Assembly: GCA_963835575.1 (NCBI GenBank)
Contig: CAWIGG010000006.1
Coordinates: 224,001-288,000 of the forward strand
DNA: 64,000 nt
Origin: an uncultured Spirochaetota bacterium
Lineage (GTDB): Bacteria > Spirochaetota > Brevinematia > Brevinematales > JAOACQ01
Reading direction: 5' to 3'
Shown: in pieces, positions 1-64,000 of the stretch
Numbering within the stretch: position 1 is the first letter of the stretch
Layout of the letters: every line of letters starts with the position of its first letter
Position numbers and translations under genes: made by a program
Notes under the pieces: generated by a model
What the model was told of the DNA's origin: nothing
Databases searched by the model: none
Seen by the model: the letters and a program-made list of their open reading frames with translations, nothing else

Positions 1-813
1 CTTGAAAAGCTCGATGGCGACAAGCGTTGTCCATCCTTCCACATTATGCTGCAATAAAAAATATTCACAGACATAAAAAAGACCTAAAGCAAAACCTATG
101 ATCGCGATTATAATCCCCATATAGGAAGCCAGGCGCAGAGGAAAAATTGAAAATCCGGTCGCCAGTTTCAGGAAAACGGAGAAAGACCGTATCATGTTAT
201 AGTTGCTTCTTCCTTTATAGCGTTTGTGATGCTCGACGGTGACTTCTCCTATACAGTCTGTTATGCCGAAAATGAGGCCGTCGATATAGGGATAAAGGCC
301 CCTGTATTTGATGATTTCATGGACCACGCCATGATGGATGATTTTAAAAGGCGACATATAAATGCCTTTCGGCTTGCCGATGACGATTTGCGCTATTTTA
401 CCGTTCAGCCAGCTGCATATGTTTTTCCAGAGGGCCTGATTTTTTCTTTTAAAAACAGCGTAGACAACGTCTGAATTGTTCTTTTTGATATGGTTATAAA
501 GTCTGGGAATGTCGTGGGGAGAATGCTGAAGGTCATCGTCCATGATGACGCTGTATTTCCCCGACGCGTTTCGGAGCCCGGCCATCAAAGCGTTATCCTG
601 GCCGCTGTTTTTACGCAGATTAATTCCTTTGATATGAGGATCTTTCCACACCAATTCGGTAATTTTGTCCCAGCTTTTATCACTGCTTTTATCGTTGACC
701 AGGATCAATTCGTAGCCGGCCAGGTTTTTCAGCGCGATATTTATCTGCCTGGCCAATTCCTCCAGGCAATCGCAGCTGTTATAAACAGGTACTACTACAC
801 TGATCTCTACCAT
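1..813 (-). CDS. Glycosyltransferase family 2 (ArnC/polyprenol-phosphate glycosyltransferase-like), 3' end runs off the window
   Basis: Manual translation from ATG at 813: MVEISVVVPVYN...VDDKSSDKSW...NSGQDNALMAG...IMDDDLQH, then C-terminal hydrophobic segments. Not in the ORF track because it is truncated by the window edge. Confidence 0.88.
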   Translation of the reverse strand, partial: MVEISVVVPVYNSCDCLEELARQINIALKNLAGYELILVNDKSSDKSWDKITELVWKDPHIKGINLRKNSGQDNALMAGLRNASGKYSVIMDDDLQHSPHDIPRLYNHIKKNNSDVVYAVFKRKNQALWKNICSWLNGKIAQIVIGKPKGIYMSPFKIIHHGVVHEIIKYRGLYPYIDGLIFGITDCIGEVTVEHHKRYKGRSNYNMIRSFSVFLKLATGFSIFPLRLASYMGIIIAIIGFALGLFYVCEYFLLQHNVEGWTTLVAIELFK

Positions 814-1412
814 ACGACCTCCAGGAGCATATCCCTCCCTTTTGAGATGATATGATATTTGAATTTAATGACGGATTTTATTTTTTCTACGGCTTTAATC
901 AGGCTGTCTTCATTGTACCTGAATTTTTCAGTTCCCCTGCCCGCATTTGTTAACAGGCCGGACAGCCATTGAAGAAGGCCTTTTTTATGGGTAAGATTTT
1001 TCACAGGCTCTGATAAAAGAAAGCGTTTTGAGCTTTTGCGGATTTTTTTAAACAGGTCCGGCAGGTTCCGGTTGAAGTGATAGAGTGATCCGGTCATAAT
1101 ACACACGTCGCATTGCGGGAATTTCTCTATTTTCTCGATATCCGCCAGATGAGCGTCATAGCCTTTTTTCCGGGAATATCCGACAAAACTTTCGTTTAAA
1201 TCATAGCCGGTCCAGGACCGGCCTGTTTTAGAGCAGAATTCCGCCACATAAATATCGCCGAAACAAAGCTCGACAATCCTCGAATCGCCTGGTTTGAAAA
1301 GCCGTGTTATTTGATTGAACCGTTTACGGTATTGGAAGGCGTAAAGCAGATTCATGGACAAACGGTAAATAAAAATGTCATGATAAATAATGCTTCTGTT
1401 TAATTTTTTCAT
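807..1412 (-). CDS. Class I SAM-dependent methyltransferase-like protein
   Basis: Motif I-like IVELCFGD, TGYDLN, and DVCIMTGSLYH. Stop overlaps the GT2 start. Start placed at ATG 1412. Confidence 0.65.
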   Translation of the reverse strand: MKKLNRSIIYHDIFIYRLSMNLLYAFQYRKRFNQITRLFKPGDSRIVELCFGDIYVAEFCSKTGRSWTGYDLNESFVGYSRKKGYDAHLADIEKIEKFPQCDVCIMTGSLYHFNRNLPDLFKKIRKSSKRFLLSEPVKNLTHKKGLLQWLSGLLTNAGRGTEKFRYNEDSLIKAVEKIKSVIKFKYHIISKGRDMLLEVVW

Positions 1413-1566
1413 GATCCCGTCTTTTTTATACAAAGGCAATAAGCTTTTTGGTATATTAAAACAAATTTATTAATTTGTCAATAGCGGAAATTCCTCTGAC
1501 TGAATGATAAAGTCATGAAAATGTTTGTTTTATTAACCTTGAAGCGATTGTATATCTAAAAAAATA

Positions 1567-3085
1567 GTAACTATCCAGCCACTAAAAAATAGTCACATGA
1601 AATATTTGCATTGAGCATGAACCATGCTATTCTATAGCATGAATGAAGATAGAAGAGAAAAAGACTGTGCGGCCTGCTTAAAACGATTTGAAGGCATCAT
1701 TGCTGATTTACAAAACCAGATAAAGGAGCAGGGTTTAATCATTCAAAGACAAGCGGAAAAGATTAAGAAATTGGAAGAACAGCTTAATAAGGACAGCCAT
1801 AACAGCAATAAACCGCCGTCTTCCGATAATCCATTCCAAAATACAGTAAAGAATTTACGGAAAAAGAGCGGTAAAAAACAAGGCGGCCAGTTTGGACATA
1901 AGGGAAATACTCTGAAGAAAGTAGAAAGCCCTGATAAGATCATAGAACATCAGGTTGAAAAATGTTCCTGTTGTGGAATTGATTTAAGTTCCGAATCAGT
2001 TAAGCGGACGGAAAGAAGGCAGGTGTTCGATATACCTCCGATAAAAGTGGAAGTTACCGAACATCGCTCGGAAGTAAAAGATTGTCCGCATTGCGGTGCG
2101 AGAGTAACGGCGGAGTTTCCGGAAGGCATAACCAATAAGGCACAGTATGGAAAAAACATTAAAGCGCATCTGGTCTATATGAAAACATATGGGTTGATAC
2201 CCTATGAAAGGCTTTCGGAATACGCCGAATGTTTATTGGGAGTGCCGCTCAGCAAGGCAACGATTGAAGGATTTATCCGGGAGACCTACAATAAATTAGA
2301 AGAGTATGAACAGAAAGTCATAGAACTGATACTAAAAGAAGTGGTTCTTCACTGTGATGAAACCGGTATTCGGATAAAAGGGTTATTAAAATGGCTCCAT
2401 GTTGCCTCGAATGAACGTTTTACCTATTATTTTTCTCATGACAAACGCGGCACAGAGGCGATGCGTGCGATGGACATTCTCACAAGATTTACCGGTATTA
2501 TTATCCACGATGGATGGAAAAGTTATCTGGAATTCTTATGCCGTCATGGATTGTGTAATGTACACCATTTGAGAGAGCTAATCTGGATACATGAGGAAAT
2601 GGGTCAGGAATGGGCTAAGGAGATGGGTAATCTTCTTATAAGGATTAAGAATGATAAAGAGGCAAGTTTTCCAATACCGGCGGAAAGGATTATAGAATAT
2701 GATACGGAATATGACCGGATCATCGCGAAAGGATTTGCTGTAAATCCAACGCCTGAAAAGCCGGAAGGACTTGTTAAACGCGGCAGAAAAAAGCGGGGCA
2801 AGGTTTTATGCCTATTAGACCGATTAAGAAAATATAAAGAATCTGTCCTTTTATTTATGCGGGAAAAAGATGTTCCATTCAGCAACAATTTGGCGGAACG
2901 GGATATCAGAATGATAAAAGTCCAGCAGAAAATATCAGGTACATTCAGAAGCTGGAATGGAGCGGCTGCCTTTTGCAGAATCAGGGGTTATATATCTACA
3001 GTAAAAAAGATGGGCGTCAGTGTTTATCAAGCCCTTATTGACGCGTTGAACGGCTCCGCTATTAAATATGCGGCTGGATAGTTAC
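1567..3085 (+). mobile_element. IS66-family insertion sequence, single-ORF (ISBst12-like) type
   Basis: Perfect 14-bp terminal IRs GTAACTATCCAGCC (1567-1580) / GGCTGGATAGTTAC (3072-3085). 8-bp target duplication AAAAAATA at 1559-1566 and 3086-3093. Confidence 0.95.
1624..3081 (+). CDS. IS66-family transposase
   Basis: Coiled coil, NSNKPPSSD, GGQFGHKG, CSCCG/CPHCG zinc finger, HCDETG, IHDGW, CNVHHLREL, SNNLAERDIR. Confidence 0.95.
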   Translation: MLFYSMNEDRREKDCAACLKRFEGIIADLQNQIKEQGLIIQRQAEKIKKLEEQLNKDSHNSNKPPSSDNPFQNTVKNLRKKSGKKQGGQFGHKGNTLKKVESPDKIIEHQVEKCSCCGIDLSSESVKRTERRQVFDIPPIKVEVTEHRSEVKDCPHCGARVTAEFPEGITNKAQYGKNIKAHLVYMKTYGLIPYERLSEYAECLLGVPLSKATIEGFIRETYNKLEEYEQKVIELILKEVVLHCDETGIRIKGLLKWLHVASNERFTYYFSHDKRGTEAMRAMDILTRFTGIIIHDGWKSYLEFLCRHGLCNVHHLRELIWIHEEMGQEWAKEMGNLLIRIKNDKEASFPIPAERIIEYDTEYDRIIAKGFAVNPTPEKPEGLVKRGRKKRGKVLCLLDRLRKYKESVLLFMREKDVPFSNNLAERDIRMIKVQQKISGTFRSWNGAAAFCRIRGYISTVKKMGVSVYQALIDALNGSAIKYAAG

Positions 3086-3339
3086 AAAAAATAATTTATT
3101 ACAATTTATGGTTTTGATACAAAAGTCCCCGGGTTATCCGACCAAAAGTAGGATTTATTTAATTCTCACACAATCCAGTCCGGCAGAACTATTATTTATA
3201 AATAATGTTTACTTTTTTTATTTTATTTATACAATATTCAATATCACAAAATAAAAAAATCCATTTTTCTGTAGATATCCTTAATAATAAAGAGTTTGAG
3301 TATTTAAGAATCTGAGAATATTTTAATTAAGGGGCTTTT

Positions 3340-5724
3340 TTGAAAAATAATCATAGGCCTCAAGTTTTGAGGAAAAATACTCCGGCTCATTCCCGAAAGC
3401 AAGAAAACAGACGGCTGACAATAGGTTTATTGACAGACTGGCTTGATGAGCTCTATCAGCAGGGAATACTTGAAGGCATCATAGCGAAAGCTGAGGAAAA
3501 TGACTTTAATCTTATTGTTTATAACGGAGGCGCCCTTCAGTCTCCGAGAAAATTCGAATCGAACCGGAATTTTATTTATGACCTGATCAGCAAGGAAAAT
3601 ATCGACGGCCTTGTCATTATCGCGGGCGCCATCGGCACTTATGTCAGTGAGCAGAAGATCAGCGCTTTCTGCAGTCAATTTCTGCCTCTTCCTGTTGTCA
3701 GCATCGCTTATAATATCGAAAAATGTCATTCGCTGTTTATTAATAATAAAGAAGGAATGAAAAAGCTCCTGCTTCATTTTATCAAGGAACATGGCAGAAA
3801 AAGGATCGCTTATATCAGCGGTGTGGAAAATAATCCCGACGCGAAGGAGAGGTATGACGTTTATATTCAAACGCTCCGGGAGAATAATATTGAAGTGGAC
3901 CCGGCTTTGATCTATATGGGCGATTATCTGGCCAAATCCGGTACGCAGGCCGTAAAAGCTTTACTGGATGAAAGACATGTGAAGTTTGACGCGATTGTCG
4001 CCGCCAATGATAATATGGCGCTTGCCGCGATGCAGGAACTTCAGGAAAGAGGCTTCCAGATACCATCGGAAATCTCCGTCGGAGGTTTCGATGATATAGT
4101 ACTCAGCAGGCATTCGGCCCCGCCTCTGACGACAGTCAACCAGTCCTTGTTTGATCAGGGGGCCATGGCCGTCGAAACATTATCGGATATGATTTCCGGG
4201 GAAAATGTTGAGAAAAAAATCATAATTCCCACCCAGTTAGTCATACGGCAGTCCTGCGGCTGCTTTTCTCAGGAGGTCAATAACGCCGGATCGGAAGAAA
4301 TAAAATCCGAAAGCAATAATAATATTATTAGCCAAAAAGAAAATATAAAAAAGAACATTTTAAACCATAAAAATATTTTGAAAAACGACAGGACAACACT
4401 TGATAATATAGATAAAATATTAAACGGCTTTTATGATTTTCTGGAAGGAAGGATAAAAGATAATACTTTTCTCACTCAATGGGACCAATATATTCTCAAA
4501 ATAAAATGGCTCGGCAACCCGGTCAATGCGGCCCAGAATTTCCTTTCCGAAATGAGAAGAAGCCTTATGCCGCACCTTTTAAGATCGGTTAAAATTCTGC
4601 ACCGGGCCGAGGATGTTTTACACAAGATGCGGGTTTTGATCGCGGAAAAATCCAATATTGAAGAAAAAGAAGACCTGTATACATCTACGGAACAATTTAA
4701 TATCCTTAACGCGTTAAATGAAGAGTTTATAGATCTCTCTTCAGAAAGCGAAATAGTAAAGGCCATTATTGACATGATAAGGATGCTGGATATACCGTCA
4801 TGCTATTTATCCAAATTTGACGTAGACAGGAATAAATCGAAATTAATGGCTGCTTATGACAATAATAAAAAAGTTGATTTTACAAAATACCAGCATTTTT
4901 TCCAGACAAATCAATTAGTGCCGGCCGGCCTATTATCGAGAAACAAACGCTATTCAATCATAATCGAGGCAATCTGTCACTATGAACAGATCGGTTTTAT
5001 TCTACTGGAAATAGGACCGAAAAACGGTAAGCTTTATAGCGATATCCGGCGCATCATCAGCAGTAAAATCCAGGGTTCCATTATGTATAATCAGTTAAAA
5101 AAACAGGCGGACCATTTAAAACTACAGGCCCACCACATCAGCGAATTAAGGAAAATCATGGGGGGGATGATACAGACCCTTTCATTGACCGTCGAAGCGC
5201 GGGACCCTTATACCGCGGGGCATCAGCGCCGTGTTTCGGACCTCGCCCGTTCCATAGCGACGGAAATGGGCCTGTCAAGAGATAAAATCGAGGGGATAAG
5301 GCTTGCCTCGATTGTCCATGACCTGGGCAAGATTTATGTGCCTCCCGAAATCCTTAATAAACCGGGCCGTCTGATCAAGCAGGAATTTGAGCTGATCAAG
5401 GTCCATTCTCAGGTGGCTTATGATATTTTAAAAACCGTTGATTTTCCATGGCCGATCGCGGAAATTGTCTATGAGCACCACGAAAGGATTAACGGCAGCG
5501 GTTATCCGCGGGCGCTCAAAGGCAGCCAGATGATGCTGGAAGCCATGATCATCAGTGTGGCGGACGTCGTGGAGGCGATGGCTTCCTACCGGCCATACCG
5601 CCCGCCGATCGGCATCAATGAAGCCCTGGACGAAATCAGGAAAAACAAAGGCATTCTTTATGATCCGGATGTTGTAGATGCGTGTTTGTCCCTTTTTGAA
5701 AAAAAAGGATTTCACTTTAAATAG
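3340..5724 (+). CDS. LacI-type sugar-binding domain fused to an HD-GYP phosphodiesterase
   Basis: N-terminal periplasmic-binding fold (AANDNMA, GGFDD, PPLTTV, RQSCGC) without HTH. C-terminal RDPYTAGH, HDLGK, HHERINGSGYP, RPYR. Confidence 0.9.
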   Translation: MKNNHRPQVLRKNTPAHSRKQENRRLTIGLLTDWLDELYQQGILEGIIAKAEENDFNLIVYNGGALQSPRKFESNRNFIYDLISKENIDGLVIIAGAIGTYVSEQKISAFCSQFLPLPVVSIAYNIEKCHSLFINNKEGMKKLLLHFIKEHGRKRIAYISGVENNPDAKERYDVYIQTLRENNIEVDPALIYMGDYLAKSGTQAVKALLDERHVKFDAIVAANDNMALAAMQELQERGFQIPSEISVGGFDDIVLSRHSAPPLTTVNQSLFDQGAMAVETLSDMISGENVEKKIIIPTQLVIRQSCGCFSQEVNNAGSEEIKSESNNNIISQKENIKKNILNHKNILKNDRTTLDNIDKILNGFYDFLEGRIKDNTFLTQWDQYILKIKWLGNPVNAAQNFLSEMRRSLMPHLLRSVKILHRAEDVLHKMRVLIAEKSNIEEKEDLYTSTEQFNILNALNEEFIDLSSESEIVKAIIDMIRMLDIPSCYLSKFDVDRNKSKLMAAYDNNKKVDFTKYQHFFQTNQLVPAGLLSRNKRYSIIIEAICHYEQIGFILLEIGPKNGKLYSDIRRIISSKIQGSIMYNQLKKQADHLKLQAHHISELRKIMGGMIQTLSLTVEARDPYTAGHQRRVSDLARSIATEMGLSRDKIEGIRLASIVHDLGKIYVPPEILNKPGRLIKQEFELIKVHSQVAYDILKTVDFPWPIAEIVYEHHERINGSGYPRALKGSQMMLEAMIISVADVVEAMASYRPYRPPIGINEALDEIRKNKGILYDPDVVDACLSLFEKKGFHFK

Positions 5725-5756
5725 ATCTTATAATTTTATTGGAATATACGATTAAT

Positions 5757-7856
5757 TTATATCGGTCCGTTTAAAACCGTTTTTATTAAACGGATTCCCT
5801 CTTTTTCAAAAGACCCGCAATATGTCCCGTTCACTTTCATGCCGGCGCAATCGCCGGGGACTTTTATATACACCGTGCTCTTCCGCATGGGATTAGCCGC
5901 TCCCTTTAAGGAAATATTATCGCCGTCGATTTTAAAACCGGTTATATCACAGAAGGGAAAGACATGCCCTGTGCTTCCGGCCGGTTCAAAATCATGCCCG
6001 CCGATTTTTAATAAGCACAATGATTGAAAGGGCTTTATTGAAATGCTTTTTCCGCCAGTCATAAAATCATCCGCCCTGCCGTTGTGATAAATCCCATTCT
6101 CCAGTTTGACGCTGACGGTTTTATTCCCAAGGTTTGAAAAGGCCAGATAATTTCTTCCTTCTATCTCGAACCCGATCTGATAGACATTGCAGTAAGGTTT
6201 CGCGCCGATTATCAACTGATAGAGAAAAGGTTTCAAACGCCATTTATAGATATTATCAATTGTTTTTATTTCAGTGATATTTTTTTCCTTCAGCGGGAAA
6301 AGCGAGAGATAAATCCGTATTTCATCCTCTGAATATTCATTGATATTATCTGAGGTAAAAATAAGCCCTCCGAAAATCAGGTTGATGAGAAAGAGCGTCT
6401 GTCTCTGGTCCGCGGTCATTGTGTTTTTGTCCTTCCGGAGTATAAAAACATCGGGGTCGTTCTGAAAAGCATAGCCGGAAAGGTGCCGCCTCCCTATCGT
6501 ATTGACCAGCGCGTTTATCGTGGAAACCCTCTCGCGGTAGCGGATAACTGCGCCGTTTTTAAATTCCCACTCCAGTCCGGCATCGGCCCCGATCCGGCAG
6601 TAATCAAAAATCCCGAATGCCGGTCCGAGCGGCACGCCGCAGCCTAAAATAAGCCTGCCGCCGGCCAGTTCCCTTAAAAACCCGGCGGCTTCGGACATTA
6701 TCTGTCCGCGGGTTTTATTCTCTCCGGGTTTGACGCAGGCGGCATAGAGAAAATCGAGCTTGACCATATCAAAGCCCCAGTCATCCAGTACGGTTTTAAA
6801 AACGTCTCTTAAATATTCCCTGACTTCCGGGTTGTAAAAATCAAGGGCGTAAAACCGGCTTTTCCAGCTGTCGTTATAGCCGATGATTACCGGGCTGCCT
6901 TTATCGTCTTTTATGGTCCAGTCTTTATTATGAAGATAAATATCAGAATCCTCCGTGCAGATAAAAGGGGCCAGCCAGATACCCGCCTGATAACCGGCCT
7001 TTTTGATCTCGCCGGCGAGATATTTCATACCGCCCGGGAATTTCTGATTAACAGTCAGCCAGTCGCCGCCGGCTTTCTGATAGCCGTCGTCAATTTGAAA
7101 AATATCTATCGGTATATTTCTGTCCTTGAAAGCCCTGATATTTTCCAGGATGATTTCCTCTGTGATATTTGTATAATAATAATACCAGCTGGTCCAGCCT
7201 GTCCGTTGTATTACCCCGGCTTTTTTTATATTCATAGCTTTAAAGTAATTCTCAAAAACTTTTTCTTCCGGGCCGCGGCTGATCAGAAGATCAAAGGCCT
7301 GGTAATCCTCTTTGATTTTCAGGCCCGCGCAGTCTTTTTTAATAAGGATTTTATTCGCCGGGGTATTGTATTGAAAAACTGTGAAGCCGCTTTTTTCCGA
7401 CAGAGAGCCGTAAAAGGACAGCGTATTATCATCCGCGTTTCTAATATATGTATAAGTGCAGCCGTGAAAGTTCCCTTTTTTTCCGCTGTATTTCTGGAAA
7501 TAATAGTCGCCGAAATACTCCAGATGGAAATGCCGGTACAGCGGCCTCAAAAGTTTATTAAGCCCCGGCATTTTTTCGTTGATATTATATTCACGGCTTT
7601 CCGTCCAGCTCTGATAGCCGTTTAAAAACACTTTGTCCGTTTTATTAAATATGAGCTCTTCTTCAATGAATAATTCTTCCAGAGTGATTTCAGATTCCGG
7701 CTGAAGGAAGATGGAAATTTGTTTCCCATACGGAAGTATTTTCTCCTGCTGTATAATTCTTAAGCCTCTTCCTGCCGTTTCGGATGATAATGGAAAGGCC
7801 AGCGACAGTTTTTCTCCGCTAAAATGATAAATAACTTTTCCCATTCTTGAAGACAT
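5757..7856 (-). CDS. Alpha-galactosidase-like glycoside hydrolase (GH36)
   Basis: GWTSWY, FQIDDGYQ, GIWLAPF, VKLDFLY, RIGAD, NDPDVF motifs. Confidence 0.88.
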   Translation of the reverse strand: MSSRMGKVIYHFSGEKLSLAFPLSSETAGRGLRIIQQEKILPYGKQISIFLQPESEITLEELFIEEELIFNKTDKVFLNGYQSWTESREYNINEKMPGLNKLLRPLYRHFHLEYFGDYYFQKYSGKKGNFHGCTYTYIRNADDNTLSFYGSLSEKSGFTVFQYNTPANKILIKKDCAGLKIKEDYQAFDLLISRGPEEKVFENYFKAMNIKKAGVIQRTGWTSWYYYYTNITEEIILENIRAFKDRNIPIDIFQIDDGYQKAGGDWLTVNQKFPGGMKYLAGEIKKAGYQAGIWLAPFICTEDSDIYLHNKDWTIKDDKGSPVIIGYNDSWKSRFYALDFYNPEVREYLRDVFKTVLDDWGFDMVKLDFLYAACVKPGENKTRGQIMSEAAGFLRELAGGRLILGCGVPLGPAFGIFDYCRIGADAGLEWEFKNGAVIRYRERVSTINALVNTIGRRHLSGYAFQNDPDVFILRKDKNTMTADQRQTLFLINLIFGGLIFTSDNINEYSEDEIRIYLSLFPLKEKNITEIKTIDNIYKWRLKPFLYQLIIGAKPYCNVYQIGFEIEGRNYLAFSNLGNKTVSVKLENGIYHNGRADDFMTGGKSISIKPFQSLCLLKIGGHDFEPAGSTGHVFPFCDITGFKIDGDNISLKGAANPMRKSTVYIKVPGDCAGMKVNGTYCGSFEKEGIRLIKTVLNGPI

Positions 7857-7994
7857 GAAAAACCTCTTTATGGATATTTTAGTCGATGCCGGTGAATATC
7901 GCAAAAACATGAATTGATTTTAATGAAAATCATTCTGCAATTAGTAAAGGGCGGTTCCTAAAACCGTCCTAAAATAATAAAGAGAAAGCGGCTT

Positions 7995-8321
7995 ATGACG
8001 GCGGCAGCACTGGAATTTTATATGTCCGGCGGACATGTGATGGTCGTATACAACCTGAAAACTATGAGCCTTGAGGAAATGTGCATGCTTGACGGCGCCA
8101 GAAAATTACTTCAAATCTGCGATGCGGTCCGCCGGGAGTTCCCTAAAGAAAATACCTGTGATAATTATTCGTGCGCCAGGCGCAGGAATAAAGAGACGGA
8201 TTGCGGGTATACCGGAATAGTGGGGGATTTTGTAAAAAAGCACCTGCGCAAATATGATAAAACCCTGGATGTTGTCGTGAGCGCCGGCACGGATTATGTG
8301 AAATTCAACCTGGAAGAATAA
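7995..8321 (+). CDS. Hypothetical protein (Cys-containing)
   Basis: 108-aa ORF filling the intergenic space; no family recognised. Confidence 0.55.
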   Translation: MTAAALEFYMSGGHVMVVYNLKTMSLEEMCMLDGARKLLQICDAVRREFPKENTCDNYSCARRRNKETDCGYTGIVGDFVKKHLRKYDKTLDVVVSAGTDYVKFNLEE

Positions 8322-8365
8322 GAATCACAAGCCGGCTATTTAATGAATTAGGAACAACGAAACGA

Positions 8366-8574
8366 AACCACAGATTTCACAGACACTGCAATGTGATTGG
8401 CAGACTCACTTCAAGTTGGTGAAATCATATTATAATTCTGAATAATGGAAGAAGGAACAAAGAGCGATGCGCTAATATATGAAGTAATTAGTGCGGCTAT
8501 TAAAGTCATAATAAATCCATAAATCTGTGTAATCAGTGAAATGGTTCGACAAGCTCACCACGGCGTCTGTGGTT
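8366..8574. repeat. 9-nt-period inverted-repeat element enclosing a GxxExxY-like gene remnant
   Basis: Left arm AACCACAGATTTCACAGA; right arm ATCTGTGTAATCAGTG...TCTGTGGTT. Confidence 0.7.
8445..8522 (+). pseudogene. Internally deleted GxxExxY-family-like remnant
   Basis: Translates as MEEGTKSDALIYEVISAAIKVIINP*, resembling the typical GxxExxY N-terminus (D/E-x-L-T-Y-x-I-I-G-A-A-I-E-V-H). Recognised by eye. Confidence 0.5.
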
Positions 8575-8601
8575 CCAACTTCTCAGATAGTAATTTTTAT
8601 T

Positions 8602-9300
8602 TCACTCGCCGCCCTTCATGCTTGAGAAATCCTGAACGCATTTGAAATAATCCATGCCGTGAAAATCCGTATTTTTATAATGCGCGGCCCCGGTGCCGAG
8701 ATACAGGTATCCGGGATTGAGAATATTTGCCCTGTGGCCGGGAGAATTCATCCATTGTTTAACAACCGCCAGGGCGAAACCCAGATATGTGTGGTTCTCG
8801 ATCGGTTTGCCCTTGTAAGAATAGCTGAAATAGCCGCCGTTCACATCGGGGGTATAAACAGGACTGCCCGGTTCATATTCGATCCCGAAGGTTTCCGCGA
8901 TGTTCTCGCCCATGTACGCGTTCCTGATGCCGGCAAGAGAGAGCCGCTTCTGCATGGTCTCCTTTCCACTGACCGGGCTTTCGTGCGAGAAAAAGCCGCG
9001 GGCTGCCATATCGTCGCTGTGGCCTTTGGCCGCCTTTTCCAGCGCCGGCGAATGCAGGAAGACGGGGAGATTGTGCTTTTCCCTTTCCAGGTTTGAGGCA
9101 TAAAAGATCGCGGCGTGGAGCAGGGGATAATCAATATTGTCCATGTCTATCCGTTCGTTCGCTTCCGGCAGACCGGCAAATGATGATGAATCGTAATTAT
9201 CGTAATCGCCGGATGTCCAGGCTGAAGCTGTGCCGGCCTGAAATATTAAACAGCCTGCCAATGAACAAAAAACAATTATTTTTATGAACATTTTAGACAT
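8602..9300 (-). CDS. Secreted CAP/SCP-domain protein
   Basis: Signal peptide, AAKGHSDDM, FFSH, GENIA, WMNSPGHRANIL. Confidence 0.9.
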   Translation of the reverse strand: MSKMFIKIIVFCSLAGCLIFQAGTASAWTSGDYDNYDSSSFAGLPEANERIDMDNIDYPLLHAAIFYASNLEREKHNLPVFLHSPALEKAAKGHSDDMAARGFFSHESPVSGKETMQKRLSLAGIRNAYMGENIAETFGIEYEPGSPVYTPDVNGGYFSYSYKGKPIENHTYLGFALAVVKQWMNSPGHRANILNPGYLYLGTGAAHYKNTDFHGMDYFKCVQDFSSMKGGE

Positions 9301-9404
9301 AATTCCTCAATACCTCATTTAGTAGAAATTTTATCATCAAATTTTAAAATTTTCATTCCTAAGAATATTCAAGGGATTAAACGGAACTTAAAAAGCCGTA
9401 AATA

Positions 9405-9590
9405 AACACAAGGCACGAAGAGCACTAATTAAATGGGTTTGCTTTCCCGCGAATCACGCGAATTAACGCTAATGTGTCATATGTTTTTTCCCGGAGAATT
9501 ACACCGAATATTATTCGCGTCTATTAGCGTCATTAGCGGGCTTTTATTTTCTATTCCCTTTGCGTCCATTCGTGAATTAGCGGATTACCC
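9405..9590. repeat. Empty 9-nt-period nested inverted-repeat element
   Basis: CCCGCGAATCACGCGAATTAACGCTAAT pairs with ATTCGCGTCTATTAGCGTCATTAGCGGG; a second right arm ends TTAGCGGATTACCC. Confidence 0.8.
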
Positions 9591-9615
9591 TGTCTGATGA
9601 TATGTGATGATTTTT

Positions 9616-10454
9616 TTATTCCACTTTAATGGAATAATCCCGGATTTCGGCATTTCCTGTGCTGGAAACGACCTCATTTCCCAGCTCCAGACATGCGACA
9701 TATTCGTCTTTCGACATGATGCCTTTTTCAAGCAGGTAATCGATAAATGGAGAAATGTCGAGAGGTCCGTTCAGAACCGGTTTGCCGGCCTTAAATGTCG
9801 TTATCGACCAGACATTGCTGTTCGCGCCTGAATCGTCGCCATCGTTTTCATGGTATAAATTGTGTATGTGACGCCCTGGACGGAACATATCCCGATGGGA
9901 TTCCCCGCGGGCTGCAATCCTGATGTGCTGATCCAGATCATCACTTCATTTTTGATTTTATCCTTGACGGGAGGAATGCCCTTGACGGTCCAGAATTCGA
10001 AGGCCATATCATAGGTCCCTGAAGCCGTCAGGGCCGCGCTGTAATTGACCGTCAGCTTTTTTGTCCCGGCCTGGAAGGGAAAGCCTGTGTCGGCGGCTGT
10101 CGGCGTACTCCATGGGCTCGATCCGTACTGGACTTCCGGGTATGCCACCACTCCCCTGCCGTAATTGCACTGCCAGGACCATCCGAAAATTGATTTTCCG
10201 GAAACGTCATTTAAAAATATTTTCTGGCGGTATTTCCCGGTTGCCGCACCCTTGTTCCAGACATTGTTGATCAGCATATATTTCCGGTCAATCAGCTTAG
10301 CTGCCCAGTCCTCCTCGGATTCGAATACCGTTTTTCCTTCGATCCCTTCGAGGCTGAAATTGGGCCTGACGCTTTCCTGAGAGCATGACAAGAGAACAAA
10401 AAAGGCCGCGAGACAAGAGAGCACAATTGATAACAGTCTATTATGCTGTTTCAT
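9616..10454 (-). pseudogene. GH12-like endoglucanase lipoprotein split by a frameshift near 9850
   Basis: 5' ORF has lipobox LLSC, INNVWN, YPEVQYG, YDMAFEFW, EVMIW. The C-terminus (HENDGDDSGANSNVW...LELGNEV) continues in another frame. Confidence 0.75.
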
Positions 10455-10591
10455 AATATTTCTCCAGATTATAAATTTTATGATTGATGGTAATACCTGC
10501 AATCACTCGGGAAAGATTATAATTTGAATAGAAAAAAAGTACAATAAGCCGCCTGCTTTTATTAGAGTATGTATATTTTTATACTTTGAAT

Positions 10592-10960
10592 TCATTCTAA
10601 CTGATTCAATAATTTATGGTAAACAAAATTGGCTATTTCTTTATCAATATTACCGGAAGCTTCTATGAATTCCTGCGCCGGTTTTTCCCTGTCGAGAATT
10701 CCATCCGGCTCTAAAAGCATAATGCCTTTCCACCTGCCCAATCCTTTGCCGTTATTAATGTTTTCATGAATCAGGTCATGTCCCGGCTTCCATGTCGCGG
10801 CCCTGGAACGGCTCCCGTAGCAAAGCTGAAAACTGATAATTTCTTTATTTTTATTATACCAGACATAAAGGTCGAGCGAATCATTATCATCGACAAAAAT
10901 CCTTCTGAACACGCCCTTTTCCGGCTGATTGACGATTTCTTCCTTCAGTTCGTAAAGCAT
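10592..10960 (-). CDS. Hypothetical protein
   Basis: 122-aa ORF with AAGGAA upstream; DLYVWY...FQLCY motif; no function assigned. Confidence 0.65.
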   Translation of the reverse strand: MLYELKEEIVNQPEKGVFRRIFVDDNDSLDLYVWYNKNKEIISFQLCYGSRSRAATWKPGHDLIHENINNGKGLGRWKGIMLLEPDGILDREKPAQEFIEASGNIDKEIANFVYHKLLNQLE

Positions 10961-11161
10961 AATACTAAAATTCCTTTATGAGATATTGTATAAAGCCATT
11001 CCCTATTTTGCAATGTATTATGGTTTTATATTAATTTTTGGAATGAGGGCCATGATTTGTCCTATAATAATTTTATAATAAAGAAAAAAATACTATTGAA
11101 TAAAAGATTAATTTCCGATAAAATCAAAAGACGGAAATAAAAGAATTCCAGGAGTATAATT

Positions 11162-11602
11162 ATGAAAAAAATGCTTTTTTTGTTTATTCTTTTGATATCG
11201 GCCGGTCCGGCCGCTTTTACCGAGGACAGCAGGATCGAGGCCGTCGGTTTTCTGGGCGGCCAGAACATTTATTTTCTTTACACTTCGATAGGCCTCCTGG
11301 CGGACAGCTTTTACGGCGGGGTTTATGACAGCCGGTTTTCTAAAAACCTGGCCAGGGACATGGCGGTTTCCGCCCGGAAATCAAAAGAAACTTTCCAGAA
11401 ATTGATAGATGAAAAAACGCTCCAGGAAAAGGATGCCGAGTTCGGGGCGAATTTAATTGAAGCCTATGATGAGATTATAAATGAGGCGAACGCCTTTATA
11501 AGCACCGTTGATGTGAAGAATGATGAAAGCGTTGAAGTATTCCGCCGTTATAAGACAAAGGCCTGGGAGAAAATTCAGTATATTTTAAAGCTGGATGAAT
11601 GA
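11162..11602 (+). CDS. Hypothetical exported protein
   Basis: AGGAG RBS and N-terminal signal peptide. Confidence 0.75.
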   Translation: MKKMLFLFILLISAGPAAFTEDSRIEAVGFLGGQNIYFLYTSIGLLADSFYGGVYDSRFSKNLARDMAVSARKSKETFQKLIDEKTLQEKDAEFGANLIEAYDEIINEANAFISTVDVKNDESVEVFRRYKTKAWEKIQYILKLDE

Positions 11603-13164
11603 ATGCCGGAAGTAAGTTCCTTGAAAACATCCCCGGTCAGGTCCAATATATCCCTCGCCAGGGCAGATTCACTGCCCTGTTTTTCCTCATAAAGTTCGCC
11701 GGCCCTGCCCAGAATAAAAGTACCCAGAAGGCCCGCGTTCAGGGCCGTGTAGCCGGATGCCGCCAGTCCGGCGATAAGCCCGGCCAGAATATCCCCGCTT
11801 CCGCCTTTTGCTAGGCTCGCGCTTCCCCTGTCGCTCATATAGATATTTCCGTCCGGCGCGGCTATCACGGAAACGGCGTCTTTAAGGACAACAATAGCAT
11901 TATATCCGGAGGCGAACTGACGCGCGCATTCGATTTTATTGTTCTTGACCCATGCTATGTCTTTTTGAACAAGACGCGCCATCTCGCCGATATGCGGCGT
12001 CAGGATTTTTTCTTTTTCAAAAGCCTTTAACTTTTCAAGCACTTCCGGGTTTTCCGCGAGATTATTCAAGCCGTCCGCGTCGATCACAAGCTTATCGATT
12101 GTTTTATTTTCCAATATGGACCTTATGACCGCGAGCTGGTTTTCCCCGGCGCCGAAGCCGTTTCCGATCAACACAGTATGGATTTTTTTCCGGCAGATAA
12201 AATCGGTAAGGTTCTGTATTGAAGACGGGGTTTCCTTTTCCCGCAGGACGAAGGCCATAGCTTCCGGCAGATTTTTCTGCACAGGCTTGATGACCGTTTC
12301 CGGCGCGGCGATGGAAAGTAGGCCGGCGCCTGTCCGGAGCGCCGCTGTGCCGGCCAGTATGACGGCGCCTGACATCCGGGCGGAGCCGTCGTCAGAGCCT
12401 CCGATCAGGAGCAGATGGCCGTAAGTTCCTTTATTTGTGTTCCTTTTCCGCGGCGTATAGATTTTTTCCAGGTCTTTTTCAGTGATCAGGTTGTTTTTCA
12501 TGGCAGGGTCTTCCAGCAGCTCAAGCGGTATGTTGATATTATGAACAATGGTTTTTCCGGAAAGCTCCCTGCCGGGGAAATCGATCATACCGAGCTTCGG
12601 CAGGCCGAATGTGACAGTCAGGCCGGCTTTTACCGAATGAGCGGCCGCGGCCCCGTCCGCCGAAAGGCCGGATGGTATGTCCAGCGAGACGACCGGCTTG
12701 CCGGACTGATTGATGGAATCAAATATCAGTGCCGTCTTTTCATCAACTTCGCCATGAAAACCGGTACCGAAGACCGCGTCTATCAGAATATCCGCGTCCC
12801 GGATCAGAATATTTATTTCCTGAGGATTAAGAGGGGCCTTCAAAACAGGCAAACCTATTTTTTCCAGAATGGAAATATTGACTTTCGCTTCGCCTTTGAA
12901 TTTATCCTGGGAATCCGTGAAGATCACCTGGACTGTTACGCCTTCGGAATAAAGCTTGCGCGCCAGGACCGCTCCGTCGCCGCCGTTATTTCCCGGGCCG
13001 CAGAAGATCAGGTATTTTTTCTTTTTAAAGCAGGAAATATTTTCTTCCAGCGCGAGGTACGCGGCCCCTCCGGCGTTTTCCATTAAAACAATTACGGGAA
13101 TACCGTATTGTTCAAAGCAGGCTTTATCAATCCTGTAAATATCTTCTTTTAATGCCAGTTTCAT
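11575..13164 (-). CDS. nnr: Bifunctional NAD(P)H-hydrate epimerase/dehydratase
   Basis: LMENAG, GPGNNGGDG, DAVFGTG, DIPSG, KGTYG, VIDADGLN, TPHIGEM, GGSGDILAG. Confidence 0.93.
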   Translation of the reverse strand: MKLALKEDIYRIDKACFEQYGIPVIVLMENAGGAAYLALEENISCFKKKKYLIFCGPGNNGGDGAVLARKLYSEGVTVQVIFTDSQDKFKGEAKVNISILEKIGLPVLKAPLNPQEINILIRDADILIDAVFGTGFHGEVDEKTALIFDSINQSGKPVVSLDIPSGLSADGAAAAHSVKAGLTVTFGLPKLGMIDFPGRELSGKTIVHNINIPLELLEDPAMKNNLITEKDLEKIYTPRKRNTNKGTYGHLLLIGGSDDGSARMSGAVILAGTAALRTGAGLLSIAAPETVIKPVQKNLPEAMAFVLREKETPSSIQNLTDFICRKKIHTVLIGNGFGAGENQLAVIRSILENKTIDKLVIDADGLNNLAENPEVLEKLKAFEKEKILTPHIGEMARLVQKDIAWVKNNKIECARQFASGYNAIVVLKDAVSVIAAPDGNIYMSDRGSASLAKGGSGDILAGLIAGLAASGYTALNAGLLGTFILGRAGELYEEKQGSESALARDILDLTGDVFKELTSGIHSSSFKIY

Positions 13165-13175
13165 AGTTTTATCCG

Positions 13176-14564
13176 TTATATATCCTCAAAATTTTCTGAA
13201 ACCAGAATACCGATCCCGCCGGAAAGGGTGCCGAACCAGATCCTGTTCTTCTCAAAATTGATGTTCACCACATCATTGGAGGGAAGCCCTGTAAGAACAT
13301 TCATGGAAGACCATTGCCGGCTTTTAAAATGGTATGACATAACGCCTCCGCCGAGCGTGCCGATGAACATGCTGTTTTTCATTACCCTGACCGACTCAAT
13401 ATAGTCTGAGACCATTCCGTTCCCCGATGTAAAATGTTTTATAATCCTGTCTTTTGAATCCATTATGTAAACACCGCTGCCGTGCGTCCCGATCCAGAGG
13501 AGGGAATTATACAGGCAGAGGGATTTTACCGGAATATCACCGAGAAAATTCTGGTATTTCCCATCGTTATTAATAAAAACACCTTTGTCCAGAGAGGCAA
13601 TATAGAGCCGGCCTTTTTCAAATAAAATATCGGTGATCTGCAGGGCTTTTTGAAATTCCTTCCGCCACTTTCCCGAGTTTTCATCAAAAACAAAAAGGCC
13701 CTTCCCGAGCGTGGCGGCGTAAAGCCTGCCGCCCAGAATTCTGATCCTTTTTATTGTCACATAGCCGAGGTCCCCTTTTTCACGGCTCCATTTTTCCGTT
13801 TTTTTGTCAAAACAGCAGAGGCCGTTGTAAGTCCCGATCCAGACCCTGTTTTTATCGATTTCGATGCACCGGACATGCGGCGAGATCAGGCTGTTTTTCC
13901 CCGCCTTGAACAGGGTGAGCTTGTGAGAACTGCGGGTAAAACGCCCGGCTCCGCCCGTCCACATCCCGATCCAGAGGTCGTCGCCGTCAAACTCGATGGC
14001 GCTGATGCTGTCGTCCGGCAGGCCTTCGTAATGGGATATGTATTCCCACCGGATCCTCCGCTTGAGTTTTTCGGCGTCTTCAGTGAACCGGGAATTTGTT
14101 TTTCCTGCTTCCAGTGTTCTATTGATGTAGTAAAGCGCGCTCTCACGGTTATTGAGCTGATAAAAAATTCTGGCGGTATAGAACAGACAGTCTTTTTTAT
14201 AAGGACTTTTTTTTAAAACACCCGCGCCTTTCATAAAGGTTTTCAGGGCGAGCATTTTTTTCCTGCCGTTATAGAAGGACAGGCCGGCTTTGTAATAACC
14301 CTCGCACATATCGAGCCTCGAGAAGCTTTCCGGCGAAACCCTCTGCCATTTGTCCGGCTCATTCATGTGGTCCAGTATCACCTGTTCTTCAATCCATCCG
14401 GGAAGCTCATCCCGGCTGATTTTATAGCCTTTCAATATGTCATTGGTGGAAAAGCCGGGACTATTATTATAGAAGAACAATGTTAGACACATGATGATAA
14501 ATACAGACAGATTGATCTTTTTTAAAAAAGTATTCCCAACAGATTCCGGATTAAATATATTCAT
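13176..14564 (-). CDS. TPR plus beta-propeller (two-component regulator propeller-like) protein
   Basis: N-terminal TM, TPR-like helices, repeated GLP.D.I/V...WIGT..GG units. Confidence 0.75.
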   Translation of the reverse strand: MNIFNPESVGNTFLKKINLSVFIIMCLTLFFYNNSPGFSTNDILKGYKISRDELPGWIEEQVILDHMNEPDKWQRVSPESFSRLDMCEGYYKAGLSFYNGRKKMLALKTFMKGAGVLKKSPYKKDCLFYTARIFYQLNNRESALYYINRTLEAGKTNSRFTEDAEKLKRRIRWEYISHYEGLPDDSISAIEFDGDDLWIGMWTGGAGRFTRSSHKLTLFKAGKNSLISPHVRCIEIDKNRVWIGTYNGLCCFDKKTEKWSREKGDLGYVTIKRIRILGGRLYAATLGKGLFVFDENSGKWRKEFQKALQITDILFEKGRLYIASLDKGVFINNDGKYQNFLGDIPVKSLCLYNSLLWIGTHGSGVYIMDSKDRIIKHFTSGNGMVSDYIESVRVMKNSMFIGTLGGGVMSYHFKSRQWSSMNVLTGLPSNDVVNINFEKNRIWFGTLSGGIGILVSENFEDI

Positions 14565-14820
14565 AAGAGCGCCTTATTTTTTATTTAATCATCGGCAGAA
14601 AAGGCCCGAAAGTTTGAGGGATTGATAATTAATGAATAAATGTCTGAATATTCCATAACCAATTATAATTAGCTATGCCGGATTGTTACAAAATTTTTTT
14701 TAATCTATTCCATTTCAATAAATTGACAGATTTTTCCCATCAGGTTACGATTTTAGCCGGAAGCCGGAAGCCGTTTTTGAAATCCCGGCATAAATTTAAT
14801 AAGAAACAGGCGGAGATATT

Positions 14821-16746
14821 ATGAGTGAAAAAAGTTTTATTAACGGAATATTGAAAAAGGCCGGAGATATTTTTCAAAGTATTATCCCCGGCAGAAGGAC
14901 GAAGAAAGAAAAATTCCGAAAGGTGTTCTTCGGCCTGAGGATCCGGTTTCTCGCGCTTCTTTTTATATTCATGACGGCCATCATTTTTGTGCTGACCGTA
15001 GTGATGTTTTTAGACCAGAGAAGGATCCTCCAGCAGGAAAAAAATGAAAAGGCGGGGATTTTCACGCAGATCCTCGGCGGCCCTGCCGAATTTTACCTTG
15101 ACCGCGATATAAAGACCACGGCGCAGGACCTTAAGGTCAAGTATGAGATTATTGTCAAGGAAGCGGCCAATTTCAAGAGATATAATAATGATATCGAGCA
15201 GATCCTCCTTTCGGACAGAAATAAAAAGATTGTCTTCAGCGCGTCGTCCGCCGATGTCAGGACATACAGCGAGCTTCCGTTTATAAAAGACGCGCTTTCG
15301 CAGAAAAAGGAAAGCCTGACCTATTATGACTTTAAAATAAAAAAGAAAAATAAAAAAGAGGAGCGGTTCCGCGCCTTAACTTATCCCATCTTTCTTCATA
15401 ATGGAGAGCTTGTGGACGTCCTGGCGGATTATAAAAAATATTATCTCCCTTATGAGGCATCTGACAAAAGAAGGAAAAATGAGATTTACAGGATACTCTG
15501 GACGAAATATAAAGATAAACTCGGGAAAGATTTTGAGGCCGTAAAAAACACCGGCGGTAAAAAAGCCGCTAAGGAAACAACAGGCCAGGTGGTAAAAGCC
15601 GGCGATATAGATTTTCTCTTTTTAAAAGTCTTTTCAGAAGTCATGAAAGACCGGAAAGAGAGGATCCAGAAAGCGGACGAGGTACTGCTCGCCGGGAAAT
15701 GGCTCGAGTCCTTTAAAAAGGACAAGATCGACGCCTATAAAAACGACAAGGCGACAGAGGCCGGCGATATCCAGAAAAAGATCATGGAAGCGATGAGCAT
15801 GCTTTCGCAGGATCTGGATGACGCCAGGCTCCTGGGGGCCCTGTCCATCATTTTTAATGTGAACAGAATGGGCGAGGATATTGACAAGAATGTCACGACG
15901 GCCATGATCATCGCCGGTATTATTCTGGCGTTCAGCATTGTTGTTTCATTTTATGTTGTTAATTTCATGGTCAGGAACTTAAAGAAGCTTGAAAAATGGG
16001 CGCTGGAGGTCAGCGCGGGAAATATTGATAATAAAGTTGTCATAGAGCAGAGGGATGAGATCGGCAGGCTATCGGATATTTTTAATAACATGCTGGATGA
16101 GATAAAGATGAAATTCCACCTGGAGAAATATGTCTCCCAGTCCACGCGCTCCATGATAGAACAGCAGAAAGGCCGCGAAGAATTCCCGGTCCTCGGTAAA
16201 ACGGACAAGAAAAATCTCGCCTTCATATTTTCCGATGTGAGGGGATTCACTTCCTTCTCTGAAAAGAACCAGCCTGAAACGGTGATAGAGGTCCTGAACC
16301 TTTATTTTGAAATACAGGCAAGGATCATCAATAATAAAAAAGGCGATATCGACGATTATGTCGGCGACCAGATCATGGCGCATTTCAGCGGCGATAAAAA
16401 GGCCGACCTGGTGCTTTCGACGGCCGTTGAAATTATGAAGGAAGTTCAAAAATTCAATGAAGACCGCCAGAAGAAGAACCTTCCGTATTTCGAGATCGGC
16501 ATCGGGGTGCATGGAGGCGATGTTGTTGTCGGGAATATCGGCTCCGGGTTCAGGATGGACTTCAGCTGTATCGGCGACGCGGTGAACCTGGCCTCGCGGC
16601 TTTGTTCCGCCGCCGCGCCTGGCGAGATCCTTGTTTCAAAGGCCCTGTTTTCCCAGGCTCGCCAGTTTTACAGGACGCAGAAAGTGGAACCGATCGAGGT
16701 CAAAGGCAAAGAGAAAAAGATTGATATCGTCAGAGTATTGTTTTAA
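14821..16746 (+). CDS. Membrane-bound HAMP-domain class III nucleotide cyclase
   Basis: Two TM segments, HAMP (RDEIGRLSDIFNNM), FSDVRGFT, VGDQIM, GIGVHGG, IGDAVNLASRL. Confidence 0.92.
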   Translation: MSEKSFINGILKKAGDIFQSIIPGRRTKKEKFRKVFFGLRIRFLALLFIFMTAIIFVLTVVMFLDQRRILQQEKNEKAGIFTQILGGPAEFYLDRDIKTTAQDLKVKYEIIVKEAANFKRYNNDIEQILLSDRNKKIVFSASSADVRTYSELPFIKDALSQKKESLTYYDFKIKKKNKKEERFRALTYPIFLHNGELVDVLADYKKYYLPYEASDKRRKNEIYRILWTKYKDKLGKDFEAVKNTGGKKAAKETTGQVVKAGDIDFLFLKVFSEVMKDRKERIQKADEVLLAGKWLESFKKDKIDAYKNDKATEAGDIQKKIMEAMSMLSQDLDDARLLGALSIIFNVNRMGEDIDKNVTTAMIIAGIILAFSIVVSFYVVNFMVRNLKKLEKWALEVSAGNIDNKVVIEQRDEIGRLSDIFNNMLDEIKMKFHLEKYVSQSTRSMIEQQKGREEFPVLGKTDKKNLAFIFSDVRGFTSFSEKNQPETVIEVLNLYFEIQARIINNKKGDIDDYVGDQIMAHFSGDKKADLVLSTAVEIMKEVQKFNEDRQKKNLPYFEIGIGVHGGDVVVGNIGSGFRMDFSCIGDAVNLASRLCSAAAPGEILVSKALFSQARQFYRTQKVEPIEVKGKEKKIDIVRVLF

Positions 16747-16977
16747 TTTAAAGAGGACTTTTCTCTCAACAACAAGACACAAAGAACACGAAGAACCACC
16801 AACGGGGTAATCCGCGAATGCACACGAATGGACGCGAATGAGGGGAAATTAACAGGAAGATTGTTTTAGTTAAGTCAAGAAAAAAACAATCAAAATATTT
16901 AAAAAACCTCAGTAGTTCGATATAATAAAGGCGGAAGAAAATGGAGGTGTTGCTCGCGGAATATTTCCGCAGGGTTT

Positions 16978-18252
16978 CTAACCCACTTTTGCCACCCCGT
17001 TTTCTTCCATTTTCCTTATATTTTCAGACTCATAGTCCTTTAATATCCGAAATATCTTACGGACTAATGCTCTGGCAACCCTTTTATTCGCTTCGAGCCT
17101 GCTCATTCCATTTTTTATCAAATTCCTGTGCATGCCGGAAATATGGTGGTCCGGATTCCAGTGAACAAAGTTCTTGGCCGCGTTCATAAAGGCGTTTTTC
17201 AAACGGCGGTTATAATCGTGAGTATGTTTCATCTTCTTTCTTTCACCCCTATTTTTCTTTCCGGTTTCATCTTCCACCATACCGAATCCCGCATATAACG
17301 CCAGGCTGTCCTCTTTAACAAAACGATTGATATGAATAATCTCGGCTATCATCGTAGAGGCAGTGATCACGCCGATTCCTTTCAACCCATTGCCATTGGA
17401 TTCGTCATAGGCTAAAACCCGGACAGCTTCCCTGGATTCAGCCAGATTATCCAAAATCTTCTTCATTTCTTCCTTATGGCCTTTCAAAAGAATAATATTT
17501 TCAGCAGATTGCCGGATCATCATGGAAATGGGGCCCGCTACACCCAAGATTCTTTGGGCTATTACCTGTAAGCCGGCGATGGTCTTATCCCGGCCTCTAT
17601 AAGAGCCTCCACCCATCAGCTCTTTCATTTTCTCCGCACTTAATCTCCTCCATTGGCTTAAATCGGGACAATTACACAGCAAATTCAGTACTCCTGCGCT
17701 ATTCAAAACATTATGTCTGTTATCCGTCTCCATATTCTTGCCGCTTAAGAACAGGTAAACATCCGGGGAAGCCTCGCATAAAAGCTTCCACAGCCCGGAT
17801 ATTTCCTCTGTGATCCTGCCGCTTACACTTTCATATTTCCGGGTTATCGTCTGTAATTCGCTGTCAACAGGATAGACCCTTCTCCATTTTTCCAGAGAAC
17901 CGTTCATTTCACGCTCTAAAGCCAAAAGAGCGGCGGCATGAGCATCCTTTTCGTTGTTCTTTCCCGCCGGGAGCTGGCTTTTCCTCTTTTGTTCAACATC
18001 CCTTGCTTTAAACGAGTAATAGGTCATCGATTCCTTACGAAGCACTTTCTCTAAGGGCTTACTCTGCCCGTTGCTTCCCTCGATGGCGATAATCGGGTCA
18101 TTTTTCGACCGAGTCCATTCGATCAGATTATCAAGGCCGCTTGTGGTAACCGGAAAGGCTTTCCGTTCCGTTTTCCAGTCTTCCGCTTTGACATACATAC
18201 ACACATACTGTTGTGAATCGGGATCAATCCCGATAGCATCCCGGATTAGCAT
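16978..18252 (-). CDS. IS110-family recombinase (DEDD RuvC-like plus Tnp domain)
   Basis: GIDPD, IAIEG, KNNEKDA, KGIGVITASTMIAEI, RF...LALYAG...ETG, YNRRLKNAF, ARALVR. GGAGG RBS. Confidence 0.9.
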   Translation of the reverse strand: MLIRDAIGIDPDSQQYVCMYVKAEDWKTERKAFPVTTSGLDNLIEWTRSKNDPIIAIEGSNGQSKPLEKVLRKESMTYYSFKARDVEQKRKSQLPAGKNNEKDAHAAALLALEREMNGSLEKWRRVYPVDSELQTITRKYESVSGRITEEISGLWKLLCEASPDVYLFLSGKNMETDNRHNVLNSAGVLNLLCNCPDLSQWRRLSAEKMKELMGGGSYRGRDKTIAGLQVIAQRILGVAGPISMMIRQSAENIILLKGHKEEMKKILDNLAESREAVRVLAYDESNGNGLKGIGVITASTMIAEIIHINRFVKEDSLALYAGFGMVEDETGKKNRGERKKMKHTHDYNRRLKNAFMNAAKNFVHWNPDHHISGMHRNLIKNGMSRLEANKRVARALVRKIFRILKDYESENIRKMEENGVAKVG

Positions 18253-18277
18253 TTTTTCCTCCAGCAGATTAAAATAT

Positions 18278-18455
18278 CAGACCGTTCCATTTCGGCACCC
18301 TTGTAATGAGCGACAGGATTATTCAAGGGAATATCCTGGCAATTGTTTTAAGAGACCAAAACGGTCCTTGTGGAGTTGGCAATCTTCCTGTGTGCCTTGG
18401 TTTCAAACCAGAAGGCAGGCGGGTAGTGAGCAACAACTTCCACAAGGAGGTATTC
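18278..18455 (-). ncRNA. Putative IS110 bridge RNA (target-binding and donor-binding loops)
   Basis: Two stem/internal-loop domains whose loop segments match the flanking target (CCCGCCT; ACAGGAAG) and the donor junction (TAAAACAAT; TTACAAG). Transcript ends are approximate. Confidence 0.82.
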
Positions 18456-18671
18456 TACTGAAGAATTATTTTTTGTAAACTTTTTCTCCAAAATATAGCT
18501 TACAAGGCGGGAAGACACGAAGAACGGGGGTAAAGGGGTGGCTACGCCGGTAATACAGAGGATGTTGTTTGATAATCCTTTTTTGTTTTTATTAAAGCTG
18601 ATTTATAACCCCAATTGAACGCGGATGACGCGGATTAGGGCGGATAGTCGGCAGAGCCTGCCCTGAGCTTG

Positions 18672-18757
18672 CAGACTGTGTGAAAAGTCATCAAATTGTC
18701 ATCCCTCGACTCCGCTCGGGATGACAACACTTAAAACACGATTTTTCACTCAGTCTG
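18672..18757. mobile_element. 86-bp MITE-like element inside a REP-like palindrome
   Basis: TIRs CAGACTGTGTGAAAA / TTTTCACTCAGTCTG, TTG on both sides, interrupting CCCTGAGCTTG|TCGAAGGG. Confidence 0.65.
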
Positions 18758-18967
18758 TTGTCGAAGGGCTCATCACAGGTTTATAGGATTTGGTTTTACT
18801 TAAATCTGCCTGTGTTGTTTTACTCTCTGCTTAATATGATATAGGACACTTGTGGGAGGGCGGGCTGCGCCCGGCGGACAGAAGAGTAAGCAGTAGTTTA
18901 TTTCTATGTTTTATTGGGGTTTAAATTCAAATATTTCGATTATAGTGTATGAAGGAGGAATATTGAA

Positions 18968-19468
18968 ATGTCATTCATTTTTAATGTAAATGAAATTGTT
19001 CTTAAGGAGAGAAAATCTCCTGTTCCGGAATTTACCTGGCATACAAGTGAAAAATTAGCCGAAATAACAAAATCTAAATACCTGGATTTCTACATTCGTT
19101 CTCTGGATCCGGATAAATTTTCTTATCCATATCATTTTCATCGAGATTCGGAAGAAATATTTGTCATATTAGCCGGTGAAGTCACCCTGAGAACTCCAAG
19201 AGGATTTCATACATTAAAGAGTGGGGACATTATCTTCTTTGAAACAGGACAGGACGGAGCTCATCAACTTTATAATCATACAGATAAATCTTGCCGGTAT
19301 TTGGATATTCGTACGGCTACTGGAATAGATGTTTGCGAATATCCGGATTCAGGGAAAATAAATATAATACCATATCAGGAAATTTATAAATCTAAAAATA
19401 AAGCTGATTATTATCAAGATGAAAATGATATCAGGAATAAATGGCCGAAAGAAATTCTCAAAGGTTGA
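18968..19468 (+). CDS. Cupin domain protein
   Basis: PYHFH..SEEIFVILAG, GDIIFF...AHQLYN, VCEYPDSGK. Confidence 0.88.
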   Translation: MSFIFNVNEIVLKERKSPVPEFTWHTSEKLAEITKSKYLDFYIRSLDPDKFSYPYHFHRDSEEIFVILAGEVTLRTPRGFHTLKSGDIIFFETGQDGAHQLYNHTDKSCRYLDIRTATGIDVCEYPDSGKINIIPYQEIYKSKNKADYYQDENDIRNKWPKEILKG

Positions 19469-19592
19469 TCTTGATAAAGACTTCCCGTCTTCCTGTTAAC
19501 CCTTCACGCTTTTCCCAATTCGCGTCTATTCGCGTGTCTTAGCGGATTACCCCGTTGGTGGTCCTTAGTGCTCTTGGTGTTTTGGTGGTAAA

Positions 19593-20444
19593 CTACGAAA
19601 GCGCCTTAAACCATGCGGCTATGATGATCATAATAGAGGCGAGAACCAGAACGGTCTGTCCGACATGTCCGGGGACCTTCCGGTTTTTAAAGATAAATCC
19701 GGCCGCAAGGCCTATTATAAATCCGCAGCAGAGCCCGAAGAAATGCCCCATAAAATCCACATCGGCGCCGCTTCCGAATAATGACAGGAAGATTAGCGCG
19801 GCCGCAGCCGGCTGCCAGCTCCGCTTTCTCAGGGCCTGCGTCAGGCTTGCCATGCGGAAGGCGGCCAGGATCCCGAACGCGCCGAAAAGGGCCGTTGAGG
19901 CGCCGATGCTGTGGTATTCCATGGGATGAAGGTCCGCGTTTACTGTATTCCCGGCGATGCCGGAGAGTAGGGCCAGGAAAAGACCGAGGCCGGTCCCGGT
20001 CTGGGCGAAAAGGTTATAAAAAATGATCGATCCCATAAAGGCGTTTGAGAGAAAATGGACGATGTCGGCATGCAGGGTCAGGGCGGTCACGGCGCGCCAG
20101 ACAGCGCCCTTCTGAATGTCCAGGCTGGAAGAATCGCCCGAAGAAAGCCAGCTTTCAAAAACATGGGACTGGTATAAGAGTGTTTGAAAGAAAAATAAGA
20201 CGAGAAACAGCGTCAATACGGATATGAGCGGCGCGGTATACTTGGCGTCAATAACAGGGATCTCTTTATTCTCTTTTTCATAAAGTTTGATCTGCCGGAG
20301 CGCTTCTTTTTCAAAGTCTCCGCCGACTGTGATGTCCCATTTGTCCTCAACATTATCAAGAGTATGGGGGATATGCATGGCGGAGAGAACAAGGGACCAT
20401 TCGGAGGCTTTTTTCTTTTCCAGAGACTGCAGATCTATGCTCAT
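19593..20444 (-). CDS. Rhomboid-family intramembrane serine protease
   Basis: WRAVTALTLHAD..HFLSN, SIGAS, GHFFG. Confidence 0.9.
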   Translation of the reverse strand: MSIDLQSLEKKKASEWSLVLSAMHIPHTLDNVEDKWDITVGGDFEKEALRQIKLYEKENKEIPVIDAKYTAPLISVLTLFLVLFFFQTLLYQSHVFESWLSSGDSSSLDIQKGAVWRAVTALTLHADIVHFLSNAFMGSIIFYNLFAQTGTGLGLFLALLSGIAGNTVNADLHPMEYHSIGASTALFGAFGILAAFRMASLTQALRKRSWQPAAAALIFLSLFGSGADVDFMGHFFGLCCGFIIGLAAGFIFKNRKVPGHVGQTVLVLASIMIIIAAWFKALS

Positions 20445-20609
20445 CAGAATATCCTCTCAGTTATTTTCAGCGGTTAATTTATTTACTGATAGAATATAAT
20501 AAGGAACCCTTTTTTCTTCAAATACAATTGGCTTTATTAATTTCATATTCTTCCGATATTCTGAAAGAAGAATAATATTTGTTAGAGTCGTAATACATGG
20601 GAGGCGGAT

Positions 20610-21458
20610 ATGGTCAGAAGCATATTTACCGGCGCGAGCGGCATGATGGTCACGATGGAAGAAATGAACACGGTGGCCAATAACCTGGCAAATGTGAATA
20701 CGGACGGCTATAAACGGGAGACGACTGTGACAAAGGCGTTCCCCGAAATGCTGATCCGCCGCCTGAATGACGACGGCCAGGTCAAATTCCCCCTGGGGAG
20801 CTATGATCTTGCCCCTGTCGTTGGGAAGCTCGGGACCGGCGTCGAGTTTAACGAATCGTATATCCGATTCGAGCAGGGAAGTCTTCTCAATACAGGCAAC
20901 GATTTCGACATGGCGCTGGAAGGAGAAGGCTTCTTTTCGGTCATGACGGAAGAAGGGGAAAGATTTACGCGCAACGGCAACTTCAAGATAGATAAAGACG
21001 GCTTTCTGACCGATAGTCATGGCTTTAAGCTTGAAGGCGAGAAGGGTTTCATCCAGATCGCGCAGAACAACTTCCAGATCGATAAGGAAGGGAATATTTA
21101 TGTCAATCTTGATTACAGGCCGGAGGATTTTGTGGACAAGGCCGGCAATGAATGGAAAAACATGACGCTTGTCGACAAGCTTAAAATCGTGGATTTCCCC
21201 GAAAGACGCTACCTTCAGAAAGACGGCCGCACCCTGTATAAGGAAAGCGATTTTTCAGGGCCGGCCGCCATCGCGCAGGGGACGGAACGTCCGCAGGTCC
21301 TTCAGGGCGTATTGGAGAAATCCAATGTCGATCCGGTTATTGAGATGACAAGGATGATCGAAATAAACCGCCTCTATGAAGCCAACCAGCGGGTGATCCA
21401 GACGGCGGACAATACGCTGAACAAAACGGTCAACCAGGTGGGCAGAGGACTGGCGTAA
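20610..21458 (+). CDS. flgF: Flagellar basal-body rod protein FlgF
   Basis: ANNLANVNTDGYK, FEQGSL..TGN, FTRNGNF, QGVLEKSNV, YEANQR. Confidence 0.8.
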   Translation: MVRSIFTGASGMMVTMEEMNTVANNLANVNTDGYKRETTVTKAFPEMLIRRLNDDGQVKFPLGSYDLAPVVGKLGTGVEFNESYIRFEQGSLLNTGNDFDMALEGEGFFSVMTEEGERFTRNGNFKIDKDGFLTDSHGFKLEGEKGFIQIAQNNFQIDKEGNIYVNLDYRPEDFVDKAGNEWKNMTLVDKLKIVDFPERRYLQKDGRTLYKESDFSGPAAIAQGTERPQVLQGVLEKSNVDPVIEMTRMIEINRLYEANQRVIQTADNTLNKTVNQVGRGLA

Positions 21459-21474
21459 TAAAAAAATGTAAAAT

Positions 21475-21510
21475 AAAAAAAACGGCCTCCCATCGGGAGG
21501 CCGCTTTTTT
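21475..21510. terminator. Bidirectional intrinsic terminator
   Basis: A-tract, CGGCCTCCC-AT-CGGGAGGCCG hairpin, T-tract, between convergent genes. Confidence 0.8.
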
Positions 21511-21534
21511 ATTCTCTCATGCTTTCGCAATTAA

Positions 21535-21966
21535 TTAATTGTAGGTAATCGGGCCGACTTTGGCGAGCCTTTTGGCCGTAGAGGGTCCCGTATTTTGACA
21601 AAGTTCAATAGTAATCTGATAAGGCTGAGTCAGGCCAGACGTGTTGAGGGTACCGCCGATGGTAACTGTTCCCGATGCCGAAGATACGGTATGCTGTGCA
21701 AACTCTAAATAGGAGGTACCGGATTGTAAAGCTATGATGGCAATATAATAGCTTCCCGAACCGGAAAACCCTCCTATGGAATAATCGACGGACGCGGAAA
21801 TGGTTGCACCGGTCGCTATTGTTGAACCGGGGGCCGGTGTCATGCTGTTTGTCGTCAGGGTAGAAGGCGATCCCCCTCCGTCTGAACTTGATGACGGCGC
21901 CATACTGCAGGAAAAAAACAGAAAAAAAGCCAGAATTCCTGTGGAAAAAAAGATTGATTTGATCAT
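21535..21966 (-). CDS. Hypothetical lipoprotein
   Basis: Lipobox FFSC, Ser/Thr/Gly-rich, GAGGAGG RBS. Confidence 0.7.
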   Translation of the reverse strand: MIKSIFFSTGILAFFLFFSCSMAPSSSSDGGGSPSTLTTNSMTPAPGSTIATGATISASVDYSIGGFSGSGSYYIAIIALQSGTSYLEFAQHTVSSASGTVTIGGTLNTSGLTQPYQITIELCQNTGPSTAKRLAKVGPITYN

Positions 21967-22103
21967 AAAACCTCCTCACATGATGATATTATAATATTTT
22001 GCAAAAAAATCAAGAATTAATTTATTCCTGTTCCCGCTGGGAGTTATTTTCCGTCCCATCCGCCGTGCAGTCCGGCTTAAAAAATCGGCAAAACTTCTTT
22101 TGT

Positions 22104-22997
22104 TTATTTGAATTTATATAATCTCCATTTAGAATTATTATAGTCATAGGCCATAAGATATATTTTACCTGAAGAATTGCACGCGATAGCTGTGTTGGCT
22201 GATAAAAACAAACCTTCTTTTTCTATATAAGTAACATAAATGTTGCTCAAAAAAGTTCCATTGGTATTATAAATCTCAATGTATGAAGAACTATATATAT
22301 CAGCCGGATGATTTACTCCAAACAATTTAGTCTTATCCGGACTGATCGCAAGATCGCAGCCTACTAATGGAGCATAATTTCCAGCCCAATTCCATGAGAA
22401 ATTTTCAACCAGCCCCAATGTATTCGTGTCGTATTTCGATAAACCGTTGATCAATGAGCATATTCTTCCATATCCGTCAAATACAAGGCCGTAACCGCCG
22501 CCTACATTGGCATTAGCTGCCAAACTATAATTGCTGTTATATTTGTAAAGTGAACTGCCTGCCAATACATAAATATTGTCATTGATATCGACCAGTATGT
22601 CGAAAACATTTGCGCCTATGTTTATATTTGTTATCAGAAAACCCGAATAAGTATAAACCACAATCCGTTGATTCCAGGTGTCGGCCACATAAATTTTATC
22701 TCTGTTCGGATTGACTGTGATTCCGAAAGGCGAATTTAGGCTGTTATTAGTCCAGCCTGTTTGATAGGAGCAATTATCATCAAAAATCCTGACGGCATCT
22801 GCCGATTGATCGATAACATAAATCCAGTTGTTTTGATCGACAAAAATATCAGTCGGATAGCCGAAATAATCACTGGTCCAGTTTGTTTCAAAGATAGACT
22901 GCGGCGCACCGGGTTCCTCTTTTTGCAAATTAGTGCTGCATGACATTATGCATAAATTGCAGGATATAAGCAGAAAAACAAACGGGTAATATTTCAT
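22104..22997 (-). CDS. NHL-repeat beta-propeller lipoprotein
   Basis: FGYPTDIFVD, LNSPFGITV...IYVADTWNQRI. Confidence 0.75.
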   Translation of the reverse strand: MKYYPFVFLLISCNLCIMSCSTNLQKEEPGAPQSIFETNWTSDYFGYPTDIFVDQNNWIYVIDQSADAVRIFDDNCSYQTGWTNNSLNSPFGITVNPNRDKIYVADTWNQRIVVYTYSGFLITNINIGANVFDILVDINDNIYVLAGSSLYKYNSNYSLAANANVGGGYGLVFDGYGRICSLINGLSKYDTNTLGLVENFSWNWAGNYAPLVGCDLAISPDKTKLFGVNHPADIYSSSYIEIYNTNGTFLSNIYVTYIEKEGLFLSANTAIACNSSGKIYLMAYDYNNSKWRLYKFK

Positions 22998-23404
22998 TTT
23001 TCTCCCCCTGTCATTGATTTCTTTTAATCTATATCGAAATATGAGTAATCATATTTAAACTCTTTTCAAATAGTAAAAAACTTTCATGTCCAGATAACCG
23101 CTTCATATTTGGACGATAAATTAAAATGCTTCGGCATTGCCAATGGCATGGCCGCAAGGCTTAAAAATAAAAAAGGGAATCATCAGGGATAAAAATAGTT
23201 TCATTAAAATCCTCTCTATTATTTTTGATTGATAAAACCGTTTTCTAGTAAAACCTTAAAGCCTGTCAAGTTGATAACAGTGAAAACGCGTTTTTCCGAT
23301 CTATTTTAAACATCGGATAAATACATGACTTTACTTCAACAGCTCTTTCCTTATATATCCAGGGTTATTAGCGTCTATTCGTGATATTAACCCCTTACCG
23401 CCCC

Positions 23405-25162
23405 TCACTGGTCCTTATTTCTGAAGCCGTCTTCAATACTTTCCCCCCTCAATTCCAGCTTTCCGAGAACTTTGGAAGTGCTTGGGAACGGCTCGTACCA
23501 GCAGTCTGCTGTCGATATTTTGGGTATAAAAAATTTAAATTTATTATCAATAGTAAACTCTGAAACTCCGTTCGGGCTTTTCCCGTAATCGGCGGGCACT
23601 AAGATCCTATTTTTGATGTCGGATGGATGATCTCTCAAAAACTTGATATGCCGGTCTATAAAAAAATATCTGTTGAAAAGAAAGACTTCAAATGCGATCA
23701 TAAACACTATCAAAAGGGCCGAATAAATTTTTGACAGCATTAAATGACCGGAACTATTTTTAATTAAACGGATTAATGCCGGTAAAAATACCAGGAGGCT
23801 GAAAACAGAGAATATTCCGGCCCCATACCTGACATCCGGCGCGCTGTAAAAAAGAAACATGGTTCCGCCTAATGCGGTAAGATAGCATATCAAATAATTT
23901 TTATATTTTATGATCAGGAGCGGCAGTTTCTTTATATGGAAAAAGAATGCGGTAAAATAATAGATCAACGATAAGGACATCAATGTAAAAAGAGGCCAGA
24001 TCACGTACTTGTACTGGATATTTAGGCCCTTCAGCCATAATGGCAGGTAATTTAAGACAGGCATATTTCCGATCGGGAAGGACCAATCCCTGATCCCGTT
24101 TATATCATCCTGAATGATATACTCAGGCATCTTCCAATCAACATTAAAAAAACCTGTTTGAATTACCGGGTAAACGGCATAACCGGAAATGATGACATTC
24201 CGGACAATCCATGGGAATATGATCAGGCCGGATAATAAAATTAATAATGAAGGCCTGATTTTTCCTTTGAATAATTCAATGGCGATAATATAGAGCGCGA
24301 ATAAAAAAAGAGGGGCTCCCGTCAGCTTAACTGTTATTAAATAGGAGGAAAAGATAACAATGAGCACGCTAATAATGTCAAATTCATAAGATTTCCGTTC
24401 TCCAATTTTATTAATGAATAATAAGAATATCACCCATATTATTATCGAGGTGGGCATGTCCGTGCCGGGCGATGAAGCGAAGTTGGTATATAGATAAACG
24501 GCTATCGGAATCACAAAAAAGCTGATCAGTCCGCCCAATCTGTTTTCCCCCCTGAAAAAACCGTCTGCCGTTTTTAAAAAATAGAAAGCCCCGAATAGAA
24601 AAAATATGCCGTTTAAAACATGAAAAGACTGCGCTTTAATAAAAGAAAAGCTGAAAAGCGCGCAGGGCAGAAACCAGCCGTTATTATAAGCTAAATTTTT
24701 ATGAAAATTACCCAAACCCGGAATTGCTTTAAATTTCTCTATCCAGTGGATGGCCTGGGCATGGTATAATGCCGTATCAAAATTTTTAGGTATGTAAATC
24801 GAAGTTTCAAAAAGGATAATGAGAAAAAGAGCAATAAAGACGGCCAGGGAAGGAATATTTATGTTTTTAGTATCGGTTAAATGGACTTTGAGGTCTGCCA
24901 TCAATCTTTTGCGGTCAAATAAAACATAAATTAAAGCTGTTGATATGAGTATAATATTGACGGCCAGACCTATTTTCATAAAAATAGAAAAATATGAAGC
25001 GATCGTTCCCAGTACGCAGACGCCTAAAATCAATATAATAGGAAGGCTGGCGCCGCTTTTATTTTCAAAACCGAATAAAGTGTTTAATATCCTGACAGTT
25101 AAAGACCCGTAAATATAGCAAAAAATTGTTATCCAGATCCAAATCAGCAATGTCAGAAGCAT
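23405..25162 (-). CDS. Polytopic membrane protein (GT-C-like; DTALYH motif)
   Basis: Many TM helices, DTALYHAQAIHWI, PGLGN, SPGTD, SGYAVYP. Confidence 0.7.
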   Translation of the reverse strand: MLLTLLIWIWITIFCYIYGSLTVRILNTLFGFENKSGASLPIILILGVCVLGTIASYFSIFMKIGLAVNIILISTALIYVLFDRKRLMADLKVHLTDTKNINIPSLAVFIALFLIILFETSIYIPKNFDTALYHAQAIHWIEKFKAIPGLGNFHKNLAYNNGWFLPCALFSFSFIKAQSFHVLNGIFFLFGAFYFLKTADGFFRGENRLGGLISFFVIPIAVYLYTNFASSPGTDMPTSIIIWVIFLLFINKIGERKSYEFDIISVLIVIFSSYLITVKLTGAPLFLFALYIIAIELFKGKIRPSLLILLSGLIIFPWIVRNVIISGYAVYPVIQTGFFNVDWKMPEYIIQDDINGIRDWSFPIGNMPVLNYLPLWLKGLNIQYKYVIWPLFTLMSLSLIYYFTAFFFHIKKLPLLIIKYKNYLICYLTALGGTMFLFYSAPDVRYGAGIFSVFSLLVFLPALIRLIKNSSGHLMLSKIYSALLIVFMIAFEVFLFNRYFFIDRHIKFLRDHPSDIKNRILVPADYGKSPNGVSEFTIDNKFKFFIPKISTADCWYEPFPSTSKVLGKLELRGESIEDGFRNKDQ

Positions 25163-25187
25163 CAGTCACTCCAATTATCAGGGAAAG

Positions 25188-26525
25188 TTAAAAATTCGGG
25201 ACGCGGTAAATGCCGCGTTTGATATATATAAAAAGATCCCTGTCGGGTGAATCGCTCCATTCATCCGCGAGGGGATATAATCCTTTGCCGGTTTCTTTCC
25301 ATTTTCTCAGGCTAATGATCAAATTCTCCCTGTGTTTGACGATGGCTTTATATTTGATGGTATAAATAAATCCGCAGTACAGGATGGATGAAATAAGCGA
25401 AGCGGCGAATAAGCGTTTGAGCCAGTCCGTATTTTCCAGCAATTCCATGAGACTCAGATAAATTAATATAATGAACTGGATTGATACTACACGGTAGCGT
25501 GAAGTTATAGCCTGTTCAAGGCCCATATCTCCGCCCCTGACAACCATCGCACCGAAAGCGGACAATATCAGGAATAGAAAAACGGCGAAGAGGGCCGGAT
25601 TCTTCCTGTCGTACCGGATCACTATCAGGAATATAAAGTATGAAGCAACGATTACACCGGTAATCAGTGGAAGTATCCGGGTGATCGTATTTACCAGGCT
25701 TCCTCCCTGCTCTGAAAGATAACCTGAAAAACTGGCGCCGAAACAGTTGCCGATAAAATAGAAAAAATATAACGGATTGATGTTTGCCAGATTAGGCGCT
25801 TCGAATTTAATGAAATTCCAGTGCATAAAATCGCCGGAATAATAACGGTAAAAAAATATTACTGGGAGTGAGAGAAGAAGCCATAGCCCTGATTTTTTCC
25901 AGTCTTTCCTGTATAAAAGGAACAAAAGACCGGTCCCGAGGAACAGGATTCCGTTTGCCTGCGAGAAATAGGCCGCGACGCTTAAAAGGAAGGCCGGAAT
26001 TGTCCAGCCCCAGAACTTCGATTTTTCAGACAGGATCAGAATCGAGAGATAACCGAAAACCATCACATAAAAATTGGTAATTGATGCCATACCGAAAAAA
26101 CTGTTTTCCGCGTAGCCTGTCTGAAAGAAGAGGAATACCGCCGGTACAAAAAGCATTATTTTGTCTGTTTTCGGGCGAAACATGCGGTAAAGAGCCGATA
26201 TGATTACTAAAAGTCCGGCATTGCCGATAAACTGCATCAGCCTGACGCTGACATGACCGAACAATGAATACTGCAGAAGGGTAATCAGCTTGTTGACAGG
26301 CTGGCGGTGATCGTTCCAGAAACCCATGATAAGATTGAAATGTTCCAGCCAGGATTTGCTGTCCAGAAAATTGACCATGAACATATAGACAGTCGGGTAA
26401 TCGTCATTATAGGGAATATTTACTGAAAATATTGCCAGATTAATATAAAAAACCAAAACCGGAACAAGCATAATACACAGCCATATTATTTGTTTCCGGT
26501 GCAGCTTGATCGCTTTAAAATCCAT
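25188..26525 (-). CDS. Polytopic membrane protein (putative glycosylation-related)
   Basis: NIPYNDDY, WNDHR, SRY motifs and multiple TM helices. Confidence 0.65.
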   Translation of the reverse strand: MDFKAIKLHRKQIIWLCIMLVPVLVFYINLAIFSVNIPYNDDYPTVYMFMVNFLDSKSWLEHFNLIMGFWNDHRQPVNKLITLLQYSLFGHVSVRLMQFIGNAGLLVIISALYRMFRPKTDKIMLFVPAVFLFFQTGYAENSFFGMASITNFYVMVFGYLSILILSEKSKFWGWTIPAFLLSVAAYFSQANGILFLGTGLLFLLYRKDWKKSGLWLLLSLPVIFFYRYYSGDFMHWNFIKFEAPNLANINPLYFFYFIGNCFGASFSGYLSEQGGSLVNTITRILPLITGVIVASYFIFLIVIRYDRKNPALFAVFLFLILSAFGAMVVRGGDMGLEQAITSRYRVVSIQFIILIYLSLMELLENTDWLKRLFAASLISSILYCGFIYTIKYKAIVKHRENLIISLRKWKETGKGLYPLADEWSDSPDRDLFIYIKRGIYRVPNF

Positions 26526-26764
26526 AAAAAACTAATTTCTCCCTTCTTTATGTAGTTATATTCATTAAGCTTAAAACTGGCAGGAAAAATTATAATGGAC
26601 TCAATAAAAAAAAACAATCAAAAAAATATATAATAAAGTAAATTCCCGTTCTTTTTTGTGATTCCCTTGAGAAAAATCCCGGGCGGTGCTAAAATAATAC
26701 CGGAAGCTTTTTCCCGATTTCCATTCAAATAAAGCTCCGCTGTAAATTTTTTAAGGAAAAAAAG

Positions 26765-27856
26765 ATGCAGGGTCTTCAAAGAACACCTCTTTATTCCGAA
26801 CATCTCCGGCTGAAGGCGCAGATGGCGCCTTTCGGCGGCTGGGAGATGCCGATCCAGTATGCCGGTATCCTGAACGAGCATAAAGCCTGCCGCGAAGGCG
26901 CGGCGCTTTTCGACATCTGCCATATGGGCGAATTCCATTTAAAAGGAAATATTGAAAAAAGCGGGATAGAGAAAGCCGTCTGCATCCCGGTTTCCAGGAT
27001 TTTCCCCGGCCGCTGTAAATACGGGCCCATGCTCAACGATAAAGGCGGCATAATCGACGATCTCATTATTTACCGGCTTGCGGAAGATGAGCTGATGATC
27101 GTCGTTAACGCCGAAACAACGGAAAAGGATTTTAACAATATAAAAAAATATTTGAACGGCATTGCTGTTTTTCAAAATATTTCGGAAAGAACGGCCAAGC
27201 TGGATTTACAGGGGCCGCTGACAAGGGATATCCTGATTGAAAAGTTCGGTAAAGAGATTGAAAGCATTCCTTATTTCGGCTTTAAAAAATTGGATATTCT
27301 GGGCGAAAAAGCGGTCATCAGCCGTACCGGTTATACCGGAGAGCTGGGATATGAGATTTATATCGACAGCGGCAGTGTCAAGGAATTATGGGACATATTG
27401 CTTTCGGATCCCCGGGTCAAACCCGCCGGACTCGGCGCGCGGGATATCCTCCGCCTTGAAGTGGGCTACAGCCTTTACGGCCATGATATCGATGAGGAAA
27501 CGACTCCGCTCGAAGCCGGCCTGGAAGCTTTTATCGACTTTACAAAGGATTTTAACGGCAAAGACGCCCTTCTGAGGCAGAAGGAAAAAGGCATTGAAAA
27601 GAAAAAGATCGCTTTTATGACAAACTCCCGCCGCTCTCCGCGCCGGGATTATAAAATTACGGCCGATGGAATAGAAATCGGTATAGTGACAAGCGGCGTT
27701 TTTTCACCGATGCTTTCATGCGGCATCGGGCTGGGTTATGTCAATGTTGAATATTCAAAAACCGGCACAAAACTTGTTATTAAACAGGACGCCGTTGAAA
27801 TAGAGGCGGTCATAACAGGACTGCCGTTTTATAAAAACGGCTCATTAAGAAAATGA
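26765..27856 (+). CDS. gcvT: Glycine cleavage system aminomethyltransferase T
   Basis: RTPLY, PFGGWEMP, FDICHMGE, SRTGYTGELGYE, GLGARDILRLE. Confidence 0.97.
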   Translation: MQGLQRTPLYSEHLRLKAQMAPFGGWEMPIQYAGILNEHKACREGAALFDICHMGEFHLKGNIEKSGIEKAVCIPVSRIFPGRCKYGPMLNDKGGIIDDLIIYRLAEDELMIVVNAETTEKDFNNIKKYLNGIAVFQNISERTAKLDLQGPLTRDILIEKFGKEIESIPYFGFKKLDILGEKAVISRTGYTGELGYEIYIDSGSVKELWDILLSDPRVKPAGLGARDILRLEVGYSLYGHDIDEETTPLEAGLEAFIDFTKDFNGKDALLRQKEKGIEKKKIAFMTNSRRSPRRDYKITADGIEIGIVTSGVFSPMLSCGIGLGYVNVEYSKTGTKLVIKQDAVEIEAVITGLPFYKNGSLRK

Positions 27857-27939
27857 GAATATATTTAATATTTAGTTAAATAGTGCGGTTCTTCCGTGAA
27901 AATGCTATAACTTATTGTTATATTATGATTTGAAAATTA

Positions 27940-28022
27940 ACCACGAAGAACTCGAAGCACACGAAGATAATTTATTCTAAAATAGTAAGTAGCAAATTCG
28001 TGAGCTTTGTGAACTTCGTGGT
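27940..28022. repeat. Empty 9-nt-period inverted-repeat element inside the gcv cluster
   Basis: ACCACGAAGAACTCGAAGCACACGAAG / TTCGTGAGCTTTGTGAACTTCGTGGT. Confidence 0.8.
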
Positions 28023-28124
28023 GTAAAAATCGCTCGGATTAGGTATGAGCGGATTTAATAAATTATATAATATTTAAATACCGGCAGTTGACTGATGACT
28101 GCCGAATGATTTAAGGAGGCAGAT

Positions 28125-28496
28125 ATGCCCGTATTTTATACAAAAGATCACGAGTGGATCAGTATTAAAGGGAACAGCGGCGCTATCGGCATAACGGCTT
28201 ACGCCGCCCATCAGCTGGGCGATATCACGTATGTCGAACTGCCTAAAACCGGCAGGGAAGTCAAGATAGGGGCCGTGCTCTGCTCGATCGAGTCTGTCAA
28301 AGCCGCCAGTGAAATTTTTGCGCCGGTGTCGGGGAAAATCGTTGAATCGAACCAGAAACTTAACAGCGAACCGCAGATTGTTAATTCCAGCCCTGAATCC
28401 GAAGGCTGGATCGCAAAGATAGAACTATCTAATCCGTCTGAAAAAGAGAGTCTCATGGATAGAAATAAATATGATGAGCTTGTGAAGGGATTGTAA
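28125..28496 (+). CDS. gcvH: Glycine cleavage system H protein
   Basis: YTKDHEWI, lipoyl-lysine motif IESVKAAS. Confidence 0.97.
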   Translation: MPVFYTKDHEWISIKGNSGAIGITAYAAHQLGDITYVELPKTGREVKIGAVLCSIESVKAASEIFAPVSGKIVESNQKLNSEPQIVNSSPESEGWIAKIELSNPSEKESLMDRNKYDELVKGL

Positions 28497-28525
28497 AATA
28501 CCCGATTTATTCAGAACAAGAAGCA

Positions 28526-28668
28526 GTCATTGCGAGCGTCTGACTTGATACTCTGCCGGGAATTTTTATGCGAAGCAATCTGTCTGCAATAAAGATTGCT
28601 TAATGTATAGACAGATTGCTTCGCGCGATAGTCAATGGCAAAGGAAAAAATCGGGTGCTCGCAAAGAC
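28526..28668. repeat. REP-like palindrome (GTCATTGCGAG family)
   Basis: GTCATTGCGAGC...GCGAAGCAATCTGTCT...AGACAGATTGCTTCGC...GCTCGCAAAGAC. Confidence 0.8.
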
Positions 28669-28743
28669 GGTCCTTGTTTTGAAATTCTGGATATTTTATT
28701 TATTAATTAGTAAGTAATTTTATAAACTGATCAGGGAGGGGAG

Positions 28744-30072
28744 ATGAATTACTGCCCGAATACTGAAAAAGAAACTTCGGAGATGCTCAAAGTTACCGGC
28801 GTCAAATCCATTGAGGATTTGTTTTCATCCATACCGGAAAAGATCCGGACAAAATCCTTTAATATTCCCGAAGGAAAAACGGAACTTGAGGTATTAGATT
28901 ATTTTAAAAAGCTGTCTCAAAAAAATGATACCGGTCCGGTATCTTTTCTGGGTGGCGGGGTTTATGACCATTTTATTCCCGCCGCTGTAGATTTCCTCTC
29001 AGGCCGGGCCGAGTTTTACACGGCTTATACTCCCTACCAGCCGGAATGTTCCCAGGGCACCCTGCAGGCGCTTTTCGAATTCCAGACGGCGATGTGCCGG
29101 CTGACGGGGCTGGATGTTTCGAACGCTTCTCTTTATGACGGGGCAACGGCTCTGGCCGAAGCCGCTTTGATGGCCGTCCGCATCACCCAGAGGAACAGGC
29201 TTTTAATCGGCGGCGGCGTAAGCCTCTTTTACCGGCAGGTCTTGAAAACCTATCTATTGAACCATTCCATCGAATTGATCGAATTGAAAACGGACCGGGA
29301 TAATCCTGAAAAACCTCTTATTTCCAATATTAATGATCAAACGGCGGCGGTGATCGTCCAGAACCCGGACTTTTTCGGAAGCATCGGCGATTATACCGAT
29401 GCGGCTGAAAAAGCCCATTCCGCCGGCGCATTACTCATTATGTCAGTCTATCCCGTTCCGCTCGGTCTTATAAAAACCCCGGCCGAAATGGGCGTGGATA
29501 TCGCCGTCGGCGACGGGCAGAGCCTCGGGATGCCGGTAAGCTTCGGCGGGCCGTCTTTCGGGTTTATTACTGTCAAGAAGGATTATGTCCGAAATCTGCC
29601 CGGAAGGATCGTCGGCGAGACTGTTGACAGGAACGGAAAGCGGGGCTTTGTACTGACGCTCCAGGCCAGGGAACAGCATATCAAACGGCAGAGGGCCACG
29701 TCGAACATCTGTTCCAACCAGAGCCTCTGCGCGCTCCGCGCCGTCATTTATCTTTCCCTTCTGGGCAGACATGGTTTTCAGGAATTGGCGAATCTGAATT
29801 ATAATAAGGCGGAATATCTGAAAAAGAGCCTTTCCGGAATAAAAAAAATATCCATCTGGAATAAATCACCGACATTCAACGAGTTTGTCATTGAACTGCC
29901 TTTACCGGCTTCTAAAATTGCCGCAGGGATGAATAAAAAAGGCTTTTATGCCGGCCTGCCGCTGGGCGGTTTTTATCCGGAACTGGACAAAATGCTTCTC
30001 ATCGCCGTTACGGAAAAAAGGACAAGGGAAGAAATGGATGATTATGTTAAAGCCCTGGGGGAATTGTTATGA
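28744..30072 (+). CDS. gcvPA: Glycine dehydrogenase subunit 1
   Basis: TAYTPYQPECSQG, NASLYDGA, QAREQHI, ATSNICSNQ. Confidence 0.97.
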   Translation: MNYCPNTEKETSEMLKVTGVKSIEDLFSSIPEKIRTKSFNIPEGKTELEVLDYFKKLSQKNDTGPVSFLGGGVYDHFIPAAVDFLSGRAEFYTAYTPYQPECSQGTLQALFEFQTAMCRLTGLDVSNASLYDGATALAEAALMAVRITQRNRLLIGGGVSLFYRQVLKTYLLNHSIELIELKTDRDNPEKPLISNINDQTAAVIVQNPDFFGSIGDYTDAAEKAHSAGALLIMSVYPVPLGLIKTPAEMGVDIAVGDGQSLGMPVSFGGPSFGFITVKKDYVRNLPGRIVGETVDRNGKRGFVLTLQAREQHIKRQRATSNICSNQSLCALRAVIYLSLLGRHGFQELANLNYNKAEYLKKSLSGIKKISIWNKSPTFNEFVIELPLPASKIAAGMNKKGFYAGLPLGGFYPELDKMLLIAVTEKRTREEMDDYVKALGELL

Positions 30073-31526
30073 TAAAACTGGAAAAGCTGATATATGAAAA
30101 ATCATCTGAAGGAAGAAGGGGAATAGCTCTGCCTGAATCTGATCTGCCTGAAGCGCGGAAATTGCCGCAGAATATGATGCGGAAAGAGCCCGCGGCCCTT
30201 CCGGAAGTGAGCGAACCGGATGTTGTCCGGCATTATACGCGCTTGTCCAGGCTTAATTTTTCCGTTGATATGGAATTTTATCCCCTGGGATCATGCACCA
30301 TGAAATATAATCCGAAAATTCTGGAAAAAATAGCTGTTCTGGACGGCTTTAATGAAATGCACCCTCTTGTTTCATATCTGCCGGATGGTGATAAATCGGT
30401 CCAGGGCTCGCTTTCGGTCATTTATGAGCTGGAGGGTCTTCTGGCCGAAATAACCGGTATGGACGCTGTAACAACCGCGCCGATGGCGGGCGCGCATGGC
30501 GAGATGACGGGAATTCTGCTCATCGCGGCCTATCACAAATCAAAAGGAAACCGGAAAAAATACGTCATTGTCCCGGATTCCTCCCATGGGACAAATCCCG
30601 CCAGCGCCGCTATGGCCGGGTATGAGATCATAACCGTTCCCAGCCTTTCAAACGGCGAGATGGATGTAGAGGCACTTAAAAAAGCGCTGAGCCCGGAAAC
30701 CGCCGCCGTGATGATGACATGCCCGAATACTTTGGGGATATTCGAGACAAAAATAAAGGAAATAGCCGATCTGGCTCATTCAGCCGGCGCCCTGATGTAT
30801 TACGACGGGGCGAACCTGAACGCCGTTATGGGAAAAGTCAAGCCCGGCGAAGCGGGGTTTGATGTGGTCCATGTCAATGTCCATAAAACATTCGGGACCC
30901 CGCATGGCGGAGGCGGGCCCGGGGCGGGACCTGTCGGCGTCAAAAAGCCGCTGGCGCATTTACTGCCGGCGCCGAGAGTGATAAAAACGGCTGACGGACA
31001 ATTCCGGCTGGATAAAGTAACAAAAGAAAGCATCGGCAGGGTTTCCCATCTGTTCGGGAATTTCGGAGTGCTTCTCAAAGCCTATGCTTATATTCTCCTT
31101 CTCGGCAGGGAAGGGCTGATACAGGCTTCCGAACTGGCAGTTTTGAGCGCCAATTACATAAAAGAAAAATTAAAAAAATACTACCGCCTTCCTTATGACA
31201 GGCCCTGCATGCATGAATGCGTTTTTTCGGCTGAAAAACAGCTGGCGAAAGGAATTCATGCCATTGATATAGCCAAGAGCCTGATTGACAGGGGTTTTCA
31301 CCCGCCGACGGTATATTTTCCGCTGATCGTTAAGGAAGCGATAATGATCGAGCCGACGGAAACGGAGTCCAAAGAGACACTGGATGAATTTATCGCGGCG
31401 ATGATAGAAATCGCGGAAACGGCGGAGTCCTCACCCGAAAAGCTTCTGGCCGCGCCTCTGACAATGCCGATTACGCGCCTGGACGAGACAAAGGCCGCGC
31501 GCGAAGCAAAAGTGTGCTTCGGATAG
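30069..31526 (+). CDS. gcvPB: Glycine dehydrogenase subunit 2
   Basis: YPLGSCTMKYN, HGTNPASA, NVHKTFGTPHGGGGPG, EPTETE. Confidence 0.97.
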   Translation: MIKLEKLIYEKSSEGRRGIALPESDLPEARKLPQNMMRKEPAALPEVSEPDVVRHYTRLSRLNFSVDMEFYPLGSCTMKYNPKILEKIAVLDGFNEMHPLVSYLPDGDKSVQGSLSVIYELEGLLAEITGMDAVTTAPMAGAHGEMTGILLIAAYHKSKGNRKKYVIVPDSSHGTNPASAAMAGYEIITVPSLSNGEMDVEALKKALSPETAAVMMTCPNTLGIFETKIKEIADLAHSAGALMYYDGANLNAVMGKVKPGEAGFDVVHVNVHKTFGTPHGGGGPGAGPVGVKKPLAHLLPAPRVIKTADGQFRLDKVTKESIGRVSHLFGNFGVLLKAYAYILLLGREGLIQASELAVLSANYIKEKLKKYYRLPYDRPCMHECVFSAEKQLAKGIHAIDIAKSLIDRGFHPPTVYFPLIVKEAIMIEPTETESKETLDEFIAAMIEIAETAESSPEKLLAAPLTMPITRLDETKAAREAKVCFG

Positions 31527-31537
31527 TGAATGAGAAG

Positions 31538-31708
31538 AAAGCCGTCATTGCGAGCGTCCGGCACTGCCCCCGGAACTGATTATAGTGCGAAATCCCCGAT
31601 CAAGTCGGGGATCAGTCTGCGAATATAGATGACTTAACGTGTTGACAGATTGCTTCGCACGAGAAAAATCGGCATAGTATAAAACTGGTTGCTCGCAATG
31701 ACGGCTTT
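31538..31708. repeat. REP-like palindrome (GTCATTGCGAG family), second copy
   Basis: AAAGCCGTCATTGCGAGC ... GCTCGCAATGACGGCTTT with an inner ATCCCCGA/TCGGGGAT hairpin. Confidence 0.82.
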
Positions 31709-31914
31709 GTAATGATATTCTTAGTGTTCAGTAAGCCTTTACAAAAGGTTACCCTGTTCAAAAGAGGATGATTATTTTGAAAATTTTCATTTTCTATATT
31801 AGAATCATATATCGTTTTTTAGGAAACCCTGCGGGTGAGGTGAGAAACCGGATTTAATGAAAACATTATTCCGGGATTTATAACCGCCCATTAATAATTC
31901 CAGGAGGAATTTTT

Positions 31915-32673
31915 ATGATCCCCTTGTCAGCCAATTTCCTCAAAGTGAAAATCAGCCTGACCAACCGCGAAGAACTTAAAGAATGCCTGATCCAGACAAT
32001 CTATGATAAAGAAAGATTCCGGATGCTCCTTCTGGATGAAAAGACAATGTTTTCCGCTCTTTTTAATAAAGAACTGCAGCATATCATCATGCGGACTGAG
32101 GTTGTCGTCTGTTCCTCACAGACAGTGTCCTGGATGGTTAAAATGTTCACGGGCAAAACAGTCCCGATTATAATGCCGGTCACGCTTTTCCTTGACCTGA
32201 TGCGGGCTGCCGATGAAATGAATTACACCGTTTTTCTTTTCGGAGGATCAAAAAATGTATCAATGGAAACCATCAAACGGATCCGCAAGTCATTTCCGCA
32301 GGCGAGGATTGTCGGCAGCTACCGCTCCAATATCAAAAGCCAGGAGCTTCAGGATGTTCTGATCACGATCCGTAAAAGCTCGCCTCAAATATTCATCGCC
32401 AGCTACAGTTCCGGGCCGAAACAGGAAAAATGGATAACCAAAAACCTGCCATATTACCAGAATTCAGTCGTTACAGGCGTCGGCAATTCTTTTAAAGTGA
32501 TTGCGGGCAAGAAAAAAATGCCGCCCATCTGGTTCCAGAAAAAAGGCTGGAACGGCTTTTATACTTTTCTGACCCATCCCTATAATATAGTCCGGCTTTT
32601 CCGCATTATTTTTCTGTTCGCGCTGACAGTCTATTATAAGATAAAAAGCAAGTTTAAGAGAGGGAGGAAATGA
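31915..32673 (+). CDS. WecB/TagA/CpsF-family glycosyltransferase (divergent)
   Basis: VFLFGG, FPQARIVG, PKQEKWI, GVGNSF, P.WFQKKG. Confidence 0.75.
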   Translation: MIPLSANFLKVKISLTNREELKECLIQTIYDKERFRMLLLDEKTMFSALFNKELQHIIMRTEVVVCSSQTVSWMVKMFTGKTVPIIMPVTLFLDLMRAADEMNYTVFLFGGSKNVSMETIKRIRKSFPQARIVGSYRSNIKSQELQDVLITIRKSSPQIFIASYSSGPKQEKWITKNLPYYQNSVVTGVGNSFKVIAGKKKMPPIWFQKKGWNGFYTFLTHPYNIVRLFRIIFLFALTVYYKIKSKFKRGRK

Positions 32674-33713
32674 CGCAGATAGTCAGGACAGTTTATCTCG
32701 AAAACGACAGGCTTTTTATAATAGATCAAAGGCTACTTCCGAAGGAAGAAAGTTATCTGGAGCTTAAAAACGAGGAAGAGGTTTATCAGGCCATCAAAAC
32801 CCTGGCGGTTCGGGGCGCGCCCGCGATCGGCGTAACAGCGGCATACGGCGCTTATGTTTCCGTCAGGAATTATTTAAATATGAAAAGTTTCCCTGAATTT
32901 AAAAAAAAGGCCGAAGCCATCCTGAAGCGGCTGGGGCAAAGCCGTCCTACGGCATATAATCTTTTTTACGCTCTGGGCAGGCTGAGGGAGATTTTAAAGA
33001 AAAGCGGCAGTAAAGAGGACCTTCAGAGGAAATGGAAAAAAGAATCGCTTCAGATTCACAGGGAAGATTTAGAGAAATCGGAGAATATCGCGGTCTTCGG
33101 CAATGAAATAATACCTGAAAAGGCGAAGATCATCACGCACTGCAACGCGGGCGGATTGGCGACAGGCGGCGGCGGGACCGCCCTTGCCGTTATTTTCAGG
33201 GCTTTCAGGGAAAAGAAAGGGATTTTTGTTTATACGGATGAGACAAGGCCGCTCCTGCAGGGCTCAAGGCTGACGGCCTGGGAGCTTGAAAAAACAGGCG
33301 TCCAGTACGAGATTATCTGCGACAACATGGCCGCTTCGGTGATGGCCGTTAAAGGTATTGATCTTGTTCTGGTCGGCGCGGACCGGATCGCCCGGAACGG
33401 CGATTTCGCGAATAAAATCGGCACATATTCCCTGGCTGTGCTCGCGCATTACCATGGGGTCCCGTTTTATACCGCGGCGCCGTTGTCCACATTTGATCTT
33501 TCCATCGAAAGCGGTTTAAAAATACCGATTGAACAAAGGGACAAAAATGAGGTCCTGCGTTGCGGCGGGAATGAGACAGCCCCTCTGAATGCGCATGCTT
33601 ATAATCCCGCGTTTGATGTCACTCCGCACCGGCTGTTGACGGGGATAATAACAGAACATGGGATCATTTATCCGCCATTTGCGACAAATATCCCTAAAAT
33701 ATTAAACAGGTAA
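32670..33713 (+). CDS. mtnA: S-methyl-5-thioribose-1-phosphate isomerase
   Basis: VRGAPAIG, SRPTAYNL, THCNAG, DETRPLLQGSRLT, GADRI, ANKIGTY, NPAFDVTP. Confidence 0.95.
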   Translation: MTQIVRTVYLENDRLFIIDQRLLPKEESYLELKNEEEVYQAIKTLAVRGAPAIGVTAAYGAYVSVRNYLNMKSFPEFKKKAEAILKRLGQSRPTAYNLFYALGRLREILKKSGSKEDLQRKWKKESLQIHREDLEKSENIAVFGNEIIPEKAKIITHCNAGGLATGGGGTALAVIFRAFREKKGIFVYTDETRPLLQGSRLTAWELEKTGVQYEIICDNMAASVMAVKGIDLVLVGADRIARNGDFANKIGTYSLAVLAHYHGVPFYTAAPLSTFDLSIESGLKIPIEQRDKNEVLRCGGNETAPLNAHAYNPAFDVTPHRLLTGIITEHGIIYPPFATNIPKILNR

Positions 33714-33718
33714 AAAAT

Positions 33719-34873
33719 ATGGCTTTTTTTAAGAAAAATAATATTGATCTCGGGATCATCATTGGCGAAAACAGCTATAATTTTCTCTCGTTTGATGAAT
33801 ACGCGGAGCATTTTCTTCTGCCTTATTCGCCCCGTTTCTGCAATATAGATTTTGCCATCAGTTCGGTCTCGACGATCCAGCTTCAGCATGTCGTGGTTTT
33901 TGTAAAAAGGGACAAGGATATCGTTCTCAATTATCTTGTCAAGGGCTGGCCCTTTATAAAATTCTATGTGTTCGATTACCTGGATATCGCTGAGAAATTT
34001 GGGCAGTTCCTGATGGATTTTTCAAAGGAGAATTCCCTGCAGAGCATCATCATCATGAAGGGCAATTATCCCATCTGGTTTGATATGAAAACGCTGAAAA
34101 GCGAACTTGAGACCACTCCCAATATCGCGATAAAAACAAAATACGCTATGAAGAATTATTTCTGCGGCCTGGTTGTGGAAAAAGACATCTTCATTAAAAA
34201 ATATGAAAGTCTTTTTCTTGATGAATCCAATCTTGACGTGGACATAATCCAGAAAATCATAAAGGAATTCAATATCCGCTCTGTTGACGCGAAAGGCTAC
34301 ATTATGCCTTTCAAAAGCCTGAAGGAATATTATGACGTCCATCTGAGTATGATCGATGATTACCTGATGCTGGATAACTATAACGCTTATGTGCCAATAC
34401 GGGGGGATATTACCTCAGTCAGCTCTTCTTCGCTGGGGCGCGGATCTCATATCACCAATTCAATCGTGGGCGAGAATGTGGAAATCCATGGAAAAGTCGA
34501 AAACTCGGTGATCTTTTCCAATGTCCGCATTGATAAACATGCCGTTATAAAAAATTCGCTGGTCCTGCCCGGGCATCATATCGGGCATAATGCCTTTATC
34601 GTCAATTCAATCATTGATGAATATTCAGAAGACAGCACCCTTCCCACCATAGAGCCGCACGCTTCCATCGGCAGCGAAAATGCGACGAAGGTTAATAAGG
34701 CTTTCAAGGAAATACTCAACTTCGGCGTCACTTTAATCGGAAAGGATGTCAAGGTCCCCGCGGGCATGAAAATCGGCGGGAACTGTTATATCGACAGTTT
34801 TATTTCTGTCTCCACACTTAAACAGGAAAGGTTTCTGAAAGACGGGGAAGTTCTTGTGAGGGAAAAATCATAA
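33719..34873 (+). CDS. GlgC/GlgD-like protein with a degenerate nucleotidyltransferase domain and left-handed beta-helix
   Basis: C-terminal NSIVG, GKVENSVIF, IKNSLV hexapeptide repeats; N-terminus lacks GGxGxRL. Confidence 0.65.
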   Translation: MAFFKKNNIDLGIIIGENSYNFLSFDEYAEHFLLPYSPRFCNIDFAISSVSTIQLQHVVVFVKRDKDIVLNYLVKGWPFIKFYVFDYLDIAEKFGQFLMDFSKENSLQSIIIMKGNYPIWFDMKTLKSELETTPNIAIKTKYAMKNYFCGLVVEKDIFIKKYESLFLDESNLDVDIIQKIIKEFNIRSVDAKGYIMPFKSLKEYYDVHLSMIDDYLMLDNYNAYVPIRGDITSVSSSSLGRGSHITNSIVGENVEIHGKVENSVIFSNVRIDKHAVIKNSLVLPGHHIGHNAFIVNSIIDEYSEDSTLPTIEPHASIGSENATKVNKAFKEILNFGVTLIGKDVKVPAGMKIGGNCYIDSFISVSTLKQERFLKDGEVLVREKS

Positions 34874-36145
34874 AGGAAAGACGGTTTTTCCTCCGGCGAT
34901 CGTATATTCGACGCAGCCTGAAAATCTCATCCCCAGGAAAGCGCTGTTTTTTGAGCGCGAAATCATATTTTCTTTTTTTATCTCAAAACTTTTATCAGGA
35001 TCGAACAGAGTCAGTGACGCTGTTCCTCCTGTTTCCAGGCGCCCTGATTCTATTCCCAGGATCCGCGCCGGCTGCAGGGTGATAAGCTTCAGCCAGTCTA
35101 ATATATTCACCTTCTTTTTTTTAACAAGATGCGTGTATGTCGAGGCCAGGAAGGTTTCGAACCCGATGGCGCCGAACGGCGCTTTCTCAAACGGCAGATT
35201 CTTTTCCTTTTCAGAATGAGGGGCGTGGTCAGTGGCCAGCGCGTCGATGATGCCGTTTATTACGGCCTCTTCTATGGCTTTTCTATCTTGTTCCGGCCGG
35301 AGCGGCGGGTTCATTTTTTTATCCGGGTCAAGCTTTTTTAAAAGTATGCTTTCCGAAAGCAGAAGATGGTGCGGCGTGCAGTCGCATGTAATGAGACCCG
35401 GATAATAATCTTTCAGCGCCCGGACAGCTTCTATGGACTTCTGCGTGGAGACATGGGTGAAATGCACCCTTGCCCCTGTCATGCCCGCGATGGTCCCGAG
35501 GCTCCAGATCGCAAGGCTTTCCGCTTCCGCGGGCTGGCCGGGCAGGGAATATTTTTTAGAAGCGGCGCCGTAACTCAACGGTCTATTTTTTGAAAGGGCG
35601 CGGACTTCCGGGTGTTCGATCAGAAGTGCCTTAGCATGTTTCGCCGCCAGACAGATTTTTTCCATCACTTCAAAGTCCTGCGCGCTCGAGCCGTCGTCGC
35701 TGAAAGCGGCGCAGCCGGCCTTTTTATTCCGGAAGAAATCCACAGGCTCAAGCCCAAGCCTGCCTTTCGTCATGCAGGACGCGAAAAGCATCCTGATTAC
35801 TGAATCCCGGGCCGCTATTTCTTTGAGCCCGGCTATAAGCCGGGGATTATCAACCGGAGGCTTTGTGTTCGGCATGGCCAGGACGGTCGTGATGCCTCCC
35901 TTTGCCGCGGCGCGCGAACCCGTACCTATTGTTTCTTTATGGGTCTCGCCCGGTTCCCTGAGGTGGGCATGCAGATCGATCAGGCCCGGGATCACAAATA
36001 AGCCCCTGGCTTCTATGACAGGCTCATTTTTTTCTTCTATATTATGAGCAATTTTTTTTATTCTGTCTTTGACTATTAAAATATCCAGTTTTTTGCCGTC
36101 TATTTTATTCCTGCAGTCGAAAACAATGCCGTTTTTTATGATCAT
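34868..36145 (-). CDS. pyrC: Dihydroorotase
   Basis: PGLIDLHAHLREPG, MPNTKP, SDDG, KMNPPLR, ATDHAPH. Confidence 0.93.
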   Translation of the reverse strand: MIIKNGIVFDCRNKIDGKKLDILIVKDRIKKIAHNIEEKNEPVIEARGLFVIPGLIDLHAHLREPGETHKETIGTGSRAAAKGGITTVLAMPNTKPPVDNPRLIAGLKEIAARDSVIRMLFASCMTKGRLGLEPVDFFRNKKAGCAAFSDDGSSAQDFEVMEKICLAAKHAKALLIEHPEVRALSKNRPLSYGAASKKYSLPGQPAEAESLAIWSLGTIAGMTGARVHFTHVSTQKSIEAVRALKDYYPGLITCDCTPHHLLLSESILLKKLDPDKKMNPPLRPEQDRKAIEEAVINGIIDALATDHAPHSEKEKNLPFEKAPFGAIGFETFLASTYTHLVKKKKVNILDWLKLITLQPARILGIESGRLETGGTASLTLFDPDKSFEIKKENMISRSKNSAFLGMRFSGCVEYTIAGGKTVFPL

Positions 36146-36165
36146 AAGACATCCCCGCTTGTTAA

Positions 36166-37254
36166 TTACCAGAGATTATAAACCCTTTCCGGCGAATCCG
36201 GGTTCCCGGTCTCGTCAAAATATTTGGCCTTTTCAATGGGAATATAAATCTTAATCCGCTCTTTTTTTTCGACAGGATAGTCCAGAGGCGCTTCCACGCC
36301 GAATAGTTCACCATTTTTTTCGATAAAAATGATTTTCCTGCCGTCCTGTATGAAATTCTCAATGAATGAAACCTCTCCCTCGAGCTCGATGGAATCATCC
36401 ATTTTTTTCAGCCGGCATTCGTCCGGCCGGATTGTCAGAGTGTAGGCTATCCTGCTGTTCGTCAGGTATTTAACCTCTTCGGCAGGCAGTATGTTGTTTG
36501 TCTTTTCTCCAATAATAGTTGAGACAAAAAGCGTTTTTGGGTTGTCGTAAAGCTCCTGGTAAGTTCCTACCTGCTCAACAATCCCTTTCTGCATCACGGC
36601 GATATTATCGGAAATTTCCCCGATCTCCATTTGATTATGGGAAACGTAAACGGCCGTGATGTTGTTTTCTTTAATCATCTTCCTGAGATTATGGCGGATT
36701 TCAGTACGCAGGCTGTCTTCAATGTTCGAGAGCGGCTCGTCCAGCAGCAGTATTTTAGGGCAGGATATAACGGCTTTTCCGATGGCTATCCTCTGCCTTT
36801 CCCCCAGTGAAGTGTACCGGGGAAATTTATTCAAAAGCATCTCCTCATCTATATGCAGGAGACTTGCCACCTTTTCTATTTCAATAGAATGATGTGATTT
36901 ATCCCTGGATGTATGAAGAAGGACCGGAAAATTAATATTTTTCAAATTCGTCATATGAGGGTATAAGACAAAGTCCTGGAAGACGATCGAAATGCCGCGT
37001 TTAAACGGCGGATCTCTGGTGATGTCTTTTTCCTCTAAATATATCTCGCCGGCCTCGGGAAAAACAAGCCCGGCAATTATTTTTAGCAGTATTGTCTTTC
37101 CGCAGCCGCTCGGGCCGACAATGCCGAAGATCTCCCCTTCGTTGATATTAAGGCTGATATCATGAAGAATCTGTTTAGAATTTCTGGAAAAAGAGAAAAT
37201 ACTTTTTAAATTAAACTCGAAGACATGAATATGATGAAGCTTTAAATAAAACAT
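36166..37254 (-). CDS. MalK/PotA-like ABC transporter ATP-binding protein
   Basis: Walker A GPSGCGKT, VFQDFVLYPHM, signature variant TSLGERQR, LLLDEPL, C-terminal TOBE-like region. Confidence 0.88.
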   Translation of the reverse strand: MFYLKLHHIHVFEFNLKSIFSFSRNSKQILHDISLNINEGEIFGIVGPSGCGKTILLKIIAGLVFPEAGEIYLEEKDITRDPPFKRGISIVFQDFVLYPHMTNLKNINFPVLLHTSRDKSHHSIEIEKVASLLHIDEEMLLNKFPRYTSLGERQRIAIGKAVISCPKILLLDEPLSNIEDSLRTEIRHNLRKMIKENNITAVYVSHNQMEIGEISDNIAVMQKGIVEQVGTYQELYDNPKTLFVSTIIGEKTNNILPAEEVKYLTNSRIAYTLTIRPDECRLKKMDDSIELEGEVSFIENFIQDGRKIIFIEKNGELFGVEAPLDYPVEKKERIKIYIPIEKAKYFDETGNPDSPERVYNLW

Positions 37255-37384
37255 AGGGGCCCTTTTTTTTTATTTATAGTCATTTCCAAAAACCCGGGAT
37301 TTTGAATCTGTCCTTATTATATATATTTTAATGATACTTTTCAATATAAATAGGGCTTAATGAAAAAATAAGAATTTCAACACA

Positions 37385-37450
37385 AAGTCCGTCCCTCACC
37401 AGTTTACCGGGTTGCACCGGGGAATCAAGCAAACTGGTGAGGGACGACTT
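37385..37450 (-). repeat. Structured hairpin motif, copy A (CCCTCACCA...TGGTGAGGG family)
   Basis: 15-bp perfect stem GTCCCTCACCAGTTT/AAACTGGTGAGGGAC with bulge and apical hairpin. Confidence 0.7.
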
Positions 37451-37757
37451 CTTTTATTAAGTGCTAACAATATGCATTTTAAAATACAAGGATTTTTTCA
37501 TATTGGTACAATATCCTTACACTTATTTAATCTGAAATAAAGTTAATTAATTTAATAATAAATTATGACTTATTCGGCAAATCCTTAATAACGTTCACTT
37601 TTTTATACACATGGATATTATACGTCCGGAGTATTTGATGAAAACCCGGATTTGAATTACCGTGGCGAGTTGATGAACGGAGTAAAACATGCGGGAATCG
37701 TTCCACTTCGGATTAATCCCAAATTGAGCGATACTTAAAGCAAAAGCTTATAAATAG

Positions 37758-37809
37758 CCCCTCATCAGTGTGTTATGCCAAACTGTTGTTACAGACAGCT
37801 GGTGAGTGG
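37758..37809 (+). repeat. Structured hairpin motif, copy B (degenerate)
   Basis: CTCATCAG/CTGGTGAG stem, 5'-side bulge, CTGT-TGTT-ACAG apical hairpin. Confidence 0.5.
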
Positions 37810-37962
37810 AATTATCGATATTATAAATAAAAATATTTTAGCCAGGCAGTTCGGGTTAATTTTTAATTAAGGTTAATCCCGGTTAATATTGGCACTGCTT
37901 TTGCTAATAAGTATTTGAAAATGCCGATAATTTACATGTGATTTCCTGTATGGAGGCATAAT

Positions 37963-38340
37963 ATGAAAGAGACTTTTTCTCTCCTGGAAAAGGACGACAA
38001 AACTTATAATTATGTCAAACAGTATTACAAGGTTATAAAAGAAGGACATTCTCCTATGATAGTCGATGCGTACATTCAGAAAAATGAAATAGAAAGGCAT
38101 CTCTGCCTGAAATGCGTAGACCCTGATGATCAGAAATCCATATGCGAATGGATCCAGTGCTACAGCTCAAGCTTCCGTTCCTATCTAAATTCGCTGAAAA
38201 TGCTGGCGCTGTCGATCTTTTTTATGAATAAATATCAATCCCTGATCCCTGCAGAAACCCTCAGTTTTGAGCTTTTCTGCCGGGCCGTCAATATCTGGAA
38301 TGAAAGGAAAGAAGAAGTAGTGGATTCTATATTTATCTAA
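37963..38340 (+). CDS. Hypothetical protein
   Basis: GGAGG RBS, 125 aa; no family confidently recognised. Confidence 0.7.
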   Translation: MKETFSLLEKDDKTYNYVKQYYKVIKEGHSPMIVDAYIQKNEIERHLCLKCVDPDDQKSICEWIQCYSSSFRSYLNSLKMLALSIFFMNKYQSLIPAETLSFELFCRAVNIWNERKEEVVDSIFI

Positions 38341-38386
38341 GCCGGCAGCCTGCTGATTATTTCAGAGAGATTTATCTGACAGCTCT

Positions 38387-41300
38387 TTAATATTCGACGT
38401 TTAATTTATCCCTTCGGAGGCATGCCTTTGTATAGGGGCAGAATCCGCATTTCTTATCCGATTCTGTCTTTATCGAAGAACCTTCCTGATAAAAACGCCG
38501 GTAAAATCCGAGTATTTCCTCCTGATAATCTGTTTCCAGTGTAAACGGCAGGAAATTACCGTCCCTGATAAAATCAAAAACAGTTTCAATCTCGGTTTTC
38601 TTCTGGGCCCAGATTTTTTCAAAAGTGTTACCGGCAGATTTGTTATTATCAGTGGCCGCCTTAATTTTACAGGGATAGGGAAGGACATCCATTTTTTTGA
38701 ATGGACCCTCTTTTTCTATCGATACATAGGATATTTTTTCCACAGGCTTCCCGAGCGACCAGGCGTATATAAAGCCCTGAAAGAGTTTGAGAGGAATAAG
38801 GAAATCCCCTTTGTAATGATAAACATTGCCGCTTTTATAGTCCATAATGCGGAAGCTTTCACCATTTTCCCCTTCCTTTACATCAATTCTGTCGATACTG
38901 CCGTTTACAGGAAGGGCGGTTCCACCTTCCAGCTCAAGCTTTGCATTGATGGCGAATTCTGTTTCAACCGGTTTTAAATCCCGCAGGCATTGAGCGTCAT
39001 AGTCTATAAAGTTTCTGAGGATCCTGCGGTAATATTCTTTTTCAATGCTGAAAAGGCCCTGCTCCCCTTCCCGGTTCATGAATTCATTGAAATTATTTTC
39101 CACGCATTCATCCAGGACATTCCGGATTTCATTCCTGTGATTAATAAGATAGTCCCGGGGAAAGTCAGCGGTTTTTTCGATATATTCCTTCAGAACGGCA
39201 TGGTAAAAACTCCCCTTGAATGATGATTTGATTTTCTGGGAAGGATAGGCTTCCTCCCGGATGCCGAAGAGATATTTCAAGAGGAATAAATACCGGCAGT
39301 TGCCGAAAGTTTCCAGGCGCGAGCTGCTGAATATCATTTTATTGAGCTTACTTTGCGCCCAATCGCGGTTTAATCTGTTGGAGGGGGAATCCTCGTCAAA
39401 TTCAAGGCCGCCGAAATAACTCCTGCCGGTGGAAAGGCTTTTTAAAGTCTCTCTATCATCAGTTCTTACGCCTTCATAAATATCATTAAAAGCGCTGATG
39501 ATCTGATAATAGGAGCGCATTTTGCGGACGTCCTGATATATTGTATTTTCCAGCAGGATTTTTTTCTGCAGATTATTCTCAAGCAGGTCAAAATCATGCG
39601 ACAGGAGGCTGTTCATATCATAGAGGTCCATCCACTGTTCCGAAGGAACAATTTCAAAAAAGGAATCCTCTTCCTGAGTACCGTTTTTTTGTCCTTCAAT
39701 CAGTCTCAGCATTGCCGTAAGATAAAGAGAGGGCAATATCTCCCTTCCGGATTCATCATAGGGCGTTGTGCTGAGATACAGCCGCTCCCGGCATCTGGAT
39801 ATTGAGACGGCGAAATCCAGCCTTTCTGAAACGCTCCTTTTTTCTTCATCCTGGAATATGGCCCTGGAGGCGGTTTCGTTGACCCTCTTTTTCTCGGCCC
39901 CGTTCAAGAGCGAAAGGGATACCCCGCCGGGGAATTCCCCTTCATTAAGCCCGGCTATGAAAACGGCCCGGCTTGAGCTTTCCCTGATATCGAAAGGAGC
40001 GCCTATTTTCACGGCTTCCAGCGGATAATACTGAAAGCGGTATGTGACGTTCTGGACCAGGTTTTCAAACATCTGGAAAAATTCAAGCCTTGAAAAATCC
40101 TCCCTTCCCAGTATCCTGAGGGATTTTTTTAAAGAGAGCAGTGTGTCCTTTAATTTTCTGAACGCCGTGAATTCCTTTACCGCGATCAGGCTGCCGGCGG
40201 CCGCTTCTGAATTGAGAACTTCCCTGATCCCGAATCCGCTGATGAGGCCGGAAAGCCATTCAATAAAGCCGTCGATGCTTGTTTTTTCAGAAGGCAGAAA
40301 AATGATTGACAGGAATTGTCCCATTATTTTTTTCATTTCCATGGCTTCATTGATCTTCCGGTCCAATTCATCAGGGGTATAATCCCCTTCATCATCATAA
40401 AGGAAAAGATTATTCCGCATTTCCTTATAATATTTGATTTTCGCGTCAAAAGCTTTTTCCCATGATTCTTTATTCCCCCTGAAATATGAAGAGAGCACAC
40501 CGGTCAATCCCGCCAGGGTTTTAAAATTTTTATTGGACATAAAGTTTGAGTTGACAATGCTTAAGATTTGAACGCTGTCAACGGCGTTTTCTCTCATGAC
40601 GCATTCGCAGATATAAAAGATGTAGATAATAACGGGATTTTCCTTTAACGGCTCATCATGCGTATTATAGAAAGGGATCTGAAAACGTCCGAAAACGCTC
40701 TTGATACTGCTTCGATAGGCTTCCATATTCGGGATGATCATTGTCACATCATTATAACTGTAGTTTTCCATAATTTTGAGGCGCTTTATTTCATGAGCTA
40801 TTTTCTCAATCTCCCTGTATTTACCGAAAGCTTTTATGACTGATATCCGGGCTTCCGTTGGGATATTTTGAATAGCGCCGGACAGGAGGGATTTCGAAAT
40901 CTCCGCAAAAGGGTTTCCGCCTTCTTCAAGTGTTATGACTTCAATTTTAAAATTCTTATTGAAATCCTCGAAGGTTTTTTCCAGGAGAGGGTAAGCCGGG
41001 CCGGGAAGGGTGAGAAAAACTTTTTTATTCTGCTTTTCAAAAACACCGATCAGGGCTTTAATCAGCTCGAATTCAACGGACGTAAAATCAAAAAAACCGT
41101 CAATGGCCAGCATGGAACAGGAAGAAAAAATTGTGTTGTTTTTTATTTCCTTCGCGGTTTCCATAAAAAGCCTGTAACTGTCGCACAGGCCTTTATTCAT
41201 TAACCTTTCTTCATACTGTTCGAATATAGTGTATATATCTTTCCATTTCTCCGCTTCTCTGCCGGTTTTTTTCATGGCGCTGTTTTTTATTTTTTCATAA

Positions 41301-41695
41301 TCCCCCAGCACCATCCCGGCCTTGAGCTCCATGATGAGAGAATAGATGAGCCGGACCACGCCGCTGTACATTTCTATATTCTTGAAGTAATGAAGCTTTG
41401 TTTTATTTTCTTCAATAATAAGCCTGATCAGGATGAAAGACTCGAAATCGCTGATCGAATGGAACGGGCACCGTTCGTCCGGCAGCGCCTGTTTTAATAC
41501 GTCGCCGAATGTAAAAACGGCCCTTCCCGCGTAACCGGATATGTCTTTCGCGATTCTGCCGGAAAACTCATCGCGCTGTATCCTGGAAGGGACGAGGAGA
41601 AGGGGCTGTCTTTTTTCCTTAATCTCTTTTTCGACATGGGAAAGGATCAATTCGGTTTTACCTGATTTAAACCCGCCCCGGATGATGGTAACCAT
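38387..41695 (-). CDS. AddB/RexB-like helicase-nuclease subunit with C-terminal PD-(D/E)XK nuclease
   Basis: GGFKSGKT, IDGFFDFT, AGLNEGEFP, SSSRLETFGNCRY, GSIDRID, IMDYKSG, CGFCPYTKAC (Fe-S cysteines). Confidence 0.85.
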   Translation of the reverse strand: MVTIIRGGFKSGKTELILSHVEKEIKEKRQPLLLVPSRIQRDEFSGRIAKDISGYAGRAVFTFGDVLKQALPDERCPFHSISDFESFILIRLIIEENKTKLHYFKNIEMYSGVVRLIYSLIMELKAGMVLGDYEKIKNSAMKKTGREAEKWKDIYTIFEQYEERLMNKGLCDSYRLFMETAKEIKNNTIFSSCSMLAIDGFFDFTSVEFELIKALIGVFEKQNKKVFLTLPGPAYPLLEKTFEDFNKNFKIEVITLEEGGNPFAEISKSLLSGAIQNIPTEARISVIKAFGKYREIEKIAHEIKRLKIMENYSYNDVTMIIPNMEAYRSSIKSVFGRFQIPFYNTHDEPLKENPVIIYIFYICECVMRENAVDSVQILSIVNSNFMSNKNFKTLAGLTGVLSSYFRGNKESWEKAFDAKIKYYKEMRNNLFLYDDEGDYTPDELDRKINEAMEMKKIMGQFLSIIFLPSEKTSIDGFIEWLSGLISGFGIREVLNSEAAAGSLIAVKEFTAFRKLKDTLLSLKKSLRILGREDFSRLEFFQMFENLVQNVTYRFQYYPLEAVKIGAPFDIRESSSRAVFIAGLNEGEFPGGVSLSLLNGAEKKRVNETASRAIFQDEEKRSVSERLDFAVSISRCRERLYLSTTPYDESGREILPSLYLTAMLRLIEGQKNGTQEEDSFFEIVPSEQWMDLYDMNSLLSHDFDLLENNLQKKILLENTIYQDVRKMRSYYQIISAFNDIYEGVRTDDRETLKSLSTGRSYFGGLEFDEDSPSNRLNRDWAQSKLNKMIFSSSRLETFGNCRYLFLLKYLFGIREEAYPSQKIKSSFKGSFYHAVLKEYIEKTADFPRDYLINHRNEIRNVLDECVENNFNEFMNREGEQGLFSIEKEYYRRILRNFIDYDAQCLRDLKPVETEFAINAKLELEGGTALPVNGSIDRIDVKEGENGESFRIMDYKSGNVYHYKGDFLIPLKLFQGFIYAWSLGKPVEKISYVSIEKEGPFKKMDVLPYPCKIKAATDNNKSAGNTFEKIWAQKKTEIETVFDFIRDGNFLPFTLETDYQEEILGFYRRFYQEGSSIKTESDKKCGFCPYTKACLRRDKLNVEY

Positions 41696-41834
41696 AGCGC
41701 CTTCTTGAATTCATGTAAATTAATAATTTATTTTTTTCAGATGATTATTCAAACTATTATAATATTATTTATAACATTATGCATTTTTTATTCTTTATAT
41801 TTTTATTTTAATCATATTCAATCAATTCCATAAT

Positions 41835-41863
41835 TTGATTTTTGTCCCATTCAATAATATAAT
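41835..41863 (+). promoter_or_regulatory. Putative sigma70 promoter upstream of ilvC
   Basis: TTGATT-N17-TATAAT. Confidence 0.55.
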
Positions 41864-41880
41864 AAACCCCTCTGTTATAA

Positions 41881-41955
41881 GCAGTTCCATCCCTCACCAT
41901 TTTGTTAGATGTCCTGCTGCTGTAAACAGGCAAAATGGTGAGGGATTGGAACTGC
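41881..41955 (+). repeat. Structured hairpin motif, copy C, in the ilvC leader
   Basis: GCAGTTCCA-TCCCTCACCATTTTG / CAAAATGGTGAGGGA-T-TGGAACTGC with bulge and CCTG/CAGG apical hairpin. Confidence 0.72.
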
Positions 41956-42049
41956 GCTAATTATTAAAGACCTTTTGGGTAATCTAAATGACGCGGGAAC
42001 TGCATAAGTCTGTACAAAGTCAATAAAAGAAATAATAAAGGAGGCTGTT

Positions 42050-43150
42050 ATGGCCAAGATTAATTTCGGCGGAGTGATGGAAGAAGTCGTCACGCGCGAA
42101 GAATTCCCTTTATCCAAGGCGAGAGAGGTTTTAAAGAACGAAGTCATCGCGATCCTGGGATACGGCGTACAGGGCCCGGCCCAGGGTTTGAATATGAAAG
42201 ACAACGGCTTAAATGTTATTGTAGGCCAATCCAAGCAGTTCATGAGGGACTGGGACAGGGCTGTCAAGGACGGCTGGGTGCCCGGCAAGGACCTTTTTGA
42301 GCTTGAAGAAGCCGCTGACAAGGGCACGATCATCATGATGCTGGTAAGCGACGCCGCCCAGATGCAGATCTGGCCGATGGTCAAGAAGCATTTAAAACCC
42401 GGCAAAGCTGTTTATTTTTCCCATGGATTTTCGATCGTTTATAAAGACCAGACCCAGGTTATCCCGCCTGCCGATGTCGATGTGATCATGGTCGCCCCGA
42501 AAGGTTCCGGCACATCCGTACGCAGGAATTTCCTTTCAGGCGCCGGTATCAACTCGAGCTTTGCCGTCGGTCAGGATTATACGAAAAAGGCAATGGAACG
42601 CTGCGTTGCCGTCGGGATCGGGATCGGCTCAGGGTATCTTTTCCCCACAACATTCCAGCAGGAAGTGTATAGCGACCTGACGGGTGAAAGAGGAGTTCTG
42701 ATGGGAGCGCTTGCCGGAATCATGGAAGCGCAGTACCAGGTCCTCCGTGAAAACGGCCACAGCCCGAGCGAGGCTTTTAATGAGACAGTGGAAGAACTGA
42801 CCCAGAGCTTGATCAGACTGGTTGATGAAAACGGAATGGATTGGATGTATTCCAACTGCTCAGCGACGGCGCAGAGAGGAGCTCTGGACTGGAAACCCCG
42901 TTTTAAGGAAGCCGTGCTTCCTTCTTTCAAGGAACTCTATAAGAGGGTCAAGGAAGGCGTGGAAACGGCCCGTGTGATCAGCGAGTGCAGTTCGCCGGAT
43001 TATCAGAAAAAACTGAATGAGGAATTGTCCGCGATCAAGAATTCCGAAATGTGGCAGGCCGGCGCGGCTGTCAGAAGCCTGAGACCGAAGGAACCTGTCA
43101 AGAAAATCGATTCAACGACGAAAGGCATCGCTGGAAGAGGCGAAGATTAA
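42050..43150 (+). CDS. ilvC: Ketol-acid reductoisomerase
   Basis: GYGVQG, FSHGF, VAPKGSG, SDLTGERG, EAFNETVEE, CSATAQRG. Confidence 0.96.
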   Translation: MAKINFGGVMEEVVTREEFPLSKAREVLKNEVIAILGYGVQGPAQGLNMKDNGLNVIVGQSKQFMRDWDRAVKDGWVPGKDLFELEEAADKGTIIMMLVSDAAQMQIWPMVKKHLKPGKAVYFSHGFSIVYKDQTQVIPPADVDVIMVAPKGSGTSVRRNFLSGAGINSSFAVGQDYTKKAMERCVAVGIGIGSGYLFPTTFQQEVYSDLTGERGVLMGALAGIMEAQYQVLRENGHSPSEAFNETVEELTQSLIRLVDENGMDWMYSNCSATAQRGALDWKPRFKEAVLPSFKELYKRVKEGVETARVISECSSPDYQKKLNEELSAIKNSEMWQAGAAVRSLRPKEPVKKIDSTTKGIAGRGED

Positions 43151-43158
43151 AATATATC

Positions 43159-43191
43159 CAAAGGCGGCGATTTTAATCGTCGCCTTTGTTT
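43159..43191 (+). terminator. Intrinsic terminator-like hairpin after ilvC
   Basis: CAAAGGCGGCGAT-TTTA-ATCGTCGCCTTTG followed by TTT. Confidence 0.65.
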
Positions 43192-43220
43192 AGAAATCAA
43201 TTTTTATTAAGGTGAATTGT

Positions 43221-44108
43221 ATGGGGAACGGAAAAGCGATTGTCAGAACCGATATTAAGGAGTTGAAAAAGCTCTTCAGCGGTAAAGTCCGCGATATTTA
43301 TGAGGTCTCAAAAGATAAATGGCTGATCGTCACGACAGACAGGCTTTCCGCGTTTGACGTTGTGTTTAATGAGGGCATCCCTGAAAAAGGGCTGATCCTT
43401 AATTCCATTTCCAACAAATGGTTTTCAAAAATTTCTTTTATACCCAATCATCTTCTTTCAACAGAAGTGAATAATGGATTCCCTTTTCTTAAAAATTACG
43501 AGGGCCTGCCGGAACGGTCCGTGCTTGTGAAAAAAGTGAACCGCCTGCCCGTGGAGTGCGTTGTCCGCGGCTATCTTTTCGGCAGCGTATATGAGGAATA
43601 CAGGCAGAAAGGGACGGCCGGCGGGAATAGTCTCCCGAAAGGCCTTGAACTTGCGCAGAAACTGCCTCAGCCCATTTTTACCCCGTCGACAAAAGCCGAA
43701 ACCGGCCATGATGAAAATATTAATTATCAGGAACTGTGTAAAATTGTTGAGAAGAAAACAGCCGATCAGATTATTGAGAATTCGATAAAAATTTATAAAG
43801 AAGCCGCCGGGATTATGGGGAAAGAAGGTGTGATTCTTGCGGATACCAAATTCGAGTTCGGGCTGGATGAGAACGGAAGCCTGATCCTTGTCGATGAGGT
43901 CCTCACCCCCGATTCATCGCGGTACTGGGATAAAAAAAGCTATAAGACCGGAGAAAGCCCGAAGAGCTATGACAAGCAGTTTGTCCGGGATTATCTCAAT
44001 ACACTAAACTGGGACAAGAAGCCGCCGGCCCCTCCGCTTCCCGGGGACATCATCCGGAAAACGAAGGAAAAATATGACCAGCTGCGTTCAATCATCAGCC
44101 GGATTTAA
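43221..44108 (+). CDS. purC: SAICAR synthase
   Basis: SGKVRDIY, DRLSAFD, ECVVRGY, FTPSTKA, ADTKFEFG, DEVLTPDSSRYW, DKQFVR. Confidence 0.96.
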   Translation: MGNGKAIVRTDIKELKKLFSGKVRDIYEVSKDKWLIVTTDRLSAFDVVFNEGIPEKGLILNSISNKWFSKISFIPNHLLSTEVNNGFPFLKNYEGLPERSVLVKKVNRLPVECVVRGYLFGSVYEEYRQKGTAGGNSLPKGLELAQKLPQPIFTPSTKAETGHDENINYQELCKIVEKKTADQIIENSIKIYKEAAGIMGKEGVILADTKFEFGLDENGSLILVDEVLTPDSSRYWDKKSYKTGESPKSYDKQFVRDYLNTLNWDKKPPAPPLPGDIIRKTKEKYDQLRSIISRI

Positions 44109-44680
44109 TGGATAATAAAATGGATAACCATGAAGAAACAACAGCGGCCGCCGAAAATACGCCGCCCATAGCACTGAAATTCGCGCCGGCCTGGAAAAGG
44201 GTCGTTTCCTTTCTTATCGATAAAATCATAATAGCGATAATCCTCGATATCCTTATATTTCTGATTTACAGGAATGAATTCCTGCCCATCATGATGCAGC
44301 AGGATTTTAACCTGCAGTTAAAGCTCCTCAAGGGATTCATGGATTCCAGGGGCTTTACCATTTCCATCGCCCAGTTCATTATTGAGGCGTCTTATTTCGC
44401 GCTCGGCTGGAAGGCGAACGGCCAGACGATCGGCGCGCGGATCATGAGGATCATCGTGATGAGTGTGGAAAAGAAAAGGCTCTCCATCCTGCAGGGCATA
44501 GTCCGGTATTCACTCATCGCGCTGTCCGCCGTAGCCCTTTATATTCCACAGCTGATCGTTTTCAATCCCATCTACCATCAGCGCCTGCATGATTTCATTA
44601 CCGCTTCCGTTGTCGTGGAAGTTCCTGAAACGAAAGAAAAAGATAAAAAAAACACAAGCGAAAGCCCGAAAGGGGAATGA
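44108..44680 (+). CDS. RDD-family membrane protein
   Basis: WKRVVSFLID, GQTIG, QRLHD. Confidence 0.88.
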   Translation: MDNKMDNHEETTAAAENTPPIALKFAPAWKRVVSFLIDKIIIAIILDILIFLIYRNEFLPIMMQQDFNLQLKLLKGFMDSRGFTISIAQFIIEASYFALGWKANGQTIGARIMRIIVMSVEKKRLSILQGIVRYSLIALSAVALYIPQLIVFNPIYHQRLHDFITASVVVEVPETKEKDKKNTSESPKGE

Positions 44681-45087
44681 ATTATAATTCACCACTAAGA
44701 ACCACATAAGGTAATTTATGATTCTTTTATTTGCCTATTGAGGCTTATGATTATAGAGCCTTTTTTGTAATATCCGATTCGGCACACAGATTAACACGGA
44801 TTATTACGGATTTTATAGGATTTAGTTTTGTTTAGAGATGCTTTTTATTTTCACTTGTTGCATACAAGATAAATAGGACGATGGGGCAGGTTTAAAGGTG
44901 TTGGGGGGGCTACGCTTGTTTTCAAGGATATGTAGTTTTACAGGAAGAAAGGAAGGCGGGAAGAGTGTCAGGATATTAATAAAGTATAGTTTATTTATTT
45001 GTTTTTAATATATTTTCTATTTGACCAACTAAAGTAGGAGTAGATTCAATATTACCTTTAATATAACCAGTTTCAACAACTTCAAAA

Positions 45088-46483
45088 GAGTTTTTGTCAA
45101 ATGTTGTGTATGACATACCCTCTCATTTTTTTATGCTGCCTTTTTTACAAGCTCTCCGTTCTCAAAAACAGCGCCTTCCAATACAAGGCTAATCTTTTCA
45201 TAACCTCTTAATTTTCTCCATCGCCTGGATGCCTTATCCAGTAATTTATAGACCATTATTAGAATCGTTTCCCTGGTTCCGCAGCCTCTCATCTTTTTAG
45301 TTCTTAATCGAACTGTAGAGAAGGTAGATTCTATTACGTTTGTCGTACGGATATGTACCCAATGTTCCGCCGGACAGTTATAAAATTCGATCATAAGCTC
45401 CCAATCCTTTTCTAAACATTCGACAGCTGCTGGATATTTAGGATTAAAAACCGCCTGGAATAATTCAAAAGCTTTGATAGCATTATCCTTATCAGGAGCA
45501 TTGCATATCTCATGAAGCATCTCTTTTGCCTTTGACTGTAATACTTTGGGCAGCTTGTTTAGAATGTTCTTTATCTTATGAACCCAGCATCTCTGCCATC
45601 TGGATTCAGGATATACTTCTTTGGCTGCTTTCCAGAATCCAAGGCTTCCGTCTCCGATAAAAAGAATAGGACCTTTCAAACCTTTTTCTTTTAGGTTTCT
45701 TAATATCCCTAACCAAGTCTCGGAATTCTCTCTGTAACCTTCTTCAACAAGAATAATCTCCTTTTCACCATTCTCATTGGCTCCGATCATTACAAGAGTG
45801 CATAAACGGTCTTCGCTGCCCTGTACATTGAAGTAAATGCCGTCAACCCATATATAGCAATACTTTTTATCGCTTAAATCGGATGTCCGCCACTCATCAT
45901 ATTCTTTACCCCATCCTTGTTTCATTCTGCTTATACTTGAGGCTGATAATCCTTTCGCTTCTTCACCAAGCAATCCTCTCAAGGCATTCTCCATATCCAT
46001 CTCTGAGACTCCATAGAGATACAACAATGGAATGGCTTCCTCAATTCTCAGGCTTTTTCTCATATACGGCGGTACTATTAGGCTTTGAAAATTGTCGCCT
46101 CCGAGTCGGTTCCTTGTTCTCGGAATACATACATCAATAGCCCCTCCACCAATGAGAATCTGACGGGCTTTATGATACCCATTTCTTACTATTGCCTTTC
46201 TCCCGTCTTCGATAGTTAAATGCTCTCTCTCCTGAAGAAACCCATTAATTTCATCTTCCAGAGCCTTCTTGATTATTTCCCTGGCCCCGATCCTTGCCAA
46301 TTCTTCAAGACATAAAAATTCTACTGTTTCATCTTGATTAAAAGCCTGTAAGAGCTTAAAATCTTCGTTGTGCTTCGGCATATGGCGTATTCCTCCTTTT
46401 GTTTATTGTCGTAAATAAATTATAGAGGGTACGCCATCTTTTTTAAAATATTTATTCCTATACACAACTTTCTATTATAACTC
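45088..46483 (-). mobile_element. IS256-family insertion sequence
   Basis: Imperfect IRs GAGTTTTTGTCAAATGTTGTGTAT / GAGTTATAATAGAAAGTTGTGTAT. 9-bp target duplication ACTTCAAAA at 45079-45087 and 46484-46492. Confidence 0.93.
45131..46381 (-). CDS. IS256-family transposase
   Basis: RNGY, YIWVDG, IGDGSLGF, QRCWVH, RTTNVIES. Confidence 0.95.
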   Translation of the reverse strand: MPKHNEDFKLLQAFNQDETVEFLCLEELARIGAREIIKKALEDEINGFLQEREHLTIEDGRKAIVRNGYHKARQILIGGGAIDVCIPRTRNRLGGDNFQSLIVPPYMRKSLRIEEAIPLLYLYGVSEMDMENALRGLLGEEAKGLSASSISRMKQGWGKEYDEWRTSDLSDKKYCYIWVDGIYFNVQGSEDRLCTLVMIGANENGEKEIILVEEGYRENSETWLGILRNLKEKGLKGPILFIGDGSLGFWKAAKEVYPESRWQRCWVHKIKNILNKLPKVLQSKAKEMLHEICNAPDKDNAIKAFELFQAVFNPKYPAAVECLEKDWELMIEFYNCPAEHWVHIRTTNVIESTFSTVRLRTKKMRGCGTRETILIMVYKLLDKASRRWRKLRGYEKISLVLEGAVFENGELVKKAA

Positions 46484-47852
46484 ACTTCAAAAATAATTTT
46501 ACCTAACTCTGCGGCTATTTTATCTTTTATTTCCTTATCCTCAATTGTATCAATAAATGCTATATAAGTTTCTAACATAACATGTTTTTGTTCGAAGATA
46601 TATGATAAATTTCTATTGTTTGAATAATTACGATTGAAGAAAAATACTAACCAAGCTAATATCGAAATAATTCCAACTTTACTTACATTTACACTAATAA
46701 TAATATTTTTAATCTTTTCTTGGAAATTATATTCAAGCCATGAGATTCCAGCAAAAATAATAATTAATAAACCTATTGAAAAAAAAGTAGTAATTTTCCA
46801 GATATTAGCTATATCATTAAATTTTTTAGCTTTTATTTCAAACTGTTTTTTATATTGAACTGCTAATTTCCCTTTTAAGGTTCTTCTTGCTTCTTCAAGT
46901 AATTCGTTAGCTTTCTCAATAGCTTTTTTGCCTTCATTTTGTACTTCTTTTTCAAATTCATTAAATTTAGAAACTTTCTCTTGAATTTCACTTTTATATG
47001 TTTCAATTTGTTTTAATAGGTTTTCTTTTTCGTTTATAATATCTATACCTTTAGAGTTGATCTTTTGATATGCTGAAGCACTTAAAAGTATTGGAGAATT
47101 TCCAATTATATCTTTTCTAAGACTAATTAATCTTGTTAAAATCGCTGCTTTTTTTTGTAGTAATATATTAGAATTTTTAACTTCTGCCCATTGTGTTTTT
47201 GAAATGTCTATTAAAATATTTGAATAAGTGCTTTTATATGTTTCAACAGTAGGTAATAATTGACCTATAATAGATTCATTTCGATTAACCATATCAAATG
47301 AATTAAAAAAAGAATCAAAATCATTTGTTAAATTACTTACTTCTTCAAATTTCAGATAACTAAGTTCTGGTTTAGATTGTATTTCTTCATAAATTGTCAT
47401 TTATACCCCCAAAATGAGATACAATTAATATTATGATGTTTAGTGTACCATATTTATTTAAAAGTTGTCAAAAGATAATATTGTACTATTTAGGTGGGTT
47501 AGTCTTATTATGCGATTCTTTTACGATTTTATCATGTCAGGATTTTCCAGGATGAGCCTACTTGGAAATTCTATTAGCGTTCTATGTTACATTCGGAATC
47601 GGACAAAATAATTCAAGCGGCTTGGGGAATAACTAAATCCTATAAATCCGCTTTAATCAGTGCTCATCCGTGTGAAAAATCGGATATAATAATTTGGATT
47701 CTTTAATTAAGTCTATAATTTTAAACTAAAGAGCCGTTAGTTATCTTCCTATCTTCCTGTTCCTTTTCCTCGTTCGTGGTCCTTTGTGCTCTTCGTGATC
47801 TTCGTGTTGAGAAAAAAAGCATCTCAATTCAACAAGATTGCTTTTTTAAATT

Positions 47853-48821
47853 TTAAGGTATCTCGACAGTATTCAGAATATTTTCGATCACATTCTCCGC
47901 CGTGATGCCTTCCGCCTCGGCTTCGAAGCTGAGGATGAGACGATGTCTTAATATATCATAAGCCGAAGCTTTTATATCCTCCGGGATCACGTATCCTCGG
48001 CGGTCGAAAATCGCCTCGGCCCTTCCTGCCCTGATGAAATTGATCGAGGCACGCGGCGAAGCGCCGTATTTCACATGGCCTTTTTCATAATTCCTCGTGG
48101 CGTTGACAATGCGGACAACATAATCGCTGATCTTCTCGTCCACATAGATCCGCTCGGCGAATTTCTGCAGTTTGAGGATGTCCTGCTTTGAGGCGGCCTT
48201 TTTCGGTTCGGGGTATGTCAGGCCGCTCATCCTGTTGATGATTCTCTTTTCCTCGCTTTCAGAAGGGTAGTTGATCAGAACTTTCATGAAAAACCGGTCT
48301 GTTTGGGCTTCCGGCAGGGGATAGGTGCCTTCCTGCTCGATGGGGTTCTGCGTGGCCATCACAAAAAAAGGATCAGGCATATCGTATGTTTCATCCCCGA
48401 TCGTGGCCGTTTTTTCCTGCATGGATTCGAGAAGTGCGGACTGTACCTTGGAAGGGGCGCGGTTGATCTCGTCCGCCAGGATAAAATTAGCGAAAATCGG
48501 CCCTTTTTTTATTTCAAAGCTTCCCTTATGCTGATTATAAATAAGCGTTCCGCGGATATCAGCCGGAAGCATATCCGGAGTGAACTGGATGCGCTTGAAT
48601 TCAAGGTCGAGGATCTGGGAGAGCGTTTTGATGGCCAGGGTTTTGGCTAGTCCCGGCACGCCTTCCACCAGAAGATGACCGGCTGAAAGAAGGCACGAGA
48701 GCATCCGGGAAAGAAGCTTGTCCTGGCCGACAATAACCTTTTGAAACTCGGCTTTTATTTTTTCGATAACGGCGACGTATTGTTCCGATTCCTCCGTCAG
48801 GCGCTTAATTTCTTCGTCCAT
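47853..48821 (-). CDS. MoxR-family AAA+ ATPase
   Basis: EGVPGLAKT, RIQFTPDMLPAD, DEINRA, ATQNPIEQEGTYPLPEAQ, GASPR. Confidence 0.95.
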   Translation of the reverse strand: MDEEIKRLTEESEQYVAVIEKIKAEFQKVIVGQDKLLSRMLSCLLSAGHLLVEGVPGLAKTLAIKTLSQILDLEFKRIQFTPDMLPADIRGTLIYNQHKGSFEIKKGPIFANFILADEINRAPSKVQSALLESMQEKTATIGDETYDMPDPFFVMATQNPIEQEGTYPLPEAQTDRFFMKVLINYPSESEEKRIINRMSGLTYPEPKKAASKQDILKLQKFAERIYVDEKISDYVVRIVNATRNYEKGHVKYGASPRASINFIRAGRAEAIFDRRGYVIPEDIKASAYDILRHRLILSFEAEAEGITAENVIENILNTVEIP

Positions 48822-48908
48822 TGTAGTCCTCCAAAAAAATGTATTTATATTTTAATTCTGTTTTGATCTTTTCGCAAAAAATCAATATTTCAGAGACCAT
48901 TATTGTCT

Positions 48909-48992
48909 TCCGCGAATTCACGCGAATCAACGCGAATGGGAAAAAGAATAAATAATTATTAGCGTCTATTCGCATGGCTTCGCGGATTACCC
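48909..48992. repeat. Empty 9-nt-period inverted-repeat element
   Basis: TCCGCGAATTCACGCGAATCAACGCGAAT / ATTAGCGTCTATTCGCATGGCTTCGCGGATTACCC. Confidence 0.8.
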
Positions 48993-49023
48993 GTTTTTTG
49001 AATGGAAAATCCGGATAGTAATC

Positions 49024-49980
49024 TTACAGAATCGCCTTCACTTCCTCTTTCGACGGCATCGCCGGTATCGCTCCCTTGCGGGTCGTGGCCAGACCGGCCG
49101 CGGCGCATGCGAAGCGCAGGCATTTCTGCAGGCCTTGAGGATTCAAGTGATGGACATCCAGATTTTCTTCATGGATAAAAGCGTAAAGGAACGCGCCGAG
49201 GAAAGCGTCGCCGGCGCCTGTCGTGTCGATTGTTTTTATATCTGTAAACGCTTTCTGATAGACGGAAGACGAAGAAAAATAAGCCGACGCGCCGTCCCTC
49301 CCCAAAGTGACAAGCAGAAGTGGGATTTTGTATTGACGGATCAATATTTGAGCGCCTTTTTCCATCTCTTTTTCTCCGGTGAGAAAATCCAGCTCTTCGG
49401 CTGAGACTTTGACAATGGAAGCGTAATGCATAACGGATAAAATCCGCTTTTTTGCCTCTTCCAGGCTTTTCCAGAGCGAAGGCCGCAGGTTCGGGTCATA
49501 AGAAATTATCGCACGGACTTTTCTGGCTGTTTCAAGGGCTTTAAGTGTCGCGCTTCGCGCGATTTTATGTGTGAGCGAAAGGGAGCCGAAATGAAAGAAG
49601 CGGGACTGACTGATAAGACTGTATTTGACTTCGGACGGCTTGAGTAATGTGTCGGCACCCGGGTCGCGGTAAAAGCTGAAATCGCGTTCGCCGCCTTCCT
49701 TAAGTTCGACGAAAGCAAGGGTCGTTCCAGCATCGCCGGTTAAAACGAGCCCGCTATTGTCAACACCGGCGTCATGCAGGGCCTTTCGCAGATAGCGCCC
49801 GAAAATATCATCGCCTGCCTTGCCGATAAAGGCGGCGGAACCGCCCAGGCGCGCCATGCAGGCCGCCACATTCGCCGGCGCCCCGCCGGGGTTCCTCTCG
49901 AAGAGGGCGTTGTCCTGCTCTGATAAACCGGCCGGCGTAAAATCGATCAGGATTTCCCCGAGCGCTGTCACGTCGTACAT
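49024..49980 (-). CDS. PfkB-family carbohydrate kinase (fructokinase-like)
   Basis: GGAPANVA, YDPNLRPSLW, DTTGAGDAF. Confidence 0.93.
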   Translation of the reverse strand: MYDVTALGEILIDFTPAGLSEQDNALFERNPGGAPANVAACMARLGGSAAFIGKAGDDIFGRYLRKALHDAGVDNSGLVLTGDAGTTLAFVELKEGGERDFSFYRDPGADTLLKPSEVKYSLISQSRFFHFGSLSLTHKIARSATLKALETARKVRAIISYDPNLRPSLWKSLEEAKKRILSVMHYASIVKVSAEELDFLTGEKEMEKGAQILIRQYKIPLLLVTLGRDGASAYFSSSSVYQKAFTDIKTIDTTGAGDAFLGAFLYAFIHEENLDVHHLNPQGLQKCLRFACAAAGLATTRKGAIPAMPSKEEVKAIL

Positions 49981-50017
49981 ATGGCCTCCTCTATGTAATA
50001 TATAAAGCTTTGCCTAT

Positions 50018-50403
50018 TAACCCAATTGCACACAGATTTTCTCGGATTTCACGGATTAGCGCGGATTTTATTACGGTTAAAGTTAGTCACAGTTATTTTG
50101 ATTTTTTGTCATTAGTTTTCATGAATAATGTTAAATCTTCACAAAAATTATACTCTATTAATCCCGGCGTTGGCAAATATTTATCCCGAAATATATTATC
50201 AACTCTTTCGAAAAAAATTTTAATTTCAATGGAATTTAATTAAGTGTAGTTCCTCACTAATTTGTAGGCTTCACATGAGCTGCCTTTCCTGAGCATTGTA
50301 CTGAGGTGAAGCCGATGTGAAAGCGAAAGAAAGTCCACACTTTACTCATCTTTTGATCTGTGTAAATCCGCTATATCCGTATAATCCGCGATTAATTGGG
50401 GTA
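50018..50403. repeat. 9-nt-period inverted-repeat element with non-coding AT-rich interior
   Basis: TAACCCAATT..CACAGATTTTCTCGGATTTCACGGATTAGCGCGGATT / ATCTGTGTAAATCCGCTATATCCGTATAATCCGCGATTAATTGGGGTA. Confidence 0.78.
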
Positions 50404-50428
50404 TTATAACCAATAAATACTAATGAAA

Positions 50429-50974
50429 TTAAACTTTTCTCGGTTCGGAAGCGTTGATCGCCGGGTCGGTATAGATGTCGGCGTAGTCGCGGCTTTTGGT
50501 GGAGAATTCCGAGATGACGGCGCCTTTCGGCCCGGCCTGGAACCAGTGCAGAGTGTCCGGCGGAAGGGTGTACTGTTCGCCCGGCCGCAGGACGATCTCA
50601 TGGCGCGCGGTAAAAAAGGCCTCTTTTCCCTTCGGGGGAACGGCCTTTATTTTCGCGGCGCTTTCGCCGGGGATGTAAAGATAGACTTCGCCCCACCGGC
50701 AGCGGAATGTCTCTTCCTTGCCGGGCCCGCCTTCCACAGCGGGATGGCGGTGCTCGGGGCATGTCTGGCGCGGAAAGAGGATCAGCTCCTTCGCGCAGCA
50801 GCGGTCCGTATTCACGTAGACGACCAGTTCCAGCCCGATGGATTCCGGCATGCCGAGTCCGTATTCGGCCGCTTCCATCCCGGAAGCTTCCTTCGGGGTG
50901 ATAATAATATTAGATTTTTTTAGGTATGATAAAGCGCGCTTTTTGAATTTTTCGTAGAGGGCTTTTGAAAGCAT
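50429..50974 (-). CDS. D-lyxose/D-mannose-family sugar isomerase (cupin)
   Basis: YVNTDRCCAKEL, QTCPEHRHP, GKEETFRCR, HWFQA, SEFS. Confidence 0.9.
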   Translation of the reverse strand: MLSKALYEKFKKRALSYLKKSNIIITPKEASGMEAAEYGLGMPESIGLELVVYVNTDRCCAKELILFPRQTCPEHRHPAVEGGPGKEETFRCRWGEVYLYIPGESAAKIKAVPPKGKEAFFTARHEIVLRPGEQYTLPPDTLHWFQAGPKGAVISEFSTKSRDYADIYTDPAINASEPRKV

Positions 50975-51265
50975 ATTAATCTCCTTTTCTTTTATTTAAT
51001 TTGCAGAGGCCGCAGAGGGAACAGAGGCCAGAGATATACTGTATTTCTTCTGCCTTTATTACATTATCAACAAACCTGGGATTGGCTGCCGTCATTACGG
51101 GGATTTAAACACGCATTAATATTATAAATAAAAATGATAAAAAAACAAATCATTATTGTCATATTCAAATAAACAATCAGCGTCTTGAATAAATTAAAAG
51201 TCCGGAGTATAATATTAATAAATTGTGTAATTATTCATCATAATAATGGAAATCAAACAGGGGGT

Positions 51266-51805
51266 ATGAGGAAGATATTGAAGTTTATAAGATTTGCATT
51301 TCTTTGCTTAGTTATTTTAGTGATATCAAACTGTCAAAGATTGGTACACTATTGTAATTATGAGATCGAAGGCGCGGCAGATAACTCAAAATCTACGAAA
51401 GTTCTCTATGATGATACACTGATCAGCCTGAAATACCAAATCAGTCATTCTTTATGGTCAGAAGTTGAAATAGTGAAAAGAACTACAAATAATATTACAG
51501 TCAATAATGTAATACTGGAACATTTTTCTGGAACGACCCAGCTGCAGAACATGAGTCATCATAACGAGAGCCCCTATTCTATAAATGTTTTCCCATTTAT
51601 CATAAGCAATAATGTCATGATGGATAATTCAGTGTTTTACCAATTTAAACCTGAAGATAATATAGATGACAGGTTCAACGATGGGGATAGAATTAATGTA
51701 AATATCGATGTTAATTATACGATCAACACAATTACAAATGATGTTCCAGCCAGTTTTTATCTCATCTGCAGAAAAGGGACAAATTGGGTTTGTGATTTGA
51801 TGTAA
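51266..51805 (+). CDS. Hypothetical lipoprotein
   Basis: GGGGG RBS, hydrophobic leader ending ISNC. Confidence 0.65.
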   Translation: MRKILKFIRFAFLCLVILVISNCQRLVHYCNYEIEGAADNSKSTKVLYDDTLISLKYQISHSLWSEVEIVKRTTNNITVNNVILEHFSGTTQLQNMSHHNESPYSINVFPFIISNNVMMDNSVFYQFKPEDNIDDRFNDGDRINVNIDVNYTINTITNDVPASFYLICRKGTNWVCDLM

Positions 51806-51981
51806 GAACAATGCTCTTTTCTTTTATATGAAATAATAAAGAGTTGAGATTACCGCGTTTCATCAGTCTTTTTTTTCGCTGTAGACGGGATTTATATTTA
51901 CAGTTTTGAATATAGTTATTAAGATTGGAAATTATAAATTTCCCATCAGTCATCGAATTGTAATTTAATGGAAGTATTTCC

Positions 51982-52923
51982 ATGAATGATAAAGAAATCT
52001 TTAAAACGGCCATAGAAAATAATGACATCAATCTTTTAAAAAAGACTGCCAAGGGAGAACTTCATAATCACCTGACCCTGGGATTATCTTCTGAAAGCTT
52101 TTCAAAACTGGCAGGCAGTACTATAAAAATCCCGAAGAGGTATTACGGCTTATCTGGCATGTTAAATTTCATAGCAAAGAATACCCGCTCTGCCACTTAC
52201 AAGATTGATAATTTTGAAAAGATAGTGGAAATGGCTGTACAACAGGCGCTTAATGACGGTATTGTTGTCCTGCATGGAAGCATTGACCTGAATTTAATGA
52301 AGGTTTATGACAAACCGGCCGGATTTATTGAATTCATCGGTTCGCTTGTTAAAAAGTACAAAACAAGGATGGATTTCAGGCCGGTGATCGGAATAAACAG
52401 GCCGTTTGATTTTCACACGATTGAAAAACGTCTTTATACCTGCCTTGATTCCGGGGTCTTCCGGTCAATAGATAGTTACGGCATGGAGGAAACCCGTTTT
52501 AATCCGGTATTAAAACCTGTTTATAGTTATGCGAGAAAGAAAAGAATAAACACTAAAATTCATATCGGCGAGTTTTCCAATTATAAATCTGTTGCCAAAA
52601 CAATTGAGGAAATCGAAGTGGATGAAATCCAGCATGGAATAAGCGTTTCGCAATCGGAAGACCTGATAAAATTAATTAAAGAGAAGAATATCATTCTGAA
52701 TATCTGCCCGACCAGTAATATAAAGCTCGGCGCGGTCAGAAATCTCAGGAAGCATCCAATCCGCAAGCTGTTTGACAGCGGTATTAAAGTGACAGTCAAT
52801 ACTGACGATATATTGCTGTTTGGTTCAACTTTATCGGAAGAGTTCCTTAAATTATACCAGTCCGGTCTTTTTGATTCTGAAGAGCTTGATCAAATAAGAA
52901 TGAATGGATTGGATAAAAGGTAA
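51982..52923 (+). CDS. Adenosine deaminase-family protein
   Basis: KGELHNH, HIGE, QHG, ICPTSN, VNTDD. Confidence 0.88.
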   Translation: MNDKEIFKTAIENNDINLLKKTAKGELHNHLTLGLSSESFSKLAGSTIKIPKRYYGLSGMLNFIAKNTRSATYKIDNFEKIVEMAVQQALNDGIVVLHGSIDLNLMKVYDKPAGFIEFIGSLVKKYKTRMDFRPVIGINRPFDFHTIEKRLYTCLDSGVFRSIDSYGMEETRFNPVLKPVYSYARKKRINTKIHIGEFSNYKSVAKTIEEIEVDEIQHGISVSQSEDLIKLIKEKNIILNICPTSNIKLGAVRNLRKHPIRKLFDSGIKVTVNTDDILLFGSTLSEEFLKLYQSGLFDSEELDQIRMNGLDKR

Positions 52924-53011
52924 ATGAAAATGGTTTCCCCATGGCCAGTTGCGTATCGCGGCCGGCCATTTTTTGCTGCCGTGATGCGGCGCCAGCTGTA
53001 TCACGCTCCTC

Positions 53012-53047
53012 AAAAAGAACAGCCCCCCGGTATTCTCCGGGGGGCTG
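53012..53047 (-). terminator. Intrinsic terminator after flgG
   Basis: CAGCCCCCCGG/CCGGGGGGCTG stem with T-rich tail on the minus strand. Confidence 0.7.
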
Positions 53048-53066
53048 CAGGCCAGTTATTTATGTT

Positions 53067-53861
53067 TTACCTCTTGAGGCTGTTTGCCGTGCCGAGCATT
53101 GAGTCGCTTGCCTGTATGGCGCGTGAATTGAATTCATAAGCCCTCTGCGCCACGATCATATCCACCATTTCCTCTACCGCGTTGACATTGGACATTTCAA
53201 GGAAGCCCTGGTGCAGTTTACCGTATCCTGCCAGAGATGCCGTTCCTTCGGTCGCGGGTCCGGAAGCCTGGCTTTCCTTCGTGAAATTCTCGCCGATGTT
53301 GGTGAGGCCCGCCGGGTTAATGAAGCGGTAAAGTGAAATTTTTCCCACTTCGACGTCTTCGTCGCTGCCCTCCGTCTTGACCGTCACAGTTCCGTCCACG
53401 CCTATGCTGAGGGTCCCGCCGTTAAAATTTTCCGGCAGGACTACGGGCGGAAAAAGCCTGTATCCCTGCGATGTGACAATTTCCATGTTGGAATCGATTT
53501 TAAAAGAGCCGTCTCTTGTATAGGCGTTCGTGCCGTCCGGCAGGGTAACGCCGATAAAGCCTTCGCCCTCAATGGCTACGTCCAGTTTGTTGCCTGTATT
53601 TTGAAGATTCCCCTGTGTGTAAAACTTCTGTGTGGCGGCCGGCCTGACTCCCAGGCCTGTCTGTATGCCGATCGGATACTGGCTGATCTCGGACAATGGC
53701 GTGCCTGCCAGGCGCTGAGTCTGGTAGAGCAGGTCTTCGAATTCAGCCCTTGTCCTTTTAAAACCCGTTGTGTTCACATTGGCCAGATTATTGGCTATTG
53801 TGTCGATATGGAACTGCTCCCCGATCATCCCGGAAGCGGCTGTCCAGAGTGCTCTCATCAT
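53067..53861 (-). CDS. flgG: Flagellar distal rod protein FlgG
   Basis: MMRALWTAASGM, ANNLANVNTTGFK, EFEDLLYQ, YTRDGSF, LEMSNVN, QRAYE.NS. Start moved to 53861 (GGAGG RBS). Confidence 0.95.
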   Translation of the reverse strand: MMRALWTAASGMIGEQFHIDTIANNLANVNTTGFKRTRAEFEDLLYQTQRLAGTPLSEISQYPIGIQTGLGVRPAATQKFYTQGNLQNTGNKLDVAIEGEGFIGVTLPDGTNAYTRDGSFKIDSNMEIVTSQGYRLFPPVVLPENFNGGTLSIGVDGTVTVKTEGSDEDVEVGKISLYRFINPAGLTNIGENFTKESQASGPATEGTASLAGYGKLHQGFLEMSNVNAVEEMVDMIVAQRAYEFNSRAIQASDSMLGTANSLKR

Positions 53862-54057
53862 AAATAGATTCCTCCCGAAAAAAAATCTTTCCTTTCCCCT
53901 TCTGCCGCATCCCTGAAGATACGGTAGAGGAGGAAAGATAAAGAGATATTTAAACCATCGGTAAAATAAGAAATTTATTAAGAAAAACAGGGATAATTGT
54001 TTTTTCATCGCTGTTTACTTATAATAATGCTTCAGATAGTTAACTGCGGGTATTAAG

Positions 54058-54951
54058 ATGAAAAATTGGATAAAAATAATATTTTACAGCCTGCTGTTTC
54101 CCATGCTTTTGTTTCATTTATCTTTCGGTCAGGAAAACAATCATTCCTGGGTGAAAATAAAAGAGATTAAATTAACTAACGCTGTCAATATCGCCGGGTT
54201 TTTTAACTCTGATTCCGGCGCCGCCGCCTGCCGTGATTTGATTATTTCTTATCATTCGGGTAAAACCATGGTCTGGAAATTTAAAAATAACTCCGATCGG
54301 TATTTTTGCGGGTTTGATTTTATTGGCAATGATACAGTCATTCTATCCGGGGCATACGGTATAATTTTTATAACAAAGAACGGCGGCTTTTCATGGAAGG
54401 AAATAGCGTATGCTCAGAATGCGGTCTGGGATATCCAGTTTAAATCGCTCAGTTTTATCAGTTCCGGCGAGGGATGGCTCGCCAACAGTTCCTCGGTATT
54501 CAAAATCTCGGATAAGGGTAAAAAATGGGAAGAGTTAAAGCTGCCGCCTGATTCGGGTTTCATTGCGGCCGTATTTTTGAGGAATAAGGAAGAAGGTTAT
54601 ATATTAAATAATAAAGGCGTTCTGTACAGAACAGCCGATGCCGGGAAGAATTGGGATTATTCTCTGCTGAACTTCGGCGGGGGAACTCCAATGCTCACAC
54701 TCTCATCAATGCAGAATCCGCCTCTTGCGGCTATACAATTCAGCGACATGAAAAAAGGTTCGGTAGTTATTTACTTTATTAAACCGGAAAGGCAATGGGC
54801 GGAATTCCATACTTCCGATGGGGGGAAAACCTGGAAAGGGATAATTATCCCCCATAAAGATCTCGGCTCGGTTTATCTGAGCCGGAACGGAAAATTCCTG
54901 ACCATTACCGACACGATCGACAGGAAAATCTTTCTTTTCAAAAAAAAATAA
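54058..54951 (+). CDS. Exported BNR/YCF48-like beta-propeller protein
   Basis: Signal peptide; repeated T.DGG..W (Asp-box) units. Confidence 0.78.
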   Translation: MKNWIKIIFYSLLFPMLLFHLSFGQENNHSWVKIKEIKLTNAVNIAGFFNSDSGAAACRDLIISYHSGKTMVWKFKNNSDRYFCGFDFIGNDTVILSGAYGIIFITKNGGFSWKEIAYAQNAVWDIQFKSLSFISSGEGWLANSSSVFKISDKGKKWEELKLPPDSGFIAAVFLRNKEEGYILNNKGVLYRTADAGKNWDYSLLNFGGGTPMLTLSSMQNPPLAAIQFSDMKKGSVVIYFIKPERQWAEFHTSDGGKTWKGIIIPHKDLGSVYLSRNGKFLTITDTIDRKIFLFKKK

Positions 54952-55018
54952 TGTCTGCCTCACCCCGCCTCGCAAGGCTCGGGAACCGCTGGAGAGGGGG
55001 ACGGGGGTGAAGCAGGCA
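54952..55018. repeat. REP-like palindrome
   Basis: TGTCTGCCTCACCCC...GGAGAGGGG...GGGGTGAAGCAGGCA. Confidence 0.5.
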
Positions 55019-55095
55019 AAATCCAACAAACGGAGTATTGAACCGGAATAAATTAACATATATAATTATAGTACATAATATATCAGGAGTTCTTC

Positions 55096-55983
55096 ATGTC
55101 TGAAGGGAAAAAAATGGTTATCTCGCTCGTCATTTTTGTCGTTTTCTTTGTTGTTCTGGTGATTGTGCTGAACAGGGAAAAGAACAAAAGGGATATGGCC
55201 GATGTCGATACGAATATCATTCAGGGAATGGTTTTTGTCAAGGGCGGGACATTTGATATGGGTACTTCGAATGGGGATAAATACGATATGCCTCTGCATA
55301 TGGTGACGCTCAGCGATTTTTATATAGGGAAATATGAAATTACTTATAAGGAATATGACCGCTTCTGCATCGCCGCAGGTTACAGGGTACCGGATGATAA
55401 AGATATGGGCAGGGGCAATAAACCGGTTATGGATGTAAACTGGAGGGACGCAACTGTCTTCTGCAACTGGAAGAGCGCTCAGGAAGGCTTTCCCGCCGCC
55501 TATGACACCAATACCGGCGGACTGCTGGATTCGAAGGGAAAAATCACCCATGACATCACAAAGGTGCTTGGCTGCCGGCTGCCTACGGAAGCCGAATGGG
55601 AATTCGCGGCGCGGGGCGGTGTTAAATCAAAAGGATATATTTACAGCGGCAGCGATAACCCGGATGAAGTGGCCTGGTATGCCGAGAATACTTATTTTAA
55701 AACTTCCGTAGTCGGCAAGTTAAAGCCAAACGAACTCGGGATTTACGATATGAGCGGGAATCTCTGGGAATACTGCAATGACTGGTATACTCCGTCCGCC
55801 GGTACGGAAAGCGTCACCAATCCGGCGGGCCCTCAGACCGGAAAAGAGCATATTGTCCGCGGGGGCTGTTATAAGAGCAGGCCGGATTTCGCGTTAAAAC
55901 TCAGAAAGGGCAACCGGTATTTTTACTTTCTCTCCCGCCGCGGCTATATTACCGGCTTCCGCATAGCACGGTCTGCGCCTTGA
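55096..55983 (+). CDS. Formylglycine-generating enzyme (SUMF1)-like domain protein
   Basis: GGTFDMG, RLPTEAEWEFAARGG, NELGIYDMSGNLWE, GFR. Confidence 0.9.
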   Translation: MSEGKKMVISLVIFVVFFVVLVIVLNREKNKRDMADVDTNIIQGMVFVKGGTFDMGTSNGDKYDMPLHMVTLSDFYIGKYEITYKEYDRFCIAAGYRVPDDKDMGRGNKPVMDVNWRDATVFCNWKSAQEGFPAAYDTNTGGLLDSKGKITHDITKVLGCRLPTEAEWEFAARGGVKSKGYIYSGSDNPDEVAWYAENTYFKTSVVGKLKPNELGIYDMSGNLWEYCNDWYTPSAGTESVTNPAGPQTGKEHIVRGGCYKSRPDFALKLRKGNRYFYFLSRRGYITGFRIARSAP

Positions 55984-56027
55984 AAATTTATACAAATATT
56001 CTTGATAAAAAATAAAATATTTCATTA

Positions 56028-56305
56028 AACACCAAGGTCACCAAGGGCACAAGGAAACACAAAGTTTAGGGCAGTTCTAAAAATCAAAAAATTCTTATTA
56101 ATTAAGAACTTATTATTCTTTCAGTACAATATTTTTGGCATTTCCAAAAACACTAATTTGCTATTCATGGTAGTTTTTGGAAATACCCTTAATAAAATTT
56201 CTATTTTTATTTCAATCAGTATATTAAATTTCATTATCATAAATAAAATAAAAGGTAGTATATAATTATTTTGGTGTTTCTTGGTATTTTGGCGTTTTTG
56301 TGGTT
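56028..56305. repeat. 9-nt-period inverted-repeat element containing a MITE-like palindrome
   Basis: AACACCAAGGTCACCAAGGGCACAAGGAAACACAAAG / TTGGTGTTTCTTGGTATTTTGGCGTTTTTGTGGTT; inner AGGGCAGTTCTAAAAA...TTTTTGGAAATACCCT (56068-56189). Confidence 0.72.
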
Positions 56306-56356
56306 GGCAAAAAGAATTTAACCTGAATCGGGAATCCTAAATGATTAAAAAGCTTT

Positions 56357-57283
56357 TTATTTTTCTATGAACGATTTAATATAATCATAAACTTTTTTGT
56401 AAGTCGAATTATACATGGTCAGCAGGTGGCGCGTGTGTTTCCAGCCGTCCAGGCTGAATTCGATTTTCTGCTTATCGGCCGATGAGATATGGCTGTAGAT
56501 ATAAGCCATGTTCTCAAAAGGAACTGTTCTGTCTCCCCTGCAGTGCATGAGCAATGCGGGAATTTTTATTTTATTGAGGTTTTTCCTTGTCTCCCTCATT
56601 CCCATGAGCATGCTGTATATCTGGCGCGGGAAAACCCCATAGAAACCAAGCCAATTGGCGCCGTCGTCGTCAGTTTTTTTGTTATCCTTCTCAATATATG
56701 GTATTTCGCTGATAAGCCATGATATTAACCTGATCATATACAGTTTCCAGTCATAAAGAACACGCTCAAAAATATTATTTATAAAAACAGGTGTGGAGAT
56801 GCTTATGATTTTTTTCATGGCCAGCTTTTTATCGCCGCCGAAATCCTCGGCAAGCCTTAAAGCAAGCATTCCCCCGAATGATAGACCGCAGACAAACACT
56901 TCCTTATACTTCGGCCTGTATTCCAGGTAGGTGTCTTTCAGGCTTTTATACCACTGGGCAAAGCATGTTTTTTTAAAAAAAGCTTTTGTGGTCCCGAACC
57001 CGTAATGACGTGGGATCAGTACGTTATAATCGCTTGAGAGCAGTACGCCGATTTTTTTCCAGTCAAAAGGAGTGCTCGGGAATCCATGGAGAAGTATGAC
57101 AAGCCTGGAGGACTTTTTATTCGCGTAAAACTGTTCTTTCGCGTTTTTGTCCATCAGGGGGGGCTCGTCATTCCTGTCATAAGCGTCTCTTTCAGTATAA
57201 AAAACCGGGAAGCTCCCGGAAATATAAATCAGCGCGATCAATATTAAAATGATAATGACGGCGATTATTAAAATATTAATCAT
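56357..57283 (-). CDS. Alpha/beta hydrolase (carboxylesterase-like)
   Basis: LLHGF, GLSFGG nucleophile elbow, D.TVP, C-terminal His. Confidence 0.88.
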   Translation of the reverse strand: MINILIIAVIIILILIALIYISGSFPVFYTERDAYDRNDEPPLMDKNAKEQFYANKKSSRLVILLHGFPSTPFDWKKIGVLLSSDYNVLIPRHYGFGTTKAFFKKTCFAQWYKSLKDTYLEYRPKYKEVFVCGLSFGGMLALRLAEDFGGDKKLAMKKIISISTPVFINNIFERVLYDWKLYMIRLISWLISEIPYIEKDNKKTDDDGANWLGFYGVFPRQIYSMLMGMRETRKNLNKIKIPALLMHCRGDRTVPFENMAYIYSHISSADKQKIEFSLDGWKHTRHLLTMYNSTYKKVYDYIKSFIEK

Positions 57284-57435
57284 AAATGCATCCTTAGCTA
57301 TTTATTGATATCATTTTATCATTTATTTTGATAGTATGCAATAAGCCGCAGAATTTCACAGAACTACACTGAATTATAATATGATATTTAATTTAAGGAT
57401 AAAGTTTTCAGAATTATGATTAAAAAAATTTAATA

Positions 57436-59011
57436 CCTAAATTCCCAGAGTTCCGCGATTTCCGCTTGAAATCAGCCTTGCGCGGCACTGCTTGGCATCG
57501 GTTTATCATCCCAGTCTCGCGGCTGCTGCAATTACAAGCCTTGGCGATGCCTGAATACTCGTAAATCCACAAATTCCGCTGCTCCGGGCGCAACACACCC
57601 TTGTGGCGGCCTTCACATCATCCGGTTGGGAACTCGCTATATCTGCAGCTCACATAAGTGGCAGTAAAATTTCCGCCACCGGTCCTTATCCGCAAAATAA
57701 CGGCTCAACACCAGTTTTACCTGATGGCCCTGTCTCACGATTTTCCCCGCAACCCGAATAAACCACGCCCGGAATGTTTCCGGTTCTTCCCGGTGACTTT
57801 TCCGGTCAACCAGATACCGCATCCAGATTCCAACGTTATACGCCAGCACGCTGCAGCTCCACAGAAAATCATTCACCCAGAAATCTTGCGTCAGAAGCAT
57901 CCCGGCGAACATCTGCTGCTTCACGGCTTCGATCCAGTTTTCACACGTACCCCGGTCACCGTAAAATTTATGGCCCTGCCAAGGTTTCAAACGCATATTC
58001 GTACAATAGCAAAAATAGTCATAAACCGCTTTCGGGAATACCAGCCCTTCCGTTTCTATCCGGATCAGCTTTCTGACAGCTATGAACCGCCTCGCATGTT
58101 TCCATCCATGCGCCCGGTACTCAAATTCCGCCTGTTCCCAGCCGCTTCGATCCGGAACCGCTGTCCAACCCCTGTTTTCCAGAAACGCCGCGAGGTTTTT
58201 CATTTTGGCTTTGACCAGAAAAAAAGCCCCTTTCATTTCTTCGATGACATCGAAAATCCTTCCGTCGAAAAATCCGCTGTCCATCCGGAACACAAGTTTT
58301 TTCCAGCCGGTATGGAGTATTCCGTAAATGTGCCGGATAAATTCAGGCGCGTTATTCGCTGTGTAAGCGTCGCCCGGCCTGAAATAGGAGAGAATACATT
58401 CCCTTGTGCTGTTCAGGAATGCCAGAAGCGGATGATAGCTCTTCGCTCCCTTTTTATGCGGATTGTAGCCTGCCGCCGCTCCTTCCTGGCTTCCGTAAAC
58501 CGTCTTGACGGTCGAATCGCAGTCCACGATTTTCGTTTTTACCCGGAACTTCGCGTGGACTTTGCGGGAAAGCTTTCCGTTCAACTCATTCATCGCGTAA
58601 GATTCTTTCATACCAACGTTTTCAATCCGCTTGATGATCGTAGAATCACTGATCGGCCCTTTCAAGCCCAGAGCTGCCCGGAACAATGGATCTTCAGTAA
58701 AATTCTCGACCTTCTTGATCCGGTTATACCCTGCCATCAGCGCGCACACGATTCCCGTAATAATTTGCTCGAACGAGAATTTCTGGTTACAATATTCCCG
58801 CGCTGGAATAAATTTTTTGAGCAACTGATTGAACCCAATCTTTTTCAAAAATACCAGCACGGGATAAATCCCGCTCACGCTGCTCAAATCCTGCGCCGTA
58901 AAACCAACTTTGATGTTTTTCACCATTTGGGTGCTCCTTCTGTTGTTTTGTAAAGCAATATATTATAACAGATTGGGGCCCCATTTGGTATTTTTACTTT
59001 GGGAATTTAGG
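57436..59011 (-). mobile_element. IS1380-family insertion sequence
   Basis: IRs CCTAAATTCCCAGAGT / CCTAAATTCCCAAAGT (16 bp, one mismatch). 5-bp duplication TAATA at 57431-57435 and 59012-59016. Confidence 0.93.
57637..58926 (-). CDS. IS1380-family transposase
   Basis: DCDST, YGSQEG...GYN, YHPL, RPG, RMDSGF, YGDRGTCENWI. Confidence 0.93.
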   Translation of the reverse strand: MVKNIKVGFTAQDLSSVSGIYPVLVFLKKIGFNQLLKKFIPAREYCNQKFSFEQIITGIVCALMAGYNRIKKVENFTEDPLFRAALGLKGPISDSTIIKRIENVGMKESYAMNELNGKLSRKVHAKFRVKTKIVDCDSTVKTVYGSQEGAAAGYNPHKKGAKSYHPLLAFLNSTRECILSYFRPGDAYTANNAPEFIRHIYGILHTGWKKLVFRMDSGFFDGRIFDVIEEMKGAFFLVKAKMKNLAAFLENRGWTAVPDRSGWEQAEFEYRAHGWKHARRFIAVRKLIRIETEGLVFPKAVYDYFCYCTNMRLKPWQGHKFYGDRGTCENWIEAVKQQMFAGMLLTQDFWVNDFLWSCSVLAYNVGIWMRYLVDRKSHREEPETFRAWFIRVAGKIVRQGHQVKLVLSRYFADKDRWRKFYCHLCELQI

Positions 59012-59201
59012 TAATAATTTATTTCCGTGATCTTCTGTGAAATTCTGTGGCTGATTCATTGGAATTGGAAAAGTCTTGAGTTGTCGATGAAAAAGCATTA
59101 TTTTCCACTCAGGCCGTAATTTCAATTTTGACAAAAAAATGATAGTAAGATATTATTATATCCGCAGTATGTCAATAATTAAAAGAGGGAACGGTTTTAT
59201 T

Positions 59202-60920
59202 ATGAATGTTTATAAAAGGCTTGCCGGATACACTTTAAAACACAAATTTCTTTTAATCTTTTGTCTCTTTTTTGTTATGATCTATGTTGCCAGCCAGATC
59301 GGCGGGATCCAGTCGGCAGGCACTTTCTTTTCCAATGCCTTTATCGGGAAAAATTTCGAGAAGGTCAATCTGACCAGCATCCTGGTTTTATTGGCTTTCG
59401 GACTGGTTTACGCCCTTTCTCATTATCTGATATTCCTGGCATCCAACACACTGGCCGTGAATGTCATGCATGATATCCGCAGGGACATTTTCAGGAAGAT
59501 GGTGGATATGCCCCTCTTTTATTATAAGAAAAACAAAACGGGAGAGATATTGTCCCGCATATTAAATGATATAGGCGTCATAGAGATCTTTTTTATGAAT
59601 ATAGCCGTGGAGCTTTTTGCCCAGCCGCTGACGCTTGTCTCTGTTGTGGTCTTTATGTTTATTATTAACGCTAAAATATCCATTTTCTTTTTTGCCATCG
59701 CTCCGGTCCTGGCGGTAGTACTGGGAAGCCTGGGGGCCGTTGTCCAGAAGATGAGCCTGGGCGTTCAGAAAAATATTTCCGACATAACCTCTAATATTCA
59801 GGAAGCGGTTTATGGAATGGAGATCATCAAGGGTTACGGGGTGGAAGAGACAATAAAAAATAAATTCGCCGCCGCGAACAACAGCCACCTCCAGGCGACC
59901 CGGAAGGAAATGAAGGTCCGTTTTTTAGGCACCCCGTCGGCTGAATTCCTGGGCGTCGCCGGCGTACTGATCATTCTGATTTTAGGCGCGGTGAGCGTGC
60001 AGAAGGGGGTCGCGTCGGCGCAGGAGATAGTCAACTTTATCTTCCTGGCTTTTATACTGGCCCAGCCCCTCAGCCGTTCCACGGACATCTTTATGATCTT
60101 GAGGAAGCTGAAGCCGGCCGCCGACAGGGTGTTTGAGGTGATTGACTCAAAAGAAAGAGAACACACACTGCTTCCCTCCATCGGGGAAATCGAAGGGAAT
60201 ATCGAGTTCAGAAAACTGACCTTTCAGTATGAAGATGAACGCACCGCGCTCTCCGGAATAAGCCTGAAAATAAAGAAAGGCGAAACGGTGGCGATAGTCG
60301 GGCACAGCGGGGCCGGGAAATCAACACTTATTTCCCTTATCCCGGTTTTTTACATGCCGACTAAAGGGGAGATTTTAATAGATGATAAAAACACCATACT
60401 TTACAATCCCCTGTCCCTGCGCAAGCAGATCAGTCTAGTGACACAGGAAAATATACTCTTTTCCGGCTCGATTCAAGAAAACATCAGGCTGTCCAGGCCG
60501 GAAGCTTCCGAAAAAGAGGTGAGGGAGGCGGCCCGTGTCGCCAACGCGGAAACTTTTATCTCAAAACTGCCCGAAGGCTATGAAACCGTGCTGGGCGAGC
60601 GCGGGGTCCGTCTATCCGGAGGCGAAAAACAGCGCATTGCCCTGGCCAGGGCAATCCTCAGGAAGCCGAAAATCCTCATCATGGACGAGGCGACAAGCTC
60701 GCTGGACGCCGAATCGGAACAGCTCATCCAGAAGGCGATGAAAAAAATCCTCGGCCAGCAGACAACTATAATTGTCTCCCATAAACTTTCCACCATCATG
60801 AACGCCGACAGGATTGTTGTCATGGAAAACGGGAAAATTGTCGAAATCGGTACTCATCAGGAACTCCTGGACGAGCGCGGCATCTATCAAAAACTTTTTC
60901 AGATACAGGTGGATGTTTGA
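59202..60920 (+). CDS. ABC exporter, fused permease/ATPase (MsbA-like)
   Basis: TM domain, GHSGAGKS, LSGGEKQR, IMDEATS. Confidence 0.92.
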   Translation: MNVYKRLAGYTLKHKFLLIFCLFFVMIYVASQIGGIQSAGTFFSNAFIGKNFEKVNLTSILVLLAFGLVYALSHYLIFLASNTLAVNVMHDIRRDIFRKMVDMPLFYYKKNKTGEILSRILNDIGVIEIFFMNIAVELFAQPLTLVSVVVFMFIINAKISIFFFAIAPVLAVVLGSLGAVVQKMSLGVQKNISDITSNIQEAVYGMEIIKGYGVEETIKNKFAAANNSHLQATRKEMKVRFLGTPSAEFLGVAGVLIILILGAVSVQKGVASAQEIVNFIFLAFILAQPLSRSTDIFMILRKLKPAADRVFEVIDSKEREHTLLPSIGEIEGNIEFRKLTFQYEDERTALSGISLKIKKGETVAIVGHSGAGKSTLISLIPVFYMPTKGEILIDDKNTILYNPLSLRKQISLVTQENILFSGSIQENIRLSRPEASEKEVREAARVANAETFISKLPEGYETVLGERGVRLSGGEKQRIALARAILRKPKILIMDEATSSLDAESEQLIQKAMKKILGQQTTIIVSHKLSTIMNADRIVVMENGKIVEIGTHQELLDERGIYQKLFQIQVDV

Positions 60921-61028
60921 TACTATCAGGTTTTCGCAATGAGGCGGGGCAAGAAATCGGAAGCTTATGTGGGACAGTTATAATTATTGTTATGTGGACG
61001 CTGGTGCGCGAAAGAAAGAGAGAGATAA

Positions 61029-61895
61029 ATGGAATATTTAAGCCCTGGCAAAGCCATTATTCTCAAAAATAAAACATGTCCATATTGTGGTATTAAGTTA
61101 TCAGATGAGAATACTACAAAGGAACATGTGATTGGCAGGAATTTTGTACCTAAAGGTTCATTGGAAAAATCTTGGAATTTAATCTTATATACTTGTTCAA
61201 AATGCAATAATGATAAGTCAAACCTCGAAGATGATATTTCCGCAATAACTCAAATCAATTCACCATTTGTAGTAAAGAATCCCAAGTTTAGGAATGAATT
61301 AGACAGTAAGATTAAAAAGTCATTTAGCAGAAGGACTGGCAAGACAATATCTGAAAGTAGTGAAAAAATAGAAATTCCAGTGAATTATGGATCAAGTGTA
61401 AAAATGACATTTTCACTCGTTACTAATCCGCAGATTAATGAAGAACGATCCAATGCTTTGGCTTTAATGCATTTAATGGCTTTTTTTTACCTTTTAACCT
61501 ATGAAGAAGATAAACAAATCGGTCATTTCTGGCCTGGTTCTTTCTTTTGCCTTAAAAGCTCAATTCGTTCTGATTGGGGAAATGAAATCAGTAAGCAATA
61601 TAAAGCATTAATATCAAATTGGGAATTTAGATTTAATGGCATTGCAGCAGAAGATAATTTTAAATGTAATATTCGAAAGAATCTGGAATTAGAATGTTGG
61701 TCCTGGGCTCTGGAATGGAATCAAAGCCTTAGATTAATTGGGTTTTTTGGAAAAGATGAATCAATAAATGAAATAGTTGCAGGTATTAAATTACCAGAAC
61801 CGGACATAGTATTAAATGGGGGAAGGTTATATCGAGAAAAATCATTGCTGGATAATGAAGATGATCTTTTCCAAGATGAAGAATCAAGTACTTAA
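61029..61895 (+). CDS. HNH endonuclease domain protein
   Basis: CPYCG...TKEHVI...CSKCNNDKS; AT-rich. Confidence 0.85.
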   Translation: MEYLSPGKAIILKNKTCPYCGIKLSDENTTKEHVIGRNFVPKGSLEKSWNLILYTCSKCNNDKSNLEDDISAITQINSPFVVKNPKFRNELDSKIKKSFSRRTGKTISESSEKIEIPVNYGSSVKMTFSLVTNPQINEERSNALALMHLMAFFYLLTYEEDKQIGHFWPGSFFCLKSSIRSDWGNEISKQYKALISNWEFRFNGIAAEDNFKCNIRKNLELECWSWALEWNQSLRLIGFFGKDESINEIVAGIKLPEPDIVLNGGRLYREKSLLDNEDDLFQDEESST

Positions 61896-61936
61896 CATCG
61901 GCTTCAACCTGACTTGCAGGTTAAGTATAATGTATA
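61890..61936 (+). other. attC-like recombination site (degenerate)
   Basis: RYYYAAC (ACTTAAC) overlaps the HNH stop; stem GCTT(C)AACCTG/CAGGTTAAGT with one unpaired C; ACAT/ATGT outer pairing; right core lacks a clean GTT. Confidence 0.5.
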
Positions 61937-62353
61937 ATATTTTTACATATATTTTGCCACTCTCCAGCCTAAAACCGTTGAAATTAAACATCCGTTCCCG
62001 AGGCCATTTTCCTCCAAACCCTAATCAGTAAAAATAAATATCTCGATTTATAGTTGTGTCATCCGCTATTATAATAGAAGAATTGAGGCACATATTTGCG
62101 GCAAGGATGCCGCAACCGACGCATAAAGCCATTGGACGGCGATATAAGGAGGCTATTTTAATCAGGGATCGTTTTTTTAAAAGCCGGATGACATACCTTC
62201 ATACAAACCGATAGCTTCGTATGAAAATGGCCTCGAAATAGGCATTTTTCTTTCGATTCACTTTCTTTTGTTGCCGCCGTTGCCTGTCGGTTTTTATAAC
62301 ATGCTTCATGGACATACGGCAGGGTTCCCGTTAAAATAAAACGGGAGAAAAAG

Positions 62354-63819
62354 ATGGCAAGATTTGAAAAGAACAGCCTGGAGCAGGGTGAGTTCCTCGC
62401 GATCAATATAGGCGAGCAGTTTGATGAGAATTCCAGAGAATTTATACTAAAAGAATTCATCAAAAACCGTATTAAACTGGAGGATTTCGCGGCTTACTAT
62501 AAGAACGACCATAGAGGCAGAGAGATTAAAAATCCTCGGGATGTGATCTGTGCGGTACTCTACGGTTACATTACGGGAAATCGTATCAGCCGAAAGATAG
62601 AAGATTTGCTGAAAAAACACATTGGGTTTATGTATGTTTCAAACCGGCTGAAAATTGACCATTCGGTAATTTGCGAGTTCAAGGTACTTTTTCAGGAAAA
62701 GATCGAGGAGTTGTTCAGCCAGCTTTTATATATACTCAACGAAATGGGGTCTATAGATTGGGACATGGTAGTGGGTGACGGCACAAAGATCAAGGCCTAC
62801 GCGAGTAAGAATAAGAATGTGGGAAAGAAACATACCCGGAAGCTGATGGACACTTACCAGAAGATGGCGGAAAAGATTGTGAAACAAGACCTGGAACTGG
62901 AAGAATCTTACCGGGAAGGCAAGCTGGAGCAGCCTTATTACGAAGCGGAGAAGAAGCGGGTATCAAGGCGGAAAAAGATTTACGATAGTGTTTTGAACCA
63001 AATCGATGAATACAAAAAACAGGTAGAGAGAGGGGAAAAGACAGACGAAGAATTCACCAACCTGACTGATCCCGAAAGCAAGCTGATGTCTGGAAATCCG
63101 CATAGTGTGTTTATACAGGGATATAATTCGGCGATGATGGTCAGTAATAATGATGTGATTATAGATTTTGAAGCAATCACAACACCGGAAAAACAGCATA
63201 CGGAAGAAATGGTAAAGAGGGTGGAACAGAAAAAAGCGGAATTAAAAGTTGATAAGGCTAGCAAATACCTTTTTGATTCGGGTTTTCAGGACATGGAAGA
63301 GACAATCCGGATGGTGGAGGAAGGAAAGACCTTTATGTGGATACGAAAGAGCGGGATTTCAGTGATAAATCACAGAAGCGAAGAGACTTTAAACTGGAAA
63401 AGATTGATGACGAATATATCCTGGGATGCCGGGGCGGCCGTAAGGAAAATGGGTATTTAGATCGAAATAACCAAAGATATACATTTTTGTATTCACGGAA
63501 GGGCTGTGAAAGATGTCCATTTTTCAGTGAGTGTTATAAAAACATCAAACCGAAAACACAGCAAAAGACAGTAATTTTCAGTGAGTTTGAATTGAATAAT
63601 CGGTCTAAGATTGATGCTTATTTAACAAAACTTTACAGCGAAGAAGGGCAAAAGATATACAACCGCAGGATAGGTAAAGAACACGTATTTTCAAACATCA
63701 AAACACAGAAGGGTTATGTTCAGACAGTTTACAGAGGTCAACGGAAAGTGAATTTGGAGCTATGCTGGGTATCCCTTGCGCATAATTTTATGAAATATGC
63801 CCAATATTTGAGAAAATAG
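62354..63819 (+). pseudogene. IS1182/IS5-like transposase split by a frameshift near 63325
   Basis: VLYGY...SRKIE, DHSVI..F, GDGTKIKAYAS, NLTDPESKLM, GYN, DSGF in ORF1; CERCPF..EC, YNRR..EHVFSNIK, HNF in ORF2. Element ends not resolved. Confidence 0.8.
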
Positions 63820-64000
63820 AGAGGATTTTGTATAGTCTGAGTATCGATTATTCGAAATTTATTATTAAAATCAGCTAAGCTGACAAAATTTTTATTTGCC
63901 CGCTTATTGTAAGGGGCTGGTTTGACTCCGAAAATGAAATAACCAACAGGCAAGCTGGACAAAAGAAAGTGAACATTCCCGCAAATGTCATTTGTATAAA

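Follow-up and report, generated by a model that had tools for sequence, protein, structure and literature searches.

Inverted arms of phased words in a Spirochaetota genome: likely ends of a little-described selfish DNA element associated with GxxExxY genes

The window, the whole stretch of 64,000 nucleotides analysed here from the genome of an uncultured Spirochaetota bacterium, contains at least nine intergenic loci at which short, degenerate repeat units face their reverse complements, some with little between them and others enclosing unrelated genes. What these brackets are and how genes come to lie inside them is the question raised by this locus. The earlier note had proposed a gene-shuttling or excisable-hairpin system. 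We find it likely that the brackets, present in the hundreds in this genome, are the ends of a selfish DNA element that has been little described and offers its interior as an entry slot for new genes.

Each arm in this genome is a run of about three C-[AG]-C-N-[AG]-A words, forming a direct tandem word array and not a tagged short palindrome. The phasing reported earlier as a period of about 9 nt is real, although the spacing is 9–10 nt and not strictly 9. About seven arm subtypes were distinguished, and these can be stacked; the E subtype (CACGGAG word) alone accounts for 36 arms. A genome-wide motif search placed the arms far above shuffled sequence, with about 470 arms compared to 0–2 (chain model at ≥24 bits: 472 vs. 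2 and 0). A plain regular expression gave 178 matches, and two shuffles that preserved 3-mers gave 35 and 29. In the window, the unit-chain model identified 23 arms at ≥18 bits, and three degenerate arms that it missed (left at 9404, left at 44690, right near 56305) were visible directly; together these recovered all nine loci and both partial arms listed previously. The arms are strongly intergenic, as 31 of 541 lie inside ORFs of at least 150 aa even though such ORFs make up 82% of the genome. Neighbouring arms no more than 300 nt apart faced inward in 113 cases and outward in 9, and the two arms of adjacent inward pairs shared a subtype in 111 of 131 cases (shuffled mean 29, maximum 44 of 2000). 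The window contains the following features:

8367..8574, + strand: A-subtype element (CACAGAT word) with an internal deletion, right arm split by a short palindrome that belongs to another repeat family
8419..8515, + strand: remnant of a GxxExxY element promoter region and gene start (ATG at 8445), by similarity to the C5:384643 element
9404..9592, unstranded: stack of a degenerate left B arm (9404), an inner C-subtype pair (9444-9543) and an extra right C arm (to 9592)
16768..16860, + strand: composite left arm (B arm, C arm, start of a ACAGGAAG-type arm), by complementarity to the right arm
16861..18506, − strand: IS110-family element within the ACAGGAAG-type arm, transposase 16978-18252 (Pfam PF01548/PF02371), ends approximate
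18507..18900, + strand: remainder of the composite left arm, F arm (18608-18645) and nested small inverted-repeat element (18672-18757)
18968..19468, + strand: cupin cargo gene (PF07883), single-copy, GC 0.34
19490..19590, − strand: composite right arm (ACAGGAAG-type, C, B), pairing with the 16768 left arm
23365..23385, − strand: solitary degenerate C arm, 19.5 bits
27940..28022, unstranded: empty B-subtype pair at the gcvT-gcvH junction, DNA fold z −6.7
44690..44830, + strand: left stack of a degenerate B arm and an F arm (44772)
45088..46483, − strand: IS256-family element (PF00872), flanked by a 9-bp target duplication, that interrupts the cargo gene at its 3' end
46420..47400, − strand: cargo gene for an AT-rich (GC 0.24) coiled-coil/membrane protein, 3' end cut by the IS256 element
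47620..47810, − strand: right stack of an F arm, heptamer-like repeats and a B arm
48909..48992, unstranded: empty C-subtype pair, fold z −2.5
50019..50402, unstranded: F-subtype pair with no ORF, at the sugar isomerase-pfkB junction
51000..51035, + strand: solitary E arm, 23.1 bits
56028..56305, unstranded: B-subtype pair, right arm degenerate, enclosing another small inverted-repeat element from 56069
57344..59055, unstranded: G-subtype pair (43-nt inverted repeat) with a GxxExxY gene-start remnant (57386-57418)
57436..59011, − strand: DDE_Tnp_1_4 insertion sequence (PF13701) between the two G arms, target duplication of 5 bp

The composite left arm at 16768..16860 is 84% complementary over 70 nt to 19518-19587, and the module order of 18507..18900 also occurs at C4:995671; a promoter scan of 18500-19000 found none. 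Three window elements are occupied by later insertions, an IS110, an IS256 and a DDE_Tnp_1_4 element, which make up most of their length and whose transposases the earlier note had left unnamed. IS256 has about 30 copies in the genome and DDE_Tnp_1_4 about 10, and the IS110 target word was identical at every copy read.

Measured at the outer coordinates first reported, the arms paired better than shuffles at five of the nine loci (16768, 27940, 48909, 50018 and 57344) and did not at 8366, 9405, 44691 and 56028, where arms are interrupted, degenerate or of differing subtypes. The locus 9405-9590 is not the single inverted repeat it was taken for: a left B arm precedes an inner C pair, which is followed by an extra C arm on the right. 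Selection for a hairpin was considered and rejected, since the arms of one element were no more alike than arms of different elements (43.5 vs. 50.2 for the A subtype; own lower in four of five subtypes). The arms could instead be host regulatory sites (IHF/HU, another DNA-binding protein, or RNA stems tuning operons), with foreign genes gathering in tolerant AT-rich spacers. Short empty pairs do fold better than shuffles, and similar arms in Geobacter metallireducens have been read as regulator sites (PMC2700814). We give this reading only a slim chance given that own arms are no more complementary than foreign ones, the window had no Rfam match, the arms are tightly linked to GxxExxY genes in many phyla and absent from the same junctions in congeners, and foreign genes lie inside, not beside, inward arms.

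The link to GxxExxY genes, already suspected in the earlier note, was borne out. All nine GxxExxY genes of this genome exceed the family cut-off (TIGR04256/PF13366), and all nine are bracketed by arms when read by eye. Across phyla, 60 of 77 homologue loci had an arm bracket, compared to 8 in the wrong orientation and 1 in a distal control. Two window elements also keep GxxExxY gene starts. The remnant at 8419..8515 is 79.6% identical over 98 nt (E 2e-17) to the element at C5:384643 and 57% over 21 aa by tblastn, and that at 57386-57418 matches two gene starts at 80–85% over 34–35 nt. Both came to light by nucleotide comparison, and a six-frame profile search detected only one remnant beyond the nine genes. 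Several GxxExxY copies are broken. Among relatives, 6 of 20 genomes without a GxxExxY match nevertheless carried arms, and 2 of 10 with a match had no exact-pattern arms. The earlier view that no cognate recombinase is evident is not supported, GxxExxY being a strong candidate for the cognate enzyme of the arms. No description tying the two together was found in the open-access literature, although one may exist elsewhere.

The GxxExxY protein has the fold and catalytic motif of PD-(D/E)XK nucleases, and its activity is predicted from these. The catalytic-type residues E22, D62, E72, K74 and Q86 and the motif G19-E22-Y25 were invariant in 20 sequences. The best structural matches of a confident model (pLDDT 95.8) were PD-(D/E)XK nucleases (Z 8.1, rmsd 3.3, 96 aligned; Cas4 Z 8.0), while Foldseek with the same model returned nothing at E≤0.001. 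Word type tracks the protein tree (34 changes vs. 54 shuffled), and in 68 of 71 loci Thr in helix 1 accompanies G at position 5 of the word. There were 8 changes of the residue, 9 of the base and 10 joint ones; on well-supported branches no more than 5 contrasts are independent (sign test p 0.125).

Alternatively, the cassette could be moved in trans by a separate transposase (HUH Y1/Y2 or DDE IS), with GxxExxY as passenger or helper. The genome is rich in IS, A-type ends can each fold a small local hairpin like HUH substrates, and some B elements sit within another inverted-repeat family. The genes flanking GxxExxY are, however, unrelated operon genes; their 147 frames contained no recurring partner enzyme, no integrase, no Y1/Y2 transposase at E≤1e-12 and one DDE transposase. 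A PF04986 search of this genome had no match, its control being silent as well. Word subtype follows the GxxExxY tree and the element ends are not fixed, and we regard a transposase in trans as improbable.

In relatives, the same junctions were empty, full, full but with the gene deleted, or left with a single arm, and they include the empty and filled states for which a comparison of orthologous loci had been suggested. The gcvT-gcvH junction spans 268 nt here vs. 10–12 nt in four of four congeners, and the sugar isomerase-pfkB junction 448 nt vs. 7–10 nt in four of four. In run X3, a contig skips 27871-28108, around the 27940..28022 pair, and an X3 contig has 4 letters in place of 49990-50432. 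In one congener (G002), full cassettes occupy two junctions, and one of these junctions measures 11 nt in the window; 7 of its 15 element junctions also bear arms in this genome, 4 of them with another subtype (background 9–17%). At the cytidylyltransferase-CTP synthase junction of Scalindua, 12 genomes were empty, two full, one partial, one arms-only, and three had a single arm. The Scalindua pair G070/G071 yielded no orthologous sites that could be compared. On the tree, the empty Scalindua alleles fall among filled ones, which requires precise loss, allele replacement or repeated invasion. Rhodopirellula displayed four different internal deletions at one site. Among the best 40 alignments of at least 80 nt at ≥95% in this genome, only other inserted repeats and IS ends appeared and no near-identical gene-less copies, and recent copying is thus not evident in this genome.

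Empty/filled pairs revealed 10–40 nt of extra flank outside the arms and no duplication; the full Scalindua insert of 536 nt has about 39 and 23 nt outside its arms. Flank word-sharing was 4.53 vs. 4.47 at 25 nt and 6.29 vs. 6.14 at 60 nt; at 12 nt it was slightly raised (3.42 vs. 3.22, sd 0.08). The best of 5334 fixed offsets was supported by 4 cases, and 91–125 arm pairs had no consistent duplication offset, which still leaves room for 2–4-nt duplications at variable offsets. The lack of a clear target duplication noted before is consistent with these results.

Foreign genes are enriched inside the arms. Of 316 low-GC single-copy ORFs, 13 lay inside inward arms and none between outward arms, vs. 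3 and 26, respectively, of 2676 other ORFs. The congener G002 has the same enrichment, and nine of its arm pairs enclose unique ORFs (GC 0.19–0.30) with the inner ends of the cassette kept. Kept ends with a passenger in place of the enzyme gene are thus seen in these nine pairs and for 12 genes of this genome. Separately, an 11.5-kb interval between two G002 arms includes an integrase gene. The claim that the brackets enclose unrelated genes is supported to this extent, but most of the long 'cargo' in the window is later IS insertion. The cupin gene at 18968..19468 is patchy in the phylum (4 of 400 other genomes), and the protein of 46420..47400 has no Pfam match and one homologue (36% identity, 345 aa). 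Gene shuttling together with the arms was not seen: no cargo gene is present twice in the genome, and 0 of 60 cupin homologues elsewhere had an arm bracket. At the two cargo sites of this genome that were compared, congeners either had the neighbouring genes next to each other (G003, 22 nt) or carried other genes there with no arms, and these two sites did not capture a cargo swap between arms in close strains.

Taken as a life cycle, we think it rather probable that a 0.5-kb cassette with one GxxExxY (PF13366, PD-(D/E)XK-fold) gene has the arms as its two ends, and that the window elements descend from it, now lacking the gene, nested or filled with cargo. It is directly observed that gene and arms are associated, that elements are present at operon junctions in some lineages only, that they decay where they sit and are nested, and that foreign genes lie inside. 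GxxExxY would recognise its own phased words and likely cut some tens of bases outside the arms, which would account for both the extra flank and the absence of a fixed target duplication, and host repair or recombination would then paste the piece into gene junctions. Internal deletion would remove the gene and leave arm pairs or single arms. New elements, IS110, IS256 and other repeats may land preferentially in old elements, giving rise to stacks. Foreign genes would take over the interior, most likely by recombination at the arms, while the arms and the inner 50–100 nt remain. With an interior that can be replaced while the arms stay, the element would be a reusable slot. It would offer AT-rich accessory and defence-like genes a way into operons that needs neither an integrase nor a classical transposase. 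Counting against the model, the 125-aa protein has no strand-transfer domain for the joining step.

A domesticated system is another unlikely but conceivable reading, in which the nuclease would gate recombination through cuts made at the words in incoming or single-stranded DNA, repeats would spread as a by-product and cargo would arrive through such recombination. The gene ssnA lies between its own repeats in the same design (PMC11893778), some arm-enclosed genes are variable and defence-like, and GxxExxY occurs on 8 of 72,556 plasmids with no match in a phage collection. The cassettes nevertheless occupy unrelated junctions and no conserved locus, are present in some congeners and absent from others, and decay where they sit, like selfish elements; several copies are broken. 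Returning to the cassette, a bolder extension, possible though doubtful, is integrase-free gene capture in many bacterial phyla, where the 125-aa nuclease would read 7-nt words by a simple residue-to-base code, open slots at operon junctions and drive the exchange of foreign genes, defence genes among them, between arm pairs.

Among known systems, the family is distinct from CRISPR, integrons and classical MITEs, as first proposed, and has empty and filled states, foreign cargo, no clear target duplication and a GxxExxY link. Mobile insertion cassettes (MIC231) are passenger-carrying IS derivatives in which the element ends are kept and a passenger replaces the enzyme gene. The same replacement is found here, with movement of the loaded form putative; unlike MITEs and MICs, these elements have no DDE transposase, no fixed ends with target duplication and, among the best 40 alignments, no near-identical copy families. 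Integrons combine IntI with a tandem attC array, whereas the brackets here are inverted and dispersed with no integrase in the 147 flanking frames. Those frames also held no IS91-type Y2 transposase, for which the genome search was blank and its control silent too.

The 'class 2 predicted global regulator binding sites' of Geobacter metallireducens are three tandem TCTCCGTS[Y] units (Aklujkar 2009, PMC2700814), the reverse complement of the CACGGAG word of subtype E. They form 21 intergenic opposite-strand pairs with a variable unique spacer and were interpreted in 2009 as putative IHF/HU sites (PMC2700814). Three tandem CACGGAG-type units in opposite-strand pairs at variable distance also occur here, with about seven subtypes stacked instead of one, and the available text of that paper proposes no nuclease gene, mobility or cargo. 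Our analysis recasts these published repeats. For PF13366 (PDDEXK_3/TIGR04256 GxxExxY), described as of unknown function with multiple transfers (PMC3424549), the available text does not mention repeat arms or a cassette life cycle; this large family now gains a concrete putative substrate.

REPIN/RAYT, REPtron and TIRtron systems, so far as the available texts describe them (PMC3116915, PMC3733652), are alike in having a small enzyme gene between cognate repeats, numerous extragenic doublets that are inverted and gene-less (here 113 inward vs. 9 outward), several co-existing repeat-enzyme groups and insertion into existing repeats. Their enzyme is an HUH Y1 tyrosine transposase in contrast to PD-(D/E)XK, their unit a short palindrome with a GTAG/CGTC-type tag in contrast to a tandem array of 7-nt words; the interiors here are gene remnants or foreign genes. 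Ssn shares the design of a single-domain nuclease gene between its own NTS/SRM repeats, which have hundreds of dispersed copies (Chenal 2025, PMC11893778). Cargo brackets are not described in the available text on Ssn, and Ssn is a GIY-YIG enzyme with a hairpin SRM, whereas the enzyme here is PD-(D/E)XK with phased words. Cleavage beside the repeat, as in Ssn, would suit the flanks seen here, and so small a nuclease, with a preference for words that follows a single helix residue, could become a tool, as Ssn did.

All nine inverted-repeat loci that the earlier note had described in the window (G000:C6:224001-288000, G000 being the source genome) were present when the sequence was read. Arm pairing there, measured with that note's outer coordinates, exceeded shuffled sequence at five of the nine; the other four were interrupted, degenerate or mixed stacks. 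The genome-wide motif search that it had proposed placed arms far above shuffles. A two-word regular expression matched the genome 178 times, and two shuffles that kept 3-mer composition 35 and 29 times; a seven-subtype chain model, trained on the genome's own arms, found 472 arms of at least 24 bits vs. 2 and 0. ORFs of at least 150 aa, which make up 82% of the genome, held 31 of the 541 arms scoring at least 22 bits. Among these 541, neighbours at most 300 nt apart were inward-facing in 113 cases, outward-facing in 9 and on the same strand in 84. Subtype was shared by 111 of 131 adjacent inward pairs (null mean 29), and about half of the arms (263) were unpaired.

Arms were associated with GxxExxY genes, which encode PF13366 proteins, putative nucleases of the PD-(D/E)XK type. 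None of the nine in the genome lies within the window, and inward arms, read by eye, bracket all nine. Nucleotide comparison recovered retained gene starts at window 8419-8515 (E 2e-17) and 57386-57418. Eighty homologue loci were drawn from the species collection, and 60 of the 77 with sufficient flank had both arms (wrong-orientation control, 8; distal control, 1). Among 30 relatives, an exact three-word arm occurred in 8/10 with a GxxExxY match and 6/20 without. A separate transposase acting in trans would be the alternative source of mobility, which we consider unlikely; the 147 frames flanking GxxExxY homologues were mostly operon genes (e.g., sufD-sufS, gmd-fcl, CTP synthase), with no recurring partner enzyme among them.

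The predicted GxxExxY structure had a pLDDT of 95.8, and E22, D62, E72, K74 and Q86 were invariant in 20/20 sequences. Structure comparison likened the model to Cas4, lambda exonuclease and other PD-(D/E)XK enzymes with modest scores (best Z 8.1), and Foldseek returned no row at E ≤ 0.001. Related proteins tended to go with one word type, which changed 34 times along the protein tree vs. 54 times after shuffling. At 68 of 71 loci, scored on the downstream arm alone, a helix-1 Thr paired with G at word position 5 and other residues with A (changes 8, 9 and 10 (joint)). This covariation is suggestive, because well-supported branches leave five independent contrasts (p 0.125). On balance, we favor a selfish nuclease cassette as the probable explanation. 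The encoded protein would likely bind the phased words and cut the DNA beyond them, and host repair or recombination would paste the cassette, which would then decay in place, attract further elements and have its interior taken over by foreign genes. Of this scheme, the link between gene and arms, the patchy presence, the decay, the nesting and the cargo were observed, whereas binding, cutting, joining and the movement of loaded elements are predicted steps.

Presence was patchy, and the empty and filled states that the earlier note had suggested seeking at orthologous loci were both found among congeners. The gcvT-gcvH junction spans 268 nt in the window vs. 10–12 nt in four congeners, and isomerase-pfkB 448 vs. 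7–10 nt; contigs of sequencing run X3 lacked both inserts. Conversely, the congener G002 carries full cassettes at two junctions of the window's syntenic block, one of which is 11 nt in the window. Of 20 Scalindua genomes compared at one junction, 12 had an empty site and two (G032 and G060) a full insert; G062 had a partial insert, G057 had arms only, three (G054, G056 and G061) had a single arm, and one was unreadable. The full insert is 536 nt, extends ~39 and 23 nt beyond the arms and has no target duplication; a consistent duplication was likewise not found across arm pairs, in agreement with the earlier note. The Scalindua tree nests empty alleles among filled ones (G054 with G072, 100/99), a pattern that requires the element to have been lost precisely, the allele to have been replaced or the site to have been invaded more than once. 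At a second Scalindua site, four genomes were empty and four more carried either an arm remnant or hairpin repeats of other kinds. Arms at unlinked Scalindua sites share 10–20 nt of outer flank, and flanks therefore travel with arms. Decay was visible at one Rhodopirellula site as four different internal deletions. Element interiors in G000 were unique, many being differing cassette deletions; 164/333 loci had some non-arm sequence in common with another locus, and near-identical stretches among the best 40 rows were other repeats or IS ends. In Scalindua G070 (stretches L320 and L322), a GxxExxY cassette and cargo-filled and empty arm pairs recur ahead of repeated copies of one downstream gene, with tandem single arms also present.

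The variable cargo reported for the window was partly borne out. Later insertions account for most of the sequence in its three long elements:

Window 16861-18506: IS110, inserted in a ACAGGAAG-type arm
Window: IS256, with a 9-bp duplication, inserted in the 3' end of a 326-aa gene
Window: DDE_Tnp_1_4 element, with a 5-bp duplication

The window IS110 is an arm-targeting IS110. This copy and five others in G000 are always inserted in a ACAGGAAG-type arm, the word preceding 5/5 left ends read and continuing past 6/6 right ends. Several IS families have 5–33 near-identical copies each in G000; the IS1380 and IS1182 labels and the IS621/REP comparison are presumptive. IS66 and DUF772-type transposases lie at window 1624-3081 and 62354-63460. 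Small inverted-repeat elements are nested inside arms at 18672-18757 and 56069-56190, one having near-identical copies elsewhere in G000. A second family (GTCATTGCGAG ... GAAGCAATC hairpins, presumably resembling Ssn-type repeats) brackets gcvPA-gcvPB at 28521-28668 and 31544-31707; in congeners, the gcvH-gcvPA junction measures −4 to 18 nt. An adenylate/guanylate cyclase gene (14821-16746) occupies differing places in congeners and here adjoins an element-bearing junction.

True cargo does exist in G000. Same-subtype pairs enclosed an ORF in 31/168 cases vs. 2 for outward-facing unpaired arms. Single-copy ORFs of at least 130 aa with GC <0.34 lay inside inward arms in 13/316 cases (one a GxxExxY gene) and between outward arms in none; the counts for other such ORFs were 3/2676 and 26/2676 (Fisher p 2e-8). 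Cargo includes a RhuM-family gene, a type IIG restriction-modification gene with Panacea antitoxin, a kinase, DUF2971 and an IrrE-like peptidase with DUF4411; most genes had no family assigned, and some were flanked on both sides by long arm stacks in matching module order. In 19 G002 stretches picked from pattern matches, nine A-type pairs held unique ORFs (GC 0.19–0.30) with cassette inner ends kept, and five were empty. Arms were also present in G000 at 7/15 G002 element junctions, paired via best BLAST hit, four with another subtype (background 9%; 17% for convergent junctions). One G002 stretch (L318, G002:C1:1371988-1383527) has 11.5 kb, including a phage-integrase gene, between two A arms; its G000 counterpart is about 50 nt. 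Loaded elements may move. Two results count against the proposed shuttling of cargo with arms: G000 has no cargo gene in duplicate, and arms bracket 0/60 cupin homologue loci with enough flank (of 84).

Related repeats have been described. In G. metallireducens, 21 inverted pairs of a CACGGAG word are given as putative IHF/HU sites (Aklujkar 2009, PMC2700814); that the arms are host regulatory sites is the reading we hold least probable, set beside their bracketing of GxxExxY genes. In the text available, PF13366 is listed as 'unknown', with multiple transfers (PMC3424549), and multicopy repeats are mentioned in general terms only (PMC2996986, PMC3543383). No link between GxxExxY and arms was found in searches of open-access PMC papers and bioRxiv main texts. 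As far as the accessible text describes them, REPIN/RAYT and TIRtrons (PMC3116915, PMC3733652) and Ssn/NTS (PMC11893778) work alike, and the cargo-loaded form resembles mobile insertion cassettes, but the GxxExxY-arm system differs from all of these in enzyme and ends. A domesticated Ssn-like gate on recombination is a doubtful alternative, on a par with the separate transposase, and we retain the selfish nuclease cassette as the probable reading. GxxExxY and its arms are a real, widespread case of a small enzyme plus cognate repeat, in a variant apparently undescribed so far, and G000 represents an extreme multi-subtype arm expansion with foreign cargo.

Follow-up and report, generated by a model that had tools for sequence, protein, structure and literature searches.

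Can a bridge recombinase of the IS110 family function with Asn in place of one of its catalytic acids and Thr in place of its nucleophilic Ser, and does such a protein move its own element? This question is raised by an insertion element within the window analysed here, a 64,000-nucleotide stretch of an uncultured Spirochaetota genome, for which the initial annotation had offered two explanations: a subfamily using a phosphothreonine intermediate, or a copy mobilised in trans. Our results favour, with a probability of roughly 0.8, a bridge recombinase of the IS110 family that moves its own element and has a composite active site of an alternative type.

Domains and anatomy place the element in the IS110 family. 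While the coordinates first assigned to it, 16978..18252, delimit the recombinase ORF correctly, the whole element is 1649 bp long including both CT cores and spans 16858..18506, with boundaries set by comparing its six copies in the genome with 17 target repeats that are empty. This and all features described below lie on the minus strand. CT cores are located at 16858-59 and 18505-06, and the core dinucleotide is CT at both ends in all six copies, with no target duplication and no terminal inverted repeats. The 5' end of the element (18255-18505) folds as a stem with two internal loops (z -5.6), which represents a predicted bridge RNA upstream of the recombinase ORF. From this fold, the target-binding loop occupies 18366..18447, with a left guide (18417-18426) and a right guide (18384-18391) that match the flanks, and the donor-binding loop occupies 18281..18365, with a left guide (18341-18350) and a right guide (18300-18306) that match the donor; all four guide segments are predicted to pair with target and donor halves. 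The left half of the target repeat, as defined by comparison of copies and guides, lies at 18507..18514, and the right half, TCCTGT, lies at 16852..16857 and is identical in 6/6 copies. A junction promoter is predicted from a -35 box, TTGACT, in the right end (16873..16878) and a -10 box, TAAGCT, in the left end (18497..18502), which come to lie 17 bases apart only once the ends are joined in a circle. TTGAC recurs at the same spacing in all 14 right ends recovered, and the -10 box is a consensus match only (3/6). The earlier description of an intact ORF, ends, guides and junction promoter is therefore borne out in each of its parts. No circle junction was present among four public contig sets, where contigs can show presence but not absence. 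Across the wider clade of related elements (ends of L001-L018), the donor sequence and the -35 box are near-constant and the target guides vary; in L017 a single donor change has a matching change in its guide.

The recombinase ORF (16978..18252) encodes 424 residues comprising RuvC-like, coiled coil and Tnp domains. It passes the cut-offs of both Pfam families, DEDD_Tnp_IS110 (PF01548, 49.8 bits) followed by Transposase_20 (PF02371, 49.3 bits), and scores 102 against NCBIfam NF033542, under the cut-off of 140. The two catalytic motifs begin with KNNEKDA at residue 98 and YAGFGMVEDETG at residue 320. A profile built from the best 120 of 215 homologues found, the query protein among them, aligns with IS621 (8wt6) at an E value of 7e-13 and is gap-free across both motifs. 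In this register N100 falls on IS621 D102, D103 on D105 and T330 on S241, and an alignment to ISCro4 places these three residues identically. Both substitutions reported from the sequence by eye, Asn at the third acidic position and Thr at the nucleophile position, are thus confirmed, so that the canonical IS621-type DEDD and loop Ser are replaced by DEND and Thr330. What that description missed is a third change, an extra Asp12 positioned two residues past the first catalytic Asp. Among the best 120 of 215 homologues, Asp10 (equivalent to IS621 D11; 18223..18225), Glu58 (equivalent to E60; 18079..18081) and Asn100 (17953..17955) are each conserved in 120/120, and Asp103 (equivalent to D105; 17944..17946) in 119/120. 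Asp12 (18217..18219), which is Ala in IS621, is Asp in 118 and Glu in two, and Thr330 (17263..17265), followed by the invariant Gly331, is Thr in 116 and Ser in four.

The Tnp nucleophile loop of the recombinase contains no Ser, and the Pro of the loop motif is also replaced, by M325. Across 59 rows of the wider clade, hydroxyl-conserved columns are limited to S80, T137, Y166, Y320 and T330, of which T330 alone falls in the nucleophile loop. Another Ser or Asp in register with the active site was ruled out by the profile alignment together with this column survey. Judged from these alignments, Thr330 is the only candidate nucleophile. An AlphaFold2 model of the recombinase has a mean pLDDT of 90, with IS621 and ISCro4 as its best fold matches (Foldseek E 2e-10); N100 begins a helix in this model, and the T330 loop forms a hairpin tip with low pLDDT.

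Close homologues carrying Asp and Ser would be expected of a private mutant, and the best 120 of 215 instead hold Asn in all 120 and Thr in 116. Purifying selection is indicated by a dN/dS of 0.067 relative to a sibling fragment (105 codons, T330 included). Codons have also turned over across loci, where each of the four Thr codons and each of the two Asn codons is in use; against L010 synonymous sites are saturated, with a pN of 0.25. A private mutant or a decaying copy is ruled out by the clade-wide Asn and Thr, the low dN/dS and six near-identical genomic copies, in agreement with the initial view that simple decay is not the cause. The clade was extended beyond the best 120 of 215 by a 50%-identity search, and a 96-row tree was built from proteins of at least 370 aa, excluding fragments and 103 of the initial 120 but keeping the trait columns. 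All Asn rows form one branch of 59 with support of 99 (FastTree), and a smaller IQ-TREE run agrees, with an Asn clade of 15 rows at 99. P0146, a clade fragment left out of the tree, has Asp at the third acidic site. Within the 59 rows, position 330 is Thr in 52 and Ser in seven, which requires at least five changes, and the +2 position is Asp in 54 and another residue in four. D10, E58, D103 and G331 are kept clade-wide. Every protein with a residue at position 330 has Ser or Thr there (221/221, with 46/267 gapped), and a hydroxyl is therefore always kept. Spirochaetota is the label of 13 of the 17 longest named loci, although binning of short contigs is unreliable. A neighbouring IS110 group (P0212, P0244, P0245, P0249, P0252, P0255 and P0260) is DEDD with Thr at the nucleophile site. 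A single Thr origin for the Asn clade and this Asp+Thr group returned a p-AU of 0.105.

The combination is not confined to one lineage. A second lineage was sampled by a DNA pattern allowing Asp or Asn and blind to the other two sites, which yielded 146 loci; the length requirement left 83 of these, the presence of the loop motif 73, and redundancy reduction at 90% identity 61. These 61 comprise seven Asn+Thr, no Asn+Ser, eight Asp+Thr and 46 Asp+Ser rows. In this short RVKT-type lineage (L062-L207) the +2 residue is His in 45/52 Asp rows versus 1/7 Asn rows, where Ser (four) and Asp (two) are found instead; the loss of the +2 His in most Asn members hints, at the sequence level, that the +2 position and the third acid interact. 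Five of the seven Asn+Thr rows lack the +2 Asp. The best 120 of 3524 homologues of one member, L110 (363 aa), form a second clade with Asn in 118/118, Thr in 119/120 and a +2 Asp in 114/115, the full Asp(+2)/Asn/Thr triad being present in 113/120. A joint tree requires six Asp/Asn changes, and placing both triad groups in one clade is rejected with a p-AU of 2.5e-8 (31 rows, LG+G4 quick tree). By these phylogenies the Asp/Asn/Thr triad arose independently in two IS110 clades. The neighbours of ISEc45 showed neither Asn nor Thr among 120. The pairing of Asn with Thr is not obligatory: Asn+Ser, Thr+Asp and Asn+Thr without the extra Asp all occur, and an independent-pairs test of Asn with Thr, underpowered at only six pairs, gave 4.4 pairs changing the same way and 0.1 the opposite way (median sign-test p 0.125). 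Of the earlier proposals, joint conservation of Asn and Thr among homologues holds clade-wide and their strict coupling does not, since seven of 59 Asn rows carry Ser and Thr occurs with Asp elsewhere. Likewise, the proposed subfamily is real, but it is not the only one: the state is recurrent, with D12 added in two independent clades.

The element resembles IS621 and ISCro4 (IS622) of the IS110 group in its two Pfam domains, fold, CT core, junction promoter and repeat targeting, and in a 5' two-loop bridge RNA, here predicted. It differs from them in Asn for D102, Thr for S241, the extra +2 Asp and the missing Pro of the loop motif, and its recombinase is about 100 aa longer with 15% identity. 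Thr at the S241 position is shared with TG-motif transposases of the IS1111 group as presented in the accessible text of Siddiquee 2024 (PMC11187229), where SG, TG or occasionally TA is noted for IS1111 and SG for the IS110 group; the IS1111 motif section of that paper reports no Asn change. Thr alone is consequently an already known sequence variant, because TG has been noted in print for IS1111. Unlike the element described here, IS1111 members usually have a 3' non-coding region, long subterminal repeats and proteins of 330-350 aa. Its RNA lies upstream of the ORF, and inspection by eye revealed no long subterminal repeat (11-13 bp). Eight plasmid IS110-family proteins compared, ISEc11 included, are all DEDD/Ser. 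In Supplementary Table 1 of Durrant 2024 (PMC11208160), row 617, from Spirochaetota and with no ISfinder name, has the clade motifs with Asp(+2)/Asn/Thr. By-eye string searches of the table, which do not amount to a census, returned at least 15 Asn rows, 14 with Thr and 10 with the +2 Asp. Row 583 of the same table lists ISCps8, ISMtsp6, ISSpi3, ISSso6 and ISVisp2. The preprint version of the Durrant 2024 text describes DEDD and a highly conserved Ser and, in the part available, mentions nothing on Asn/Thr variants. Literature searches, with subscription papers mostly outside their scope, returned no text on an Asn change or DEND, on the triad or on a phosphothreonine link.

By analogy with IS621 (PMC11208158), the element would circularise, its junction promoter would make the bridge RNA, and a tetramer would recombine donor and target at the CT cores. 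Mg2+ would be bound by D10 and E58 and a water held by D103, as in IS621, and T330 of the opposite dimer would attack the scissile phosphate to form a 5'-phosphothreonine, a link that we infer from the equivalent step in that enzyme. Thr serves as a nucleophile on phosphodiesters in nucleotide pyrophosphatase/phosphodiesterases. In IS621, D102 hydrogen-bonds G242 and is not a metal ligand, and its mutation abolishes activity; for IS110 proteins the third acid is described as connecting RuvC with the Tnp loop. N100 may retain the equivalent hydrogen bond to G331, as D102 does to the Gly after the IS621 nucleophile, for which no charge would be needed. The weakest step concerns D12, which might replace the carboxylate lost at position 100 or tune the site for a beta-branched nucleophile. 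D12 adjoins the equivalent of IS621 T12, which in that enzyme holds a metal-bound water; against a role as carboxylate replacement, Asn+Thr proteins without D12 exist. A scan of IS622 found substitutions at five catalytic positions to be depleted as a class, according to the available text of Perry 2025. Taken further, and proposed tentatively at somewhat short of even odds, the family may on at least two independent occasions have arrived at another design of active site, Asp-x-Asp / Glu / Asn-x-x-Asp plus Thr. In this design a carboxylate would have been transferred to the first strand from the D102 loop, there to activate the Thr nucleophile. The recombinases concerned would work by way of a phosphothreonine-DNA link, at a rate or with a directionality of their own, and would make up large clades separate from the IS621-like group that was screened for editing.

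Alternatively, the element may be self-mobile with its mechanism unchanged, the three changes being conservative substitutions, D12 incidental and the recurrence a matter of pocket fit. This has an appreciable if minority chance of being correct, and the phosphothreonine step is common to it and to the explanation that we prefer, such that their likelihoods overlap. Ser returns at least five times within the Asn clade, yet Asn itself is held in 120/120 and 118/118 of the two best-120 sets and the +2 Asp is nearly fixed in both. Thr accompanies Asp in 8/54 rows of the second sample and in the separate sister group, as tolerance would predict, although all seven Asn rows of that sample carry Thr and six of the seven have lost the +2 His of the Asp rows. 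SG/TG variation is published for IS1111 and the Asn-Thr coupling test is not significant; against this, one string search of the Durrant 2024 table found Thr in 11/11 Asn rows versus 1/19 Asp rows, by a count made by eye in which many Asn rows are kin.

Far less probable is a different chemistry, in which a D10/D12/E58/D103 metal site cleaves by hydrolysis, as in an ordinary RuvC, with Thr serving only to position the DNA. Such a site would make sense of the fourth conserved acid close to the first Asp, and the third acid is the very residue said to connect RuvC and Tnp loop, but the junctions are precise, with one CT core per end and no duplication or loss, as conservative recombination predicts, and the hydroxyl-Gly loop is never lost.

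The composite active site that we favour would operate in an element that has moved recently. The genome holds six full copies, 0-3 nt apart in the ORF, which answers in the affirmative the suggestion to look for multiple recent copies. All six are inserted in one kind of short repeat, with the right half identical in 6/6 and the left half slightly variable, and at every one of these sites the repeat is matched by the bridge-RNA guides of the copy inserted there; a further 17 exact empty target repeats are left in the genome versus 0.005 expected from base composition. The predicted bridge RNA could be parsed in 14/22 loci across the clade. Eight were usable for the right guide, two near-duplicates having been dropped and the rest lacking a full right flank, and the right guide matches its own flank at 5/5 positions in 8/8. 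The left guide, in nine loci, matches its own flank at a mean of 5.2/7 versus 1.7 when crossed, with misses at L014 (2/7) and at L001 and L010 (4/7 each). Only 2 and 3 of 200000 guide-flank permutations did as well, values that overstate independence because the tested loci are kin. Self-mobility is thus likely, and mobilisation in trans unlikely, because six near-identical copies lie at own-guide repeats and dN/dS is 0.07.

Four other IS110 loci in the genome (C2:474801, C5:7558, C2:1856534 and C2:1620581) are all DEDD; two of them are near-identical to each other, a third is present once and the fourth has an internal stop. Ser-Gly is found in three and Ser-Asp in the stop-bearing one. A tblastn comparison gave no match between the recombinase and these proteins, which place far outside the Asn clade on the tree. 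That the protein is catalytically dead or weak and the host mobilises the element in trans with a canonical DEDD/Ser IS110 is the least probable reading of all, and the early proposal of mobilisation in trans is not supported: intact canonical ORFs are indeed present, and both IS621 and IS622 suffer from substitutions at catalytic sites (for IS622, in the portion of Perry 2025 available), but purifying selection, codon turnover at N100 and T330, clade-wide retention of the remaining catalytic residues, the remoteness of the host's other IS110 proteins, own-guide targets of all six copies and guides that track insertion sites in many hosts all argue against it.

Bridge recombinases are in development for programmable genome rearrangement, with D102 and S241 treated as fixed, and our results suggest that IS110 genome editors may have a second way of cleaving and rejoining DNA. 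A natural variant that was active recently, lacks D102 and S241 and has a convergent third change represents a ready mutant cycle. It makes testable the role of D102, the activation of the nucleophile and whether a phosphothreonine link supports recombination. The ortholog screen of Perry 2025, as its accessible text describes it, drew on the IS621-like clade. A motif filter demanding DEDD and Ser would drop both triad clades, and the recombinase falls below the NCBI naming cut-off.

In its wider distribution the element has no match in four same-genus genomes and a match in 4/300 other genomes of the phylum. A copy in one metagenome contig set shows 20 differences from it in 1635 bases and is flanked by other sequence. 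In five relatives, flanks were too diverged for the orthologous empty site to be found. Within the window, the flanks (16770-16857 and 18507-18660) hold short REP-like units repeated genome-wide, and the element sits in one such unit just downstream of an adenylate/guanylate cyclase gene (14821-16746). The 3' fragment of the sibling element, at G000 C2:1329629-1330118, shares 83% aa identity; its right flank is unlike the target of the six copies, and it therefore probably used another guide. Two of the six copies, host copies of different sequence types, contain a 1675-bp IS1182-like element (213 bits, under the NCBIfam cut-off) at C2:1643157-1644831 (L034) and C5:162931-164605, in both cases at the identical spot between bridge RNA and ribosome-binding site. 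This IS1182-like element has about 24 copies in the genome. Many of these show 4-bp duplications, and they often lie directly ahead of purine-rich runs resembling ribosome-binding sites.
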